A stretch of DNA of 64,000 nt from an uncultured bacterium (GCA_963695095.1 CAVOFT010000001.1:768001-832000); one strand, 5' to 3'. Numbered from the stretch's first letter, positions 1-64,000 are shown. The notes: generated by a model from the sequence alone, not told the origin. Made by a program: numbers and translations.

Positions 1-131
1 CCGCGGGCGAGCATGCGGCGCGCTGGGACGGCCGTGACGATCAGGGCCGTCCGGCCGGCGCTGGCGTCTATCTCTGCCGCCTCGAGGTCGGTGCGAGCTG
101 CCTTGCCCGCCGCCTGGTGCTGCTGCATTGA
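1..131 (+). CDS. 3' end of a secreted protein with FlgD-Ig/T9SS-like C-terminal domain (partial)
   Basis: Frame from nt 3 reads AGEHAARWDGRDDQGRPAGAGVYLCRLEVGASCLARRLVLLH* (TGA 129-131), the same tail as the next two genes; absent from the ORF track. Confidence 0.85.
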   Translation, partial: AGEHAARWDGRDDQGRPAGAGVYLCRLEVGASCLARRLVLLH

Positions 132-187
132 GCTGAAACAGACGACTTCGGCAGCGAAACATCCGCATGACGGCGCGGAACTCGTTG

Positions 188-196
188 TGATATAAT
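188..196 (+). promoter_or_regulatory. Extended -10 sigma70-type promoter of the S8 peptidase gene
   Basis: TGaTATAAT at 188-196 in a GC-rich context; weak ATGACG at 167-172. Confidence 0.55.
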
Positions 197-321
197 CCTA
201 ACTGCCACGCCTTGGACCCAGCGACCCTCGGCACACCCGCCCAAGCTCGCTGCCCGACCCAGCGGACCGGCGCCAAGCGCCGGCTACCACGCACATGCAA
301 GGATCTCGGAGGAGGAAGCCC

Positions 322-3222
322 ATGCGTCTCGTCAAAGCGCTCGCCTTGGCGGCCCTGTTGCTCGTCCCCACTCTGTCCTTCGCGGGGGAGATCCACCCCG
401 CCCTGGCCGAGCGGATGGACGCGGCCCCGGCCGATGAGGCCATCAAGATCATCGTCACCATGACGGAGCAGGCGCCCATCGCCGAGCTCAACCAGTCGCT
501 CAAGCAGGAGCGCGCCAGCCTGGAGCGCCGCCACCGCGAGGTGATCCTGAGCCTTCAGGACGTCTCCCGTTCGCAGACCGCGCTGCGCAGCTGGCTGGAC
601 CTCCAGCTCGCGAGCGGCGCCGTGCGCGGCTACACGCCGCACTGGATCGCCAATCTCATCGTGGTCTCGGCGACGCCCGGCGCCATCGCCGCCATCGCGG
701 CGAGGCCGGACGTGGCCTTCGTCGAGCTGGACTTCAAGCCCGAGCTGATCGCGCCCGTGCTGAGGCCCTCGCAGGACAGCGAGCTCGGCGAGGCCGGTAC
801 CCGCGGCATCGGCGTCACCCCCGGCCTGCGGGCGCTGAATGCGCCGCAGGTCTGGTACGAGCTGGGCATCACCGGCGCCGGCCGCCTGGTCGCCAACCTC
901 GACACCGGCGTCGACGGCAACCACCCCGCCCTGGCCTCGCGCTGGCGCGGCAACCATGCCCCGGCCAGCGAGTGCTGGCTCGACGTGCTCGGCGGCTACC
1001 CAGCTCCCCGACGACGACAACGGCCACGGCACCCACGTCATGGGCACCATGACCGGTCTGGCCCCCGACGACACCATCGGCGTGGCGCCGGGCGCCGAGT
1101 GGATCGCCTGCAACGCCATCGACCAGGGCGTGGGCAGCGACTTCGACAACGACATCATCGCCTCCTTCCAGTGGTTCGCCGATCCCGACGGCAACCCCTA
1201 CACCGTCGATGACGTGCCCGATGTCGTCCAGAACTCCTGGGGCATCAACGAGGGCTTCGGCGGCGGCTACACCGACTGCGACGCGCGCTGGTGGGCGGTG
1301 ATCGACAACTGCGAGGCCGCCGGCGTCGTGGTCACCTGGTCGGCCGGCAACGAGGGCCCCGGCGCACCAGCCTGCGCTCGCCGGCCGACCGCGCCACCAC
1401 GGCCTTCAACTGCTTCGCCATCGGCGCCGTCGACGCCACCAACTACGGCTGGCCCTACCCGATCGCGAGCTTCTCGAGCCGCGGTCCGCACGCGGCTGCG
1501 ACGTGGTCGCCCGCGCTGAAGATCAAGCCCGAGGTCTCCGCGCCCGGCGTCGACGTCTACTCCTCCGTGCCCGGCGGCGGCTACAGCGCCAGCTAGAGCG
1601 GCACCTCGATGGCCGGCCCGCACGTGGCCGGCGTCGTCGGCCTCATGCGCCAGGCCAACCCCGACCTCGACGTCGACACGATCAAGCAGATCCTGATGGA
1701 GACCGCCGTCGACGAGGGCACGGCCGGCGAGGACAACATCTACGGCTACGGCTTCGTCGACGCCTACGCGGCCGTCCTGGCGGCCATGGAGGGCTTCGGC
1801 TCGCTCGAGGGCTACGTGCGCAACGCCAGCTACGGCAACGTGCCCCTGCCCGGCGCCACGGTGGAGCTCCTGAGCACCACCTTCCACTGGACCGCCGACG
1901 CGGCCGGTTTCTATCACGGCTCCGCGAGCGCGAACAACTACACCGCCCGCGCCAGCCTGGCCGGCTTCGCCGACCAGAACGTGGCCGTGACGATCACCGA
2001 TGGCACGCCCACCCTGCAGGACTTTGCGCTCACGGACATCGCCGGGCCGACGCTCAGCAACCTGACGCCGGGCGGCAGCACGAGCAACACGGCCGGTCCC
2101 TATCCGGTCAGCGTCAATGCGCAGGACTACAGCACGGTGGCCTCGGTCACGCTCTACTACCGCGTCAACATGGGCGCCTGGCAGAGCACGCCGATGACGG
2201 GCGGGCCGCTCACCTTCACGGCGAGCATGCCCGGCTCCTTCGCCAACAGCCACCTGGACTACTACGTCCAGGCCACCGACGGCGTCAGTCACAGCAGCGT
2301 GCTGCCCGCGGGCGCGCCCCTGGCCTTCGAGACGCTCTACATCACCGAGCAGGTCTACGCCTTCGACGCCGAGAGCGGCCAGGGCAGCTGGACGCTCGGT
2401 GTCGCCGGCGATGCCGCCACCAGCGGCCTGTGGGTTCGGGCCGATCCCATCGGCACGAACTACAACGGCACGCCGATGCAGCCCGAGGACGACCACACGG
2501 CCGCCCCCGGCATCTACTGCTTCGTCACCGGCAACGGCACCGTCGGCGGCGCGGTCGGCGACCAGGACGTGGACGGCGGCTGCACCACCCTGCTCAGCCC
2601 GATCTTCGACCTCAGCACGGCGGATCGCGCCTTCGTGCGCTACTGGCGCTGGTATGGCGAGGGCGGCAACTCGACGGACGACGCCTTCGTCGTGCAGATC
2701 ACGAGCAACGGCAGCAGCTGGGTGCAGCTCGAGAGCGTACCGAACATCGCCAATAGCTGGACCCTGGTGAACGAGGAGATCACGGGCCTGGTGCCGCTCA
2801 CCAGCACGGTGCAGCTGCGCTTCCTGGCCTGCGACCTCAACACCGCCGGCCTGGTCGAGGCGGCCATCGACGACATCGCCCTCGAGACCTACGACGCCAA
2901 CTTGACGGCAGTGCCGGGCGACGCGACGCCGCAGTGGTCGCTCTCGCTCCAGCAGAGCCAGCCCAACCCCTTCCGTCCCGGCGACGGTCCGACCACCCTG
3001 CGCTTCAGCCTGGAGTCGCAGACGCGGGCGCGCCTGGCCGTCTACGATATCGCCGGCCGCCTGGTGCGGACGCTGACCGACGGCGCCTTCGCGCCCGGCG
3101 AGCATGCGCTCAGCTGGGACGGCAAGGACGCCCATGGGCAGCAGGTCAGCTCGGGAGTCTACTTCTACCGGCTCGAGGCCCAGGGCCAGAGCCAGAGCCG
3201 CAGCCTGGTGCTGGTCCGCTAG
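322..3222 (+). pseudogene. S8 subtilisin-like serine peptidase (signal peptide, prodomain, carboxypeptidase-regulatory-like domain, beta-sandwich, FlgD-Ig CTD), disrupted as sequenced
   Basis: GGAGG RBS then ATG 322. Catalytic motifs LDTGVD, HGTHVMG, SAGNEG and GTSMAGPHVAG are spread over ORF pieces, with frameshifts near 1000 and 1365 and an in-frame TAG at 1594-1596. May be intact in vivo. Confidence 0.85.
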
Positions 3223-3270
3223 GACCCGCGGCCCGGTACGCGAGAGGCGCAGCACACGCCAACGGCGAGG

Positions 3271-3298
3271 GGCCGGCGGGGAAACCCGCCGGCCTTTT
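3271..3298 (+). terminator. Rho-independent terminator
   Basis: GGCCGGCGGG-GAAA-CCCGCCGGCC then TTTT. Confidence 0.85.
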
Positions 3299-3349
3299 GC
3301 TTGCGCGGCCGACCGGCGCCCCGCATTTTTCCGACCCCTGCCGCCCGAG

Positions 3350-4912
3350 GTGCGAACCCTGCGCCATTTCCTGCTGTCCGGCGTCACCCTCGCCTCGCTC
3401 CTCCTGCTCCCGACACGGCCGGCGATCGCCACGGCCTTCGTCCAGGACCCGGCGCCCTCGCCCGCGGACCAGTGCAAGCTGGACGACATCGCCGCCTCGC
3501 CCACGGGGCGCATCGCCGCCGCCGGCTGGGAGCGCACCTTCATGACCGGCGGCTCGCCGGGCACTCCGCTCATCGTCGAGAAGTCGGCCGCCGCGGGCAG
3601 CTGGACGGTGCTCGACAACCCCGACCAGGGCTTCACCTGGCACGACCTCGGCGCGGTGGACTACCTGCCCGGCCATCCCGACGAGGATCTCGTGGCGGTG
3701 GGCACCTATTACCCGGACATTCTCCTCGCCCACGGCCATGGGCTCCTGCTGCGCTACCGCCGCGCCGCGGGCGCCTGGGACATGGGCACCTTCAACGATC
3801 CCGGCGCCGAGTTCCACTTCGTCGAGGACGCCGTCTTCGATCCCCTCGATCCGAATCGCCTGCTCATCGCCGGCACGCGTGGCGTCGACGATGGCGTCGG
3901 CTCCTGCTTCCGCTTCACGACGATGGTGGTCGCCTATCGCCTGGACACGATGAGCTACGAGATCCTGCCGACCACGGCCCTCGGCGGCCTGAGCTCGATC
4001 GTGGCCCTGCCGGACGGGCGCTTCCTGGCCGTCGGCATCGCGGCCGGCGACTGCGACTACCTCAACATCCCGATCGTGCTGCTCATCGACGGCGCGACGA
4101 GCACGGTGCTGCCCAACCCGCCGCCCTGGCCGGGCTACCCCGCCTACCGGCTGAACTACGCGCTCACGCTGGCGGACGGCCGCGTGCTGATGGTGGGCAT
4201 GGCGACGCCGAACGGGGGCTCGCACTTCGTCACGCTGGGTTACGTCTTCGACCCGGCCACGAATGGCTGGATGGTGACCAAGCCCCTGGACCCCGACACC
4301 AGCACGCACCCGGCGGGCTTCACGAACCAGCTCTGGAGCTTGACGCCTGGGCTGGACGGCCGCATCTACGCGGTGGGGCGCTATCACTACATCAGCGACA
4401 TGGGCTACCACTACTATCGGGCGCTCATCGAGAGCTGGGATGGTGCGAACTGGCGCCTGGAGGAGACGCCGGAGGAGTTCGGCTCGCCATGGAACACCCA
4501 GCTCTGGGGCGTCTGCACGCATCCGACGGCGGGTGTCTGGGCGGCCGGCTACTGGGATCCCGCCGAGTACCCGGACCGCTCGCTGGTGCTGCGGCAGGCC
4601 GACCCGCCCACGGGCGCGGTCGACGCGGCGGCCGCGGGCGCGCTCGGCTGCGAGGCCTTCCCCAATCCCTTCCGCGAATCGACGCGCCTGCGCTTCAGCC
4701 TGCGCACGGAGGGGCCGGCGGAGCTGGCCATCTTCGATGTCTCGGGGCGTCGCCTGCGCGCGCTCGCCGCGGGCGCGCTATCTGCCGGCGAGCATGCCTT
4801 CACCTGGGATGGCCGCGATGATGAGGGCCGCGCGCTGAGCGCGGGCGTCTACCTGGCGCGGCTGGAGGCGGAGGGCGCGAGCGAGAGCCGCAGTCTGGTC
4901 TTGCTGCGCTAG
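3350..4912 (+). CDS. Secreted probable beta-propeller protein with FlgD-Ig/T9SS-like CTD
   Basis: GTG 3350, signal peptide, Trp/Gly-rich blade-like repeats, C-terminal FPNPFRESTRLRF...WDGRDDEG...GVYLARL. Confidence 0.8.
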   Translation: MRTLRHFLLSGVTLASLLLLPTRPAIATAFVQDPAPSPADQCKLDDIAASPTGRIAAAGWERTFMTGGSPGTPLIVEKSAAAGSWTVLDNPDQGFTWHDLGAVDYLPGHPDEDLVAVGTYYPDILLAHGHGLLLRYRRAAGAWDMGTFNDPGAEFHFVEDAVFDPLDPNRLLIAGTRGVDDGVGSCFRFTTMVVAYRLDTMSYEILPTTALGGLSSIVALPDGRFLAVGIAAGDCDYLNIPIVLLIDGATSTVLPNPPPWPGYPAYRLNYALTLADGRVLMVGMATPNGGSHFVTLGYVFDPATNGWMVTKPLDPDTSTHPAGFTNQLWSLTPGLDGRIYAVGRYHYISDMGYHYYRALIESWDGANWRLEETPEEFGSPWNTQLWGVCTHPTAGVWAAGYWDPAEYPDRSLVLRQADPPTGAVDAAAAGALGCEAFPNPFRESTRLRFSLRTEGPAELAIFDVSGRRLRALAAGALSAGEHAFTWDGRDDEGRALSAGVYLARLEAEGASESRSLVLLR

Positions 4913-4916
4913 CCGG

Positions 4917-4963
4917 CGCGTTGCCACGTGGCAACGCGATCCGGTCCTTGTCACGTGACAAGG
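4917..4963. repeat. Two adjacent perfect palindromes sharing the core TTGYCACGTGRCAA
   Basis: CGCGTTGCCACGTGGCAACGCG (4917-4938) and CCTTGTCACGTGACAAGG (4946-4963). Confidence 0.9.
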
Positions 4964-4972
4964 CGCAGAGGC

Positions 4973-5068
4973 TCAGCGAATCAACACCAGCTTCTGCGAG
5001 GCCCTGCCGGCCTCCGTTTCCAGTAGGCACAGGTAGACGCCCGAGCCGACCGCCTCCCGGCCGGGCCC
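4973..5068 (-). pseudogene. Orphan fragment of a FlgD-Ig/T9SS-like C-terminal tail
   Basis: Reads GPGREAVGSGVYLCLLETEAGRASQKLVLIR*, matching the GVY..RL.....LVLxR tails nearby; no start codon of its own. Confidence 0.65.
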
Positions 5069-5806
5069 TCAGGCGCTGCCCGACTGCTTGGCGGCCTCCA
5101 GCGCCATCTCGTGGGCCAGCTCGGGCCCGAGGAAGCGCTCGGCGGCGCTGTGGCCGGCGTAGATCAGCGGCGTGAGGATCACCGCCACCGTGAACTTGTA
5201 GAGGTACTGCGTCACGGCGATGCTGAGGAACTGCGCGCCCGTCAGCTTGCCCGGCAGGTAGAAGGCGATGCCGAGGATCACGATCGTGTCCACAGCCTGC
5301 GAGAAGATGGTCGAACCCGTCGCGCGCAGCCAGAGGCGGCCGGGCCCCGTCACCCGCCGCAGGCGGTGGAAGATGAGCACGTCGGTGAGCTGGCTGAGGG
5401 CGAAGGCGGTGAGCGAGCCGACGATGATCCACAGCGACTGGCCGAAGACCTGCGCGAAGGCCGCGCCCGAAACAGGCGAGAAATCGGTGGCCGGGATCCG
5501 CAACGCGGCGAAGAGCGCGATGAAGGCGTAACTGATCATGCCCACGCCCAGGAAGGTGAGCTGCCGCACGCCGCGCTTGCCGTAGTACTCGTTCACGAGG
5601 TCCGTGGTGAGGAAGACCACCGGCCAGGGGATGACGCCCACGGACATCAGGAAGGGACCGATCTCCAGGAGGCCCAGCTTGAGCACGAAGTCCGGCGAGC
5701 TGAGGTAGAAGAGCTTGCCGCCGATGAGCTCGCCGAGCAGCGCGTTGGTGAGGAAGAAGCCGCCGAGGATGAGGAAGAGCGTATCGCGGCGGGTCTTCAT
5801 GGCCAT
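5069..5806 (-). CDS. yhhQ: Queuosine precursor transporter (Vut_1/YhhQ family)
   Basis: Multi-TM; motifs GVIPWPVVFLTTDLVNEYYG, SQLTDV, LWLRATGSTIFSQAVDT. Confidence 0.9.
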   Translation of the reverse strand: MAMKTRRDTLFLILGGFFLTNALLGELIGGKLFYLSSPDFVLKLGLLEIGPFLMSVGVIPWPVVFLTTDLVNEYYGKRGVRQLTFLGVGMISYAFIALFAALRIPATDFSPVSGAAFAQVFGQSLWIIVGSLTAFALSQLTDVLIFHRLRRVTGPGRLWLRATGSTIFSQAVDTIVILGIAFYLPGKLTGAQFLSIAVTQYLYKFTVAVILTPLIYAGHSAAERFLGPELAHEMALEAAKQSGSA

Positions 5807-5853
5807 GGCCGGGCGCTCCTGCTCGGGCGAGGGTTCGGCAAGGGGTGGCGCGA

Positions 5854-5882
5854 ACCCTACGAAGCGTGGCCGGCGCTGTCAA
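5854..5882 (-). promoter_or_regulatory. Sigma70-type promoter of yhhQ
   Basis: TTGACA-17 nt-TAGGGT on the minus strand. Confidence 0.55.
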
Positions 5883-5893
5883 GGCGCCGGGCG

Positions 5894-6943
5894 CTACTGC
5901 CCCGGCGTGAAGACGAAGGGCGCCCGGAAGCTCACGCGGCCCGCCGGCACGGCGCCGAAGCTCCAGGCCTTCACCTGCGCCAGCACGCAGTCGAGCACGG
6001 CGGCGCTCCTGAGGCCGTCCTCGAGCACGGCGGCCTCGCTGACGCCGCCGTCGGCCTCCACCGTGAGGCGCAGCACCAGCTTGCCGCCGAGCGTGGCGTC
6101 GCGCTTCAGCGCGTTGTCGTAGCAGTAGCGGATGCCCGGCGCGTAGCGCTGCAGCACGGCGAGCAGGGAGGCGTTGCTGCGGATCTCGCCGCCGCCCGGC
6201 GCGCCCCCCGCCCGGGCGCCCGCTGCCCCAGCGCCTTCTGCGCCCTCGCTGCCCGCGCTCCAGTCGCCGATCTCCACGCTGAGCCCGGCCGCCAGCAGCA
6301 CGGGCCCGCCGCCCGCGGGCGCGGCGGCCGCCACGCTGCTCTCGACACTGCCCAGCGCCTCCTGCCCGCGGCCGCGGCGCAGGCGGCCGCGCGCCGCCCC
6401 GGCGGAGGGCGCCGCGGGGGCGTCCCCGGCGGGCAGCGCGGTGGAGAGCTTGGCCAGCGTGGCGTCCAGGGCCTGGGTCGTCGAGGCGAGAGCCTGCGTC
6501 GCCGCCTCGGCCTGGCGGCGTCCGGCCAGGCCCTGATCGGGCGCCACGCGCGGCGCCTGGGCCAGCCGCTCCACCCGCCGCGGCGCGCGCTCGGGCTCGG
6601 GCGCGGGGGTCGGGTCCGGCGGCTGCGGCGCGGCGGCCTCGGCTGCCGGCGCCGCCGCTAGCGGCGAGGCGACCGGCGCGCTCGCGACCGGCACCGGCGG
6701 CTCCGGGCGGCGCTCCTCGAGGATCAGCCGCGCGAGACGCTCGGGCATGGCCTCGAGCGTGGGCGCCTCCTCCACCGGCGCCGGCGCGAAGAGCAGCACC
6801 GCGAGGACGAGGAGGCCCAGCGCGGCGGCCATGGCGAAGGAGCGCCGCGTGCGCGCATCCATCTCGCCGATCAGGATGACGTGCCAGGGCAGCCGATAGC
6901 TGCGCGCGATGGGGCTGAGCGGCCGGCCGAGGGCGAAGGCCAT
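5894..6943 (-). CDS. AgmX/PglI C-terminal (TonB-C-like) protein, GltG-like
   Basis: ATG 6943; one TM, Pro/Ala-rich linker, C-terminal IRYCYDNALKRDATLGGKLVLRLTV...CVLAQVKAWSF...PFVF. Confidence 0.85.
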   Translation of the reverse strand: MAFALGRPLSPIARSYRLPWHVILIGEMDARTRRSFAMAAALGLLVLAVLLFAPAPVEEAPTLEAMPERLARLILEERRPEPPVPVASAPVASPLAAAPAAEAAAPQPPDPTPAPEPERAPRRVERLAQAPRVAPDQGLAGRRQAEAATQALASTTQALDATLAKLSTALPAGDAPAAPSAGAARGRLRRGRGQEALGSVESSVAAAAPAGGGPVLLAAGLSVEIGDWSAGSEGAEGAGAAGARAGGAPGGGEIRSNASLLAVLQRYAPGIRYCYDNALKRDATLGGKLVLRLTVEADGGVSEAAVLEDGLRSAAVLDCVLAQVKAWSFGAVPAGRVSFRAPFVFTPGQ

Positions 6944-7449
6944 CAGGAGTCCTTGATCACGGCCAGGGCGATGTCGCCGTAGCCGCTCTGGTTGCAGGTG
7001 TACATGACGCGCTGCAGGATGGCGAACTCGATGTCGCGATCGCCCTGGATCGCCACGCGCGGCCGGGCGCTCTCGCCCGTGCGCCGCGCGGCCAGGGCCT
7101 CGCTCTTCGCGCGCTCGGTCTGGAGGCGCTCGCCCAGGCCCGCGATCCAGAGCGACTCGCCCGCCAGACTCGCGCCGACCGAGGCCACCATCTCGTCGCC
7201 GACGAGGATGGCGTCGTCGAAGACCGCCACCACGAGCGCGGGCCGGGCGGCGTCCTGGCTGCGCGACGCGGGCAGATCCACGCCCGGCACGGGGGTCAGC
7301 GCCTCGCCGTCCACCACGAAGCTCTTGAGCAGGAAGAGCAGCAGCGAGGTGAAGATGTCCATCATCGAGGTCATGCGCAGCACGGCCTTGCGGTTCTCCC
7401 GCCGCAGGCGGCTGAAGCCGCCCCGACTGCGCCGCGTCGAAGCCTTCAT
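6943..7449 (-). CDS. ExbD/TolR family protein (AglS-like)
   Basis: TSMMDIFTSLLLFLLKSF TM with conserved Asp; IQGDRDIEFAILQRVMYTC. Confidence 0.9.
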   Translation of the reverse strand: MKASTRRSRGGFSRLRRENRKAVLRMTSMMDIFTSLLLFLLKSFVVDGEALTPVPGVDLPASRSQDAARPALVVAVFDDAILVGDEMVASVGASLAGESLWIAGLGERLQTERAKSEALAARRTGESARPRVAIQGDRDIEFAILQRVMYTCNQSGYGDIALAVIKDS

Positions 7450-7910
7450 CGCGAGCCTCCCTCGCCGCTCGCGGCGGCCAGGGCGATCCGGGGCCAGCCG
7501 GCCTCGCGGGCGATGTCCATGGTCGCCACGATGCGCTCGTAGCGCGTGTGCGGCGCCGAGACGATGATGATGTCCTTCTCGGCCGGATGCGTAGCGGCCA
7601 GCTCGCCGAGCAATGCGCCCAGGCGCGCGACGCCGGTCGGGCCATCGTCGCCCGCCGCGGGCGCGAGGCCCCGGCCCGCCAGGCGCCAGCCCCGCTCCTC
7701 CAGGCGCAGGGACAGCTCGAGGCCGGCCTCGTCGGTCGCCGGCGCGCTCGCATCGTCCGCGGGCATCTGCATGTCGATCACGGTCACCTGCAGGAAGACG
7801 GCCGAGATCAGCAGCATCGGGATCAGCGCCACGAAGATGTTCATCAGCGGCAGCATCTCCAGCTCCTCGGCGACGAGCTGCCGGAAGCTGCCGCGCGCGC
7901 GGCGGCCCAT
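7446..7910 (-). CDS. ExbD/TolR family protein (AglQ-like, Asn at the usual Asp position)
   Basis: ELEMLPLMNIFVALIPMLL TM; YERIVATMDIAREAG. Confidence 0.88.
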   Translation of the reverse strand: MGRRARGSFRQLVAEELEMLPLMNIFVALIPMLLISAVFLQVTVIDMQMPADDASAPATDEAGLELSLRLEERGWRLAGRGLAPAAGDDGPTGVARLGALLGELAATHPAEKDIIIVSAPHTRYERIVATMDIAREAGWPRIALAAASGEGGSR

Positions 7911-7911
7911 G

Positions 7912-8559
7912 CTAGATCTCCTCCGTGCCGCCCGTGAGCAGGCTGATCAGGCGCACGCTGAGTGCGTCCACGTTGTCGACGATGCCCTCCACCTTGCTCA
8001 CCAGGAAGCCGTGGATGAGCAGGGCCGGCACGGCGACGATGAGGCCGAAGGCCGTCGTGTTCAGCGCCTGGCTGATGCCCGCGGCGAGAAAGGCCGAGCG
8101 CTGGGAGGGATCGGCGGCGTCCACGGCGTTGAAGGCGGTGGTCAGGCCGAAGATGGTGCCCAGCAGGCCGAGCAGGGTGGCCGTGTTGGCCAGCATGTTC
8201 AGGTAGGAGAGCCGGCGGCCCAGCGGGGGCAGCACCACGGTGGCGGCGCTGTCGGCCGCCGCCTGCAGGGTCTCTTCGCTCGCCGCGGCCGCGCCCTCGC
8301 GCTGCAGGATGGCCTTGGCAACGCGCGTGACCGGGGACTCCACCTTCTGGCAGAGCGCGACGGCCCCGCCCTTGTCGCCGCGGCGCACCAGGCGCAGCAG
8401 GTCGCGGCTCATCTTCGTGGAGTTGAGCTGGGCCGCGCGCTGGATCACCCAGAGTCGCTCCAGGCTGAGGGCGAAGACCAGCAGGCCGGTGATCAGGATC
8501 ACGATCATGAAGGGGCCGCCGTTCTTGAAGAAGGCGGCGAAGGTGGCGACGGGGTTCAT
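7912..8559 (-). CDS. MotA/TolQ/ExbB proton-channel protein (AglR-like)
   Basis: ANTATLLGLLGTIFGL...AGISQALNTTAFGLIVAVP. Confidence 0.95.
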   Translation of the reverse strand: MNPVATFAAFFKNGGPFMIVILITGLLVFALSLERLWVIQRAAQLNSTKMSRDLLRLVRRGDKGGAVALCQKVESPVTRVAKAILQREGAAAASEETLQAAADSAATVVLPPLGRRLSYLNMLANTATLLGLLGTIFGLTTAFNAVDAADPSQRSAFLAAGISQALNTTAFGLIVAVPALLIHGFLVSKVEGIVDNVDALSVRLISLLTGGTEEI

Positions 8560-8562
8560 GCC

Positions 8563-8916
8563 TCACTCCTCGACTACGGGGTTGGGTCCGGGATCCTGCG
8601 CAGCCGGCCGGCTCGTCGGCAGGGCCGCGGCGCGCAGCGCAAGCTGTGGGGGCGGCGCGGGCTCGAGCAGGCCGGCGGCGGCGATGAGTTGCCAGCCCAG
8701 GCGCAGCTCGACGCGGGCCGGCTCGCGGGCGTTGATGAAGAGCACTTCCGGGCCCTTCGCCACGCCCTCGATGGTGATGGCCTCCAGGCTGCGTTCGGCG
8801 CCGCCGGCGGTCGGCTGGGGCTCCGCGGCTGCCGCCGCCCGTTCGGTCGCCGCTGCTGCCGGAGCGAGCGCGAGGGCCAGCAGGAGCGCGATCCGCAGCG
8901 CCTCAGTTCGCATCAT
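8563..8916 (-). CDS. Small exported protein, GltF/CglF-like
   Basis: Signal peptide; LEAITIEGVAKGPEVLFINAR resembles the GltF IEG...P motif; lies between the TPR and TolQ genes. Confidence 0.6.
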   Translation of the reverse strand: MMRTEALRIALLLALALAPAAAATERAAAAAEPQPTAGGAERSLEAITIEGVAKGPEVLFINAREPARVELRLGWQLIAAAGLLEPAPPPQLALRAAALPTSRPAAQDPGPNPVVEE

Positions 8917-9826
8917 GCTTCGCCTCCGGGTCGGGTGCCGGGGCCGGCGGGCTGAGCGCGAGATGGCCCGCGGCCGGCGCGCCGGCCAGGGCGCGGCCCA
9001 GGGCATCGGGATCCACGCCGCCGCCGGGCGCGAGCCGGCGGTAGGCGAGGAAGTGCGCGCGGGCCGCCGCCTCGTCGAAGCGATAGTTCAGCGCCACGAT
9101 GGCCAGGTTGTAGTGGGCGCCCGCGCAGCGCGGATCGAGGGCGAGGGCGCGCTCGAACTCGGCGGCGGCCGCCTCGGGCCGGCCCGCATAGAGGAGGCCG
9201 ATGCCCAGGTTGTTCGCCGCGGCGGCCGAGCGGGGCGCCGCCTCGGCGGCCGCGCGCAGGTGGGGCTCGGCGGCAAAGGGATTTTCTCCGCGCAGGAGAA
9301 GGAAGCCCAGCGCGGCGGCCGTGCCCGACGCCTCCGGATCCAGTGCGCGGCTCAGGCGGGCCGATTCCTCCAGCTCGCCGAGCGCGTCGAGCTGCAGCGC
9401 GAGGGCGGCCGTCAAGGGGCCTCTGGGCTCGGCGCCGCCAGCCAGCGCCGCGCGCAGCAGCGCGGCCCCTGCGGCGAACTCGCCCGCCGCGTAGTGCAGC
9501 TTCGCCCGCAGGCTCAGCGAGGGAGCGTCGAGGGGATCCGCCGCCAGGGCGGCGTCCAGCGCAGCGCCCGCCGCCGGCAGGGAATCGACGGCCGCCAGCA
9601 GCGCGGCCAGGCGATAGGGCCAGTAGGGCTCCTGGGGCGCCCGGGCCGCCCAGGCGCGCAGCGAGTCCCCCTCGGCCGCGAGCTGCGCGCCGGCGTCTGC
9701 GGGCCGCGTGGCCGGCGCCTGGAGCGCACCGCCTCCCGCGCAGCCGGCCAGGACCGCGACGGCGAGCGGTGCCAGCGCCCGGGGGCGCGCGCAGCGGCTT
9801 GCAATCTGGAGCAGGCGGGACGGCAT
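8903..9826 (-). CDS. TPR lipoprotein (GltE-like)
   Basis: ATG 9826 after GAGGAG; lipobox LAGC; TPRs AANNLGIGLL and AHYNLAIVALNY. Confidence 0.8.
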   Translation of the reverse strand: MPSRLLQIASRCARPRALAPLAVAVLAGCAGGGALQAPATRPADAGAQLAAEGDSLRAWAARAPQEPYWPYRLAALLAAVDSLPAAGAALDAALAADPLDAPSLSLRAKLHYAAGEFAAGAALLRAALAGGAEPRGPLTAALALQLDALGELEESARLSRALDPEASGTAAALGFLLLRGENPFAAEPHLRAAAEAAPRSAAAANNLGIGLLYAGRPEAAAAEFERALALDPRCAGAHYNLAIVALNYRFDEAAARAHFLAYRRLAPGGGVDPDALGRALAGAPAAGHLALSPPAPAPDPEAKHDAN

Positions 9827-9889
9827 GGCGCTCCTCGTGCTTTCCCACGCCGCCGGTCGGGGTTGCCGCGGCGCGCTGAAATCACTGCT

Positions 9890-9905
9890 CGCAAGTCGCA
9901 TACCC
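9890..9905 (-). promoter_or_regulatory. Putative internal sigma54 (-24/-12) promoter
   Basis: Minus strand GGGTATGCGACTTGCG, GG-N10-GC spacing, in the 80-nt gap before the TPR lipoprotein. Confidence 0.45.
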
Positions 9906-9906
9906 A

Positions 9907-12900
9907 TCAAGGACGTAGCGGCGGATCAGAGGCCGCCACCAAGGGGAATTCCAGCTCGGGCAGGTGCAGGAAGCGCCGAGCAATCCGCGGCCACAACTCG
10001 TTTTTGGTGATTGCGACCCAGTTGTCCGGGTCTTCATCCGTGGGATCGGCCAGGCGCACGAGCTCGCTCCAGGTCTGCTCGCCGCGGGCGTGGAGTTCCC
10101 AGGCGCGATCCTCGAGCACCTCGAGATAGGCGAGACGGTCGTCGCCGGCGAGGGCCGCGGGCGCCGGGGCGGCGAGCAGCGCGTCGCCCAGCTCGTAGAG
10201 CGACTGGCCGAGCAGGTGCGCTGCCGCCCGCGACCAGCGCCGACTGCCGCGGGCGAGCACGTGCTGGCTCTGCTCGGCGAGGGCAGCGAGCAGGGCCTGC
10301 TTGCGCTCGAGGCCGGCCTCCAGCGGCGCGGCCAGGGCGACCGCCGCGAAGTCCCGGTGAAGAGCCAGGCAGGCGAGGTAGTCGACGTGGGCGAGCAGGT
10401 CCGCATCGGCGAGAGCGGGCTGCCGGGCGGCGCCGTCGAGATAGGCGGCGAGGGGACCGCCCGCCGCCCGGGCGTCGGCGAGGGGGGCGTCGCCCCGGGC
10501 CGCGAGCGCGGCGAGGGCGCGCGCGTGGAGAATCTCCGTGAGCGCCGCCGGGTGCGCGGGGAAGCGCGCGAGGAACTCGTCGCGATAGCGCTCGGCATCG
10601 GCGGCTCCCGCCGCGCCCGCCGCGAGATCGATGGCATGGAGCAGGGCAGCGGGTGCCTGGGCCAGCTCCTCGGCGCTGCGCGCGCCGGCGGCATAGGCGG
10701 CCAGGGCGGCGGCGGCCCGCCGCGGTGCGACCTTCGCGAAGAGCGCGGCTATCTGCAGCCGGGCATCGCCGGCGAGGCGGCTGTCCGGATGGCCTTCGGC
10801 CAGCGCGGTGAAGGCGCCGGCCGCCGCCTCGCGCTCGCCGCAGGCGGCGAAGCCCAATCCCGCGCGGTAGTGGGCCTCGTCTGCAAGCGCAAAGGCGGGC
10901 CAGGCGGCGGCGAGATCGGCGAAGCGGCGCGCGCCGGCGCAGTCGCTGCTGTCGGCGGCCATGGCCGCTGCGGCGGCGAGGAAGTGGCTCTCGGGCACGC
11001 GCAGGGCGAGGGCCGCGCCGAGGCTGTCGGCGCTCGCGGCGCCCGTGCCGCCCGCCGCACGCGCTGCGAGCGCGAGAGCCTCCTCGTAGCGCGAGGCGGC
11101 CGCGGCGGCCTCGCCCGCGCGGCTCAGGGCGTCTCCGCTGCGGGCGGCGGCCAGGGGGGCGGCCGCGTGGGCGGGCCAGCGCCGGGCGAAGGCCGCGAAG
11201 CCGGCCGCCGCTTCCCGGTGCCGAGCATCGCCGTCGCGCAGGCTGGACAGGCGCCAGAGCAGGGCCGGCGCGCGGGCGTCATTCGGCTGGCGATCGAGAT
11301 AGCGATCGCCGGCGGCGAGGAAGCGCGCGCGGGCGGCGGGGAGGGCATCGCCCGCGGCGGCGCCCTGCAGGGCATCGAGCAGGGCCAGGGCCTGCCAGTC
11401 GGCGAGGGCGGCCAGGTCCGCGTCCTCGGCGGCGCAGGCATAGTGGGCGAGGGCGGCCTCGCCGTCGCCCAGCTGCGCGGCCGCCTCGCCCGCTGCGAGT
11501 TGCCGGCGGGAGCGCTCGGCATCCTCGGGCCAGTGGGCGAGCAGCAGTTCGAGGCTCTCGCGCGCCCGGTGCCAGTCGCCGGCCGCCCCCCGCGCGCGGG
11601 CGCGAGCGAGGGCCTGGCTGGCCCGCTCGATCAGGCAGGCGCGCGCGAAGTCGCCGGCCGCCTGGGCAAGACTGTCCTCGGCCGCGCTGCGCGCTGCCTG
11701 CCAGCCGCTGCCCGGACGGAAGTGCAGAGCGAGCGTGCCCAGCTCGGCATCGACGCGCGTGGAGTCGCCGACGGCCCGGCGGTCGGCGAGCAGCAGCTGC
11801 GCCTGGGCGAGGGTGCCCGGCGCCAGCGGCCAGCGGGCAAGCCAGAGCGAGTCGGCGGCGGCCGCTTCCGCATGGAAAGCGTAGCTGCGCAGCAGGTCCG
11901 CCACATCCGTGAGCAGCGTCGGCGCGTAGGGCCGCTCGCCCTCACCCGCGAAGAAGCCCGCCCAGGCGGGCGCGCCGCCCGCCCGGGCCAGACATTCGGC
12001 GAGATGCGCCCGGGCCTCCCGAGCCAGCGACGCGCCGGCGCCGGCCGCGGCCTCGGCTTCCAGGTCGATGAGTCGGCGATAGAGCGCTGCGGCCTCGAGG
12101 AAGCGATCCTCGCCGTAGCGAAGCCAGCCCAGCGTGTAGAGCGCCACGCGCGTCAGTTCGGGGCTGCCCGTGGCGGCCACGGCGTCGTAGTGCAGGGCCG
12201 CCCGCGCGCGGTCGCCGCGGGCGAGGGCGCGCTCGGCGAGCCGAAGACGCGCCTGCGGCAGTTCGGGTGCCTCCGGGTGCTCGGCCAGCAGCGACTCGAG
12301 CTGGGCCTCGCCCTCGGGATCGCCCTGCTCGTCGAGCAGCATGCCGAGATTGAAGCGCACGGCGCCGCGGCCGGGATAGTCCGCGTCCTCGGCGAGGATG
12401 GCGCGGTAGAGCGCGCAAGCCGGCTCGAGATCCAGGAAGGGCGCCAGGGCGCGCTCGGCGGCGGCGTCGGCCGCGCCCTCCGCGCCGAGGAAGGCGGCCA
12501 TGCGCGCGGCGAAGGCCTCGCGCGCCTCATTCAAGCGCAACTCGGCGAGATGGAAGCGCAGCTCCCCGCGCGCCGTCGACTGCGGGTGGGCGGCGAGGAA
12601 GGCTTCGCAGCGCAGGCGCGCCTCGGCGTGGGCCGCGCTGGCAAGGGCGCCGCCAGCGGGAGTCTCGCTGCGCTGCAGCGCCGCCTCCGCGAGCTGGTAG
12701 TCGAGCAGCTCCTGCTCGGCGTCCAGGCGCTTCAAGCGCTCGGCGATGAGCCAGGCTGCTGCGCGCCCCTTTTGCGCGGCGAGGCGGGCGGCAGCGCTTG
12801 CCGCCTCGGCATGGGCAGCGGCCAGCGCGGCGCTCAGCGCCTCGCCCTGGGGATCGCCGGCGGCCAGGCAAGCGGCCAGCCTCGCCTCGATGTCCAGAGC

Positions 12901-14523
12901 GCCCGCTGCCTGCGCGCCGAGCGCAGCGGCGGCCAGGGCGGGCCAGCCCGAGAGCCGCGCGCGGCCCGCACCCAGGGTCGCCGCCAGTTCGCCCGGCAGC
13001 CAGGCCGCGTAGTCGCGGCCATAGCCAGCCAGCTCGGCGGCGAGAGCGCCGTCGGCGGCCAGCACGCTGTCGGCATCGAGCGCTCTCCGCGCGCGGCGAG
13101 CCCGGGGCCCCTCCAGCCGCAGATGAACGAGCGCAGCCTGCGCCTCGGCCTGAAGCGCGGCGCGGCGGACGAGGCGCGCGGCGCGGGCGAGCAGCGCGTC
13201 GCGATAGGCGGCGATGAAATCGGCGAGCCCCGCCTCGGCCCTGCCCGCGGCGGCGCTCAGGCTGTCGACCGGCAGGCCCGTCGCGGCGAGCGCCGCCCGC
13301 AGGGCGGCCAGGCGCGCGGCCTCGTCCTCGAGATGCCGGCGGCGCGCGGCGCGGTCCGCTTCATGGGCGCTGAGGGCCGCGGCCGCCTGGGCGGCGGCCC
13401 AGCGGGTCGCAGCCAGCGCGTCGTCGGCGGCGGCCAGGCTGTCGTGGAAGGCCGGCGCCAGGACGAGCGCCGGGCCGCGCGCCGGCTCGAGCTGGAGCAG
13501 GGCGCCGGCGCTGCGGCCGGCCTCGCCGAGGGCGAGGCGGCGATCGGCGGCGGCCTCGGCGATGGCCGCCTCGAGAGCAGCGCGCGCTGCGGCGCTGATC
13601 ACGAGGCCGCCGGGCCGCGCCAGTGCGAGCAGGGAATCGGCGGCGACGGCGGGATCGAGCGCGGCCAGCTGCGCGCGCTCGGTGCGGCGCGCCGCTTCGA
13701 GCGCGACGAGCAGGGACCAGGCCGCTTCGCCATCTCGCGCATCGAGCAGGCGACGTGCGGCGAGCAGGGCGGGCTCGCCGCCGGCGGCCGGCTCTGCCGG
13801 CAACGCGCGGCGGGCGGCGTCGGCCACCAGGGCGCGCTCCCAGGCCTGGGCGGGCGCCTGCGCTGCGAGGGCGCGCCAGTGGGAGAGCGCATCCTCGCCG
13901 GTGGCTTCGGCCAGCCGGGCCGCGAGCTGCAGGCGCAGCAGGGTGGGCAGCGCCCCATCCGCTGCGGCCAGGAGCGCTCGCGCCCGGGCCAGCGCCTCCG
14001 TCCGCGCTTCCGCTGGCGCGCCGGCGGCGCGGCTCAGGGCCCGCTCGATGGCGAGGGCGGCCAGGAGCGGCGGGTCGCCGGGCTGCCAGTCCTCGCTGCG
14101 CTCGGCGAGCAGGGCCAGCGCGCGCCGGGCCGAAGCGGCCTCGCCCGCGGGGCGGGCAGCCAGGGCTGCGAGCGCGGCGCCGTCACCGGCCTCGGCGGCA
14201 GCGAGCGCTGCGAGAAGCGAGGCCCGCTCGGCGTCCGCCCTGCCCAGCAGCGCGGCATCGATGGTCGCCAGCGGCAGGAGCGCCACTGCCGGCGCGCTCA
14301 GTCCCCAGAGGCCGAGACTGCGGCCGAGCCCGAGGGCGGCCGCAGTAGCGGGATCCAGCGGCTGGGGCAGGGGCGCGAGGCGAGCCCGGCCGCCGGCAGC
14401 GGGCGCCGCAGTCCCCGCCTCGGCCTCGGCGGCGCGCGCCGGCTCCGCCAGCGGGGCCAGGCCGGGCAGGCCCAGCGCGAGGGCGGCCAGCAGCGGGATC
14501 GGGAGCAGTCGACGCACGCCCAC
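9907..14523 (-). CDS. Giant exported TPR protein (GltD/AgmU-like)
   Basis: 1538 aa; signal peptide; BamD-type TPRs (VRFNLGMLL, ALYTLGWLRY, AHYRAG); C-terminal AAAHLLGQSLYELGDALLAAPAP...YLEVLEDRA. Confidence 0.8.
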   Translation of the reverse strand: MGVRRLLPIPLLAALALGLPGLAPLAEPARAAEAEAGTAAPAAGGRARLAPLPQPLDPATAAALGLGRSLGLWGLSAPAVALLPLATIDAALLGRADAERASLLAALAAAEAGDGAALAALAARPAGEAASARRALALLAERSEDWQPGDPPLLAALAIERALSRAAGAPAEARTEALARARALLAAADGALPTLLRLQLAARLAEATGEDALSHWRALAAQAPAQAWERALVADAARRALPAEPAAGGEPALLAARRLLDARDGEAAWSLLVALEAARRTERAQLAALDPAVAADSLLALARPGGLVISAAARAALEAAIAEAAADRRLALGEAGRSAGALLQLEPARGPALVLAPAFHDSLAAADDALAATRWAAAQAAAALSAHEADRAARRRHLEDEAARLAALRAALAATGLPVDSLSAAAGRAEAGLADFIAAYRDALLARAARLVRRAALQAEAQAALVHLRLEGPRARRARRALDADSVLAADGALAAELAGYGRDYAAWLPGELAATLGAGRARLSGWPALAAAALGAQAAGALDIEARLAACLAAGDPQGEALSAALAAAHAEAASAAARLAAQKGRAAAWLIAERLKRLDAEQELLDYQLAEAALQRSETPAGGALASAAHAEARLRCEAFLAAHPQSTARGELRFHLAELRLNEAREAFAARMAAFLGAEGAADAAAERALAPFLDLEPACALYRAILAEDADYPGRGAVRFNLGMLLDEQGDPEGEAQLESLLAEHPEAPELPQARLRLAERALARGDRARAALHYDAVAATGSPELTRVALYTLGWLRYGEDRFLEAAALYRRLIDLEAEAAAGAGASLAREARAHLAECLARAGGAPAWAGFFAGEGERPYAPTLLTDVADLLRSYAFHAEAAAADSLWLARWPLAPGTLAQAQLLLADRRAVGDSTRVDAELGTLALHFRPGSGWQAARSAAEDSLAQAAGDFARACLIERASQALARARARGAAGDWHRARESLELLLAHWPEDAERSRRQLAAGEAAAQLGDGEAALAHYACAAEDADLAALADWQALALLDALQGAAAGDALPAARARFLAAGDRYLDRQPNDARAPALLWRLSSLRDGDARHREAAAGFAAFARRWPAHAAAPLAAARSGDALSRAGEAAAAASRYEEALALAARAAGGTGAASADSLGAALALRVPESHFLAAAAAMAADSSDCAGARRFADLAAAWPAFALADEAHYRAGLGFAACGEREAAAGAFTALAEGHPDSRLAGDARLQIAALFAKVAPRRAAAALAAYAAGARSAEELAQAPAALLHAIDLAAGAAGAADAERYRDEFLARFPAHPAALTEILHARALAALAARGDAPLADARAAGGPLAAYLDGAARQPALADADLLAHVDYLACLALHRDFAAVALAAPLEAGLERKQALLAALAEQSQHVLARGSRRWSRAAAHLLGQSLYELGDALLAAPAPAALAGDDRLAYLEVLEDRAWELHARGEQTWSELVRLADPTDEDPDNWVAITKNELWPRIARRFLHLPELEFPLVAASDPPLRP

Positions 14524-14524
14524 C

Positions 14525-15292
14525 TCAGTCCTGCCAGATCGTCGCCGTGATACCCGACATGTCGGCGGCCGAGTGCAGGCCGGACAGGTCGAGCTGGAGC
14601 AGGGTCAGTCGATCGCGCGGCGCCTCGGCGAGCACCTCGAGCAGCCCGCTGCCGCCGAAGCTGAACTCGAGCCGGTGCAGGCGCGGCTCCACGTACTCGT
14701 GGAGCACCTGCACGAGTCCGCCGCGGCGCAGGGCCGCGCGCTGGCCGGCATCGAGGGCCACCTGCCAGCTCCCGCCGTCCTCGTCGCGGATGGCCAGGCC
14801 CGGCGGCTCGAAGCCCGCCGGCAGGCCCTTGAGCAGGATGATGAGGGCGGTCTCCTGCTCGCCGCGCAGCAGGGCGTCGAGATCGCGCAGGCGCTGGCCC
14901 TGGGCGTCGAGCTGGCGATCCATGAGATCGAGCCGATCGGCGAGCCGGGCGAGATCGGCGATCTGGGTGGCGCCGGCCGGGCCGCTCCCGAGCAGGGCGC
15001 TCTCGGCCTGCACGCTGTCGCGCGCCGCCGCGATCTCGCCGAGGATGCGCTGCAGGAAGAGCTCGCGCTCGCTGAGCGCCTGGGCCTCGCCGTCGAGGGG
15101 CAGCGCGCGCTGGCGCAGCAGGTCGAGACGGCCGCGCAGGAAGTCGCGGTTGGCGTGGAGGAACCGCAAGTACGGCGTGTCACTGCCTTTGCTATCGGTG
15201 CGCTCGACGCGCACCGGCGCGGCCTCCTCGGCGCGCAGGGGCGCGGCCCCGGCAACGAGGATGAGCAGGGCGACGAGTCGGGCCAGGCGCAT
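14525..15292 (-). CDS. Exported hypothetical protein (coiled coil plus beta domain)
   Basis: Signal peptide; tightly coupled to neighbours; AALRRGG motif. Confidence 0.75.
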   Translation of the reverse strand: MRLARLVALLILVAGAAPLRAEEAAPVRVERTDSKGSDTPYLRFLHANRDFLRGRLDLLRQRALPLDGEAQALSERELFLQRILGEIAAARDSVQAESALLGSGPAGATQIADLARLADRLDLMDRQLDAQGQRLRDLDALLRGEQETALIILLKGLPAGFEPPGLAIRDEDGGSWQVALDAGQRAALRRGGLVQVLHEYVEPRLHRLEFSFGGSGLLEVLAEAPRDRLTLLQLDLSGLHSAADMSGITATIWQD

Positions 15293-15294
15293 CG

Positions 15295-15867
15295 CTATCC
15301 CCTCCAGGTGCGGACGCGCTTGCCCGTGGCGGCATCGAGCAGCACGTAGAGCGACGGCGCGCCCGGCGCGCTGTAGACGAGGGCCCAGGTGCTGAGATCG
15401 GGCCGCTGGAGATGCAGGACCCCCCGCAGGAGCAGCAGGCTGCTGAGCCGGCCGCCGTGCTCCGCGCAGTAGGCGCGGCCGCCCGCGGCATCGCCGGCCG
15501 CGCGGGCGGCGTCCGAGTCCAGCCAGTCCGCAGCCAGGGGCGGCGCCGCGAACTCGAACTCCAGGTCGCGGGCCAGAGTGATGCGGCCGCCGGCCAGGGA
15601 GTAGGCGCGACTGCGGCCCCGCGTTTCGGAGTGGAAGAGATAACCCCAGCGCGGCGCGGCGCCCAGGCTGTCCGGGTCGGCATCGTTCTCCACGTAGACG
15701 AGCTGCGCGTCGGGCGCCCAGCTCCGCGCCGCAGCTTCGGCCAGGGCCAGCTCGGCGCGGGCGGACACGGCCGGCGCTTCCGCGCCGAGGGCGGGAGCGG
15801 CGAGCGCCGCCAGGGCAACGAGCATCAAGGCCGGCAGGGCCGGCCGGGGCAGGCGTGTGGACGGCAT
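15295..15867 (-). CDS. Exported hypothetical protein, PepSY-like C-terminus
   Basis: AGGAG RBS, signal peptide, ends YVLLDAATGKRV. Confidence 0.75.
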   Translation of the reverse strand: MPSTRLPRPALPALMLVALAALAAPALGAEAPAVSARAELALAEAAARSWAPDAQLVYVENDADPDSLGAAPRWGYLFHSETRGRSRAYSLAGGRITLARDLEFEFAAPPLAADWLDSDAARAAGDAAGGRAYCAEHGGRLSSLLLLRGVLHLQRPDLSTWALVYSAPGAPSLYVLLDAATGKRVRTWRG

Positions 15868-15876
15868 GGCGGTCTC

Positions 15877-16803
15877 CTAGAAGAGCAGGCTGCTGCCGAG
15901 GCTGAACTCGACATTGTTGTTGTCCCGCCGCGCGCTGGCGGCGCCGGAGGCGAAGCGGTAGTTGCGGAATTCCCAGCGCATGGCCATGCGCTTGCTGAAG
16001 AAGAGCAGGCTGCCCGCGCCCAGGTTGACGCTGGACTCGGTGGCGCCGCGCAGGATGCTGCTGCCCAGACCGCCGGTGAGGAAGGGCTCCATCTGCCGGC
16101 CGGGCAGGAGCTTCAGGTTGAGGTTGAACGAGTAGTAGAGCATGTGGAACTGCTCCTCCTCGAGAGCGAGGTTGAACAGGCTCTCCACGATCTCGGCCGG
16201 CCGCGCGACGCGCGTCCAGGCCAGGCCGCCCTCGATCTCCAGGTGGTCCAGCAGCTGGTAGCCGAGGCTGCCGCCGAGCACGAGCGAGTTGCTCTTGCGA
16301 TCGAAGGCATAGGCGCCGGTGTAGGCGCGCAGGCTGTAGCTGCCGACGCGGGAGAAGAGGCGGGGATTGGGGCGGAACTCCAGGCCCGAGAGATCATCGA
16401 ACTCCTCGCAGAGGTCCCTGTGCACCCAGCCCGTGCGCTCATCGTCGAGGCGCAGGTTGATCCAGTCGCCGCGCTTGGCGACAACCTTGAACGCCGCGCC
16501 GGCGCCGCCCGTGGCCACGATCGCGAACTCGGCCCCCGGCCCGCTGCGCAGCAGCTGCTCGCCGTCCCCCTTGAGCCGCACGGACTTCTCCCGCAGCACG
16601 TGCGGGCCGTTCAGCGGCGTGGACCAGAGCGGCGCCGCGCTGGAGTCGGCGGCCGCGGGGGCCGGCATGGGCAGCGGAGCGGAGGCCAGCTGCCCGCGCG
16701 CGGGCGTCGCCCAGAGCGCGCTCAGCGCGAGAAGGAGGGTGAAGGGGCCGCTTGGACCTCGCTGCAGGAATCGGGCGGGCACGCTGTCTCCTTTGCTGCT
16801 CAT
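15877..16803 (-). CDS. SH3b domain plus outer-membrane beta-barrel protein
   Basis: LRSGPGAEFAIV...GDWINL...GWV (SH3b), then amphipathic strands ending in Phe. Confidence 0.85.
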   Translation of the reverse strand: MSSKGDSVPARFLQRGPSGPFTLLLALSALWATPARGQLASAPLPMPAPAAADSSAAPLWSTPLNGPHVLREKSVRLKGDGEQLLRSGPGAEFAIVATGGAGAAFKVVAKRGDWINLRLDDERTGWVHRDLCEEFDDLSGLEFRPNPRLFSRVGSYSLRAYTGAYAFDRKSNSLVLGGSLGYQLLDHLEIEGGLAWTRVARPAEIVESLFNLALEEEQFHMLYYSFNLNLKLLPGRQMEPFLTGGLGSSILRGATESSVNLGAGSLLFFSKRMAMRWEFRNYRFASGAASARRDNNNVEFSLGSSLLF

Positions 16804-16810
16804 CGGCTGC

Positions 16811-17581
16811 TCATCGGTTCGGGGGTTCGGGCCGGCCGCGAGTGGCCGCGAGGCGGCCGGGCAGCCAGTCCAGGCGCAGGCTCAGCCGCCAGTTGCTCCG
16901 TCGCTCGCGCTCGAGGACGAGGGCCTCGCCCACGCGCCGGGCGCTGTCGAGGGCGAAGGCGAGGGCATCCAGATCCAGACCGAGGGCGAACTCCGCGGCC
17001 AGGGCGCGGCGCAGCAGCAGGCCGCCGCCGCCGCAGAGCGCGTCCACGGGGGCGAAGTCGATCCGCAGGTCCTCGCCCGCCGGCCCCGCGCCGGCGAGCA
17101 GGAGCTGGTCGGGCGCATAGCCGAGGCGCAGCCAGCCGAGATGGCCCTGCAGCCAGAGCTCCAGCCCCGCCGGCCTGGCGAGGCGGCGGCCGAGCTGAGC
17201 CTCGAGACTGGTCAGAGCCAGCTCGAGCGCAGCGGGCGCAGCGGGCAGGCCCGTCGCCTGGCTGCCGCCATGGCGCTGCAGGCGCAGGCCGTAGGCGCTC
17301 GCCCCTCGCTCCCAGGCGAGCCCGCCGCCCAGCAGGGCCCGAGGCCCGGTGTCCCAGCGGAAGTCGGCGAAGCTCGCGTCCGGCCGGGCGAGGCCGGCTG
17401 CGGCCTCCAGGCGCCAGCCGGCCCGGGAGACGCGCGGCCAGGCCGCTGCCGCGAGGGCAATGAGCAGCGCCAGCCAGGGCCAGAGCGCGAGCCAGCGCCT
17501 GGAGCTGCGGCGGCCGCGTACAGCGGCAGGGCGCGGCGCCTGCCGCGGATGGCCGGGCTCCGCATCCCAGAGGGAACTCAC
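16811..17581 (-). CDS. Probable outer-membrane beta-barrel protein
   Basis: GTGA overlap with upstream gene; signal-like segment; alternating strands (WRLSLRLDW). Confidence 0.6.
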   Translation of the reverse strand: MSSLWDAEPGHPRQAPRPAAVRGRRSSRRWLALWPWLALLIALAAAAWPRVSRAGWRLEAAAGLARPDASFADFRWDTGPRALLGGGLAWERGASAYGLRLQRHGGSQATGLPAAPAALELALTSLEAQLGRRLARPAGLELWLQGHLGWLRLGYAPDQLLLAGAGPAGEDLRIDFAPVDALCGGGGLLLRRALAAEFALGLDLDALAFALDSARRVGEALVLERERRSNWRLSLRLDWLPGRLAATRGRPEPPNR

Positions 17582-18183
17582 GGCGCGCTCCGATCCAGGC
17601 GCAGCGCGAAGCCCGTGGCGAGGATCTCCAGGCTGTCCATGGCGACGGGCGTGACGACCACCGTGTCCGCCATGCCCGCGCGGCGCAGCTCCTCGCCCTG
17701 GCCGAAGAAGAGCAGGAGCCAGAGCGCTTCCGTCGAATCGAGATCCGCGGGCAGGGGCGCCGCGAAGGCGAGCTGGGCATCCATCATCAGGTGATCGAAG
17801 CCGGTGACGGCGCGCGAGGCGCCGGCCACCGGCGTCGTGGCGGCGAGCAGAGCCTGCACGCGGCGGCTGTGCTGGCGCGGCTCATCGTCCGCGCGCAGGG
17901 GATGGGCGGCGAGGAGCGCGGCGTCGCCCCGGCGCAGCTCGATGGCGAGATCGCCCGTGCGGATGGCGCGGAAGGTGATGCGGACATCGACGCTCACCGC
18001 GAGGGTGCCGCTGGGCGCGACGAGGGCGCCGGCCGCCGGCTGGCTCGAGAGCAGGTCCAGACGGGTCCAGGTCTCCTCGACGCCGGGCGCCTCGAGACAG
18101 CCGCCTCCCGCCGCCGCGAGGGCGAGCGGCGGGAGGACGGCCATCGCGAAGCGCGCGCGCCGGAATCTGCCGGGGATGTTCAT
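17578..18183 (-). CDS. Hypothetical lipoprotein
   Basis: ATGA overlap; hydrophobic leader ending GGGC. Confidence 0.7.
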   Translation of the reverse strand: MNIPGRFRRARFAMAVLPPLALAAAGGGCLEAPGVEETWTRLDLLSSQPAAGALVAPSGTLAVSVDVRITFRAIRTGDLAIELRRGDAALLAAHPLRADDEPRQHSRRVQALLAATTPVAGASRAVTGFDHLMMDAQLAFAAPLPADLDSTEALWLLLFFGQGEELRRAGMADTVVVTPVAMDSLEILATGFALRLDRSAP

Positions 18184-19565
18184 TTCAGCAGGAGCAGCTT
18201 GCCCTGCTGCCGGGAATCGCCCTGGCTCAGGCGGCTGAAGTAGACGCCCGAGGGGAGGGCCTCGCCGCGCTCGTCGCGGCCGTCCCAGACCACGGCCTGC
18301 TCGCCCGCCGGGTAGCTGCCCTCGGCGAGCACGCGCAGGAGGCGCCCCTGCAGATCGTGGACCGCGAGGCGCAAGGGCGCGCCGCCGGCCGGCACGCTGA
18401 AGCGCAGGGTCGTGCTGGGATTGAAGGGATTGGGGTGATTGCCCAGCAGCGCGAGCGCGGCCGGAGTCCCGCCCTCGGCGGCCGGATCGCTCTCGCCCTG
18501 ATCGGGGGCGAGCGCGTAGAGGCGCAGGCCGCTGCCCTCGCCCCAGGCCTCGACCACGAGACCCACCGACTCCTGCCGCCGCAACTGGGTGCCCCGGCGA
18601 TGGTCGGTCACGGTCACCGTCGGCACGCAGAAGTCGCGCGGAGCCGCGAGGGCGGCCTCGAGGTCGCCCAGCGGCGCCAGGCTCGGCGAGAACTTGCGCA
18701 GGACGCCGGCCCGGGGCGCGGCGGCGTAGAGGTTGCCCCAGCCGTCGAGGTCCAGGCCCTCGACGCTGCCCAGGCCGTGGGCGAGCGCGCGCTCCCAGCG
18801 CAGGGCCCCGCCCGCTTCGCTGAGCTCGACGATGCGGCCGCCGTGGGCGTCGGCGACGACGACGCGATGCGCGCCGCGCGCCGCGTCCCAGCGGGCGGCG
18901 ATGGCGACGGGCCCGGCGAAGCGGCCCACCCCGCCGCCGAGGGCGCCGAAGCGCTCGCCCAGGGCGAAGCGCCCGTTCTCGACGGCGAAGCTGGCCACGC
19001 GATTGGCGCCCGTCTCCACGACGAAGAGGCGGTCGTCGGCGGCGGCGAAGGGCGTGCCGCCATCGGACCAGGCCAGGTCGCGCGGCGCTTTGAGGCCATC
19101 GATCGCGTAGAGCGGCGTCAGGCTCAGGGTCTCGCTGTCGTAGACGGCCTGGAACACCAGCACGCGACCATTACCGCTGTCAGCCAGGTAGATGCGGCCG
19201 GCGTCGTCGGCGGCCAGGCCGCGGGGCTCGACGAGCGCGCCGAAGGCGCTCCCTTCGCCCGTGAAGGCCGCCAGACCCAGGGTGGGGTCGCCGAAGAGCA
19301 GGCGGTTCCAGACCGGATCGCTCATCACCTGCAGGTAGCGCGCCTCGAGGTAGGGGAAGCGATCGTAGATGTCCACGCGGCCCACGATCACGCCGGCTGC
19401 CACGGCGCCGAAGAGATCGCGGTCCAGCTCCGCGCGGCTGGCGGCGCGGTCGAGCAGGCTGCGCTCGCCCGCGCCCGGCCAGGCCAGCGGGGTGAAGGTG
19501 GCGGCGGCGGCCGTCCCCGCGCAGGCGAGGAGGAGAGCCGCGGTCCCGAGGAAGAGGTGTCGCAT
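18180..19565 (-). CDS. NHL-repeat beta-propeller protein with FlgD-Ig/T9SS-like CTD
   Basis: PRGLAADDAGRIYLADSGNGRV NHL repeats; NHPNPFNPSTTLRF...WDGRD...SGVYFSRL...KLLLLK. Confidence 0.88.
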   Translation of the reverse strand: MRHLFLGTAALLLACAGTAAAATFTPLAWPGAGERSLLDRAASRAELDRDLFGAVAAGVIVGRVDIYDRFPYLEARYLQVMSDPVWNRLLFGDPTLGLAAFTGEGSAFGALVEPRGLAADDAGRIYLADSGNGRVLVFQAVYDSETLSLTPLYAIDGLKAPRDLAWSDGGTPFAAADDRLFVVETGANRVASFAVENGRFALGERFGALGGGVGRFAGPVAIAARWDAARGAHRVVVADAHGGRIVELSEAGGALRWERALAHGLGSVEGLDLDGWGNLYAAAPRAGVLRKFSPSLAPLGDLEAALAAPRDFCVPTVTVTDHRRGTQLRRQESVGLVVEAWGEGSGLRLYALAPDQGESDPAAEGGTPAALALLGNHPNPFNPSTTLRFSVPAGGAPLRLAVHDLQGRLLRVLAEGSYPAGEQAVVWDGRDERGEALPSGVYFSRLSQGDSRQQGKLLLLK

Positions 19566-19595
19566 GATGGGCTCCTTTCTCGATTCTCCCGAGTC

Positions 19596-20738
19596 CTAGA
19601 AGGTCAAGCTGAGGCCCGTCTCGAAGACGTTGGCCGCGAAGGCGTTGGTGTTGAAGTAGCGCTCGTAGCCCAGGCGCAGGCGCGCCGAGCGCAACAGGCT
19701 GAAGCGGGCGACGAGGGCCTGCGGCGCCCACTCCAGGCGGCCGCCGAACAGGTGCGCGTCGAAGGGGCCGAGCCGGTAGTCGCCGCTGCGATAGCCGCCG
19801 ATGCCCTCGGCGGCGGTGTACTCTTCAGCCCAGAACCAGGCGCTGCCCTGGTGATAGAAGCGATAGCGGTAGCGCACGACGAACTCCCGGCCCAGGTACT
19901 GATTGAGCTTGAGCCCCAGGGTGTGGGAGTCGAGCTGCCAGTCGTCCTGGTAGTAGCGGTACTCGACGTTCAGGCTCGAGCGTTCGCCGAGGTAGCGGTT
20001 GAGCTTGAGGAAGACATCCTCCCGCCGCCGCGAGTCGGGGTGCATCTCGGGCAAGCGCTCGCCACCCGCGTAGACCGCGCGGTAGAGGTTGTGCTGGAGC
20101 CCGCCATGCCGATTCAGCTCCAGACCCACGCGCAGCACCGTCTTCGGGTCGAGCACGCGCGTCGCCACCACGTTGAAGTGCGTGACGTCCTTCTCATCCG
20201 CCGCCGCCGCGTCCTCGTCGGCGAGCGGCTCGATGGTGTCCCAGCCATAGCTGAGGCCCACCGACAGATTGAGCTGGTCGCCGAAGAGGTCGCGACTCGT
20301 GCCGGCCGACACCATGCTGGCATCGTAGTCCGACTCGATGGAGCGGTAGTAGCCGAGTGCAGCCGGTCCCAGGGCGAGGCTTGCCTGCATGGCATTGCGG
20401 ATCTTCGTGTACTCGCTGAAGGCATCGCCGGCGCCGGCGATGGGCCGGCTGGCGGCGGTGATGGCGTCGGCCGCCTCGACGCTGCCGGCCGGCGACGGCA
20501 CGGGGGGAATGCTCACGCGCTCGTGGTCGAACTCCACATTCAGTCGACTGCGGCCGAGCGATAGGCCGTAGGAGACGTAGTGCGAGCGCACCTGGACGCC
20601 CTCCACATCGGTGAAGTAGTGGTAGAGCGCGCCGGCCTCCTGCTCGCCGGGCTCCGGCCAGGCCAGGGCCGGCGCCGCGACCGCGCCCAGCAGGGCGGCA
20701 AGGATGGCGCGCGGCCAGATCCGATGCCGGGGGATCAC
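19596..20738 (-). CDS. DUF3570 family outer-membrane beta-barrel protein
   Basis: GTG 20738; DAITAAS motif; ESDY, PDSR, YRYYQDDWQLDSHT, YRSGDYRL; terminal Phe; next to DUF4266/TlpA. Confidence 0.85.
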   Translation of the reverse strand: MIPRHRIWPRAILAALLGAVAAPALAWPEPGEQEAGALYHYFTDVEGVQVRSHYVSYGLSLGRSRLNVEFDHERVSIPPVPSPAGSVEAADAITAASRPIAGAGDAFSEYTKIRNAMQASLALGPAALGYYRSIESDYDASMVSAGTSRDLFGDQLNLSVGLSYGWDTIEPLADEDAAAADEKDVTHFNVVATRVLDPKTVLRVGLELNRHGGLQHNLYRAVYAGGERLPEMHPDSRRREDVFLKLNRYLGERSSLNVEYRYYQDDWQLDSHTLGLKLNQYLGREFVVRYRYRFYHQGSAWFWAEEYTAAEGIGGYRSGDYRLGPFDAHLFGGRLEWAPQALVARFSLLRSARLRLGYERYFNTNAFAANVFETGLSLTF

Positions 20739-20968
20739 TTGCACGCGCAGCCTCCCCCGGCGCCGCCGGCGCCGCCCGTCGAGGCCTCGCGGGCTTCCAG
20801 CCACTTCAGTTCCTTGGCCTCCTCGTCGCCTTCGGCGGCGAAGTCCATGATCGGGTCGGCCAGGTACTCGCGCTCATAGGGCCGCGCGCCGGCGCAGCCG
20901 CCGGCAGCGATGACGAGCGCGAGCAGGAGCGTGGCCAGCGGCGCGCGGCAGGACGGCGGGATACGCAT
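20735..20968 (-). CDS. DUF4266 family small lipoprotein
   Basis: Lipobox AGGC; PYEREYLADPIM...REASTGGAGGAGGGCACK. Confidence 0.88.
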   Translation of the reverse strand: MRIPPSCRAPLATLLLALVIAAGGCAGARPYEREYLADPIMDFAAEGDEEAKELKWLEAREASTGGAGGAGGGCACK

Positions 20969-21516
20969 CAGCGACTCCCCATGGCAGCGGTTGTGGGTGG
21001 AGCGGCGGCTGCCGCGAGCAACTCGGCGATGCTCGCCTCCAGGCGCTCCAGGCCGCGGGCGTCGGAGCCCAGCACGGCGAGACGCCGGGCGCCCTCGCCG
21101 TCGAAGACGAAGCTGCAGGGCAAGGCCGGGAGGTCGAGCTGCTTGGCCAGTCCATCGGGGCCGTCCAGGTAGAGCGGCATCGTCAGCCCGAGGTCGGCGG
21201 CGAATTGTCGCGCCTTCTCCGGATCACGATCGATGGAGACGACCCGCAGCTCGAGGCCGGCTGCCTGCCAGCGGGCCGCGCGGGCATCCAGCCAGGGCAG
21301 CTCGCGGCGACACGGCACGCACCAGCTCGCCCAGAAGTGGAGGAGCAGGGGCCGGCCTGGCAAGGGCGTGATGGTCGCGGCGCCGGTCTCCGCGAGGGCC
21401 GCCAGCGGGCGCGCGGCCAGGGCCTGCCGGGCGGGGTCGGGGTCGGCGGCTGCACGGCCGACCGGCGCCGCGAGCCCAGCCGCCAGGAGAATCGTCAAGA
21501 CCAGTGGTCCTCGCAT
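20968..21516 (-). CDS. TlpA-like thiol:disulfide oxidoreductase
   Basis: ATG 21516 after AGGAG; signal peptide; HFWASWCVPCRRELP. Confidence 0.92.
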   Translation of the reverse strand: MRGPLVLTILLAAGLAAPVGRAAADPDPARQALAARPLAALAETGAATITPLPGRPLLLHFWASWCVPCRRELPWLDARAARWQAAGLELRVVSIDRDPEKARQFAADLGLTMPLYLDGPDGLAKQLDLPALPCSFVFDGEGARRLAVLGSDARGLERLEASIAELLAAAAAPPTTAAMGSR

Positions 21517-21524
21517 GTCTGCTC

Positions 21525-23501
21525 CTAGCGGTACTGGGCGCCGAGCATCACCCAGAGGCGGAAGAGTTCGCGTTCGCGATCGGTGAGGGCGTTCGCACCG
21601 TCCGGATGGCGGCCGCTGCCCTCCCGGTTGCCGAGGCCCTCGGTGGCGTCGATGAGCAGCGAGCGGCGTGGGAAGCCCGGCCTCACCACCTGCGTCTCGA
21701 GGTGTTCGGAATCGCCGGAGAGATTGGTGTAGCCGCGCGGGAAGATCGCTCCCGTCTCTAGCGTGTCGGGCGCCGCGCCGAGGTCCAGGCCCGCCGGCGC
21801 CGGCAGGGTGTCGCCTTCCGCGATGACCGTCACGTGGTGGCAGGAAAGGCACTTGGCGTCGACGATGGGCGCGATGTGGTCCACGTAATTGATGACCTCG
21901 AAGTCCACCGGGTCCAGGTTCAGATTCGTGGCGGGGAGCGCGTCGGCCATCGGGAAGGGGTTGGTGGGCGGATCCGTGACCCGCTCGCGGTCCGTGTGGC
22001 AGCCCGTGCACTGGTTGACGTTCTCGCCGGGGCGCACGTAGAGCCAGGTGCGCTTGACGACGAAGCCGCGACCGTGCTCGTCGAGAGTGGCGAAGGAGAT
22101 CGGCGTATCGGCAGGCACCTCGATCTTGAAAGAGCCATCCGCCTGGACAGGCGCATAGCCGAGGAAGGCCCGCTTCTCGAACTCATTGGCCGAGAAATCG
22201 TTCATCTCGCCGGCCAAGGTGGGCCGCGCGGTGAAGACGGCGACCTGCGGCACCGGCGTCTCGCCGCGCACTGGGACTTCCTGGTCGTCCTGCAGGCTGC
22301 GGTTGAAGACGTCATGCGCGAGGAAGGTGCCGGAGTCGTAGGCGCGATTCACGGTGTCCGGGATGACGAGCGGCTTCTCGCGCGGCCACAGGAGCTGGGC
22401 GTCGTACTCGTTCGCCGCGGGATCGTTGTAGAGGAAGCTCAGCTCGTCAAGGCTCAGCGTCGCCGGATCATCCGGCGTGCCCGCGCCGCTCTGGTTGATC
22501 GTGAAGGTGTAGAGGCCGTAGTCAACCTGATCGTCCTCGGCGGCAGGCAGGGTGTAGCTGGCGACGTAGCGGTTGCCGCCGAGCGGGAAGGGGTACTTGA
22601 AGGCGCCGTAGGTCCAGGGCGCGCCATCCGTGTTGACGTCGGGGGTGAGCACGTCCCAGTAGTCGCTGTCCGGGCCGGGCGCCGGATCGGCGGGCCCGTT
22701 CTCGAGCTTGATGACGACGATGGGCCCGGCATCCTCGTTCACCATCGTGCTCTCGACGGCGATCAGGCGCCCGTCCGGCGTCGGCTGGGCGTGGAAGAAG
22801 TTGCGGTCATGGGGGCCGTACATGTGAAAGGTGCCCGTGCCGTCGGGATTGGTGAAGAAGAGCGGAAAGCGGTTGAAGTTGCCGAAGTGCTCCCAGCGCG
22901 TGTACATGATGTGGCCGTCCGCGAGCACGGTCGGGTCGAAGTCGTCGCTCTGGTTGAAGCTGATGCGTTCCAGGTTGCCGCCGTCGGCGTCGCAGGCGTA
23001 GAGGTGCTCGGCTGGCGAGTGGTTGTACTCGTCCATTTCGCCGGCGCGGCTGCTCGTGAAGACGATGCGGCCGTCGGGCAGGTAGAGCGGGTCGAAGTCG
23101 TGGCCGCCGCCCGCGGTCACGCGGCGCAGGCCGGCGCCATCGGCGCCGATCTCCCAGATGTTGCGGCTGGACTCGCCCGGCGCTCGCATCGAAAACAGGA
23201 TGCGCTCGCCGTCCCAGCTCACGCAGGGGTCGCTGATGCTGGCCCCGTTGAAGCTGGTGATGGCCGTCACCCGGCCGTCCGGCGCGATGGGCTGGAGCTT
23301 GTAGAGGTTGCCGCCGCCCCAGCTGCGATTGAGCGTTTCCTCGGCGCTGGTCTTGAGGAAGACGAGGGCGGGCGTCGCCGCGTCGCCGATGATGGCATCC
23401 GCGGGGGCGTCCTCGCGGCAGCCGGTCGCCGCGGCCAGCAGCGCCAGCGGCAGGAGCGCCGGCCAGCGGCGCCAGCGAGAGGGTGTGAGCGTGGCAGGCA
23501 T
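21525..23501 (-). CDS. HzsA-related lipoprotein (TolB/PD40-like propeller, HZS-alpha middle domain, two c-type hemes)
   Basis: AAGGAG RBS; lipobox ATGC; DFDPLYLPDGRIVFTSSR, YTRWEH, DGSFKIEVPADTPISF, CTGCH and CLSCH. Confidence 0.85.
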   Translation of the reverse strand: MPATLTPSRWRRWPALLPLALLAAATGCREDAPADAIIGDAATPALVFLKTSAEETLNRSWGGGNLYKLQPIAPDGRVTAITSFNGASISDPCVSWDGERILFSMRAPGESSRNIWEIGADGAGLRRVTAGGGHDFDPLYLPDGRIVFTSSRAGEMDEYNHSPAEHLYACDADGGNLERISFNQSDDFDPTVLADGHIMYTRWEHFGNFNRFPLFFTNPDGTGTFHMYGPHDRNFFHAQPTPDGRLIAVESTMVNEDAGPIVVIKLENGPADPAPGPDSDYWDVLTPDVNTDGAPWTYGAFKYPFPLGGNRYVASYTLPAAEDDQVDYGLYTFTINQSGAGTPDDPATLSLDELSFLYNDPAANEYDAQLLWPREKPLVIPDTVNRAYDSGTFLAHDVFNRSLQDDQEVPVRGETPVPQVAVFTARPTLAGEMNDFSANEFEKRAFLGYAPVQADGSFKIEVPADTPISFATLDEHGRGFVVKRTWLYVRPGENVNQCTGCHTDRERVTDPPTNPFPMADALPATNLNLDPVDFEVINYVDHIAPIVDAKCLSCHHVTVIAEGDTLPAPAGLDLGAAPDTLETGAIFPRGYTNLSGDSEHLETQVVRPGFPRRSLLIDATEGLGNREGSGRHPDGANALTDRERELFRLWVMLGAQYR

Positions 23502-23545
23502 GGTCCACTCCTTGCGGTTGCGGTTCTCCCGGTGAAGTCGAGCGA

Positions 23546-24163
23546 TCAACGCGCCAGGCTGCGGTAGAAGATGAAGCCGGCGCTGTAGTCGGCGTAGTCG
23601 TAGACGAGCGTGCCGCCGGCCGTGGGATGCAGCACGCGCCGTCCGCGGGCATCGAGGCGCAGGGCGAGGTCGTCACGCAGGAAGAGCTCGAGTCCGCCGC
23701 CCGCGCTGAGCACGTTGCGGGTGACGGAGTCCGCCAGCAGGGCGCCGCCGGGGAAGGCGATCATCATGCCGTAGCTCGCGGTGAGGTAGGGCTGCAGGCG
23801 CCAGGGCAGGGGCCGGCGGAGCAGCAGGCCGAAGTCGTGGAAGAGCGCATGCACGGACGAGGCCGGGTTGTGGGCGACCGTGGCCTCGTAGGCCAGCCAG
23901 CTGCGCGGCGCGTAGGCGGCGCGCAGCAGGTACTGACGCTGGCCGCCCAGCTCGCCGGCGCCGATGCTGAAGCCGAAGCGCCGCTGGTAGGGGCGATCGC
24001 CGGGCGCGAGGGCCAGCCGGCCCTGGGCCAGCGCGGGAACGAGGTACTCGACCTCCGCCCTGCCAGCGGCGGCCGGCGCCGCGGCTGCGCCGAGCGGCGC
24101 GCCGGCGAGGGCGGCGGCCCCGAGCAGCCCGGCGAGGGCGCGCCTGCTGCTGAGCGCGGCCAT
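23546..24163 (-). CDS. Small outer-membrane beta-barrel protein
   Basis: ATG 24163; signal peptide; LQPYLTASYG, AGGGLELFLRDDLALRLDAR. Confidence 0.75.
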   Translation of the reverse strand: MAALSSRRALAGLLGAAALAGAPLGAAAAPAAAGRAEVEYLVPALAQGRLALAPGDRPYQRRFGFSIGAGELGGQRQYLLRAAYAPRSWLAYEATVAHNPASSVHALFHDFGLLLRRPLPWRLQPYLTASYGMMIAFPGGALLADSVTRNVLSAGGGLELFLRDDLALRLDARGRRVLHPTAGGTLVYDYADYSAGFIFYRSLAR

Positions 24164-24639
24164 CACTGCCACGCTCCGGCGAGAATCCAGTCGCGGATGG
24201 CGATGAAGCCGGGATCGTCGCTGCTGTCGAAGCCCGCGAGGCTTTCGCCGGCGTGGTCGAGGCCGCCCGCCTCCTGGCTGAGGGGCTTGAGCAGCAGCGG
24301 GCTGGCCAGGGGGTCCCAGCCGTAGACCTGCAGGGCGGCCTGTTCGAAATCGAAGCCGGGGTCGGGATCCTCGGGGGGCGAGAGCTCGAAGCTGCCCCGC
24401 GGGCCGCCGCCGTGGCAGAGCGCGTTGTTGCAGCCCTCGGCCACGAGGACTGGCCTCACTTCGGCGGCGAAGCGGACCGCATCGAGGACGAAGAGGGAGT
24501 CGCCGCCGGGCGGCGCGGGCGCAGCGGCCGGCCCACGGCAGGCGCTGACGGCGAGGGCCATCAACAAGAGCGCGAGCGCGGCCGGCTTCGGCTCGCGGCC
24601 GGCGGCAACCCCTGTCCGTCGACTTCCCTTCGCCTCCAC
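24163..24639 (-). CDS. Cytochrome c-like lipoprotein with CX4CH motif
   Basis: AAGGAG RBS; lipobox VSAC; VRPVLVAEGCNNALCHGG...SPLLLKPL...H...IRDWI. Confidence 0.7.
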   Translation of the reverse strand: MEAKGSRRTGVAAGREPKPAALALLLMALAVSACRGPAAAPAPPGGDSLFVLDAVRFAAEVRPVLVAEGCNNALCHGGGPRGSFELSPPEDPDPGFDFEQAALQVYGWDPLASPLLLKPLSQEAGGLDHAGESLAGFDSSDDPGFIAIRDWILAGAWQ

Positions 24640-24767
24640 GCTGACTCCTTCCGGGCCGACCTCGTGCAGAGTGCCGGCGCCTGGCTAGCTCGGGCGCGCC
24701 GTCCGCGAGCGCCCGGATCCCCGGGCATTTCCCATCGCGGCTCGCCCCTTGGGTCGGGCCGGGAGAC

Positions 24768-24783
24768 AGCAATGCCTGCGCCA
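24768..24783 (-). promoter_or_regulatory. Sigma54 (-24/-12) promoter at the head of the operon
   Basis: Minus strand TGGCGCAGGCATTGCT vs consensus TGGCACG-N4-TTGCW; AT-richer tract upstream. Confidence 0.7.
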
Positions 24784-24894
24784 AACCGGAAGGAATAGCT
24801 AAATAGAGGATTTCGGATGCGAAACAGCCGGTATCATGGGACCGTGCACGGGAAGATGAAGCCAATTGGGGACGGGGGGACAGCGGAGCCTGGG

Positions 24895-25986
24895 CTAGAA
24901 GTGCTGCACGCGGTAGCGTCGAGACAGGGCGGGATCGAGGGTGAAGGCGCCGGCGAGGGTCTCCTCCACCCAGATGAGGTCGGGTCCTGCCGCGTCGGGG
25001 CGGCGTTCGACGAGGATGACGTCCATGTCCAGGCGCGCCCGGGCGAGCCGGCGCGCCGCCGTCGGGCCGAGCACGGTGAGGGCCGTCGCCCAGGCATCGG
25101 CGAGCGTGGCGCTGTCCATGACGACGGTCACCGAGGCCAGGGAATCCACGGGCCAGCCGCTGCGGGGGTCGAGGATGTGCCCGTAGCGCCTGCCCCCGGC
25201 GGCGACGAACTGCTCGTAGTCGCCGCTGGTGGCCACGGCGGCACGCGGCAGGGTGAGTGTGCCGAGGGTATGCTCGCGGTCGGCCGGATCGCGCAGGCCG
25301 AGCCGCCAGGCGGCGCGCCCGGGCGGCGCGCCGAGGAGGGCGATGTTGCCGGACAGGTCGACGAGCGCGTCCTGCACGCCCAGCGCGACCAGCGAGTCGC
25401 GAGCGCAGTCGACGGCATGGCCCTTGGCAATGCCGCCGAGATCCAGGCGCAGGCCGGGGCGCAGGGCGCTGAGCCGGTCGGCGGCGGGCGGACAGCGCAG
25501 CTTGCGGAAACCGATGTCGGGCAACAGCGCGGCGATGGCCGCGGAGTCCGGCAGCTGCCTGGCGCCGCCGAGGAAGCCCCAGAGGCGGACCAGCGGCTCC
25601 ACGGTGGGATCGAAGGCGCCCGCGCTCTCCGCCGCGACCTGCAGGGCTGCAGCGAGGACGCGCGCGGTCTCCGGCTCAGGCGCGAGCGGCGCGCCGTCCA
25701 CCGTGCCGTCGAGGGCGGCGTTGATGCGCGCCACTTCGCTGGTGCCGGTCCAGTTGCTCATCAGCGAGTCCACGCGGGTGAAGCCGGCCAGGACGCGGGT
25801 GGCCAGAGGCGCGAGCGCGAGGGAATCCGCACCGACGAGCGTCAGCGTGACCGTCGTGCCCATGGTGCGCGTGGTGAAGCGAATCGGCCGGACGGCGGGC
25901 GCGGCAAGGCTTCCGTCCGGCAGCGCCGCCGCGGCGACGAGGAAGACGATCATGAAGGCGATGGGCAGGCGGCGTCGCGGCGACAT
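24895..25986 (-). CDS. apbE: FAD:protein FMN transferase
   Basis: MGTTV, GAFDPTV, LDLGGIAKGHAVD, ATSGDYEQ, HILDPRSG, ADAWATA. Confidence 0.96.
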   Translation of the reverse strand: MSPRRRLPIAFMIVFLVAAAALPDGSLAAPAVRPIRFTTRTMGTTVTLTLVGADSLALAPLATRVLAGFTRVDSLMSNWTGTSEVARINAALDGTVDGAPLAPEPETARVLAAALQVAAESAGAFDPTVEPLVRLWGFLGGARQLPDSAAIAALLPDIGFRKLRCPPAADRLSALRPGLRLDLGGIAKGHAVDCARDSLVALGVQDALVDLSGNIALLGAPPGRAAWRLGLRDPADREHTLGTLTLPRAAVATSGDYEQFVAAGGRRYGHILDPRSGWPVDSLASVTVVMDSATLADAWATALTVLGPTAARRLARARLDMDVILVERRPDAAGPDLIWVEETLAGAFTLDPALSRRYRVQHF

Positions 25987-26186
25987 GCCGGCAGTCTAGG
26001 GGCCGGGCGCTCCGCGCGCAAGCGACCCGGGCGTCCCGACGGCAGTCGATCGCGGCGTTCCCGGGCGGGGGCGCCGCCTTTTCATGTCCGGCTTCGGCAA
26101 TGGGGAGGGCTGGCAATGGCGCCTGCACAGCCGCTATACTGCGCCGACCGAACCCGACTGCCGGATTCCAATCGTGGAGGACCCGC

Positions 26187-28616
26187 ATGGCCGACCTGCG
26201 CGCTGCTCGCCGCCTGCCCATCGACAAGCTCCGCTGGACCTGCGATGAGAGCGGCTTCGACTTCGACACCACCAAGAGCGTGCCTGCCCTCAAGGAGATC
26301 GTGGGCCAGCCGCGGGCCATCCAGAGCCTGGAGTTCGGCCTCAAGATCGGCGACCACGGCTACAACATCTACGTGAGCGGGCTCACGGGCGTTGGCCGCG
26401 TGACCTTGATCAAGATGCACCTGGAGGAGCTGGTCAAGTTCGCCCCGCGGCCCGAGGACATCTGCTTCGTCAACAACTTCGAGGAAGCCGATGTGCCGCG
26501 CGTGCTCATCCTGCCGCCGGGCAAGGGCGCCGAGCTGCGCCGGCACGTCAACCAGCTGGTCGAGACCCTGCGCGAGGAGGTGCCGCGGGCCTTCGAGAGC
26601 AAGGAGTACGAGGGGCAGGTCTCGGCCGTGGCCCAGGCCAGCCAGACCCGCCAGCAGGAGCTCCTGAGCGACCTGGAGCGCTTCGCCAGCGACCGCAACT
26701 ACACCATCGAGTTCACGAAGGTGGGCATCACCTTGCAGCCGGTCAAAGACGGCGAAGCACTGGACGCCGAGGGCGTGGCTGCGCTCTCGGCGCCGGAGAA
26801 GGAGGAGCTCGAGCAGCACCGCCAGGCGGTGCAGGAGGAAGTGCAGCGCTTCCTCAAGGCTGCCAAGGAGCTGAACAGGGACACGCGCGAGAAGATCGAC
26901 GACATCAAGAACCGCGTCGGGGTCTTCGTGGTGGGCAGCATCATCGACATCTACAAGGACAAGTACGAAGAGCATCCGGCGGTGATCGCCTACCTGAACG
27001 CTTTCCAGCAGCATGTGGTCGAGCAGCTGGGCGACTTCGGCGACGAGGAGGAGAAGCCGCAGATGCCCTTCATGGGCGGGCGGCCCGAGGCCGACGGCGA
27101 CAAGTTCGCGAAGTACCGGGTCAACTTGGTCGTCGACAACAGTGCCACGACGGGAGCGCCGGTGGTGATCGAGACCAGCCCCAGCTACTACAATCTCTTC
27201 GGCCGCATCGAGCGGAAGAGCTACATGGGCGCGCTGGTCACCAACTTCCAGCTCATCAAGGCGGGCAGCATCCTCAAGGCGCGGGGAGGCTATCTGGTGG
27301 TCAATGCCCTGGACGTGCTCACCAGCCCGGGCGTCTGGGAGGGCCTGAAGAAAGTGGTCAAGTACAACCAGGTGCGCATCGAGGATCTGGGCGAGCAGTA
27401 CAGCCTGGTGCCCCTGGCGGGCATGAAGCCCGAGCCCATTCCGACCAGGCTCAAGATCATCATGATCGGCTCGGCCCGCATCTATCGCCTGCTGCAGTCA
27501 CTCGACGAGGACTTCCGCAAGATCTTCAAGGTGAAGGTGGACTTCGACACGCGCATGCCGATGGAGCAGGCACGCCAGGAGTACCCGGCCTTCATCAGCA
27601 CGCGCGTGCGCGAGGAAGGCCTGCTGCACTTCGATCGCGGCGGTGTGGCCGCCGTCATCGAGGATGCCGCCCGCCAGGTGGACGACCGCGCCTACGCCTC
27701 CACACGCTTCGCCGATGCCGCCGACCTCGTCCGCGAGGCCAGCTTCTTCGCCCACGAGGCGGGGGCGAAGCTCGTCACCCGCGCGCACGTCGAGCGGGCC
27801 ATTCTCGAGAAGCGGCAGCGCTCGAACCTGATCGAGGAGCGCATCCAGCAGCTCTTCGCCGAAGGCACCCTGCTCGTGGATGTGGCCGGCGAGCGCGTCG
27901 GCCAGATCAACGGCCTGGCCGTGCTCGACCTCGGCGACATCCGCTTCGGCAAGCCCAGTCGCATCACCGCGAAGACCTGGATGGGGCGAGCCGGCGTCAT
28001 CGACATCGAGCGCGAAGCCAAGCTGGCGGGGCAGATCTATCAGAAGGGCGTGCTCATTCTATCCGGCTACTTCGGCGCCACCTATGCCCAGCGCCGTCCG
28101 CTGGCGCTTTCGGCGAGCCTGGCCTTCGAGCAGAGCTACGAGGGCGTCGACGGCGACAGCGCTTCGAGCACCGAGCTCTACGCGCTGCTCAGCAGCCTGT
28201 CCGGCCTGCCGCTGCGCCAGGGCATCGCGGTGACGGGCAGCGTCAACCAGCACGGGGAGGTGCAGCCCATCGGCGGCGCGAACGAGAAGATCGAGGGCTA
28301 TTTCGCCGTCTGCAAGCTGAAGGGCCTCACCGGCGAGCAGGGCGTGATGATCCCCGCCAGCAACGAGCGGCACCTGATGCTGACTGCCGAGCTGCGCGAG
28401 GCGGTGGCTGCAGGGCGCTTCCACATCTGGAGCGTGGAAAGCATCGACCAGGGCCTGGAGATCCTCACCGGCCGGCCGGCGGGCGCACCCGACGCTGAGG
28501 GTATCTACCCCGAGGGCAGCGTGCACCGCGCCGTGCAGGATCGCCTCACCGCCTTCGCCGACGGCCTCAAGGGCGAGAAGGGTGCGGACGAGAAGCCGGC
28601 GGGCAAGGAGGACTGA
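26187..28616 (+). CDS. Lon-like protease (LonC type, degenerate Walker A)
   Basis: GGAGG RBS; GLTGVGR in place of GxxGxGK; LFGRIE; catalytic DGDSAS and GGANEKIEG. Confidence 0.92.
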   Translation: MADLRAARRLPIDKLRWTCDESGFDFDTTKSVPALKEIVGQPRAIQSLEFGLKIGDHGYNIYVSGLTGVGRVTLIKMHLEELVKFAPRPEDICFVNNFEEADVPRVLILPPGKGAELRRHVNQLVETLREEVPRAFESKEYEGQVSAVAQASQTRQQELLSDLERFASDRNYTIEFTKVGITLQPVKDGEALDAEGVAALSAPEKEELEQHRQAVQEEVQRFLKAAKELNRDTREKIDDIKNRVGVFVVGSIIDIYKDKYEEHPAVIAYLNAFQQHVVEQLGDFGDEEEKPQMPFMGGRPEADGDKFAKYRVNLVVDNSATTGAPVVIETSPSYYNLFGRIERKSYMGALVTNFQLIKAGSILKARGGYLVVNALDVLTSPGVWEGLKKVVKYNQVRIEDLGEQYSLVPLAGMKPEPIPTRLKIIMIGSARIYRLLQSLDEDFRKIFKVKVDFDTRMPMEQARQEYPAFISTRVREEGLLHFDRGGVAAVIEDAARQVDDRAYASTRFADAADLVREASFFAHEAGAKLVTRAHVERAILEKRQRSNLIEERIQQLFAEGTLLVDVAGERVGQINGLAVLDLGDIRFGKPSRITAKTWMGRAGVIDIEREAKLAGQIYQKGVLILSGYFGATYAQRRPLALSASLAFEQSYEGVDGDSASSTELYALLSSLSGLPLRQGIAVTGSVNQHGEVQPIGGANEKIEGYFAVCKLKGLTGEQGVMIPASNERHLMLTAELREAVAAGRFHIWSVESIDQGLEILTGRPAGAPDAEGIYPEGSVHRAVQDRLTAFADGLKGEKGADEKPAGKED

Positions 28617-28672
28617 GACCGGCCGGGTCGACAGGGGCGAGGTGGGCCGCGCTGTTCGGTGCAGCGATGGTC

Positions 28673-28701
28673 TTGACAGAGCGTGGATCATATAGTATAA
28701 T
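28673..28701 (+). promoter_or_regulatory. Perfect-consensus sigma70 promoter
   Basis: TTGACA (28673-28678), 17 nt, TATAAT (28696-28701). Confidence 0.85.
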
Positions 28702-28748
28702 ACATGCCATCCCCGCCTCCCGCGACCTCGTCCCGACGAGGCCTCTCC

Positions 28749-29067
28749 ATGTCCGAGTTCGCGCCCAATCTCCCCGCCGCTGCGGTGGATGCGCGCCTGC
28801 GCGCGGCCGTCGCCGATCCGCGCCACGCCGAGCAGCGCGCCGTGCTCTGGTTCGCCGAGCTGATGCGCCGCCGCCTCTACCGCGACTGCGGTTACGCCAG
28901 CATTCATGCCCGCGCCGCGAAAACCGGGAGCGCCTGCTGGCTGCCTTCGCCGCGCTGGCGGATGCCAGTGTACACGTGTACAAAACGAGGCACCCTGCCA
29001 GGTGGTGATCTACCGCTGCGAGGAGTGCGGCGCTGCGCGGCGGCCTTGCCGCCGCCGGGCCGATTGA
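28749..29067 (+). pseudogene. Decayed DUF222/HNH-endonuclease-like gene
   Basis: Fragments in three frames: ...VLWFAELMRRRLYRDCGYASIHA / RERLLAAFAALA / CTRVQNEAPCQVVIYRCEECG; no HNH core left; family recalled from memory. Confidence 0.55.
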
Positions 29068-29156
29068 CGACATTGTCCTCTGGATTTGCGCCCGCAGGGG
29101 TGGTCCCCGCGGCGGCCGGCAGGGCCACGCGCCCCTGTCATAACTAAGGAGAGCAG

Positions 29157-29654
29157 ATGCCGAGCACCACCGAGAACCTCGCCGAGGCCTTTGCCGGCGA
29201 GAGCCAGGCCAACCAGAAGTACCTCGCCTTCGCCGCCCAGGCCGAGAAGGACGGCTTCGCCAACGTTGCCAAGCTCTTTCGCACGACGGCCGAGGCCGAG
29301 CGCATCCACGCCGGGGGCCATCTGCAGGCTCTGGCGAAGGTGAGCGATACGGCGGCCAATCTGCAGGCCGCCATCGCCGGCGAGACCTACGAATCCACCG
29401 AGATGTACCCGCCGATGCTCGAGCAGGCTGAAGAGGAAGGCCACGGCGCGCGGCGCATGTTCGGCTTCGCGGTCGAGGCGGAGGCCGTGCACGCCAAGCT
29501 CTACCGGCTCGCACTGGCGGCGGTGAAAAGTGGCAAGGACCTGGCCGAGACCGCCTTCCACCTCTGCCCGATCTGCGGCCACATCGAACTCGGCGCGCCA
29601 CCCGAGCGCTGCCCGATCTGCAAGGCGCCGGCGGCGCGCTTCGTGCAGCTCTAG
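29157..29654 (+). CDS. rbr: Rubrerythrin
   Basis: AFAGESQANQKY, EAERIHA, GETYE, EAVHA; C-terminal CPICG...CPIC. Confidence 0.96.
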   Translation: MPSTTENLAEAFAGESQANQKYLAFAAQAEKDGFANVAKLFRTTAEAERIHAGGHLQALAKVSDTAANLQAAIAGETYESTEMYPPMLEQAEEEGHGARRMFGFAVEAEAVHAKLYRLALAAVKSGKDLAETAFHLCPICGHIELGAPPERCPICKAPAARFVQL

Positions 29655-30775
29655 CCGCGGGGCCGCTGGACCTGGCGCTCCGGCAGGAGGCGCCGGTAAA
29701 CAGCCAGGGTGCTCTCGGCCACGCGGTCCCAGGAGTAGTTGCCCACCGCATGCGCGTAGGCGCGCTCGCCGCCTGCGCGCACGGCAGGCGCATCGGCCAG
29801 CAGCGCCGCGAGCTGCCTGCGCAGGTCGGCCACATCGCGCGAGCGGAAGCTGAAGCCCACGCCTTCCACCAGCTCGAGGTTCTCGGGAATGTCGCTGGAG
29901 AGCACGCAGCGGCCGAAGCTCATCGCCTCGAGCAGGGCGATCGAGAGGCCCTCGATCTCGCTGGGCTGCACGTAGAGGTAGGCGTTGCTGAAGAGCTCCT
30001 CGAGCAAGCTGCCGCCCACGAAGCCCGTGAAGACGATGCGCGCATCTCCCGCCGCCAGGGCCTTCAGCTCGGCCACGTAGCGGTCCTCGTGCAGGCCCTC
30101 GCCCGCGATCACCAGGCGCTTGTCGGTGTCCAGCTCGCGGAAGGCGCGGATGAGGTGATGGGCGCCCTTCTCCGGCGTCAGCCGGGCGATGAAGAAGAGG
30201 TAGTCGCCCTCGCCCAGGCCCCAGCGCTCGCGGATCTGATCCGGCGCCCGCCGCTCCGGGGCCTGGATGCCGTTGGGGATCGCGTCCACGCGCCGGCCGA
30301 ACTTGCGCAGGTAGTAGTCCTGCAGCACCTGGCTGACGACGATGGTCGCGTTGGGGAAGCGCACGCTGAAGCCCTCGCAGGCCTGCAGGTAGCGCCGCGC
30401 GAGGCGGCCCCACTTCGCGCGCTGCCAGTCCAGGCCGTGCACGGTCACCACCGTCTTGTGTCCGACCAGGCGCGGCAGCCAGGCGAAGATGCTCGGCCCC
30501 AGCGCGTGGAAGTGCACGATGCCGCGCGGACGGCCGAGCACGTCCAGGGTGGAGAGGAAGGCGTAGAGAATCGTGTCGAAGTGCTTGGTGCGCAGGGTGG
30601 GCAGCCGGCGGATGCGCACGCCCTTGTACTCGCGCATGGGCGCCACGTAGTAGCTGCGCCCGTAGACCGTGATCGCCGCCCGCCCGGTCAGCCGCGTGGC
30701 GATTTCCTCGATATGCCGCTCGATGCCGCCCTGCGTCGTGGGTATGCCGCGCGTGCCGATGTGGTATACCTTCAT
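29651..30775 (-). CDS. Glycosyltransferase family 4
   Basis: IGTRGIP..GGIE, RLTPEKG, EGLSIALLEAMS. Confidence 0.95.
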   Translation of the reverse strand: MKVYHIGTRGIPTTQGGIERHIEEIATRLTGRAAITVYGRSYYVAPMREYKGVRIRRLPTLRTKHFDTILYAFLSTLDVLGRPRGIVHFHALGPSIFAWLPRLVGHKTVVTVHGLDWQRAKWGRLARRYLQACEGFSVRFPNATIVVSQVLQDYYLRKFGRRVDAIPNGIQAPERRAPDQIRERWGLGEGDYLFFIARLTPEKGAHHLIRAFRELDTDKRLVIAGEGLHEDRYVAELKALAAGDARIVFTGFVGGSLLEELFSNAYLYVQPSEIEGLSIALLEAMSFGRCVLSSDIPENLELVEGVGFSFRSRDVADLRRQLAALLADAPAVRAGGERAYAHAVGNYSWDRVAESTLAVYRRLLPERQVQRPRG

Positions 30776-30827
30776 GGGCAGGGGCGCCTCTGGACGCGGG
30801 CCGCTCGCGGAATGCGGGAGACCTCTC

Positions 30828-30856
30828 ATCCTAGGCAGGGCCCCGGACACTGTCAA
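30828..30856 (-). promoter_or_regulatory. Sigma70-type promoter of the GT4 gene
   Basis: TTGACA-17 nt-TAGGAT. Confidence 0.6.
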
Positions 30857-30900
30857 CCTCGGCTCCGCCGCGGGCGGGCCGCTCCCTGCGGAGTGCAAGG

Positions 30901-33900
30901 GTGAGGGAACTGGTCGTCGGCATCGCGGGATCGGGCAAGACCCGCCACTGCCTCGAGCGCAGCCGGGCTGCCCTCGCGGCCGGTCGCCCCGTGCTCTACC
31001 TGGTGCCCAATGCCGATGAGGCCGCGCTCGTGCGCCGCCGCCTGCTCGAGGCCGCGGGTGGGGGCGCCGCTTTCTTGCCGGGCATCCTCACCTGTCGCCT
31101 GCTGGCGCGCCGCATCTTGGACGGCGCGCTGCCCGGCTGGTCCGAGCGCGATCCGCTGGCCCGCCGGCTCGCGCTGCGCGCTCTGCTCGAGCGCTGGCAG
31201 GGCCGGCTGGGTCCGCCGCGCTTCGAGCGCAGCGCCCAGACGCCGGGCTTCCTCGCGGCCCTCGACGACTTGCTAGCGGAACTCGCCATGGCGGACTTGC
31301 CGCCGGCCGCCCTGGCCGGACTCGCGGCCGCGGCCGCCACCGCCGAGGATCGCCGCCGCCTGGAGGCCCTGGCCGCGCTCGCGGCGGAGGCCGGTGGCGA
31401 GACCCTCCAGTTCGACCCACCGGCCCTGCTCGCCCGCGCGGGGGCGCTGGCGGCGGCCGATCCCCAGCGCGCACTGGGCGACGCCCTGGCGCGCAGCAGC
31501 CAGCCGGGCGAGGCGCTGCTCGTCCTCGATGGCTTCAGTCACCTCGGCGCCCTCGAACTCGGTCTGCTCGAAGCGCTGCTGCCGGCCGTGGGGGAGGCCT
31601 GCTTCGCGCTCTGCCTCGATCCGGCGGATCTTGCGGTCGGGGCCGGGCCGCGCTCGCCCTTCGAAGGCCTGCACGCCCTGGCGCGCCGCTGCCTCGAGGG
31701 CGGCTGGACCCTGCTGCCGCTGGGCGAGACCCAGCGCGCCGCTTCGCCCTTGCTGCGCGGGCTGGCCGCCCGGCTCTTCCGGCCAGAGGGCGCTCTGCCG
31801 ACGGCCCACGCCGAGGGCGACGTAGGCGCGAACGCTCTGGGGCTGATCGAGGGCAGCACGCCCCGGGACGAGGCCGAGGGCGTCCTGCGCGAGATTCGCC
31901 GCGCGCTGGCAAGCGGCCTGGCGCCCGAGCAGATCGCCGTTCTCCATCGCCAGGAGGCCATGGGCGAGCTGCTGGCCGGCCTGCTCGTCGCCGCCGGCAT
32001 TCCCCTCGCCAGCGAGCGGCGTCGCGCACTCCCGCGCTTCGCCGCCGTCGATCAGGCGCTCGTCCTCCTCGATTGGGCCGGCGGCGCCTCCCCGGCAGAC
32101 CTGCCCCAGCGCCTGCGCGGCGGCGTGGGCACCCCGGATGCTCTGCTCGCCGAACTGCAGGCCGAGGGCCGTGCCCGGGGCCTGCCGGTGGCGGCGCCCT
32201 GGGCGCCCAGCCTCGCCGCCGCCCGCGCAGGCGCGCCGGAGGCCGACTGGTCCTGGCTCGACTGGCGGGATGCCCTGCCCACGGGATCGCTTCCGGGAGC
32301 GGCCTGGCTCGAGCAGGTCGTGGCGCCGCTCATCGCCCTGCTCGCTGCGCCCCTGGCCGCGCAGATCGAGGGCTCCCTGCTGACGGCGGGCCGGGGCCCC
32401 GAGCTGGCCATCCTCGCCGCGGATGCCCGGGCCCTCGAGCGCCTGGAGGCGGTGGCCATCGGCATCGCCGCCGCTCTGCCCGAGCCGCGCTCGCTCGCCG
32501 TCTGGACCGAGCGCCTGCGCCGCGAGGCCGACGCCGAGAGCCTCAGCGTCCCCCTCGGCCGCGAGGGCGGGGGCCTGCTGCTGGGCAATCCCTTCCGCCT
32601 GCGCCTGCCCGAGCTGCACACGGTCTTCGTCTGCGGACTCAACGAGGGTCTCTTCCCGCCGGCTTTTCGCGAGGACCCGCTCCTGCGCGACGTTGAGCGC
32701 CGGGCCCTGGGCGGTGCGCTGCCCGACCGCCGCCAGCGACTGGCTCGCGAGCGCTACCTCTTCTATGTCGCCTGCACGCGGCCCGCGGCCAAGCTCTGGC
32801 TGAGCTGGGCGGCGCGCGACGCGACCGGCCGCCCGCTGGCGCCCAGCCAGTTCGTCGCCGAGCTGCGGCGCCTGGCGCCGGTCTGGCCGGAGCCCCGGCG
32901 CCTGCCGGCCCTGGCGATGGCCGAGAAGCTGCGCGATCCCGTCGATCTGCGCGGCCTGCTGCGGGATCGCCTGCTGGCCGGCGCGCGTCGCGAGGCCGCC
33001 GCCCTGGCCGCCGAGGCTGACGCCTGGCTGCGCGCCCAGGGCGAGGGAGCGCGCCTGGAGTCGGCCGCGCGGCCCCGTGGCGAGCCGCGCCTGGACGGCC
33101 ATCCCGCGCTGGCAGCCCATCTCCCGAGCACGCTGCATCTGAGCGCGAGCCGCCTGGAGGCCTTCGCCGAGTGCCCCTATCGCTTCCTGGGCACCTACCT
33201 GCTCGGCCTCGAGGAGGCCGAGACCTTCGAGCCCGGCGCGCGCGAGGAGGGCAGCCTGCTCCACCGCGTGCTCGAGCTGGTCCACGCCGAGGGCGCCCCG
33301 CCGCCGCCGGCGGCGCTGGCCGCGCTGCACGAGCGCGCCATCGCCGAGCTGGCCGATGCGCTGCCCGGCCTGAACTCCCCCCGCTTTCGCGCCGGCGATG
33401 CCCGCCGGCTGAGCCTGCTGGCGGGCTTCCTCGAGCGCGACGCGGAGCGCGTCGCTGCCTGCGGCTTCGCGCCGCGCGCCGCCGGCGCCGAGGCGCGCTT
33501 CTCGCTGCCCCTGGCCGAGCTGCCCGGCGGGCCCGATCCGGCCGATGCGGGCGTGGTCGTGACGGGCATCGTCGATCGCGTGGATGTGGACGGCGAGGGA
33601 CGCGAGCTGGTGCTCGACTACAAGCGCGGCAAGGCGGCGGCCGAGCGGCCGGACGCCGCTGAGCCCCGCCGCTTCCAGCTCGCGCTCTACGCCCTCGCGC
33701 GCAGCCGCGAGGCGGCGGTGGCCGGCGCGGCCTACTGCCAGCTGCAGGAAGCCAAGCTCCTGCGCGGCTGCTTCCGCGCCGACTTGAAGCCGCAGCTCGA
33801 GCCCTGGACCGTCCGCAGCGACAAGGGCCGCCACTGGCTCGACGAAGCGGACTGGGACGCCTGGCTCGCCCAGGTGGGCAAGCGCCTGCGCGAGATCGTC

Positions 33901-34020
33901 GGCGCCATTCGCGCCGGCCGGCTCGAGCCGCTGCCCCGCGAAGGCCTGGACAGTTGCCGCTGCTGCGCGCTAAGGCCGCTGTGCCGCTGGGAAGAGGAGG
34001 CGGCGCTCGATGGCGACTGA
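30901..34020 (+). CDS. addB: AddB/RexB-like helicase-nuclease subunit B
   Basis: GIAGSGKT; ERYLFYVACTR; SASRLEAFAECPYRF; GIVDRVD...LDYK; CRCCALRPLC. Confidence 0.88.
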   Translation: MRELVVGIAGSGKTRHCLERSRAALAAGRPVLYLVPNADEAALVRRRLLEAAGGGAAFLPGILTCRLLARRILDGALPGWSERDPLARRLALRALLERWQGRLGPPRFERSAQTPGFLAALDDLLAELAMADLPPAALAGLAAAAATAEDRRRLEALAALAAEAGGETLQFDPPALLARAGALAAADPQRALGDALARSSQPGEALLVLDGFSHLGALELGLLEALLPAVGEACFALCLDPADLAVGAGPRSPFEGLHALARRCLEGGWTLLPLGETQRAASPLLRGLAARLFRPEGALPTAHAEGDVGANALGLIEGSTPRDEAEGVLREIRRALASGLAPEQIAVLHRQEAMGELLAGLLVAAGIPLASERRRALPRFAAVDQALVLLDWAGGASPADLPQRLRGGVGTPDALLAELQAEGRARGLPVAAPWAPSLAAARAGAPEADWSWLDWRDALPTGSLPGAAWLEQVVAPLIALLAAPLAAQIEGSLLTAGRGPELAILAADARALERLEAVAIGIAAALPEPRSLAVWTERLRREADAESLSVPLGREGGGLLLGNPFRLRLPELHTVFVCGLNEGLFPPAFREDPLLRDVERRALGGALPDRRQRLARERYLFYVACTRPAAKLWLSWAARDATGRPLAPSQFVAELRRLAPVWPEPRRLPALAMAEKLRDPVDLRGLLRDRLLAGARREAAALAAEADAWLRAQGEGARLESAARPRGEPRLDGHPALAAHLPSTLHLSASRLEAFAECPYRFLGTYLLGLEEAETFEPGAREEGSLLHRVLELVHAEGAPPPPAALAALHERAIAELADALPGLNSPRFRAGDARRLSLLAGFLERDAERVAACGFAPRAAGAEARFSLPLAELPGGPDPADAGVVVTGIVDRVDVDGEGRELVLDYKRGKAAAERPDAAEPRRFQLALYALARSREAAVAGAAYCQLQEAKLLRGCFRADLKPQLEPWTVRSDKGRHWLDEADWDAWLAQVGKRLREIVGAIRAGRLEPLPREGLDSCRCCALRPLCRWEEEAALDGD

Positions 34021-37000
34021 CTTCCCGCTCATTCCCGAGCAGCGGCAACCGATCGAGGCCATCAGGGAGCACTGCCTGCTGGCCGCGGGCGCCGGCTCCG
34101 GCAAGACCCGCGTGCTCGTCGAGCGCTACCTGCACGTCCTCGCGAGCGCCGGCTGGGATCCGCGCCTGCCGGCACGTATCCTGGCCGTGACCTTCACCGA
34201 GAAGGCAGCGCTCGAGATGCGCACGCGCATCCTGGACCGCCTGGCCGAGCAGGAGGCGAAGGCCCAGGGCCCGGAGCGCGAGGCCCTCCTCGCCCTCGGC
34301 CGCGAGATGGAAAGCGCGCCCATCTCCACCATCCACGGTTTCTGCAGCCGGGTGCTGCGAGAGCATGCCGTGGAGGCCGGCCTGGACCCGCGCTTCCGCG
34401 TGCCGAGCGAGCTGGAGCTGGCCACCCTGCGCCAGGAGGTGCTGGATGCCCTCCTCGTCGAGGCGGACGCGGATCTGGACCTGCTCGCCGCCACCTTCAA
34501 GCTCGCGGATCTCCTCGCCGCCCTGGAGGAACTGCGCAGCCTGCGCCGCAGCCTCGGCCTCGATCCCGCCGAGCTGGTCGGAGACGCGGCCGCCGAACTC
34601 GCCGCGCGACAAGACGAATGGCTGCACGCGCTGCTCGGCGAGGCGCTCGTCAGCGGCCAGCGGGCCCTGCCGGCGGCCCTGGCCGGCCTCTCCGCACAGT
34701 GCCCGGGCGGCGAGCACCCCCAGCCCGGCGGCCGCAAGCGCCTCGCCGAGGCCGCGGCCCGGCTGGCCGGCTGTGATCTCGGCCTTCCCCAGCCGGAACT
34801 GCCCGAGGCGCTGCGCATCGCGCTCTCTCATTTGCGCACGCAGGGCGCCGGCCTCGAGGACTGCGGGCACCTGGCGAACGACTACGACGAACTCAAGAAG
34901 CAGCTCGCGGAACTGGCGACCCTGGCCGCTACCTGGGTGGCCGGTGCGCCCGCAGGGCCGACGGCGGCCCGCTTCGCCGCGCTGCGCGCCGCGGCCTTCC
35001 GTCTCTGCGGGCGCTACGAGGCCGGCATCAAGGAGCGCATGCGCGCGCGCGCCTGGCTGGACTTCGAGGACCTGCAACTCGAGACCGCGGCCCTGCTCGC
35101 CGAGCATGCCGGCGTGCGGCGGCGCTTGCAGGAGCTCTACCAGCACGTCCTCGTGGACGAGTTCCAGGACACCAATCGCCTGCAGCTGGCCCTCGTGCGC
35201 CTGCTCGTGCCGCCGGACACCGACCCCTGCCAGCGCGCGCTCTTCCTGGTCGGCGATGAGCGCCAGAGCATCTACGGCTTCCGCCACGCGGACGTGGAGA
35301 GCTTTCGCAGCGAGCGCGCCCGCATGGCCGCGCGCGGCGAGAGCGCGAGCCTGGAGTTCAACCACCGCAGCCACCCCGGCCTGCTCGAGTTCTACAATGC
35401 CGTCTTTCCGGCGACGGAGTTTCCGCCCCTGCGCTCGCGGACGGAGCTGGCGCCGGAGGAGCCGCCGCGGGTGCTGCTGCAGCTGACCCCCTGCGAGGAG
35501 GGGGAGCGCATCGAAGCCCAGCGCCTGCGCGCCGCCCGCCATCTCGTCGCGACGCTGAAGGCGGCGCGGGAAGACGGGCTCGCCGTCGGCTGGCCGCGCG
35601 AGGCGCGGGCTCTGGACTGGGGTGACATCGCCATCCTCGTGCGCAGCGGCGCCAGCGTGCGGCCTCTGGTGCGGGCCCTGGCGGAGGCGGCCGTGCCCTA
35701 TGCCGCCGACGCCGGCCGCGAGTACTTCCTCCGCCGCGAGCTGCAGGACCTCGAGGCCCTGGTGGCGGCCCTGGACGATCCCTTCGACACCTTCACCCTC
35801 GCTCGGGGCCTGCGCGGGGACCTGGTCGGCATCAGCCGGACGGATCTGCTGGCCCTGTTGCCCGCGCGGGGGAGGGAGCGCCGCAGCGGACGCGACCGGG
35901 GCGAGCTCCTGGAGCGCCTCGAGGCCGCCGCCGCGGGTCTGCCCGGGCTCAGCGAGGATGGCCGGGAGCGCCTGGCCGGCTTCCTGGCGCTGCGCCGCAG
36001 CTTCGCGGGCCGACTCGGGCGCCTGCCCCTGGCGGAACTCGTGCCGGCCCTGGTGGCGGCCACCGACTACGACCTGCGCGCCGCCGCGGAGCCGCAGGCC
36101 CTGCGCATCCTGCGCAACCTGCGCCAGCTCGGCGAGCTGCTCGGCGAGCTGGAGAGCGGCCGCCGGCTCAGCCTGCACGAGTTCGTCGAAGGCATGGCCG
36201 CCCTGCGCGAGCACGCGCCGCGCCAGCAGGAGGCCTGGGTGCCCGAGGAGGGCGGCAGCCTCCTGCGCATCCTCACCATCCATGGCGCCAAGGGGCTCGA
36301 ATTCCCGCTGGTCGCCGTCTTCGATCTCGACCGCGGCCTGCGCCCGGGCCGCGGGGGCGGCGATCTCGCCCTGCTGCACGCCGATCTGCCGGCGGGGCCG
36401 ACGGCGCTGCTCGGCCTGCGGCTCCGCGATCCGGGGCGACCTGCGGACGGGGACCTGCGCCGATACGGGCCATGTCTGGATCGCCCGCGAGCGTCGGCGC
36501 CGGGACAGCGTCGAGGACCTGCGTCTGCTCTACGTGGCCCTGACCCGCGCCCAGGACTACCTGGTCCTGGCCGGCAGCCTGCCGGGGCCGGCCGCCGCCG
36601 CGGGCCCCGCCGCGAGCCTGGCCGGCGCCCGAGCGCCCGAACACGACTTCCTCGGCCGCCTCAACGCCGGGCTGGCCGCTGCCGCCGCGGCGCCCCGCAG
36701 CTTGCGCATTGCCCACGCTGGGGACGCCGATCGCCTGATGGGTCCGGCCGCCCCGCGCAGCGTCGAGCAGACAGAGCCGCCGCTGCCGGCGCCGGACTGG
36801 CCGCTGCTGCTGCCGGCCGCCGCCCCGCCGCCGCTCCTCGAGCTGTCCGTCACCAGCCTCGCCCTGCTGGGCAGCTGCCCCCTGCGCTGGATGCTCGAAC
36901 GCCGGCTCGGCCTCGGTCTGCTCTTTCGACCGGACGGCGAGTCCTGGACGCCCGCCCCGCGGCCTGCGCTGGAGAGCGAAGGCGGCGCCGCCCTCGGCAG

Positions 37001-37688
37001 CGCCCTCCACGCCATCCTCGAGCGCTGGGACTTCCGCCGTCCCTGCGCCGAAGCCTTTGCGCTGGCCTGCCCGGCCGCACTGTCGCCGCGGCTGCGCGCC
37101 GATGCCGAGGCGCTGCTGGCGACCTTCTTCGCGGCCAAGCAGCCCTGGCTGACACGCCTGGCGGAGGCCGGCGATCTGCGCCGGGAAGAGACCTTCGTCC
37201 ATGCCCTGGACGGCGTGCTGCTCCGCGGACAGATCGATCTCGTCTTCACCTGGCAGGGCCAGCGCGTTCTGCTCGACTGGAAGAGCGACCGCGTCAGCGG
37301 CCGCGAGCACCTCCTGCGCCGGCTCGGGCATCATCGCTTCCAGATCTTGCTCTACGCGCTCGCCCTGGCGGCGGCGGGCCAGCCGGTGGATCAGGCGCTG
37401 CTGGTCTTCCTGCGGGCCGGCGAAGAGGGCGGTTTCCGCCAGGTGCGCCTGGAGCCCTTCGACCTCGAGTGGGCCGCCAACCACGCGCGGCGGCTCGCCG
37501 CGCAGGCACAGGCCCTGTCCGCCCTCGTCGACGCGCCGAGCACGGAGGCCCTGCTGAGCGCGGTGCCCCGCGGTCAGGATCCACCCTGCCAGGACTGCGC
37601 CTTCCGCAACGGGCCCTGCCCGCGGAGCTACCGGAGCGCCTCGCACGGCCTGCGCAATTGGCCACTCCCGGACATCTCGGCGCAATAA
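34010..37688 (+). CDS. addA: AddA/RexA-like UvrD helicase-nuclease subunit A (frameshift near 36460)
   Basis: AGAGSGKT, DEFQDTN, VGDERQSIYGFR and TIHGAKGLEFP in one frame; RLLYVALTRA and GQIDL...DWKS in the +1 frame. Confidence 0.9.
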
Positions 37689-37852
37689 TAATTCTGCAAT
37701 AGCTGCAGATTGCGAAGCAGGACCGCCCTGCTGAGCTATCTCCCGCCACCGCTTGCCACTGCGGGCGCCTGGTCCATTTTCTGCATTCCAGCCGCGTGGA
37801 TGGTGGCGAACCATCCGGATGCAAAGAGGAAGGACGAGAAAGGACGCGGGAC

Positions 37853-38497
37853 ATGGCGGTCACCCCAGACCATCGCGGGCGCAACGGGCGCCATGCCAGC
37901 CGGCCGGCCAGCGCCGGCTTCACTCTGGTGGAGCTGATGGCTGCGGTCGCCGTCTTCGGCATTCTGGTGTCCATTGCAGTGCCCTCGGTCTACCGCAGCA
38001 TGGACACCATGGAGAGCAAGCAGAACGCCGAGGCCCTGGGCGGCCGCCTGCGGCTCGCCCGCGCCCAGGCGCTGAGCACCTTCAGCGACATCGTCGTCTA
38101 CTTCAACCGCGACGGCATCGGCACCTACACGGTGCACGTGGACAACGGCGGCGGCTCCGGGCTGCCCGGCGACGCCGACTTCGATCCCGCGAACAAGAAC
38201 AACGGCGTCGTGGATGCGGGCGAGCGCGTGTCCACGCCCATCCCGTTGCCGGCGCGAGCCGTGTTCGGTTACGTGCCCGGCGCCATGACCAGCGAGGGCG
38301 ACTTCATCAACAGCGCCTTCGGTTTCGCAGGCAATCCGCCGCGGCTGACCTTCCACTCCGACGGCACCTGCGAGAACACCGGTTGGATCAGCGTGATGCC
38401 TTTGACGGACTTCTTGGACCAGAACCCGGGCCGCGACTACCTCGTGGAGGTCACGTCCACGACGGGCGAAGTGCGCACCGTGCGCGCCGGGCACTAG
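37853..38497 (+). CDS. Minor pilin/pseudopilin, FimT/GspH-like
   Basis: G|FTLVELMAAVAVFGILVSIAVP; LRLARAQA; LTFHSDG. Confidence 0.9.
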   Translation: MAVTPDHRGRNGRHASRPASAGFTLVELMAAVAVFGILVSIAVPSVYRSMDTMESKQNAEALGGRLRLARAQALSTFSDIVVYFNRDGIGTYTVHVDNGGGSGLPGDADFDPANKNNGVVDAGERVSTPIPLPARAVFGYVPGAMTSEGDFINSAFGFAGNPPRLTFHSDGTCENTGWISVMPLTDFLDQNPGRDYLVEVTSTTGEVRTVRAGH

Positions 38498-38511
38498 GCG
38501 AAGGAGGCGGC

Positions 38512-38928
38512 ATGAATCGGCAAGGCTACAGCATCCTCGAGGCAGTGGTGGCGATGACCATCTTCGCCGTCGGCCTCTTGGCGCTCTCACAGTCCTACTT
38601 CGGCGTCATGCGCGCCCAGGTGGGAGCGCGCAACCATGAGCTGGCTACCCAGTGCGCGCGCGACCGCTTGGAAGAGATCGTCAACTCGGTCAGCTACGCG
38701 AGCATCACGGCAGCCAACTTCCCCGATGAAGGTTACGGCAGCATCGATGCGGGTGATCCGAAATTCGATCAGTTCGCGCGCACCGTGGCCATCGACGATT
38801 CATTGAACGCGATCAACCAGAGCGTCCTCAAGGAGGTCACCGTGCGCGTCACCTGGCAGACGGCTGCCGGCACGCGCGACGTGACTCTCAATACCGTCGT
38901 CGCTCGCTACCGGGACGTGCAGCTATGA
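38512..38928 (+). CDS. Minor pilin, PilV-like
   Basis: AGGAGG RBS; G|YSILEAVVAMTIFAVGLL; KEVTVRVTW. Confidence 0.9.
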   Translation: MNRQGYSILEAVVAMTIFAVGLLALSQSYFGVMRAQVGARNHELATQCARDRLEEIVNSVSYASITAANFPDEGYGSIDAGDPKFDQFARTVAIDDSLNAINQSVLKEVTVRVTWQTAAGTRDVTLNTVVARYRDVQL

Positions 38929-41900
38929 TCGACTCGCGTACGCCCAGCTCCCTTCATGCCGCGGACCGCTTGCGGGCGGGCTTCACCCTGGTGGAGCTCG
39001 TCATCGGCACGCTCGTGGCGAGCATCGTCATCGTGGTGGCCTTCCAGGTGCTGGTCGGCGAACAGCGCTCGGCGGAGGCGCGCCGCCAGGAGATGAACGC
39101 CCAGCAGAACCTGCGCGTGGCGGTTGATGGCCTGACGCGCGACATCCGCATGGCGGGCTTCGGCGTGGATCAGTTCAGCAGCCAGCCGCGCGTGATCGAC
39201 GCCGGGCCCTGGCAGATGGCCTTCAACGGCGATCTCTCCAGCGGCGTGGGCGGGGAACCGGCCATGGCGGCCAACATGCAGATCAAGCTCTCCGGCGGCG
39301 CCACCTACAGCCCCGGCGATTTCCCGAGCGAAAACCTCGGCGGCGAGCCCTGGTACAGCGGCGGCGCCGAGACCATCGTCTTCGGCCTGGACGCCAACAA
39401 CGACGGCATCATCGACGACGACGACCTCTACGGTGCCAGCGACTGCCCGGCCGATTACGCCATCTACCGCGGCGTCAACGGCCTGCGCACCGAGCGCTTG
39501 GCCTTCGGCCTTCGCGGCCCGGAAGCCTACCCGGACGGCACCCTGCCGCCTCCCCTCTTCCGCTATTGGGGCGATTTCGGCGGCGGCGGTCTCAGGCTGT
39601 GGGGCGACGCGAACGGCGACGGCGAATTGAGCCAGACGGAGATCTCGAATCTCAATCCGGTCAGCGTGAACGAGCTGGCCAACATCCTCTACGTCGACAT
39701 CGAGGCGGGGACCTTCAGCGCCAGCGAAGTGACGCCTTCGCCGCACGCGCATGGGACCGAGGCCGATCCCTTCCGCTACCTTGAGCTCAGCACGGGCACG
39801 CGGGTGCGGCCGCGCAACCTGGGCGTCAATCCGGCGGACATGTCGGCCTGCGGCAATCCGCCGGCGCGCCCGAGCGGCATCTGGGTCGAGGACACCCCGG
39901 ATGACGCGGGGTCGAGCATCACCGTGCACTTCAACGCCTCCGCCGACGAGATGAACGGCGAGGAGGACGTCACCCACTACTACATCTACCGCCGGGAAGC
40001 GGGGGGCGTCTACAGCGGCGCCATCGCCTCCGTGCCGGCGGCCGGCGTTGGCAGTTATGCCTTCGCCAACGACCTGCACACGCCGGACGAGGCGGACATC
40101 CCGGTGGATGGCGTCGATTACTACTACCGCTTGACAGCCTGGGACTGCGGCCCCCAGGAGAGCCCGATGTCCTACGAAGTGGGGCCGGTGGCGAGTCAGC
40201 CCAACGGTTCGGCTCCGCCCATGCTCGTGCAGGCCTTCGATACGCCCTGTGACGACGGCGAAGAAGTCACCCTCATTTTCACCCAGAGCCCGGACGAGGG
40301 CGCCGGCCTGGTCAGCGGCTATCGCATCTTCCGCGGCCCCAGCGGCGGCGACTTCCTGGCCAAGACCCTGATCGGCTTCCTCGCCTCGTCCGGTGCGGCC
40401 AGCTACACGTTCCTGGACAATGATGCGAACAACATCGCCGGCGCGCCGCCGGTGGACGGGCAGCCCTACTGGTACACCGTCCGCGCCGTGAACGACACCA
40501 TCGTCTCGGTGGATTCCAACGAGCTGGGCCCGGTGGATGCCAATGACGGCCTCAGCGCCGCCCTGCTGGAGGCCATCCAGGACGTGCCCTTCGACAACGG
40601 CAGCCGCTTGAACGTCAACTGGCTGCGCTCGGAGAGCGAAACCTGCTCGCCGAATCCGGTGCTGGGCTATCGCCTGCAGCGCAAGGACCCGCTGGCGGCC
40701 AACTTCGCGGATATCAGCTTCTACGCGATCACGGGCGATCCCGCCTACGCCGTCGAGGACAGCGGACTCTTGGCCGGGCAACCCTATGTCTACCGGGTGA
40801 TGACGGTCAGCATGGATGAGGAGCGGCCCAGCAACGAGATGCAGGGCGTGCCCACCAACAACATCGATCTGCTGCCGCCCACGAATCTGGCCGCCGGCGG
40901 CGTGCCTTGCGATGCGAGCGGCGCCATCCAGCTGAGCTGGGACCGCTCCTATCACGACAACGGCAGCGGCGACGTCGAGTGGTACCGCATCTTCCGCCGC
41001 GTGCAGGCCAGCCCGACCTGGGCGGAGCTCGACCGGGTGGCAGCCATGGCCAGCACGCACTACAGCTATGCCGACAACGCCGCCAGCCCCTTGCCGCCGG
41101 TGATCGGGCTGACCTACGAGTACGTCGTGACGGCCTACAACCAGAGCAACGGCAACGAGTCGGGCTACTCGAACATGGGTACCTGCACCTCTGCGAGCGT
41201 TCCGGACGCGCCTTACGTGTGGCAGGCCGTCGACACCGTCAACGATCACGGCGGCTCGATCACCGTGCGCTTCACGCGCAGCGACGACGACGGCTCCTGC
41301 ACGGACACCGTGGTCTCCTACACGATCTACCGCCACACGGACTGGGGCGGCTTCACGGACGCGCACATCGTCGGGGTGGTGACGGCGCTGAATCAGAGCA
41401 ACTACACCTTCATCGACAACGGCAGCCAGGCGGCGCCGCCGGTGGACGGCACCGGCTACTACTACATGGCGCGGGCCTGGGACGGCACCCAGTTCTCGGT
41501 GAACAGCAACGTGAAGGGCCCGGCCATCGCCCTGGACGACGGCACCTCGACGGCGACGATCTTCGCCGACGGCTTCGAGAGCAACCTGAACTGGACGCAC
41601 GGCGGCCCCGAGGACGACTGGCAGCGCGGGGACCCCGTCGCGCGGGCCCAGACCTACGGCCGTCCCGACCCGGAGAACGCCAATCTCGGGACCATGGTCT
41701 ACGGCACGGACATCGGCGCCTCGGGCTGGAACGGCACCTACCGGGCCAACGCCAACTCCTGGCTGATGAGCCCCTCCATCGACTGCTCCGACTACGAGAA
41801 CGTGCAGCTCGTCTTCGCGCGCTGGCTCAATGTCGAGCAGCCGCTCTACGACCGGGCCATCGTGGAAGTGAGCGGCTCGGGCAGCGGCGGACCCTGGGTG

Positions 41901-42080
41901 GAGATCTGGCGCAACAGCGTGGAGATCACCGACAACAGCTGGCAGTGGATGAATTTCAACATCGGCGCCGTTGCCGACGATCGGGCGGATGTGCGCATTC
42001 GCTTCCGCCTGATCACCGATGGCAGCTGGCACTACGCGGGATGGAACATCGATGAAGTGCATGTCATTGGCGATCACTAG
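38925..42080 (+). CDS. Giant PilW-like minor pilin with FN3-like repeats and C-terminal beta-sandwich
   Basis: G|FTLVELVIG; QQNLRVAVDGLTRDIRMAG; five FN3-like repeats; 1051 aa. Confidence 0.88.
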   Translation: MIDSRTPSSLHAADRLRAGFTLVELVIGTLVASIVIVVAFQVLVGEQRSAEARRQEMNAQQNLRVAVDGLTRDIRMAGFGVDQFSSQPRVIDAGPWQMAFNGDLSSGVGGEPAMAANMQIKLSGGATYSPGDFPSENLGGEPWYSGGAETIVFGLDANNDGIIDDDDLYGASDCPADYAIYRGVNGLRTERLAFGLRGPEAYPDGTLPPPLFRYWGDFGGGGLRLWGDANGDGELSQTEISNLNPVSVNELANILYVDIEAGTFSASEVTPSPHAHGTEADPFRYLELSTGTRVRPRNLGVNPADMSACGNPPARPSGIWVEDTPDDAGSSITVHFNASADEMNGEEDVTHYYIYRREAGGVYSGAIASVPAAGVGSYAFANDLHTPDEADIPVDGVDYYYRLTAWDCGPQESPMSYEVGPVASQPNGSAPPMLVQAFDTPCDDGEEVTLIFTQSPDEGAGLVSGYRIFRGPSGGDFLAKTLIGFLASSGAASYTFLDNDANNIAGAPPVDGQPYWYTVRAVNDTIVSVDSNELGPVDANDGLSAALLEAIQDVPFDNGSRLNVNWLRSESETCSPNPVLGYRLQRKDPLAANFADISFYAITGDPAYAVEDSGLLAGQPYVYRVMTVSMDEERPSNEMQGVPTNNIDLLPPTNLAAGGVPCDASGAIQLSWDRSYHDNGSGDVEWYRIFRRVQASPTWAELDRVAAMASTHYSYADNAASPLPPVIGLTYEYVVTAYNQSNGNESGYSNMGTCTSASVPDAPYVWQAVDTVNDHGGSITVRFTRSDDDGSCTDTVVSYTIYRHTDWGGFTDAHIVGVVTALNQSNYTFIDNGSQAAPPVDGTGYYYMARAWDGTQFSVNSNVKGPAIALDDGTSTATIFADGFESNLNWTHGGPEDDWQRGDPVARAQTYGRPDPENANLGTMVYGTDIGASGWNGTYRANANSWLMSPSIDCSDYENVQLVFARWLNVEQPLYDRAIVEVSGSGSGGPWVEIWRNSVEITDNSWQWMNFNIGAVADDRADVRIRFRLITDGSWHYAGWNIDEVHVIGDH

Positions 42081-43437
42081 GGCGCGTGGCGTCCTGGTTG
42101 CCCTCCGGCAAGACAGCGGCGGCAATGCCCTGGTCGTGACCCTGCTCATCACCCTTGCCCTCTCCGGCTTGGTGATGGGGGCCTTGCTGGCCAGCCAGAC
42201 GGAAATGCGCCTGAGCAGCAACACGAGCATGCAGCAGAAGGCGTTCTATCTCGCGGAGCGGGGCATGGAGGAGTCGATCGCCTTCCTTGCCCAGATGGGG
42301 CAGCCGCTCGTGGGCAGCGGCGTCGGCGGCGGCGGTCCGGTCGTGCTCTTCAATGATGTCGCGGCCGGCGAGGGGCGCTACACGGTCTGGGCCGACCCCA
42401 TGGACAACAACGCCGGCCGTAGCTCGCGCTTCGTGGCGATCACGGTGCGCGGGACTTTGAACGGCTCCGGGGTCAGCCGCGCGATGCAGATCCGGCTCGG
42501 CCAGCAGAATTTCTCCCGCTATGCCTACTTCACCGATATCGAGACCAGCGCCAGCGGCGGCACGATCTGGTTCACCGGCAACGACGAGTTCTTCGGACCG
42601 GTGCACACGAACGATCAGATGCACATCGCCGGCGATCCCATCTTCCACGAAGAGGCCAGTTCCGGCGCCGCCGATCTCGACTACTACAACGGCGGACCGC
42701 CCCAGGACGACCCTGTCTTCGAGATGGGCCTCAACTTGAACGCCGACAACATCCTGCTGCCGCCGAACACGGACCTGCTGCGGGCGAAGGGACTGGCCGC
42801 CGATGGCCTGGACTTCACCGGCACCGCCGCCATCGAGATGCGCCTCGATGCGGGCGGCAACGGCATTCTGCGCGTGCGCCTCAACGGCGGCGCCGCGGTG
42901 GACTATCCGCTGCCGGCCAACGGCGTCTGCTTCGTGGACGGCAAGGTCGAGCTGAAGGGCACGCTCAAGGGCCAGCTGACCATCGCCTGCGACGGCGACG
43001 TCGAGATCATGGACAACTGCGTGTACGACACCGACCCCCGCATCGATCCGACCAGCACCGACATGCTGGGCATCGTGGCGGACGGCGACGTCTACATGGA
43101 CGGCTATGCCTACGGGGCCAATGTCGACACCGCCGACGAGACCGTGATGGCGGCGATCATGACCCTGGACGAGAGCTTCACGGTCGAGAACTACAACTCG
43201 GGCTCGCCGCGGGGCAACCTGGTCATCTACGGGGGGCTGATCCAGTTCCGCCGCGGCCCGGTGGGCACCTTCAACGGCAGCACGGGCCAGATCATCACCG
43301 GCTACGCCAAGGCCTACTCCTACGACCCGCGGTTGATGGACAATCCGCCGCCGGCCTTCCCGACCACCGGCGACATCGACAAGATCAGCTGGCAGGAGAT
43401 CGACCCCAGCCAGGACATCACCGCCAACTACTGGTAG
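42061..43437 (+). CDS. PilX-like protein with DUF4900-like C-terminal region
   Basis: G|NALVVTLL (no Glu5); AFYLAERG; FFGPVHTND; GYAKAYSYDPRL...PPAFP; start uncertain (42052 or 42061). Confidence 0.85.
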   Translation: MSLAITRARGVLVALRQDSGGNALVVTLLITLALSGLVMGALLASQTEMRLSSNTSMQQKAFYLAERGMEESIAFLAQMGQPLVGSGVGGGGPVVLFNDVAAGEGRYTVWADPMDNNAGRSSRFVAITVRGTLNGSGVSRAMQIRLGQQNFSRYAYFTDIETSASGGTIWFTGNDEFFGPVHTNDQMHIAGDPIFHEEASSGAADLDYYNGGPPQDDPVFEMGLNLNADNILLPPNTDLLRAKGLAADGLDFTGTAAIEMRLDAGGNGILRVRLNGGAAVDYPLPANGVCFVDGKVELKGTLKGQLTIACDGDVEIMDNCVYDTDPRIDPTSTDMLGIVADGDVYMDGYAYGANVDTADETVMAAIMTLDESFTVENYNSGSPRGNLVIYGGLIQFRRGPVGTFNGSTGQIITGYAKAYSYDPRLMDNPPPAFPTTGDIDKISWQEIDPSQDITANYW

Positions 43438-43548
43438 GCGGCATTCGGCGCTTTGCCGCCGCCCAGAACTGGTGTAGCTTGCAAGGGCCCGGCGCTTCCC
43501 GAAAGGGCGGCCTCGGGCCCTTGTGCGTTGACCCCAGCGGAGGCCCGC

Positions 43549-44748
43549 GTGTCCCGGTTCCACCCTCGCCTGCCCGTCCTGTTGCTTCTGCCGGCGCTGC
43601 TCGCCCTGGCCCTGACCGCGGCGCCCTCGGCGGCCGGTTCCGGGCCGCGGGAGGAGTGCGCAGCCGCCCTGCTCATGGAGGCGGCCACCGGTGAGATCCT
43701 CTACGCGGAGCAGCCGGACCGCGAGTGGATTCCGGCCTCCGTCGTCAAGATGATGCTCCTGCTGCTCAGCCAGGAAGCCCTCGAGGACGGCCGGGTCGCC
43801 ACGACGGACGTGGTCACCGCTTCGGCCCGCGCCCAGGCCCAGGGCGGCAGCCAGGTCTATCTGGCCGCCGGAGAGACGGCCACGCTGCAGCGGCTCCTGG
43901 AGGCCGTGGCCGTGGGTTCGGCCAACGACGCGACGATGGCCGTGGCCGAGCACGTCTTCGGCTCGGCGGAAGCGGCCGTGGCGGCGATGAACGCGCGCGC
44001 CGCTGCGCTGGGCATGTCGAGGACGCAGTACGTCAACGTTACGGGACTGCCCGAGCGGGGGCGTCCGGACAACCGCAGCAGCGCCCGCGATCAGGCGCTG
44101 CTCGCGCGGGAGATCGTGCGGCGCCGCCCCGGCGTGCTGGACTGGACCCGCATCACCGAGACCGATTTCCGCCCGGACCTGCGCCTGCGCTGCACGAACG
44201 TCCTGCTCAAGCGCTGCCCGGGCGTGGACGGCCTCAAGACCGGCTACCATGCCAAGGCGCGCTACAATCTCGTCGCGACGGCGGAGCGCGAAGGGCGGCG
44301 CCTGATTGCCGTCGTGCTGGGCAGCCCCAGCGTGGCGCTGCGCAACCGCGTGGCGACGCGCTTGCTCGAGCGCGGCTTCGAGGACTGGCTGCTGGTGACG
44401 GGGTTGCACGCCGGCGAGGGCTTCGGCGCCGAGTTTCCGGTGGCGGGCAGCTGGCGCGGCACGGTGCCGGTGGTGGCCGCCCAGACGCTCCAGTTCACGG
44501 CGACGCCTCAGCAGGCGTCCCGCGTGCGTATCCTGCTGGGGCCGGGAGCGCGCCTGGCCGCGCCGCTGAAGGCGGGCGAGGTGATCGGGCAGATCCAGGC
44601 CACGCTGGACGGCCGCCTGCTCGCCAGCGTGCCCGCCGTGGCGGGCCGCGGCGTCGGCCGGCGCTGGTTCGGCAAAGGGCGGGCGGCGCCGGGCGCGCCC
44701 TGGCCGGAACTGCCGGCGCGGGCCAGCGCCAGGAGCCGCGAGCCCTAG
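43549..44748 (+). CDS. dacA: D-alanyl-D-alanine carboxypeptidase (S11)
   Basis: PASVVK (SxxK), SAND (SxN), GLKTGY. Confidence 0.93.
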   Translation: MSRFHPRLPVLLLLPALLALALTAAPSAAGSGPREECAAALLMEAATGEILYAEQPDREWIPASVVKMMLLLLSQEALEDGRVATTDVVTASARAQAQGGSQVYLAAGETATLQRLLEAVAVGSANDATMAVAEHVFGSAEAAVAAMNARAAALGMSRTQYVNVTGLPERGRPDNRSSARDQALLAREIVRRRPGVLDWTRITETDFRPDLRLRCTNVLLKRCPGVDGLKTGYHAKARYNLVATAEREGRRLIAVVLGSPSVALRNRVATRLLERGFEDWLLVTGLHAGEGFGAEFPVAGSWRGTVPVVAAQTLQFTATPQQASRVRILLGPGARLAAPLKAGEVIGQIQATLDGRLLASVPAVAGRGVGRRWFGKGRAAPGAPWPELPARASARSREP

Positions 44749-44829
44749 GCGGAATCGACTTGGCCCGTGGGCGGACGATGGCCTAAGCTGGCTCTGCCCC
44801 GCCCTCACCGCTCAGCCCGGAGGCCAGCC

Positions 44830-45381
44830 ATGCGCCGCATCCTCGCCCTGCTCGTCGTTACCTCGCTCCTCGCGCCGCTGGCCTGCGGCCAGCGCGAGGA
44901 GAGGGCCGGCGAGAGTCCCGCCGGCGACGCCGCAGCCGTCCTCGCCGACGGCGAGATCCAGTGGCTCAGCTATGGCGATGGCGTCGCCAAGGCCGCCGCC
45001 GAGAACAAGCCCATGCTGATCGACTTCTGGACCGACTGGTGCCACTGGTGCAAGGTGATGGACAAGGACACCTACGGCAATGAAGAGGTGCGCCGCCGCC
45101 TGGTCCAGCAGTTCGTGACCGTGAAGGTGGACGCCGAGAGCGGCCAGCTCCAGGGCGCCCAGGGGGCGGCCACCGGCGTCGAGCTGGCGCGCAGCTTCCA
45201 GGTGAACAGCTACCCGACTACCTGGTTCGTCGACAGCCAGGGCAAGAAGATCGACGCGCTGCCCGGCTTCGTGCCGCCGGACCAGTTCGCGATCATCCTC
45301 GACTACATTGCCAGCGGCGCCTACAAGACCCAGAAGTTCCAGGAGTACCAGGCTGCCCGCCAGCAGGCGGCGCAGCCCTAG
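44830..45381 (+). CDS. Thioredoxin-family lipoprotein
   Basis: Lipobox PLAC; DFWTDWCHWCKVM; YPT cis-Pro. Confidence 0.9.
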   Translation: MRRILALLVVTSLLAPLACGQREERAGESPAGDAAAVLADGEIQWLSYGDGVAKAAAENKPMLIDFWTDWCHWCKVMDKDTYGNEEVRRRLVQQFVTVKVDAESGQLQGAQGAATGVELARSFQVNSYPTTWFVDSQGKKIDALPGFVPPDQFAIILDYIASGAYKTQKFQEYQAARQQAAQP

Positions 45382-45752
45382 TCGCCCAGCACTTCCAGTC
45401 GCACCGGCGCCGTGCCCGGCCCCAGGAAGTCCAGCTCGCGGGCGGCCCGCCGCGAGACGTCCAGGATGCGATCCGGCTTGAAGGGTCCCCGGTCCGTCAC
45501 GCGCAGGATCAGGCTGCGGCCATTGGCGAGATTCGTCACCCGGATCCGCGTGCCGAAGGGCAGCGAGCGGTGGGCGGCCGTCAGGCCCTCCCGGTCGTAG
45601 CGCTCGCCGCTGGCCGTGGTCCGGCCATGATAGGGAGCGCCGTACCAGGAGGCCATGCCCTCCTGCCGGGTCCCCTCCGGCACGACGCCCGCGCGCAGCG
45701 GCGGACCCATCACCTTGGGCGTGCACCCAGCCAGCAGAACGAGGGCGAACAC
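45378..45752 (-). CDS. rlpA: RlpA-like lytic transglycosylase lipoprotein
   Basis: LAGC; GMASWYG, TASGE, TAAHRSLPFGT, DRGPF, DVS. Confidence 0.93.
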   Translation of the reverse strand: MFALVLLAGCTPKVMGPPLRAGVVPEGTRQEGMASWYGAPYHGRTTASGERYDREGLTAAHRSLPFGTRIRVTNLANGRSLILRVTDRGPFKPDRILDVSRRAARELDFLGPGTAPVRLEVLGD

Positions 45753-45819
45753 GGCCAGGGCAGGGGCCCCGGCGGTCGGACGGCGGTGAATGGCGGACCT
45801 CCCCGCGCTGGCCGCCAGC

Positions 45820-46458
45820 CTACTCGGATCGCCGCTCCGCTGTCTTGAGGATTCTCCCGCCGGCCCCGGCCAGGGCGCGGCCCCGCTGGAAGGCCGCCCA
45901 GTTGCCCTCTTCGGTGCCGCGGGGCACGCGGGCGAGGATCACCTTGCGCCAGAGCGCTTCCGGGAAGTCGAGGCTGGGCGCCAGCGCGCCCAGGAAGAGC
46001 ACGCTCGACATCTTCTCGTTGCCCAGCGTGCGGCATTCGGCCTGGGCGTCGATGGCGACCAGATCCGGGCAGCGCGCGGCGATCTGGGCGACGGCGTCGG
46101 CCGGGTAGCTGAACTGCTTGCCCGCCGCGATCGGCGGGATGATCTGCTGCCGGCTGACGATGGCGCGGCCGCCCGGCGCCAGATCGTGCAGGGCGCGCAG
46201 ACCCTCGGCCTGCTCGAAGGCCATGAGGATATCCGCAGCGCCCTCGGGGATCATCGGGCTCCACACCTTGGCGCCGAAGCGCACGTGGCTGGAGACGGTG
46301 CCGCCCCGCTGGCTCATGCCGTGCACTTCGCTCTTCTTGACGTCGAGGCCGGCCTCCATGGCCACCTGGGCCAGCACATCGCTGGCCAGGATGATGCCCT
46401 GGCCGCCCACGCCCACCATCAGGATGCCGGTGATCTTGCCCGTTGCCGCGCCGCTCAT
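45820..46458 (-). CDS. iorB: Indolepyruvate:ferredoxin oxidoreductase beta subunit
   Basis: GVGGQG, SEVHGMSQRGGTVSSHVR. Confidence 0.95.
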   Translation of the reverse strand: MSGAATGKITGILMVGVGGQGIILASDVLAQVAMEAGLDVKKSEVHGMSQRGGTVSSHVRFGAKVWSPMIPEGAADILMAFEQAEGLRALHDLAPGGRAIVSRQQIIPPIAAGKQFSYPADAVAQIAARCPDLVAIDAQAECRTLGNEKMSSVLFLGALAPSLDFPEALWRKVILARVPRGTEEGNWAAFQRGRALAGAGGRILKTAERRSE

Positions 46459-48261
46459 GCCGGCACCTCCTCGCTCACGCGCAGGATCGCGGCGTCATTG
46501 CAGGTCTGCGGGCAGAGGCCGCAGCCCGTGCAGCTGTCCAGGTCGATCACGGCGCGGGTGCGCCCCTCCGGGGTGAGACTGCCCGTCAGGCTGATGCTCG
46601 GGCAGCCGGTCTGCAGGCAGCGCAGACAGCCCGTGCAGTCGGCCTCGACGATCTGGTAGGGCGTGTCCCGCAGCTTGCGCGGCATCAGGGCGCAGGGGCT
46701 GTCGGCGATGATGAGGCTGACGCCCTCGAAGGCCTCGGCCTCCTCGAGGGCGGCGTGCGACGTCCTCGAGGTCGTGGTTCATGACCCGCTGCACGTGCTC
46801 GACGCCGAGGGCCCGGGCCAGGGCTTCGAAGTCCACCTCCTTGGCCGGCGCGCCCATCAGGGTGTGGCCCGTGTGCGGGTGCTCCTGGCCGCCGGTCATC
46901 GCCGTGATGCGGTTGTCCAGGATGATCACGGTGATGTTGGCCTCGTTGTAGACGGCGTCCAGCAGGCCCGTCATGCCCGAGTGGAGGAAGGTGCCGTCGC
47001 CGATGGTGGCGAAGATGGGCTTGGCGCCGTCGCTCACCTTGCTGGCGCCGATGGCGTTGCTGATCGAGGCGCCCATGTCCAGGCAGGTGTCCATGGCGTT
47101 CAGCGGCGCCAGCGCGCCCAGCGTGTAGCAGCCGATGTCGCCGTAGACGTCGCCGCGCGCCTTCTTCAGCTCGAAGAAGACGCTGCGATGGGGGCAGCCC
47201 GCGCAGAGGACGGGCGGGCGCGGCAGCACGGCCGCGGCCTCGACGCCGGCAGGCGCGGGCGCGGCGAGCTCGACCCGGGCGAGCCCGGCGCGCAGGCGCC
47301 CGGGCGTCAGCTCGCCGAGCAGGCCGGTGATCGACTTGCCCTCGCAGGCGATCCCGGCGGCCTTGAGCTGCTCCTCGGTGAAGCCGTCCAGTTCCTCCAC
47401 CACGATCAGCCGCTGGACCTGCGCGGCGAAGGCGCGGATCGCCGCCAGGGGCAGCGGATAGCTGAAGCCGAGCTTCAGGAAGCTGGCCCCCGGCAGCACT
47501 TCGCGGGCCTGGGCGTAGGCGGCGCCGGCGGCGACGACGCCCAGGGCGCGGTCGCCCGGTTCGATGCGATTGAGCGCCGTCTCCTCGCTGAAGGCGCGCA
47601 GCCGCTCCAGGCGCTCCTCGACGTAGGCGTGCCGCGGCCGGGCGTGGCCGGGCACCATGACGAACTTCTTGGGGTCCTTCTTGAAACCGCGCACCGGGGG
47701 CTGCTCGATCTCGCCCGCCGTCACGATGCCCTTGCTGTGGCTGATGCGCGTGGTCATGCGCAGGAGCACGGGCACGTCGAAGCGCTCGCTGATCTCCATG
47801 CCGATCTTGACGAAGTCCTTGCAGTCCTGGCTGTCCGCCGGTTCGAGCATGGGGATCTTGGCGAAGCGCGCGTAGTGGCGGTTGTCCTGCTCGTTCTGGC
47901 TGCTGTGCAGCTCGGGGTCGTCGGCGCTGACGACGACGAGCCCGCCGACCACGCCCGTGTAGGCCAGGGTCATCAGCGGGTCGGCGGCCACGTTCAGCCC
48001 GACGTGCTTCTGCGTGCTCAGCGCCCGCGCGCCGCTGAATGAAGCCCCGGCCGCCACCTCGAGGCCCACCTTCTCGTTGGGGGACCACTGCACGTACATC
48101 TCGGGCACCATCTTGGCGATGGTCTCGAGGATCTCCGTGCTGGGCGTGCCGGGGTAGCCCGCGCCGAGGTGCACGCCGGCCTCGCGGCAGCCCAGCGCCA
48201 CGGCCTCGTTGCCGGAAAGCAGGTAGCGGACCTTCTCCTGGAGCTGGGCAGAGGCTTCCAT
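46455..48261 (-). CDS. iorA: Indolepyruvate:ferredoxin oxidoreductase alpha subunit (frameshift near 46760)
   Basis: GYPGTPSTE, KHVGLNVAAD, LCAGCPHR, GDIGCY, GDGTFLHSG; ferredoxin domain CTGCLRC/CTGCGLC in another frame. Confidence 0.93.
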
Positions 48262-48317
48262 CGAGATTCCTCCGGGGCAGGCGGCTAGAAAAGCGGAGCG
48301 GTGGATCCGGTTACCTC

Positions 48318-48346
48318 AAGATAGCCCGGGCCGGCGGCGGCGTCAA
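48318..48346 (-). promoter_or_regulatory. Sigma70-type promoter of iorAB
   Basis: TTGACG-17 nt-TATCTT. Confidence 0.55.
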
Positions 48347-48506
48347 TGGGGCCCTCGTGGGCGGGCGGGGCCTGCCCCCGCTGCCGAAAGCCCTGCCATG
48401 CTGGGGACGACGATTGCCGCCGCTCTGCTGCGGACAGCTCGGGAGCCGTGGCAGTGGTGATGTGTCGCGCTCGCCGGGAAGTCCCCGGCGAGCGCCGGCG
48501 ATAGGC

Positions 48507-48950
48507 CTAGCGAGCGATCGGCTGCGCGCGCAGGTAGGCCACGACGGCCGCGGCGTCCTCCGCATTCATCCGGTACTCGGGCATCGGCGGGCGCAGGCCC
48601 GACTCGAGCGGCGTCATGCCCGTCATCAGCAGCTTCACCGCTTCCTCATCCGTGTAGTTCTCCAGGCCGGCGATGCTGGGCGCCGCCGGCGCCCAGGCGG
48701 GCATCGGCACGCTGGGCGCGAAGGGCAGGAGCGCCCCCATCAACCACCGGGAGCGGTCGAAGGCGCCGGTCTCCAGGCGGGGGCTGTGACAGTCGGCGCA
48801 CATGCCGATGCCCTCGACGAGGTAGCGCCCGCGCTCGATCGTGGCCGGTGTCGCCTTCGGCTGGGCAGCCAGCGCCGGCCTGATGCGCGGCGCCAGGGCT
48901 CCGGCAACGAGGAGCGTGGCCAGCGCCGCGAGGATGGGCAATCTCCGCAT
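48507..48950 (-). CDS. Monoheme cytochrome c
   Basis: AAGGAG RBS; signal peptide; RGRYLV...CADCHSP; LRPPMP axial Met. Confidence 0.9.
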   Translation of the reverse strand: MRRLPILAALATLLVAGALAPRIRPALAAQPKATPATIERGRYLVEGIGMCADCHSPRLETGAFDRSRWLMGALLPFAPSVPMPAWAPAAPSIAGLENYTDEEAVKLLMTGMTPLESGLRPPMPEYRMNAEDAAAVVAYLRAQPIAR

Positions 48951-49235
48951 GATCGGTCTCCTTATCTGGTTGGCAGCGGCGGCGGATCCGTGAACGGACT
49001 TGTGTGAGGGAAGCGCGCCGCACGAGTTCAGCAGGTAATGGCGGGCAGTATAGGTCGCCGCCCTTCGCGCGCAAGTTTGATCTCTCCAGGGCGCGTTGAA
49101 TTCACAACCCTGAATCGAGGGTGGCTCAGACTTGTCTATATTGAGGATACCTACATTTCCAGATATTCGAGTACTCAATATCCTGGTGTGTGCCCGGCTC
49201 GGCGGCGGCGACGCGGACCGCGGGGCGAGGAGGAG

Positions 49236-50177
49236 CTAGCCGAAGAAGGGGTGATGGCGGCGGCTGGCGATCTCCTGCTCGTCGTGCAGGGCGCCCAGGG
49301 CGAGGCTGAGCAGCTTGATCTCGGCGCTGTCGCTGCGCGAGAGCAGCACGATGGGCGCCGCGGCGCCGAGGACGAGGCCGGCCACGCGCGCGCCGGCCAG
49401 CAGGATCAGGCTCTTCACCACGAAGTTGACGGCGCTGATGTTGGGGCCGAGAAAGATGTCGCTGCGCCCGGCCACGCGGCTGGGGATGCCCTTCAACTCG
49501 GCCGCATCGCGGCTGAGGGCGACGTCGATGGCCAGCGGGCCCTCGATGATCAGGTTGCCCAGGGGCCCGCCGCCCGCCCAGCGCATCAGCTCGCTCATGT
49601 CGAGCGTCTCGGGCAGCTTCGGGTTCTCCTTCTCCACGAGCGCCATGCAGGCCACGTGCGGGTGGTTGTTCTCGAGGCAGCGCGCCAGCTCGACGGCATT
49701 GGCCAGGATGTCCTTGCGGGTCGCCAGATCCTGGTGGATGTTGATGCCGCCGTCGGTGTGCAGCATCAGGCGCGGATAGCTGGGCAGCTCGACCACGGCG
49801 ACGTGACTGAGCACGCGCCCCGTGCGCAGGCCGGTCGCCTTGTCGAGCACGGCCCGGAGCAGGGCTTCGGTGGCGACGCCGCCTTTCATCAGCAGGTCCG
49901 CGCGGCCGGCCTTCACCTCGGCCACGGCGCGGGCGCTCAGCGCTCTCTCGTCGCCCGGCTCGTCGATCAGCGTGAGGCCGGCGATGTCGAAGTCCAGGCG
50001 CTCCGCCCGGCGCCGGATCTCGGCCTCGGCCCCGATCAGCAGGGGCTCCACGAAGTCCCGCTCGACCGCCTCCGCCAGCGCCTCGAGCACCGGCTCCGGC
50101 GCCGCGCCGGCCACGGCAACCCGCTTCGAAGGCGCGCCGGCCACCTTGGCCAGGAGCTTGTCGAAATCGCGGATCAT
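49236..50177 (-). CDS. ptb: Phosphate butyryltransferase
   Basis: ADLLMKG, GLRTGRVLSHV, EGPLAIDVA, PIVLLSRSDS; overlaps buk. Confidence 0.92.
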   Translation of the reverse strand: MIRDFDKLLAKVAGAPSKRVAVAGAAPEPVLEALAEAVERDFVEPLLIGAEAEIRRRAERLDFDIAGLTLIDEPGDERALSARAVAEVKAGRADLLMKGGVATEALLRAVLDKATGLRTGRVLSHVAVVELPSYPRLMLHTDGGINIHQDLATRKDILANAVELARCLENNHPHVACMALVEKENPKLPETLDMSELMRWAGGGPLGNLIIEGPLAIDVALSRDAAELKGIPSRVAGRSDIFLGPNISAVNFVVKSLILLAGARVAGLVLGAAAPIVLLSRSDSAEIKLLSLALGALHDEQEIASRRHHPFFG

Positions 50178-51268
50178 CCTTGTCCCCCCAGGGCCGCCTC
50201 GGGTGCGCCGTAAGGGCGAGGAGCCTCCTCGCCGCGCAGCACGCGCAGGGCGCCCAGGGCCAGCGCCTCCATTTCGCGCTCGCCGGGGTAGATGAAGAAT
50301 CTGCCCAGGGCGCCGACGCTCGCCTGCAGGCGCTCCACGAGCAGGGTGCTCTTGCTCATCCCGCCGGTCAGGATGACGCCGTCCAGGCGCAGATCCAGAG
50401 CCGCCGCCACCGCGCCCAGCTCCTTGGCGATCTGATAGGCCATCGCTGCGAAGGCCGCCGCGGCCCGGGCGTCGCCGGCCGCGATGCGGGCCTCGACCTC
50501 GATGAGATCGCCCGTGCCGAGGTAGCCGAAGAGGCCGCTCTCGGCGCGCAGCTTCTGCTCCACCTGGCCCCTGCGAGCATTCGGGGCGAAGGCCAGGTCG
50601 AGCAGGCCGCGCAGGGGAAGCGCCCCGGCGCGGTAGGGCGTGAAGGGCCCCATGCCGAGCAGGGCGTCGTTGACGTCCACGATGCGGCCGCCGCGCAGGG
50701 CGGCCACGCTGATGCCGCCGCCCAGATGCGCGGCCGCGAAGCGGGTCTCGGCCAGCGGCCGGCCCAGTTCCGCTGCGGCCAGGCGGCTGACGGCCTTGAG
50801 GCTGAGGGCGTGGCTGCGGCCGAGGCGCTCGATCTCTGGCACCCCGCTCAGGCGGGCGACGGGGTCCAGTTCGTCCACGGAGACGGGATCGACGACGAAG
50901 GCCGGCAGGCCGCGCTCGGCCGCGAGGGCCTGGGCGATGAGTCCCCCCAGCAGGCTGGCGTGCTCGCCGTGGCGCGCGCCGGCGAGATCGGCGAGCATGG
51001 CCGCATCGACCGGGTAGCTGCCCCCCTCCAGCGGGCGCAGGGGGCCGCCCCGGCCCACGACGGCGGCGAAGTCCGGCTCGCCGGCGCCGGCGAGGAAGGC
51101 CCGCGCCGCGGCCAGTCGCGTGGGCAGCTGATCGGCGACGCGCCGGCTGGCGGCGATCTCGGCGGGATCGTGGGGCAGATCCTCCTGGCGCAGGCAGCCC
51201 GTCTCGCTCCACAGCGCCAGCTTGGTGCTGGTGGAACCCGGATTGACGACCAGCACGGCCAGCGACAC
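50174..51268 (-). CDS. buk: Butyrate kinase
   Basis: NPGSTSTK, VGRGG, DPVSVDE, HLGGGISV, YPGEREMEAL. Confidence 0.95.
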   Translation of the reverse strand: MSLAVLVVNPGSTSTKLALWSETGCLRQEDLPHDPAEIAASRRVADQLPTRLAAARAFLAGAGEPDFAAVVGRGGPLRPLEGGSYPVDAAMLADLAGARHGEHASLLGGLIAQALAAERGLPAFVVDPVSVDELDPVARLSGVPEIERLGRSHALSLKAVSRLAAAELGRPLAETRFAAAHLGGGISVAALRGGRIVDVNDALLGMGPFTPYRAGALPLRGLLDLAFAPNARRGQVEQKLRAESGLFGYLGTGDLIEVEARIAAGDARAAAAFAAMAYQIAKELGAVAAALDLRLDGVILTGGMSKSTLLVERLQASVGALGRFFIYPGEREMEALALGALRVLRGEEAPRPYGAPEAALGGQG

Positions 51269-51361
51269 GGCGACCTCCGCCCCTCGACGAGACCCGTTAC
51301 AATGTACGCCGCCAGCGGGCGGCGTCAATGCGCCGACGAGGGGTTCCGCCCAGGTCCCAGG

Positions 51362-53575
51362 CTAGGGTTTTTCCTCGGGCTCCGCTTCCTTCGGCTCGAA
51401 TTCCAGCTCGGGCGAGTCCAGCAGGTCGCCGATGAACAGGCTCGCGTTGCGTACGAAAAAGACCACGGGCAAGTCGCCGGCCAGGCTCTCCATGCGCTCG
51501 GCGAGCGCCGCTTCCTGGCCCGGCGGGGGACTGGCCAGGCCCAGGAAGACGCCTTCCGCCTCGCCGCTCTCCTGCTGGATCAGCTGGGCCACGGGCACCT
51601 CGCGGGGCTTGATCAGCACCTTGACCTCGACGTCCATGCGGATGTTCGGCAGCAGCTGGGCGAGGCGCCGATCGGTCTGCTGCTTGGCGGTCTCGCTCGA
51701 GGCGATGCTGAGCACCTTCACGCGGGCGCCCTGCCAGTCGCGATTGTGCTGGAGCAGGTAGGCGAGCAGCAGCATGAGGTCGCTGTTGCGCTCCTGGCCG
51801 CCCCACCAGACGTGGATCTCCCGGCGCTCGCGCGAGAACTGATGGCGAGGCCGGATGCGGCCCAGGATCACCGACTTGTGCAGGATCTCCAGCTTGTGCA
51901 CGACCCGCAGGAAGTCGGCGCGCAAGCCGGGGTGGCTCGGCCAGCCCAGGAGGATGGTGTTGGAGGAGAGCCCGGCCATGCCGTTGGCCTGGGCGACGTC
52001 CACGATGCCCTCGACGAGATCCTGCACCACGTCGATCTCGGCGAAGACGGCCAGCTTCTCGGCGTCGAGCACTTCCTGCATGGCCAGGCGCCGCTCGCGC
52101 AGGTCCTCGCTGAGAGCGCCCAGATCGCCGACGAGGAGGTTGCAGACGGTCACCACGCCCCGGCCCTGGCTGAACCAGTTGCCGTAGCGCACCAGGTCCA
52201 ATTCCCTCACCGGCTCGCTCACGAAGATGAGCACGTGGGGCCGCCAGTTGCGGCCGCTCAGCGTCCGCTGCGAGAGCTTGATCAGGGCCCAGCGAATGAG
52301 GTTCTCGTAGAGCCCGCGCCGGGCGTCGCCCCAGCGGGCCTGCTGCGCGCGCCGTGACAGCAGCTGCCAGAGGCCGACCTCCGCCAGCACCGCGGCCGCG
52401 CCGATCGCAGGGCTGATGAGCACCATGCAGGCCAGGCAGCCCAGGCCGCCGGCCAGGTAGACCAGCCAGTGCGCGCGAATGCGCGGCCGCCAGGAGGGAT
52501 CGCCGCTGAGCACCTCGAAGGCCGCCACCAGGTTCACCGTGCCGTAGACGGTCAGGAAGAACATCGAGACGGCCGCTGCCACCGCGTTGAGGTTGCCCAG
52601 CAGCACGGCGGCCAGGGCGATGGCCACGGACACGACGAGCCCGGGCAGGATGTCCGGCAGGCGGCCGGGGGCGCGCAGCAGCAGGCGTGGGGCGATGCCG
52701 TCCCTGGCCAGCGCTTGCAGGGTGCGCGGCGCCGCCAGGATGGAGCCCACCGCCGAGGAGAAGATGGCCGCCCAGAGCCCGGGCAGGATGAGCAGCGGGC
52801 CCAGCGGCGCGATGCGCGCCCAGATCAGGGGATCCTCGCGCAGGGCAGCAGGCGCGGCGCCCAGGGCGAGCAGCACGGGCACGATCATGTAGACGATGAA
52901 GCCTGCTGCCACGGCCGTGAGCGAGCCCAGCGGAATGGCGCGCGCCGGATCCTTGAGGTCGCCGGAGAGCCCCAGCCCGGCCATCACGCCCGTCACCGCC
53001 GGGAAGAAGATGGCGAAGCCGGCCCAGAAGCCGAGCTCGTCGAGAGGCGGGTTGAGAATGATGTCCTGGGCGACTTCCTGACGGAGCACCCCGATGGTCA
53101 GCGCGATCAGGGAGACGCCCACCAGGCCCATCAGCACCACCTGCGAGCGCAGGGCGCGCTCGGCGCCAGCCAGGGCCAGGCCGCTCACGGCCAGGATCAC
53201 GCCGGCGGTCACCGGACCCAGGGGCAGCGTGGGCCAGAGGATGCGCATCGACTCGGCCAGGCCGTAGGCGTAGAGCGTCACCGATAGCACCTGGCTGAGG
53301 TAGAGCGGCACGCCGATGGCGCCGCCCAGCTCCCAGCCCAGGCTGCGCGAGATGATGAAGTAGGCGCCGCCGGCGCCCACGCGCGTGTTGGTCGCCACGG
53401 CCGAGAAGGCCAGGGTGGTCACGACGGTGATGGAGTTGGCGAGCAGCACCACGACGAGCACCCGCAGCAGGCCGAGCTGGCCGACCAGCCAGCCGAAGCG
53501 CAGGTACATGATGACGCCGAGGATGGTCAGGATCGTCGGCGTGAAGACGCCGATGAAGGTGCCGAGCTTCTTCAT
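51362..53575 (-). CDS. Cation-chloride cotransporter (SLC12/APC) family permease
   Basis: GVFTPTILTILGVIMYLRFGW, GGAYFIISRSLG, FFPAVTGVMAG, NWRPHVL. Confidence 0.93.
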   Translation of the reverse strand: MKKLGTFIGVFTPTILTILGVIMYLRFGWLVGQLGLLRVLVVVLLANSITVVTTLAFSAVATNTRVGAGGAYFIISRSLGWELGGAIGVPLYLSQVLSVTLYAYGLAESMRILWPTLPLGPVTAGVILAVSGLALAGAERALRSQVVLMGLVGVSLIALTIGVLRQEVAQDIILNPPLDELGFWAGFAIFFPAVTGVMAGLGLSGDLKDPARAIPLGSLTAVAAGFIVYMIVPVLLALGAAPAALREDPLIWARIAPLGPLLILPGLWAAIFSSAVGSILAAPRTLQALARDGIAPRLLLRAPGRLPDILPGLVVSVAIALAAVLLGNLNAVAAAVSMFFLTVYGTVNLVAAFEVLSGDPSWRPRIRAHWLVYLAGGLGCLACMVLISPAIGAAAVLAEVGLWQLLSRRAQQARWGDARRGLYENLIRWALIKLSQRTLSGRNWRPHVLIFVSEPVRELDLVRYGNWFSQGRGVVTVCNLLVGDLGALSEDLRERRLAMQEVLDAEKLAVFAEIDVVQDLVEGIVDVAQANGMAGLSSNTILLGWPSHPGLRADFLRVVHKLEILHKSVILGRIRPRHQFSRERREIHVWWGGQERNSDLMLLLAYLLQHNRDWQGARVKVLSIASSETAKQQTDRRLAQLLPNIRMDVEVKVLIKPREVPVAQLIQQESGEAEGVFLGLASPPPGQEAALAERMESLAGDLPVVFFVRNASLFIGDLLDSPELEFEPKEAEPEEKP

Positions 53576-54520
53576 GCATCAGCCCCGGGTGCGGCGGCGC
53601 GGGCGCCTGGCTTGCCTTCCAGGCGATTGTCGTAGTAGCGCACGGTGGGGTAGGCGAAGTCGATGTCGGTCTCGGCCGCGAAGCAGGCGAGGATCTCCTC
53701 CCAGAGCGCTTCCTCGGTGGCGCGGCGCCGGCGCGGCTCGGTGATGTAGCGCACGGTCAGCGTGACGCCGACATCCACGACGGAAGTCCAGACGACCGGC
53801 GTCAGGTGCTGGAAGTGGATCATGTAGTCGCGCGCAGCCCGGCGCACCTGTTCCTGGGCCGCCTCCGAGGCGCAGCAGGGCCTGCCGCTGAGCGATCTCG
53901 CCCAGGAGCTGCTTGGCCTTGCGCCAGTCGCTCTCGAAGGTGACCGTGACCGGCAGCTCGTTCCAGATGAAGTCGAATCCCTTCGTGTAGTTGGCCGTGC
54001 TGTGCCGGAAGACCCAGCCGTTGGGCAGGTGGATGATGCGCCCCGTGCTCTGCTCCGCGTGCACCCAGTTGCCGATCTCCATCAGCGAGAACTGGAAGAG
54101 GCGCAGGTCGATGACGTCGCCGCGGTGGCCGCCGATCTCGATGCGATCCCCCACGACGAAGGGCTTGCGGATCGCCAGGAAGATCCAGCCGGCCAGATTG
54201 ACCACCGGATCCTGGAGGGCGATGGCCAGGCCCGCCGACACGATGCCGAGGTAGGCCGCCCAGCCGGTGAGGTTGCCGAACCACGCGATGAGCAGCGCCA
54301 CGGTCAGGCCGAAGCCCAGCAGATACTGGAAGGACTTGGTGAGGATGTAGCGGCGGGAGACGTCGGCGACGCGGCGGTGCAGCAGGTAGCTGATGGCCAG
54401 GCGCAAGCTCAGGTAGAGGACGAGGGCCAGCGCACTGAGTGCCAGCTTGGTCAGCAGTGGCCTGGATACGCCCAGCGTGGCGGCGAACCAGTCGGCGATA
54501 CCCTGGGTGTAGGCGTCCAT
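53572..54520 (-). CDS. mscS: MscS family mechanosensitive channel (frameshift near 53870)
   Basis: [29 protein letters not shown]-terminal IDFAYPT in another frame. Confidence 0.9.
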
Positions 54521-54603
54521 CGCGCTCCTGCCCGCGGCCGCAAGGGGGACCGTCGAGGCAGACTAGACGCTGCCGGGGAGCGATACAAGCAGAAGGAGAC
54601 GGC

Positions 54604-55848
54604 TCAGCCGGGGTGCTTGACGGTGGGCGGCTCGGCGGGGCTGTGGTCGAGGATCGCGTCCGGGGCCGACGCCGCGCCCTCGGCGATGGGACCGGCCAGC
54701 GGCACCCAGAAGCTGAAGGTGGAGCCCTCGCCGTAGACGCTCTCCACCGCGATGCGCCCGCCGTGCAGGTGCAGGTAGTGGCGGGCGATGTCGAGCCCCA
54801 GGCCGACGCCGCCCTCGAGCATGGCCAGCGCCTCGTGCGTCTGGTGGAAGCTCTCGAAGATGGCCTGCTGGTTCTCGGGCTTGATGCCGATGCCGTTGTC
54901 CTTGACGCTCACGCAGAGCTCCGTGCCATCGACACGGGCGCTGACGCGCACGCGGCCGCCGGCCTCGGTGTACTTGACCCCGTTGGTGAGCAGATTCCAG
55001 AGCACCTGCTGGATGCGGAAGGGATCCATGTGGACGCGGGGCAGGGCCGGCAGCGGGTCCAGCTCCAGCCGGACCTGCTTCTTGTCCGCCCGCACCTTCA
55101 CGGTGCCGATGGCCTCGTGGATCACGGTCGCGGGATCCGACCAGCTCAGGTTCAGCCGCGTGTGATCGGTGCCGAAGCGGCTCAGCTCCATGAGGTCCTC
55201 GATGAGCTGCAGCAGCTTGCTGCTCTGATCGTGGACGACATGGCTGAACTCGGTGCGGATATCGAGCGGCAGATTCTCGTCCTCGAGTTGCTCGGAGTAG
55301 GCGATGACGCTGGTGAGCGGGGTCTTCAGCTCGTGGCTGACCTTGGCGAGGAACTCCAGCTTGCGCTTGGTGCTCTCCAGGAGCTTTTCGTTGGAGCGAC
55401 GCAGCTCGTCGACGGCGTGATCGCGCTGGGTCATGTAGTTGGCGGCGATGCCGTCCTTGCCCTTGCCGAGGATCGAGACCAGCCGCGTCAGGTTCTCGGC
55501 CAGCTCCTCGGGCGCGCTCTGGGCCACGATCAGCTCCCAGAGCGTCTCGCTGACCATGTTGAGGGTCAGCAGGCTGTCCTCGATCGGCAGCCCCTGCTCG
55601 GCATTGCGCTCGCTCGCGTAATCGAGGAAAAAGGTGAAGAGGAAGTCGTCCTCGTAGCGCAGCGACTGGACGATGGGGTCGATGTGCCGCCAGGCCAGGG
55701 CGCGCAGGCCGTCGAAGTCGAACTGATCGAAGGCGCAGCGGCCGGAATTCCGGAAACGGCGGGCCACGGCCTCCTGGAGCGCCTCCGCGTTCCCGTCGAT
55801 GATCTGCAACAAGCCCTTGCCGGTGTCCATCCTGCCGTCCATGTTCAC
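54604..55848 (-). CDS. Cytoplasmic sensor histidine kinase
   Basis: H-box [11 protein letters not shown]-box [22 protein letters not shown]; no TM; start uncertain. Confidence 0.93.
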
Positions 55849-55998
55849 TGCCGGCGCGGGGTCCGTCGCATCCCGCGGCGGTGCGTGCTACCTTCTGCTT
55901 TCCGATGGCGGCCCTGGCGGCGCTTCGCGCCGGGTGCCCAGTCCGGCCGCCGGAGGGGGATTGCATCCCGCGTACCGAAATCCCGAGGGAGCGTGAAG

Positions 55999-56478
55999 AT
56001 GTCCGAGCTGTCACATACCGGACCCGGCGGCGAGGCCCGCATGGTGGACGTCGGCGACAAGGCGGTCACGGCGCGAGGCGCCCGGGCCGAGGCCTGCCTG
56101 CGCCTGGGCGCGGCCGCCTGGCAGGCCCTCGTCGAGAACCGCGCCGCCAAGGGCGACGTGCTCGCCGTGGCCCGCGTGGCCGGCATCCAGGCCGCCAAGC
56201 GCACGGCCGAGCTGATCCCGCTCTGCCATCCCCTCGGCCTGGACACGGTCGGCGTGGACTTCAGCCTGGACGCGGCGGCCGGCGAGCTGCGCATCGAGGG
56301 CCGTGCCGCCTGCCGTGGCCGCACGGGGGTGGAGATGGAGGCGCTCACCGCCGTCAGCGTGGCGGCGCTCACCGTCTACGACATGCTCAAGGCCGTGGAG
56401 AAGGGCATCGTGATCGGGCCCATCCGCCTGCTCGAGAAGTGGGGCGGCGCCAGCGGCGACTGGCGGGCCGAGCCGTGA
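55999..56478 (+). CDS. moaC: Cyclic pyranopterin monophosphate synthase
   Basis: [33 protein letters not shown]. Confidence 0.97.
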
Positions 56479-57731
56479 GGCGGGACATCGCCGTCGCCGA
56501 GGCGAAGGCGCTGATCGCCGCGGCCCTGCCGGCTCCGCGCGTCCAGCGGGTGGCGCTTGCGCGGGCCCGGGGCCGGGTGCTCGCTGCCGATCTGCGCGCC
56601 GCCGAGGACCTGCCGGCCTTCGTGAGCAGCGCCATGGACGGCTACGCCGTGCGCGCGACCGAGGTCGCCGGCGCCAGCGCCGCCGCGCCGGTCCTGCTGC
56701 CCCTGGCCGGCGAGATCGCCGCCGGCCGATGGCGCGACATTCCCTGGCCGGCCGGCAGCGTGCTCCGCATCATGACGGGCGCGCCGGCGCCTGTCGGCTG
56801 CGATGGCGTCGTGCCGGTGGAACTGGCCGAGGAGACGCCGGCCGGCGTCCGCCTGCGGGCCGATCTCGACGCCACCGGCAGCAACCTGCGCGCGGCGGGC
56901 GAGGACCTGCGCGCCGGCGCGCCGCTCCTCGCGGCCGGCAGCCTGCTCGGCCCCGCCGCGCTGGCCCTGCTCGCCGCCCAGGGCGTGTCGCGCCTGCCGG
57001 TCTGGCAGCTGCCGCGGGTGAGCTTCCTGGCCACCGGCGATGAGCTGGTGGCCCCGGGCCAGCGCCCCGCGCCCGGGCAGATCCGCAACAGCAACGGACC
57101 CGCCGCCCTGGCCCTCCTGGCCGAGAGCGGCTTCCCCGCTCGCGACCTGGGCATCGCCCCGGATGCGCCCGGCTCACTGCGCGCGCTGCTGGGAGAGGCT
57201 CTGGCCGGCAGCGACCTGCTCATCACCTCGGGTGGCGTCTCGATGGGCCGCCACGACGCGGTCGCCGCCCTCCTCGTGGAGCTGGGCGCGGAATGGCGCT
57301 TTCACCGCGTGCGCCAGCAGCCGGGCAAGCCGCTGGCCTTTCTCGTCTGGCAGGGGCGGCCGGTCTTCGGCCTGCCGGGCAATCCCGTCTCCACCTTCAT
57401 GACCCTCTGGTACTACGTGCTGCCGGCGCTGCGGCGGATGGCAGGCCACCCCCGGCCCGAGCCGGCCGGCGTGTCGGCCCGGCTGACGGCGCCCCTGCGC
57501 GGCCGTCCCGATCGGCAGCTCTTCGTCCGCGCTCGCCTGGAATGGGGGGAGACAGGCTGGCAGGCCACGCCGCGGCCGCCGCATGGCAGCCATGTGCTGA
57601 GCAGTCTGGCGGCCGCGAACGCCTTCGTCATCGTGCCGGCCGGGACCCGCGAACTCGCCGCGGGCGCCGCGCTGAGGACCGCCTGGCTGGCCCCGCCGCC
57701 CGCTGGGGTCGAGGACGGCGCGCTGGGGTAG
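56475..57731 (+). CDS. moeA: Molybdopterin molybdotransferase
   Basis: SAMDGYA, IMTGAP, TGDEL, SGGVSMG, PGKP, LPGNPVS. Confidence 0.96.
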
Positions 57732-57736
57732 GTCCC

Positions 57737-57781
57737 AAAAAAAACCTGCAGGAGCTCAACGAATGCTGAGGCCCCCGCAGG
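57737..57781 (-). terminator. Rho-independent terminator
   Basis: Minus strand CCTGCGGGGGCCTCAGC-ATTC-GTTGAGCTCCTGCAGG followed by T8. Confidence 0.85.
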
Positions 57782-57824
57782 AGGGTGAGAGAAAGCTATA
57801 CGCTACCAGAACCCCCAAACCCTG

Positions 57825-58187
57825 TCAAGTGCCCCGGGGCCAGTAGAAGATGCGCCCGCAATTCTCGCACTGGAGAATGCGGTCGCGGTTCTCGGCGGAC
57901 GTATAACTCGTTGGAATGATTGCAAAACAGCCGAGGCAGACGTCCCCGGTGATGGGGACCACAGCCCGCCCCAGCCGGCCCAGGATCCGCTCGTAGCGGT
58001 TGAGCAGGAGGCGGTCGATGCTCTCGGCCAGCTCCTTGCGCGCGCGGCGCAGGTCCTCGACCCCTTCGAGGGGGAAGCCCATCGCCGTCAGCTTGTCCGC
58101 GTGCACCTTGTCCTCGGCCTCGCGGATCATGGTGTCCAAATCTTGCAAAGCCACGAGGAGCAGGAGCTGTTCGTTGAGGCTCGGCAC
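57825..58187 (-). CDS. C4-type zinc-ribbon protein (short DUF164-like)
   Basis: LQDLD N-terminus; CLGC...CENCGRIFY. Confidence 0.88.
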   Translation of the reverse strand: MPSLNEQLLLLVALQDLDTMIREAEDKVHADKLTAMGFPLEGVEDLRRARKELAESIDRLLLNRYERILGRLGRAVVPITGDVCLGCFAIIPTSYTSAENRDRILQCENCGRIFYWPRGT

Positions 58188-58651
58188 TAGTCTTCCCCCA
58201 GGATGAGCTTGCGGAAGTCCGCGAAGGACTTGACGGCCAGCAGCTGCTGGCGGGTCGGCTCGTCGCGGATCATCTCCACGACCTGGCCCAGGGCGGGCAG
58301 GTAGCGGTTCTCCTTCTCGACGGGTGGGGCGATGAACATGAAGAAGAGATGGACGGGCTTGCCGTCGATGGCGCCGTAGTCGACGCCCTTGGCCGAGCGG
58401 GCGAACAGGGCCATCAGGGTCGGGATGGCCAGCGAGCGCCCATGCGGGAAAGCGACGCCCTGCCCGAGGCCCGTGCTGCCCAGGCTCTCCCGGTTCTTCA
58501 GCATGCCGAGGATCACGTCGCGATCGCGGATCACCCCGGCCTTGACGGCATGGTCGACCATCTCCTGCAGCACGCCATCGCGGTCGCGTCCCTTCAGATC
58601 CGCGATGAAGAGCTGCTCGTTGAACAGGGTGATCAGTTCATCGTGATTCAT
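58187..58651 (-). CDS. PTS EIIA (PtsN/Fru-type) protein
   Basis: RESLGSTGLGQGVAFPHGR with phospho-His; DGKPVHLFF. Confidence 0.92.
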   Translation of the reverse strand: MNHDELITLFNEQLFIADLKGRDRDGVLQEMVDHAVKAGVIRDRDVILGMLKNRESLGSTGLGQGVAFPHGRSLAIPTLMALFARSAKGVDYGAIDGKPVHLFFMFIAPPVEKENRYLPALGQVVEMIRDEPTRQQLLAVKSFADFRKLILGED

Positions 58652-58841
58652 CGAGTCGTCACCTTTCTTGCCGCCGACGCGCATCGCCCCGGCCTGGGCT
58701 GGGACCCCGGCCAAGCTCGAACGAGACAATGCAGATGCGGGGACCTTGAATCCCAGCACACGCTAGCAAATCGTGACGCTTGTAACAAGGGGGGACCCGT
58801 GGACTTTCCGGCCCGGTGGCGGTCTGTGCTAGAGTCCCCGC

Positions 58842-59813
58842 ATGGTGAAAGTCGATCTGCTCGGCCCCGATGCCGAGGAACGCCTGGAGGGCCGGGTCCT
58901 GCGCGCCGAGAGCGGGCGCTTCCTGGTGGATCTGGGCGAGATGCGGGTGCCCTGCAGCCTGCGGGGGCGCATCCGCAAGCAGCGCCTGCAGCAGGTGCGC
59001 AACGTCGTGGCGGGCGACCGCGTCCTCGTCCGCCTCACGGGCAGCCTGCCCCATCCCGAGGCCGAGGGCGTCATCGAGGACCTGCTGCCCCGCCAGAACC
59101 AGCTCTCGCGGGCGGAAGCAGCCGGCGCCCGCCGGGAGCAGGTGCTGATGGCGAACCTGGACCGCGTCTTCCTGGTGATGGCCGCCGCCCAGCCCGAGTT
59201 CAACCCCCGCCTGCTGGACCGCTTCCTGGTCGCCCTGGCCCACCAGGAGCTGGAGGGAGTGCTCGTCCTCAACAAGTGCGACCTGGCGAGCCTGGCCGAG
59301 CGCCTGCAGATGGTGCTCCCCTACCGCAGCGCCGGCTATCGGGTGCTGATGACCAGCGCCGCCACGGGCGAGGGCTGCGAGCGCCTGGCCGAGGCGATGC
59401 AGGGACGCGTGAGCCTGGTGCTCGGCCCCTCCGGCGCGGGCAAGAGCAGTCTCCTGCGCCGGGTGCAGCCGGGTCTGGAGATCTGCGTGCGCGACGTGAG
59501 CGCGATCACCGGCAAGGGTCGCCATGCGACGAGCTACACGGAGCTGCATCCCCTGACAGCCGGCGGCTGGGTCGCGGATTCCCCCGGGGTGCGCGAGTTC
59601 GGGCTCTGGGGGCTGGCCCCGCGCGATCTGGCCGCTTGCTTCCCCGAGTTCCGGCCCCATCTGGGGGCTTGCCACTACGCCGATTGCAGCCATTCCCACG
59701 AGCCGGACTGCAGCCTGCGCCAGGCCGTCGAAGAGCGAGCGGTCGATCCGCGGCGCTACGAGAGCTACCTGCGCATCCTGGAGTCGATCAAGGCGGGGAA
59801 ACTCGGGCTGTGA
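58842..59813 (+). CDS. rsgA: Ribosome small subunit-dependent GTPase A
   Basis: NKCD, GPSGAGKSS, GRHAT, DSPG, CHYADCSHSHEPDC. Confidence 0.96.
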   Translation: MVKVDLLGPDAEERLEGRVLRAESGRFLVDLGEMRVPCSLRGRIRKQRLQQVRNVVAGDRVLVRLTGSLPHPEAEGVIEDLLPRQNQLSRAEAAGARREQVLMANLDRVFLVMAAAQPEFNPRLLDRFLVALAHQELEGVLVLNKCDLASLAERLQMVLPYRSAGYRVLMTSAATGEGCERLAEAMQGRVSLVLGPSGAGKSSLLRRVQPGLEICVRDVSAITGKGRHATSYTELHPLTAGGWVADSPGVREFGLWGLAPRDLAACFPEFRPHLGACHYADCSHSHEPDCSLRQAVEERAVDPRRYESYLRILESIKAGKLGL

Positions 59814-59818
59814 GCCGC

Positions 59819-60937
59819 CTAGCGGCCGGGCAGGATGGCCGACAGGAAGTTTTCCCAGAGCGCGAGCAGGCGGGCATTCAGGGCCGGCGCGAGCGTGAGC
59901 AGCATGGCCTCCAGCCCGAGCAGGCCGGCGACCAGCGCCGCCGCGAGCACCGGCTTGTGCAGGCGCGCCCTGACCCGCGCGCGCAGGGAGGGACGCGTGG
60001 CGTCCAGGGTCGATTTCTTCAGCACGACGCGATAGTGATTGGGGTCGCTCAGGTACTGCTGCACGCGCTCATCCGGATGGTGGATGCCGAGCCGCTCGAG
60101 CACCGTGTGGAGGTCGGCGATCAGGGCGTTGCCGTTGGAGAAGCGCAGGGAGCGGTCGCGCTGCAGGCAGGTCATCACCAGGTTGTCGACGAAGACGGGC
60201 ACGTCCTCGCGCAGGCGCGAAGGCAGTTCGACCCGGCAGTTGAGGATCTCGCGGAAGACCTCGTCGCTGCTGCTGCCGATGAAGGGCGTGCGCGAGGTGA
60301 GCAGCTGGTAGAGCACGATGCCGAAGGAGAAGAGGTCGCTGCGCGCATCCAGGGTGGCGCCCTGCACCTGCTCCGGTGACATGTAGAGCGGCGTGCCGGC
60401 CGGATGCGAGTTCTTGCCCTTGTTGCGCTGCGTGTCGACCAGGCGGGCGAGGCCGAAGTCGGCCACCTTCACCGCGCCCTCGCGGTTGAGCAGGATGTTC
60501 GCGGGCTTGATGTCCAGGTGCAGGACATGGTGGTCGTGCACGTAGGCGAGGCCGCGGGCGGTGAAGTAGGCGATGGCCAGGGCGACGTCGAGCGGCAGGC
60601 TCTCGGCGCGCTCGAGCAGATCGCGCAGCGAACCGCCGCGCACGTACTCCATCACGAAGTAGTAGTAGCTGTCCTGCTCGCCGAAATCGATGATCTGGAC
60701 GATGTTCGGGTGCTCGAGCCGGGCGAGCAGGCGGGCTTCCTCCGCGAAACGGCGGCGGAACTCCTCCTGGGCCGAGAGCTGGCGCCGGAGCACCTTGATG
60801 ACCACGTCGCGGTCCAGGGAGTTCTGGCGCGCGAGAAAGATGCGCGCAGCGCCGCCCGTCGCCAGGGGGCGCTTCATCGTGTAGTTCTCCCCCAGCTGGA
60901 CATGGGGCATTGGTTTTTCGACGGTTTCGGTAGTCAT
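59819..60937 (-). CDS. Hanks-type Ser/Thr protein kinase with C-terminal TM
   Basis: VVIK, HLDIKPAN, DFG, GTPLYMSPEQ; start 60937 or 60910. Confidence 0.93.
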   Translation of the reverse strand: MTTETVEKPMPHVQLGENYTMKRPLATGGAARIFLARQNSLDRDVVIKVLRRQLSAQEEFRRRFAEEARLLARLEHPNIVQIIDFGEQDSYYYFVMEYVRGGSLRDLLERAESLPLDVALAIAYFTARGLAYVHDHHVLHLDIKPANILLNREGAVKVADFGLARLVDTQRNKGKNSHPAGTPLYMSPEQVQGATLDARSDLFSFGIVLYQLLTSRTPFIGSSSDEVFREILNCRVELPSRLREDVPVFVDNLVMTCLQRDRSLRFSNGNALIADLHTVLERLGIHHPDERVQQYLSDPNHYRVVLKKSTLDATRPSLRARVRARLHKPVLAAALVAGLLGLEAMLLTLAPALNARLLALWENFLSAILPGR

Positions 60938-61131
60938 CTCGTCAGCAAAGGTCAAAAGGCGTGCCAGGCAAGCTGGGGACATCCGCGGCCGCGCCGAGGC
61001 AGTTTGCACCCTGATGAGGCCGCCTTGACGACGCATCTTGCGCCGTGCTATTACCACCTTGAGATCCGATCCGACCGTCTTTTTCCCAGTTGCGGGCGGG
61101 GAGGGCTGCCACTTCTGCAAGGGAGCCAGCA

Positions 61132-61335
61132 TTGCGTGTTACCGGGAAGGTGAAGTGGTTCGACGGCGCCAAGGGCTACGGGTTCATCACGCGAGACGAG
61201 GGCGGCGACGTCTTCGTCCATTTCTCGCAGATCCAGGGCGAGGGTTTTCGCTCGCTCAGCGAGGGCCAGGCCGTGGAGTTCGAGGTCCAGGAGGGACCGA
61301 AGGGTCCGCTGGCCGTCGAAGTCAAACCCGCCTGA
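61132..61335 (+). CDS. Cold-shock protein
   Basis: TTG start after AAGGGAG; GKVKWF, KGYGFI, DVFVHFS. Confidence 0.95.
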
Positions 61336-61375
61336 GTCCACCGTCCTCGCTGGGGGCCGACGGCGAGGTTCGTCC

Positions 61376-62251
61376 GTGAGCGCCGCGGACTTCGTCCTCA
61401 TCGACGATCGCCTCCTGCCGGCCGCCGAGGCCTGCCTGCCCGTCAGCGATCGCGGCTTCCTCTACGGCGATGCCGTCTACGAGACCTTGCGCAGCTATGG
61501 CGGCCGCCCCTTCCTGCTGGCTGCCCACCTGGAGCGTCTCGCGCGCTCGGCGCGCGCCATCTACCTGGAGCTGCCCTGGCCGGCCGCCGAGCTCGGTGCC
61601 CGGCTCGCCCGTCTGCTGGCCGCCAATCGCATCGACGCCGGGCGCCTGCGCATCACCGTGACGCGCGGCGAGGGCGACCTGCGCGCCCGCCCCGAGCAGC
61701 TCGGACCGCCGCGCCTGGTGATGACGGCCGAGCCCTTCGTCCCCCCGCCCGCAGCGCTCTATGCGCAGGGCGTGCCGGTGGAAATCGCAGCCCGCCCGCG
61801 CAATCTGCCCGGTGCGCTGGACCCGGCCATCAAGAGCGGCAATCTGCTCAATACCCTGCTGGCCCGCTTCGAGATGCGTGCGCCGGACAGCTTCGAAGTG
61901 ATCATGCTCAACCACCGGGGCGAGCTGGGCGAGGCCTCCTTGGCCAATCTCTTTCTCGTCGATGCCGCGGGCGTCCTGCGCACGCCGGCCCTGGCGAGCG
62001 GCATCCTGGCGGGGATCACCCGCGGCCTCGTGCTCGAGCTGGCGCGGGCCGAGGGCCTCGAGGTGCGGGAAGGGCCGCTGGCGCCGGTCGCCCTCTTCGA
62101 AGCGCATGAGGCCTTTCTGACGGCGAGCACCCTGGAGATCATGCCCATCGCCAGCGTGGATGGCCGCCCGCTCGTCGCGGCCGCCGGCCCCTTGACGCGC
62201 CGCTTGCAGGCGCGCTATCGCGACCGGGTGGCCGCCGAGCTCGGCGCCTGA
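61376..62251 (+). CDS. Aminotransferase class IV (IlvE/PabC/Dat-like)
   Basis: DRGFLYGDAVYET, IKSGN, GILAGITR, EAFLTAS. Confidence 0.93.
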   Translation: MSAADFVLIDDRLLPAAEACLPVSDRGFLYGDAVYETLRSYGGRPFLLAAHLERLARSARAIYLELPWPAAELGARLARLLAANRIDAGRLRITVTRGEGDLRARPEQLGPPRLVMTAEPFVPPPAALYAQGVPVEIAARPRNLPGALDPAIKSGNLLNTLLARFEMRAPDSFEVIMLNHRGELGEASLANLFLVDAAGVLRTPALASGILAGITRGLVLELARAEGLEVREGPLAPVALFEAHEAFLTASTLEIMPIASVDGRPLVAAAGPLTRRLQARYRDRVAAELGA

Positions 62252-62265
62252 GCCCCACAAAGCGA

Positions 62266-62291
62266 GACCCCGCCCGATGAGGGGCGGGGTC
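62266..62291. terminator. Hairpin between convergent genes
   Basis: GACCCCGCCC-GATGAG-GGGCGGGGTC; weak U tract. Confidence 0.55.
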
Positions 62292-62332
62292 GCTAGGGAA
62301 GGCCGGCGCGCCTGATCGCGCGGTAAACTCGC

Positions 62333-62752
62333 CTACTCGCCGAAGCCGTAGGCGATGACGGGCTCGCTCGTATCGACGACGATCTCCACGACCGCCGACA
62401 GAGCGCTCTCGTTGTCGTTTTCGTCCACGGCCGTGACGCGGTAGTTCAAGGTAAGCAGGCCGAGCTCGTTCAGCGTATCCACGAAGCGAGCCTGGTTGCA
62501 GTCGGACGCCAGGGCGAGATCCCGCTCGTTGACGCCGCGGTAGACACGGTAGCTGGCCAGATCGACCTCGCTGTTCTCTCGCCAGGCCACGGTCACCTGG
62601 TCGCCCTTGACGCTGACGCTCAAGTTGACCGGCGCGGCGGGAGGAGTCAGGTCCTCGTCGGGGGCGCTGGTGGTGGAGGCGCTATCGCTGCAGCCGCTCG
62701 CGGTCAGAGCGAAGATCGCCGCCAGGGCCAGCAGCATCAGGATCCTGTGCAT
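62333..62752 (-). CDS. Fibronectin type III lipoprotein
   Basis: AAAGGAG RBS; lipobox ASGC; PPAAPVNL...W...YRVYR...YRVTAVDENDNES. Confidence 0.88.
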   Translation of the reverse strand: MHRILMLLALAAIFALTASGCSDSASTTSAPDEDLTPPAAPVNLSVSVKGDQVTVAWRENSEVDLASYRVYRGVNERDLALASDCNQARFVDTLNELGLLTLNYRVTAVDENDNESALSAVVEIVVDTSEPVIAYGFGE

Positions 62753-62882
62753 CGTTGCCACTCCTTTACATCCTTCCATGATGGGCGCGCAGAGGCGGTA
62801 ATTTGGAAAAGGGCTGCGAGGAAACGGGAGGTCGTGTCATTGGAAGCAGGTCAGGTTGTCCCCCGCAGCCGAGGCCGCGAGC

Positions 62883-62898
62883 AGCAAGGCACATACCA
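62883..62898 (-). promoter_or_regulatory. Putative sigma54 promoter of the FN3 lipoprotein
   Basis: Minus strand TGGTATGTGCCTTGCT. Confidence 0.55.
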
Positions 62899-63068
62899 GC
62901 CGGGTATCGGCCCGGCGATCGGCCATAATGCTTTCATTGACAGCGAGTTGTGTTGCCGCGCGGCGCTCCGGTAGACGGGGGGAGCTGCACGGCTCACCGT
63001 GCGATCTGCGAGGCAGGGGCCGCAGAGGGTGAGTCGGCGGCGCCGGCAGGGCCCGCGTGGGCTCGCCC

Positions 63069-63096
63069 TTGACAGGCCGCCGCCGGCTGTTCTAAT
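63069..63096 (+). promoter_or_regulatory. Sigma70-type promoter of the HU/IHF gene
   Basis: TTGACA at 63069-63074 and TGtTCTAAT extended -10. Confidence 0.55.
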
Positions 63097-63151
63097 GTGG
63101 CTGAGGTCAATGACTTAAAGGCTGCTGCGGACAAGGTGGAAAGGAGCCCCG

Positions 63152-63475
63152 ATGACCAAGGCCCAGATCGTCGAGGAGATCGTCCAGAAAACCGGTCTCA
63201 CCAAGAAGGATGTCGCCGACTCGGTGGATCAGTTCCTTCAGGCCATCTCCGGTGCCTTGGCTGGAGGCAAGCACTTGGAGATCCGTGGCTTCGGGACCTT
63301 CAAGGTCAAGCGCCGCAAGTCGCGCATGGCGCGCAATCCGCGCACCGGGGAGCCGGTCCCCGTTCCGGAGCGCAACGTGCCGATCTTCAAGGTGAGCAAG
63401 GAGCTGAAGGATCTGGTGGCCGCCGCCAACCCCTCGGGTGCGCCCGCGGCTACCCACACCGAGAACCGCGACTAG
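63152..63475 (+). CDS. HU/IHF family DNA-binding protein
   Basis: MTKAQI, IRGFGTF, ARNPRTGE. Confidence 0.96.
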   Translation: MTKAQIVEEIVQKTGLTKKDVADSVDQFLQAISGALAGGKHLEIRGFGTFKVKRRKSRMARNPRTGEPVPVPERNVPIFKVSKELKDLVAAANPSGAPAATHTENRD

Positions 63476-63496
63476 CGGCGCCGGCAGCGTCCGCAG

Positions 63497-63528
63497 CGGG
63501 AGGGACAGCGTTCCCTCCCGTTTCCTTT
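63497..63528 (+). terminator. Rho-independent terminator
   Basis: CGGGAGGGA-CAGCGT-TCCCTCCCG then TTTCCTTT. Confidence 0.75.
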
Positions 63529-63534
63529 GCGGCC

Positions 63535-64000
63535 CTAGTTGTCGAAGAGCAGGGAGAAGGTGAGCGCGCCGTCGAGGTGATGGGTCAGCGTCCGCTCGTG
63601 GAAGGGGGCGTCCTGGGCGTGATCCTGCAGGAAAGCGCCGGTCCAGCCCACATCCCCGCGCAGGTAGAGCGGGCCGGCCAGATTGCGCCGGAAACCCAGG
63701 CCCGCCTGCACGCTGGGATCGTTGTCATAGAGCTCGGCGCTGTGCCGGTTGAAGCTGCCCACGCCGGCCGAGCCGAAGAAGAAGATGCCGCGACTCAGCC
63801 ACAGATCGCGCGTGAGGTTGAGCTGCACGCGCTCGACGTAGTCGTCCTCCGTGAAGGCCAGGCCCGGAAAATCCGCTCGGCTCGTCGTGCGCGAGTAGTG
63901 GAACTGGAAGCCCAGCGCTGCGATCGTGCGCAGATCGAGGCGAACGCCCAGGGCGAGATTGCTCATGTAGTTGCTCATGTCCCCATCATAGAGGAGGTAG
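63535..64000 (-). CDS. Probable outer-membrane beta-barrel protein (5' partial)
   Basis: Amphipathic strands FFGSAGVG, QAGLGFRR, YLRGDVG; runs off the window. Confidence 0.7.
   Translation of the reverse strand, partial: YLLYDGDMSNYMSNLALGVRLDLRTIAALGFQFHYSRTTSRADFPGLAFTEDDYVERVQLNLTRDLWLSRGIFFFGSAGVGSFNRHSAELYDNDPSVQAGLGFRRNLAGPLYLRGDVGWTGAFLQDHAQDAPFHERTLTHHLDGALTFSLLFDN

Follow-up and report, generated by a model that had tools for sequence, protein, structure and literature searches.

Proton-driven envelope motors are the kind of machine that stands behind gliding and nutrient uptake. The Agl-Glt core complex is listed by Luciano 2011 (PMC3169522) as aglR, aglQ, aglS, gltG, gltD, gltE, and gltC. 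A published flavinylation module, outlined under "DsbD systems" in Meheust 2021 (PMC8238504), combines ApbE, TlpA, DUF4266, and DUF3570. We analyzed a 64,000-nucleotide stretch of DNA from an uncultured bacterium (the window) that carries both kinds of gene in one string. Our literature search found no description of this combination of a motor with haem and flavin proteins.

The string comprises 20 tightly packed, co-directional genes on the minus strand (g1–g20, from 25986 down to 5894), as delineated from a GC3 frame plot and a listing of start codons; the start positions of g2, g7, g10, g15, and g16 are uncertain. Calculated from the coordinates, g1 and g2 lie 255 nt apart, followed by spacings of −1, 44, 8, −1, −10, and 30 nt up to g8, of −4, −4, 7, 9, 2, and 1 nt from g8 to g14, and of −14, 3, 1, −4, and −1 nt from g15 to g20. 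The g14/g15 spacing is −1 nt, or 80 nt if g15 starts at the ATG at 9826. These values match the first-pass annotation, which had described gaps of at most 44 nt, a single 80-nt gap, and apbE just upstream. The cluster boundaries hold, since the neighbors on either side, Vut_1 downstream and a divergent Lon-like protease upstream, are unrelated to it. Pfam and NCBIfam profile searches of the 20 proteins confirmed the domains that had been named (ApbE, HZS_alpha, TlpA, DUF4266, DUF3570, NHL with a C-terminal sorting domain, SH3 with barrel, TPR, TolQ, two ExbD, and AgmX).

Redox and surface genes

Four genes had been assigned to the published flavinylation module, and this assignment is borne out. 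g1 (24895..25986; PF02424, 265.6 bits) encodes an exported ApbE FAD:protein FMN transferase; the genome contains one further ApbE locus. g5 (20968..21516) encodes a TlpA/ResA-type periplasmic thiol-disulfide oxidoreductase (AhpC-TSA, Redoxin, and Thioredoxin_8 matches) with a thioredoxin fold, a CXXC motif, and a conserved WCxPC. g6 (20735..20968; PF14086, 52.2 bits) encodes a DUF4266 lipoprotein that ends in G-C-A-C, the C-terminal GGGCAC being kept in 64 sequences, and g7 (19596..20744; PF12094, 132 bits) encodes a DUF3570 outer-membrane barrel. The same four families and the C-terminal CXC of DUF4266 characterize the DUF3570 cluster as outlined by Meheust et al. (PMC8238504), and the order TlpA–DUF4266–DUF3570 is that of the canonical module in relatives. 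DsbD is encoded elsewhere in the genome, as in 316 of the clusters reported there (PMC8238504). In contrast to the canonical cluster, ApbE is displaced, and haem, barrel, TPR, and motor genes surround the module. Of 48 related loci whose flank is long enough, 38 have ApbE upstream of the cluster; in family f3 it adjoins AgmX instead.

g7 also departs from the canonical DUF3570 proteins of relatives. It shares 23–25% identity with them, its match to PF12094 spans profile positions 136–374 only, and it carries one D-A-I-T-[T/S/A/G]-A-S motif (D-A-I-T-x-A-S), whereas canonical proteins have two [S/T]GA[S/T] motifs. The Asp, Ala, and Ser are each present in 66/66 sequences, and Thr, Ser, or Ala stands where Gly is usual; in sister orthologues, the homologous position is occupied by the canonical D-x-x-[ST]-G-A-S. 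According to a review (PMC12052999), a Gly-to-Ala change approximately halved flavinylation in one tested enzyme. Judged by its sequence, g7 is a divergent DUF3570 paralogue with one non-canonical flavinylation motif. Its AF2 model (pLDDT 90.5) is an all-β barrel with the motif in a long connection (residues 80–111) and no N-terminal plug or extension before the first strand.

g4 (21525..23501; HZS_alpha, 64.5 bits, and PD40) encodes an HzsA-like, putatively dihaem lipoprotein with a TolB-like propeller. Across 52 sequences, its two CXXCH motifs (C498/C501/H502 and C551/C554/H555) do not vary. When its profile is compared with the PDB, 5c2v_A is matched with an E-value of 3.6e-31 in five colinear segments covering both CXXCH motifs, and TolB is matched with 4e-7. 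The propeller, middle, and C-terminal haem domains of g4 are thus colinear with those of HzsA (PDB code 5C2V), and both CXXCH motifs align. However, the g4 family continues after the first CXXCH with H-E-D-R, whereas HzsA has H-Y-G-S-Y, whose Tyr is described as the ligand of haem α-I (PMC12758564). g4 is not a hydrazine synthase, because this Tyr is missing, no HzsB/C-like partner is found among the 20 genes, the protein is lipid-anchored, and its NCBIfam score of 102.7 falls far below the cut-off of 800.

The small lipoprotein encoded by g2 (24163..24639; motif and lipobox) carries a C-x4-C-H-G-G-G motif, a putative haem c site. As had been claimed, the CX4CH is present and conserved, being kept over 57 sequences; a Pfam family match was obtained for 0/10 orthologues. 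In the rearranged gene order described below, the corresponding position of g2 orthologues holds CXXCH or CX4CH, and one protein (P0012) is an HzsA-like protein fused to a g2-like region.

Several genes encode predicted surface or outer-membrane proteins. g8 (18180..19565) encodes an NHL propeller that ends in a T9SS-type sorting domain (FlgD_ig, 33 bits; TIGR04183, 20.8 bits, under the cut-off of 23). The genome has a T9SS translocon, with an SprA-like gene, and many cargo proteins with such domains (148 FlgD_ig matches). g11 (15877..16803) joins an SH3 domain to an outer-membrane barrel (SH3_3, 31.3 bits; OMP_b-brl, 27.9 bits; TIGR04565, 53.4 bits). g3 (23546..24163; weak TIGR04565 match) is conserved over 59 sequences with a C terminus of ...FYR, and g10 (16811..17581; OMP_b-brl, E 0.008, below cut-off) is conserved in 73. 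The barrel labels given to both remain plausible: weak OMP matches and a β-rich sequence with a C-terminal aromatic residue suggest that they are small barrels. g9 (17578..18183) is a lipoprotein whose lipobox Gly-Cys is conserved in 71 sequences; neither it nor its orthologues match a Pfam or NCBIfam family. The exported g12 protein (15295..15867) likewise matches no Pfam or NCBIfam family and is lineage-specific, its nearest atlas clusters being unnamed and coming from the phyla labelled Krumholzibacteriota and Eisenbacteria. g13 (14525..15292) encodes an exported protein modeled as a helical hairpin plus β-sandwich (AF2 pLDDT 82.2); structure comparison gave no specific relative (Z ≤ 8.2).

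Scaffold and motor genes

The remaining seven genes had been likened to the Agl-Glt core. In composition the likeness stands (Luciano 2011, PMC3169522): as the core is described there, both are operon-like strings with a TolQ-type channel, two TolR/ExbD-type subunits, a TonB-like bitopic protein with an AgmX/PglI C-domain, a very large TPR protein, and a TPR lipoprotein. Membership in the GltE, GltG, and GltJ equivalogs was not found, the proteins of the window scoring far under these NCBIfam cut-offs. g14 (9907..14523; TIGR02795, 53 bits) encodes a periplasmic TPR scaffold with YbgF/CpoB-like modules that, unlike in Agl-Glt, is a single 1538-amino acid protein. g15 (8903..9907) encodes a TPR lipoprotein by its TPR family matches (28 bits to the GltE model, cut-off 225; 44 bits for the orthologue in locus L133). 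g16 (8563..8916) encodes a small exported protein that, orthologues included, matches no Pfam or NCBIfam family. It was found by tblastn in only 11/80 related loci, and an 89-amino acid ORF occupies its place in L133. With no family matched, size and position are all that speaks for the label "GltF-like".

The TolQ/ExbB/AglR-type proton channel g17 (7912..8559; PF01618, 87.5 bits) is one of eight MotA_ExbB-type loci in the genome. Of the two ExbD/TolR-type subunits, g19 (6943..7449; PF02472, 49 bits) retains the proton-carrying Asp (33/33 orthologues), whereas g18 (7446..7910; PF02472, 55.5 bits) has Asn at this position in 34/35 orthologues, a difference from Agl-Glt. g20 (5894..6943) encodes a bitopic TonB/TolA-like transducer and is the only AgmX/PglI copy in the genome above cut-off (NF033768, 72.7 bits, cut-off 40). 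It has a short N terminus (∼36 residues before the membrane span), one hydrophobic span, and a Pro/Ala-rich linker. In contrast, GltG and GltJ, as described, carry cytoplasmic FHA, ZnR, and GYF domains. The string also runs on into haem, flavin, and thiol genes, and no such genes are mentioned where PMC3169522 lists the Agl-Glt core.

A role in gliding or surface translocation, as an Agl-Glt/Nfs-type motor with g8 or g4 as adhesin, is highly improbable. The AgmX domain, the TolQ/2×ExbD stator, the TPR proteins, and the paired small barrels do parallel published outlines of Agl-Glt, and a surface propeller is present, but g20 lacks the cytoplasmic domains that are described as tying GltG and GltJ to the track. 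Moreover, no GltI/GltH/GltJ-like gene was found, equivalog scores being far under cut-off, and a gliding model leaves the conserved haem and flavin sites unaccounted for.

A second parallel is Tol-Pal, which likewise has a proton-driven stator and a TolA/TonB-like transducer, as well as counterparts to the TolB-like propeller (N-terminal part of g4) and the YbgF-like TPR modules of g14. These parallels suggest that force may be applied to an outer-membrane-tethered propeller protein. The analogy is one of function and not of membership: there is no Pal, the window's own proteins miss every equivalog cut-off, and the propeller is part of a lipid-anchored protein that also contains haem domains.

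A possible trans-envelope machine

Our preferred reading, held with modest confidence, is that all 20 genes belong to one conserved trans-envelope system of the Tol/Ton/Glt class, whose motor would work on an outer-membrane redox module. The inner membrane would hold the TolQ-like channel g17, the ExbD-like plugs g19 (Asp) and g18 (Asn), and the AgmX-type transducer g20. The long scaffold g14, the TPR lipoprotein g15, and the small exported proteins g16, g12, and g13 would make up the periplasmic part. At the outer membrane, the small barrels g3, g10, and SH3-g11 together with lipoprotein g9 would carry the redox module. In this module, the g7 barrel is most likely flavinylated on its one Ser by the ApbE g1, TlpA g5 and DUF4266 g6 would form a thiol relay supplied by DsbD, and g4 and g2 are candidate c-type haem lipoproteins. 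Electrons might then pass at the outer membrane from thiol to FMN to haem, in a relay built around g4, and g8 would be a surface propeller exported by the type IX pathway. As in Tol-Pal, TonB, and Agl-Glt, the proton motor may do mechanical work on the module; g4, for example, could be pulled on or exposed.

The TonB-like C-domain of g20 and the flavin site of g7 in its long inter-strand connection could also fit TonB-like reductive uptake, in which haem and flavin reduce an extracellular substrate such as a metal and the motor energizes import through a barrel; 25 DUF3570 clusters with the iron transporter VIT1, as counted by Meheust et al. (PMC8238504), and the surface propeller g8 point the same way. 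We consider this quite unlikely, as Pfam and NCBIfam searches found no inner-membrane importer or periplasmic binding protein among the 20 genes, g7 has no plug, and a large TPR scaffold is foreign to TonB systems.

Linkage in related genomes and a second gene order

Many uncultured bacteria of soils and sediments keep the 20-gene set together. Using the g11 SH3-barrel as query, we retrieved 83 related loci and compared 80 by tblastn; every match lies on one strand. g7 is present in 66/66 loci with enough upstream flank, g14 in 48/49 with enough downstream flank, and both in 43 of the 44 loci with both flanks. Among 208 genomes of the same phylum, 45 have the AgmX domain, 44 the divergent DUF3570, and 42 both, and 20/21 same-contig pairs lie 11–15 kb apart. 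In a second phylum (206 genomes), 60 of the 74 genomes with AgmX also have the divergent DUF3570, and 33/33 same-contig pairs are 12–15 kb apart. For Krumholzibacteriota and Eisenbacteria as labelled, this amounts to 53/54 pairs at 11–15 kb. Because kin are not independent, inheritance of a single block could account for the counts within these two phyla.

A second, rearranged gene order was found on metagenome contigs with a GC content of 0.38–0.69. It runs ApbE, HzsA-like, g2-like, SH3-barrel, barrel, TlpA, DUF4266, DUF3570, g13-like (weak, 15–22 bits), TPR, g14-like TPR, and g15-like, and no AgmX gene is reached within the flanks available. Of these loci, all eight with a downstream flank of 7.4 kb or more extend into the orthologous g14-like scaffold. 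The C-terminal ∼890 positions of g14 are colinear with the ∼945-amino acid second-order TPR proteins (E 1e-41 to 1e-87), and its N-terminal ∼290 positions weakly match the preceding ∼630-amino acid ones (7–21 bits), also colinearly. As both ends match separate proteins in this way, g14 looks like a fusion of the two. In one locus, L133, MotA_ExbB, ExbD(Asn), and ExbD(Asp) follow; this locus possesses motor and scaffold but lacks TlpA/DUF4266/DUF3570 there. The sole match of its ExbD(Asn) in the genome studied here is g18, whereas its TolQ is no closer to g17 (124 bits) than to a paralogue elsewhere (118 bits).

The prediction that the two halves co-occur is thus supported, as they adjoin in two phyla and again in the second order elsewhere. 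The claim of a single machine energized by the proton-motive force is partly supported, by linkage in both orders; the action proposed for its motor (assembly, gating, or transport) is hypothetical, and versions of the redox module without a motor exist. Of the 13 non-K loci that have a DUF3570 module followed by 6 kb or more of sequence, five (L106, L113, L138, L157, and L160) have no TPR or motor genes nearby, so the redox module can stand without an adjacent motor.

These loci bear on a reading as two independent neighbors, an autonomous HzsA-like/DUF3570 redox module and a Glt-type core with another job, inherited as a block without coupling. Motor-less redox loci (L105/L106, L138, and L157/L160) would fit it, as would stator-less variants (AgmX but no TolQ/ExbD in 7/43 related loci with full downstream flank), one complete genome (G033) that retains both parts of a split cluster 2.1 Mb apart, and plain descent as an explanation for linkage within two sister phyla. 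It is nevertheless unlikely: linkage recurs in a different gene order and a very different contig composition (8/8 loci), overlapping or one-nucleotide junctions occur along the entire string, g13/g14 included, and the second order intersperses redox genes with those for the SH3-barrel, a barrel, and TPR proteins. Furthermore, the canonical four-gene DUF3570 module of the same genomes never adjoins AgmX, with one exception.

The second-order TPR proteins touch on another alternative, in which the cluster places lipoproteins (g4, g2, and g9) on the surface, like Slam or like the Glt platform exposing CglB, and the redox proteins are cargo. The g14-like proteins match BamD/YfiO modules (up to 93.9 bits) and, weakly, TPR_Slam; the cluster encodes five lipoproteins, and the Glt model, as outlined, puts GltK and CglB on the outer face of GltA/B. 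We rate this reading as decidedly improbable, given that BamD and YbgF matches are generic TPR modules and that no DUF560-type Slam barrel was found among the 20 genes (Pfam, NCBIfam). The second-order g14 orthologues score 98–115 bits against YbgF-like TPR, above the cut-off of 90.1.

The border between the motor half and the redox half is not where the likeness to Glt suggests: the SH3-barrel, second barrel, g13-like, and TPR scaffold genes accompany HzsA-like/DUF3570 in other lineages too.

Gene content of the string

At a window G+C content of ∼72%, raw lists of open reading frames are full of shadow frames because of this composition. We called genes from a minus-strand codon-position G+C plot together with a listing of start codons, which gave 20 successive minus-strand genes (g1–g20) from 25986 down to 5894. 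Neighboring genes overlap or are separated by ≤44 nt, with two exceptions, a 255-nt gap between apbE and g2 and an 80-nt gap between g14 and g15 if the later start is taken. The flanks are unrelated to the string and consist of a Vut_1 transporter downstream and a divergent Lon-like protease upstream. Because the resolved genes, junctions, and flanks all agree with it, the layout described in the first-pass annotation (a 20-gene string with tight spacing and apbE upstream) is correct. A simple scan for promoters and terminators was uninformative (no promoter-like and two terminator-like sites versus 3.5 expected), and no public sequencing runs, RNA included, are listed for window positions 12001–22000.

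The string starts with an exported ApbE (g1), a 158-amino acid lipoprotein with a C-x4-C-H-G-G-G motif and without known family (g2), and a 205-amino acid barrel-like protein (g3). These are followed by a 658-amino acid lipoprotein (g4), in which a PD40/TolB-like propeller precedes an HZS_alpha middle domain and two CXXCH motifs, a TlpA/ResA-type thioredoxin fold with WCVPC (g5), a DUF4266 lipoprotein with the C terminus GCACK (g6), and a DUF3570 protein (g7). An NHL propeller with a FlgD_ig/T9SS-type C-terminal domain (g8), a lipoprotein (g9), a barrel-like protein (g10), a protein combining SH3 with an outer-membrane barrel (g11), and two exported proteins without family (g12 and g13) lead to a 1538-amino acid TPR protein with YbgF-like modules (g14), a TPR lipoprotein (g15), and a small exported protein (g16). 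The last four genes encode a MotA/TolQ/ExbB protein (g17), two ExbD/TolR proteins (g18 and g19), and a protein in which a short N terminus and a single hydrophobic span precede a Pro/Ala-rich linker and the AgmX/PglI C-terminal domain (g20). According to Pfam and NCBIfam, none of the 20 proteins is cytoplasmic. Pfam searches at E ≤ 1 with ten g2 orthologues and with g9, g10, and g16 added nothing new, a structure search with g13 returned only generic helical-hairpin and β-sandwich matches (Z ≤ 8.2), and a protein atlas held only unnamed clusters for g12 and g13. A PepSY lead from the atlas search (0.75) was dropped as too weak.

Linkage of motor and redox genes

The genome to which the window belongs (3.64 Mb, two contigs) contains one DUF3570 match and one AgmX domain above cut-off, 13.6 kb apart. 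With an alignment of g11 from nine relatives, we retrieved 83 related places among ∼185,000 species genomes, of which 80 were kept. All are from metagenome-assembled genomes labeled Krumholzibacteriota/-ia, Eisenbacteria/Eiseniibacteriota, Latescibacter-, or “bacterium.” Gene presence was scored by tblastn with the 20 window proteins. From the redox half, g7 was found at all 66 loci with at least 4.2 kb of upstream flank and g4 at all 58 loci with at least 7.7 kb, and the TPR gene g14 was found at 48 of 49 loci with at least 6.2 kb of downstream flank. Both g7 and g14 were present at 43 of the 44 loci with both flanks, and all matches lie on one strand in the gene order of the window.

The same picture emerges from whole genomes, in which we searched for the AgmX domain and for the divergent, g7-type DUF3570 (defined in the survey of the window's phylum as scoring below 170 bits). 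Among 208 species genomes of this phylum, 45 carry the AgmX domain, 44 the divergent barrel, and 42 both; the genomes with AgmX alone (three) or the barrel alone (two) are all fragmented assemblies. Whole families are without both markers (e.g. 0/43 genomes in family f4). Where both markers lie on one contig, their spacing is 11–15 kb on the same strand in 20 of 21 genomes. A second phylum, reached via loci titled Eisenbacteria, has the AgmX domain in 74 of 206 genomes, 60 of which also have the divergent DUF3570. In 33 of these 60, the markers share a contig and are always 12–15 kb apart (31 on the same strand and two on opposite strands), and in 27 (26 without the unpublished G284) they are on different contigs; 14 genomes have AgmX only and ∼4 the barrel only. 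In total, the AgmX marker occurs in 119 of the 414 species genomes searched. The first-pass annotation had set rare co-occurrence of the two halves as an argument against a joint system, and we observed the opposite, both at the 44 fully flanked loci and in the 42 plus 60 genomes with both markers.

Genomes that also encode a canonical DUF3570 (E below 1e-80) have that copy elsewhere, in a compact TlpA-DUF4266-DUF3570-ApbE operon. In one genome of the second phylum (G295:C89:17610–20028), a canonical DUF3570 (287 bits) is encoded on the strand opposite to AgmX and within ∼1 kb of it. The divergent copy lies at its usual place, 14 kb away, so that two paralogous flavin modules flank the operon.

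Within the lineage, the string varies in several ways. ApbE is located upstream in 38 of the 48 loci with enough flank. TolQ/ExbD are missing in seven of the 43 loci with a full downstream flank, where AgmX directly follows the TPR lipoprotein. Two genomes of family f3 (G013 and G018) likewise have the TPR lipoprotein and then AgmX without TolQ/ExbD, and their ApbE follows AgmX on the other strand. In the single-contig genome G033, the string is found in two parts 2.1 Mb apart, one with g2–g8, a barrel, g11, and g12, and the other with a shorter TPR protein, g15, a small gene, TolQ, two ExbD, and AgmX, which is adjoined by ApbE.

We searched all 1.84 billion representatives with the g4 profile in HMMER and obtained 1,622 proteins at E ≤ 1e-30, including a few full-length relatives (35–41% identity). 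Four full-length relatives were aligned to retrieve 80 metagenome loci, all frames of which were searched with HMMs from the 20 orthologue alignments. Some of these loci carry the gene order of the window, and a second order was found on contigs of GC 0.38–0.69 (L114, L116, L118, L119, L123–L125, L127, L132, and L134). It runs from ApbE through an HzsA-like protein (∼1000 amino acids, two to three CXXCH), a g2-like protein, SH3-barrel, barrel, TlpA, DUF4266, DUF3570, and a g13-like protein of ∼190 amino acids to two TPR proteins of ∼630 and ∼945 amino acids, the latter g14-like and on the same strand. Pfam confirmed the domains. Positions 645–1535 of the g14 model align colinearly with the ∼945-residue protein at E 1e-41 to 1e-87, and its gene is included in all eight second-order loci that extend 7.4 kb or more beyond the HzsA-like gene on the downstream side; L116 is long enough to include a g15-like gene as well. 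The alignment of the ∼630-residue proteins to the N-terminal ∼290 positions of the g14 model is weak (7–21 bits) but colinear, so g14 appears to be the two TPR proteins fused into one. The second-order g14-like proteins pass the YbgF cut-off (98–115 bits versus 90.1) and also match BamD modules.

The metagenome locus L133 (GC 0.44) extends into the motor. It encodes an HzsA-like protein, SH3-barrel, barrel, proteins of 178 and 601 amino acids, a TPR protein (953 amino acids), a TPR lipoprotein (206 amino acids), an 89-amino acid protein, MotA_ExbB, an ExbD with Asn, and an ExbD with Asp that is cut by the end of the locus; TlpA, DUF4266, and DUF3570 are absent at that place. The retrieved flanks of the second-order loci (10 kb) do not extend to an AgmX gene, and the motor can be followed up to the Asp-type ExbD of L133. 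Its Asn-type ExbD has g18 as sole match in the window genome. Assigning the L133 stator to g17 and g19 as orthologues by best hit was rejected, because a paralogous TolQ/ExbD pair at 2.143–2.145 Mb scores equally or higher. HzsA-like, barrel, TlpA, DUF4266, and DUF3570 genes without a TPR or motor gene in reach were found at five loci (L106, L113, L138, L157, and L160), and an NHL-CTD gene is present at L105 and L106. A tblastn search of plasmids with a second-order HzsA-like protein gave no match.

Because the linkage persists where the gene order is rearranged and where base composition differs strongly, and because barrel and TPR genes are interleaved with the redox genes, there is good evidence that motor and redox genes form one system, which we consider probable. 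Such linkage is hard to explain by descent alone.

Redox and motor proteins

The string unites an exported ApbE with DUF3570, a thioredoxin-like protein, and a CXC-bearing DUF4266, which is the combination used to recognize the flavinylation module in the description by Meheust 2021. All four families of the flavinylation set proposed in the first-pass annotation are thus present, and the CXC and CXXC motifs are kept. The thioredoxin-like protein of the module is PF13899 in that description, whereas g5 matches AhpC-TSA/Redoxin/Thioredoxin_8. The sequence signatures of the neighboring proteins are conserved among orthologues as well, with GC-x4-CHGGG kept in g2 (57 sequences), both CXXCH invariant in g4 (52 sequences), WCxPC kept in g5, the C-terminal GGGCAC in g6, and the T9SS-type tail in g8.

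DUF3570 proteins are described with two conserved [S/T]GA[S/T] motifs (Meheust 2021), whereas g7 contains no [S/T]GA[S/T] and features a single D-A-I-T-x-A-S instead. This motif is part of the one strongly kept stretch of the family, e-A-v-D-A-I-T-x-A-S-R-P-I, in which the Asp, the second Ala, and the Ser are each found in 66/66 sequences and position x is Thr in 47, Ser in 11, Ala in 4, and Gly in 4. The ApbE motif is summarized as D-x-x-[S/T]-G-A-[S/T], the last residue of which carries the FMN, and one enzyme retained about half of its flavinylation when the Gly was replaced with Ala (review PMC12052999). In other gene orders, g7 orthologues carry D-G-I-S-G-A-S, D-S-I-T-G-A-S, or the tandem D-T-V-S-S-A-S / D-V-V-T-T-A-S at the homologous place. 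From these flavinylation motifs in orthologues and the activity retained after Gly-to-Ala exchange elsewhere, we infer that the g7 motif is a live variant flavinylation site. An AlphaFold2 model of g7 (64 sequences) is a confident all-β barrel (pLDDT 90.5) with the motif in a long connection between the third and fourth strands (residues 80–111), which, by usual barrel topology, is presumably an outer loop or a lumen-filling segment. A Foldseek search of the PDB found generic porins only, the best being the BcsC barrel (TM 0.60).

The g4 profile aligns with HzsA (PDB code 5C2V, chain A; E 3.6e-31) over five colinear segments, in which both haem motifs are included. TolB propellers are among its matches, too. 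Like HzsA, g4 combines a propeller, a middle domain, and a C-terminal domain with two CXXCH. The proteins differ after the first CXXCH, where the g4 family has H-E-D-R (CHEDR) and HzsA has H-Y-G-S-Y (CHYGSY). Haem αI of HzsA is reported to be ligated by a tyrosine four residues after the histidine of this motif (PMC12758564), and this ligand is absent from the g4 family. Pfam and NCBIfam revealed no HzsB/C-like partner genes among the 20 cluster genes, and g4 scores 102.7 against the hydrazine synthase model NF052339 (cut-off 800). As both the Tyr ligand and the HzsB/C-like partner are missing, g4 is, judged by sequence, not a hydrazine synthase. Among the full-length g4-profile matches is P0012, a 752-amino acid HzsA-like protein, the C-terminal region of which is 31% identical to g2 over 93 residues. 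This HzsA-like/g2-like fusion hints that g4 and g2 work together.

The C-terminal domain of g8 matches FlgD_ig (33 bits, cut-off 27) and falls just below the cut-off of TIGR04183 (20.8 versus 23). The genome encodes an SprA-like T9SS translocon (SprA_N, 57 bits in a 2199-amino acid frame), a DsbD elsewhere, a second ApbE locus, and 148 FlgD_ig matches, so T9SS-type cargo is very abundant. The profile match at the second ApbE locus, outside the window (G000:C1:2672767–2673577), is in two pieces in different frames, which may reflect a frameshift or an assembly error. NHL propellers have been described beside outer-membrane cytochromes in Desulfovibrio ferrophilus (PMC5815863), a parallel that would fit a surface-facing redox complex.

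The stator genes match PF01618 (87.5 bits) and PF02472 (55.5 and 49 bits), and g20 resembles a GltG-type TonB-like protein with an AgmX/PglI C-terminal domain (NF033768, 72.7 bits, cut-off 40). It has ∼36 residues ahead of its membrane span and no cytoplasmic domain. The membrane Asp of ExbD is kept in g19 (33/33 orthologues). In g18 (window 7446–7910), this position is occupied by Asn in 34/35 orthologues, and again in the distant L133:14743–15231. One “dead” plug in the stator thus seems to be a constant feature of the system. The genome contains eight MotA/ExbB-family loci, g17 among them. The best DsbD match of the genome (G000:C1:2136848–2137483) lies ∼6 kb from the TolQ/ExbD pair at 2143137–2144825, outside the window, and its similarity to the L133 stator equals that of g17 and g19. 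A complex prediction of the AgmX C-terminal domain with g7, g11, and g3 scored 0.00 and was counted neither for nor against contacts.

The last seven genes had been likened to the Agl-Glt core, and this likeness holds for TolQ, the two ExbD, and the AgmX domain but does not extend to the GltE and GltG equivalog cut-offs. Organisms named as carriers of that core in Luciano 2011 include Marinobacter, Saccharophagus degradans, Teredinibacter turnerae, Geobacter, and Fibrobacter succinogenes. The Glt equivalog models were missed widely (GltE 28/225, GltG 51/650, and GltJ 40/450 bits/cut-off). TPR content as in GltD, GltE, and GltC is present, the L133 orthologue reaches 44 bits with the GltE model, and there is no GltD or GltC match. 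The cytoplasmic coupling parts listed for the full gliding machine (FHA of GltG, ZnR/GYF of GltJ, and GltI; PMC11761067) are absent from the cluster. According to the same account, a periplasmic shaft made of GltD/E/F/G/J leads to an outer-membrane platform, which consists of paired barrels and exposes lipoproteins. Tol-Pal shows a comparable pattern. The window proteins stay below its equivalog cut-offs (TolQ 60 versus 221, TolR 21 versus 127, TolB 57 versus 343, and YbgF 53 versus 90), and NCBIfam found no Pal among the cluster genes, but the TolB-like propeller, the YbgF-like TPR modules, and the TolA-like transducer have parallels in the cluster. By analogy, Tol-Pal, TonB, and Agl-Glt may serve as the nearest working models for the motor.

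A proposed machine and its context

The conserved linkage supports the single trans-envelope machine put forward in the first-pass annotation, and its mechanism is a proposal. Electrons could pass from cytoplasmic thioredoxin via DsbD and TlpA to the CXC of DUF4266, and onward to FMN on the barrel and the haems of g4 and g2. In this scheme, the flavin would serve as the step from two-electron (thiol) to one-electron (haem) chemistry. The thiol-to-flavin path is a suggestion made for the module in Meheust 2021, and the haem proteins are our extension. By analogy with known motors, the AgmX C-terminal domain might grip a partner strand, a candidate being the conserved N-terminal strand of mature g4 as an analogue of the TolA box.

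A broader and rather unlikely idea is that the Glt-type core complex is the motor of an outer-membrane haem-flavin machine, with gliding and spore-coat motors as later offshoots. The TolQ/ExbD/AgmX-TPR apparatus would then pull, expose, or gate the HzsA-like cytochrome lipoprotein on the FMN-carrying barrel, coupling envelope redox chemistry to mechanical work, and the gliding and spore-coat motors would have swapped the redox cargo for adhesins or polymers.

In the literature searched (mostly outside subscription journals), we found no paper on a Tol/Glt-type motor joined to HzsA-like/DUF3570 genes; the TlpA/DUF4266/DUF3570 neighborhood is mentioned in a myxosortase preprint. The system combines known kinds of parts in a new way. 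It is common in two little-known phyla from soils and sediments and is a good experimental target. It brings three orphan subjects into one string. The Glt-type core complex has had no function assigned to it outside myxobacteria since it was described (Luciano 2011), the DUF3570 module was shown to be flavinylated in 2021, its role being uncertain (Meheust 2021), and HzsA-like cytochromes are widespread, some being read as anammox signs outside Planctomycetota. If the genes encode one machine, each subject supplies a testable partner for the others. To our knowledge, it would also be the first case of a Tol/Ton-class motor serving an outer-membrane redox module. In a cold-seep survey, HzsA-like genes from 10 phyla were taken to indicate anammox potential (PMC11828985). 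Given the envelope-operon context and the absence of the Tyr ligand from the g4 family, HZS_alpha-domain genes should be used as anammox markers with caution.

Downstream of the cluster, two convergent genes (window 1609–4912) code for large exported proteins, the C-terminal sorting domains of which are of the FlgD_ig/CHU_C type; a subtilase fragment is present in one of the two. On its other side, an AddAB-like helicase-nuclease pair (window 30901–37702) is followed by two long open reading frames of 391 and 1051 amino acids (window 37753–42080) with N-terminal methylation (pilin-like) motifs, one of which contains an fn3 domain.
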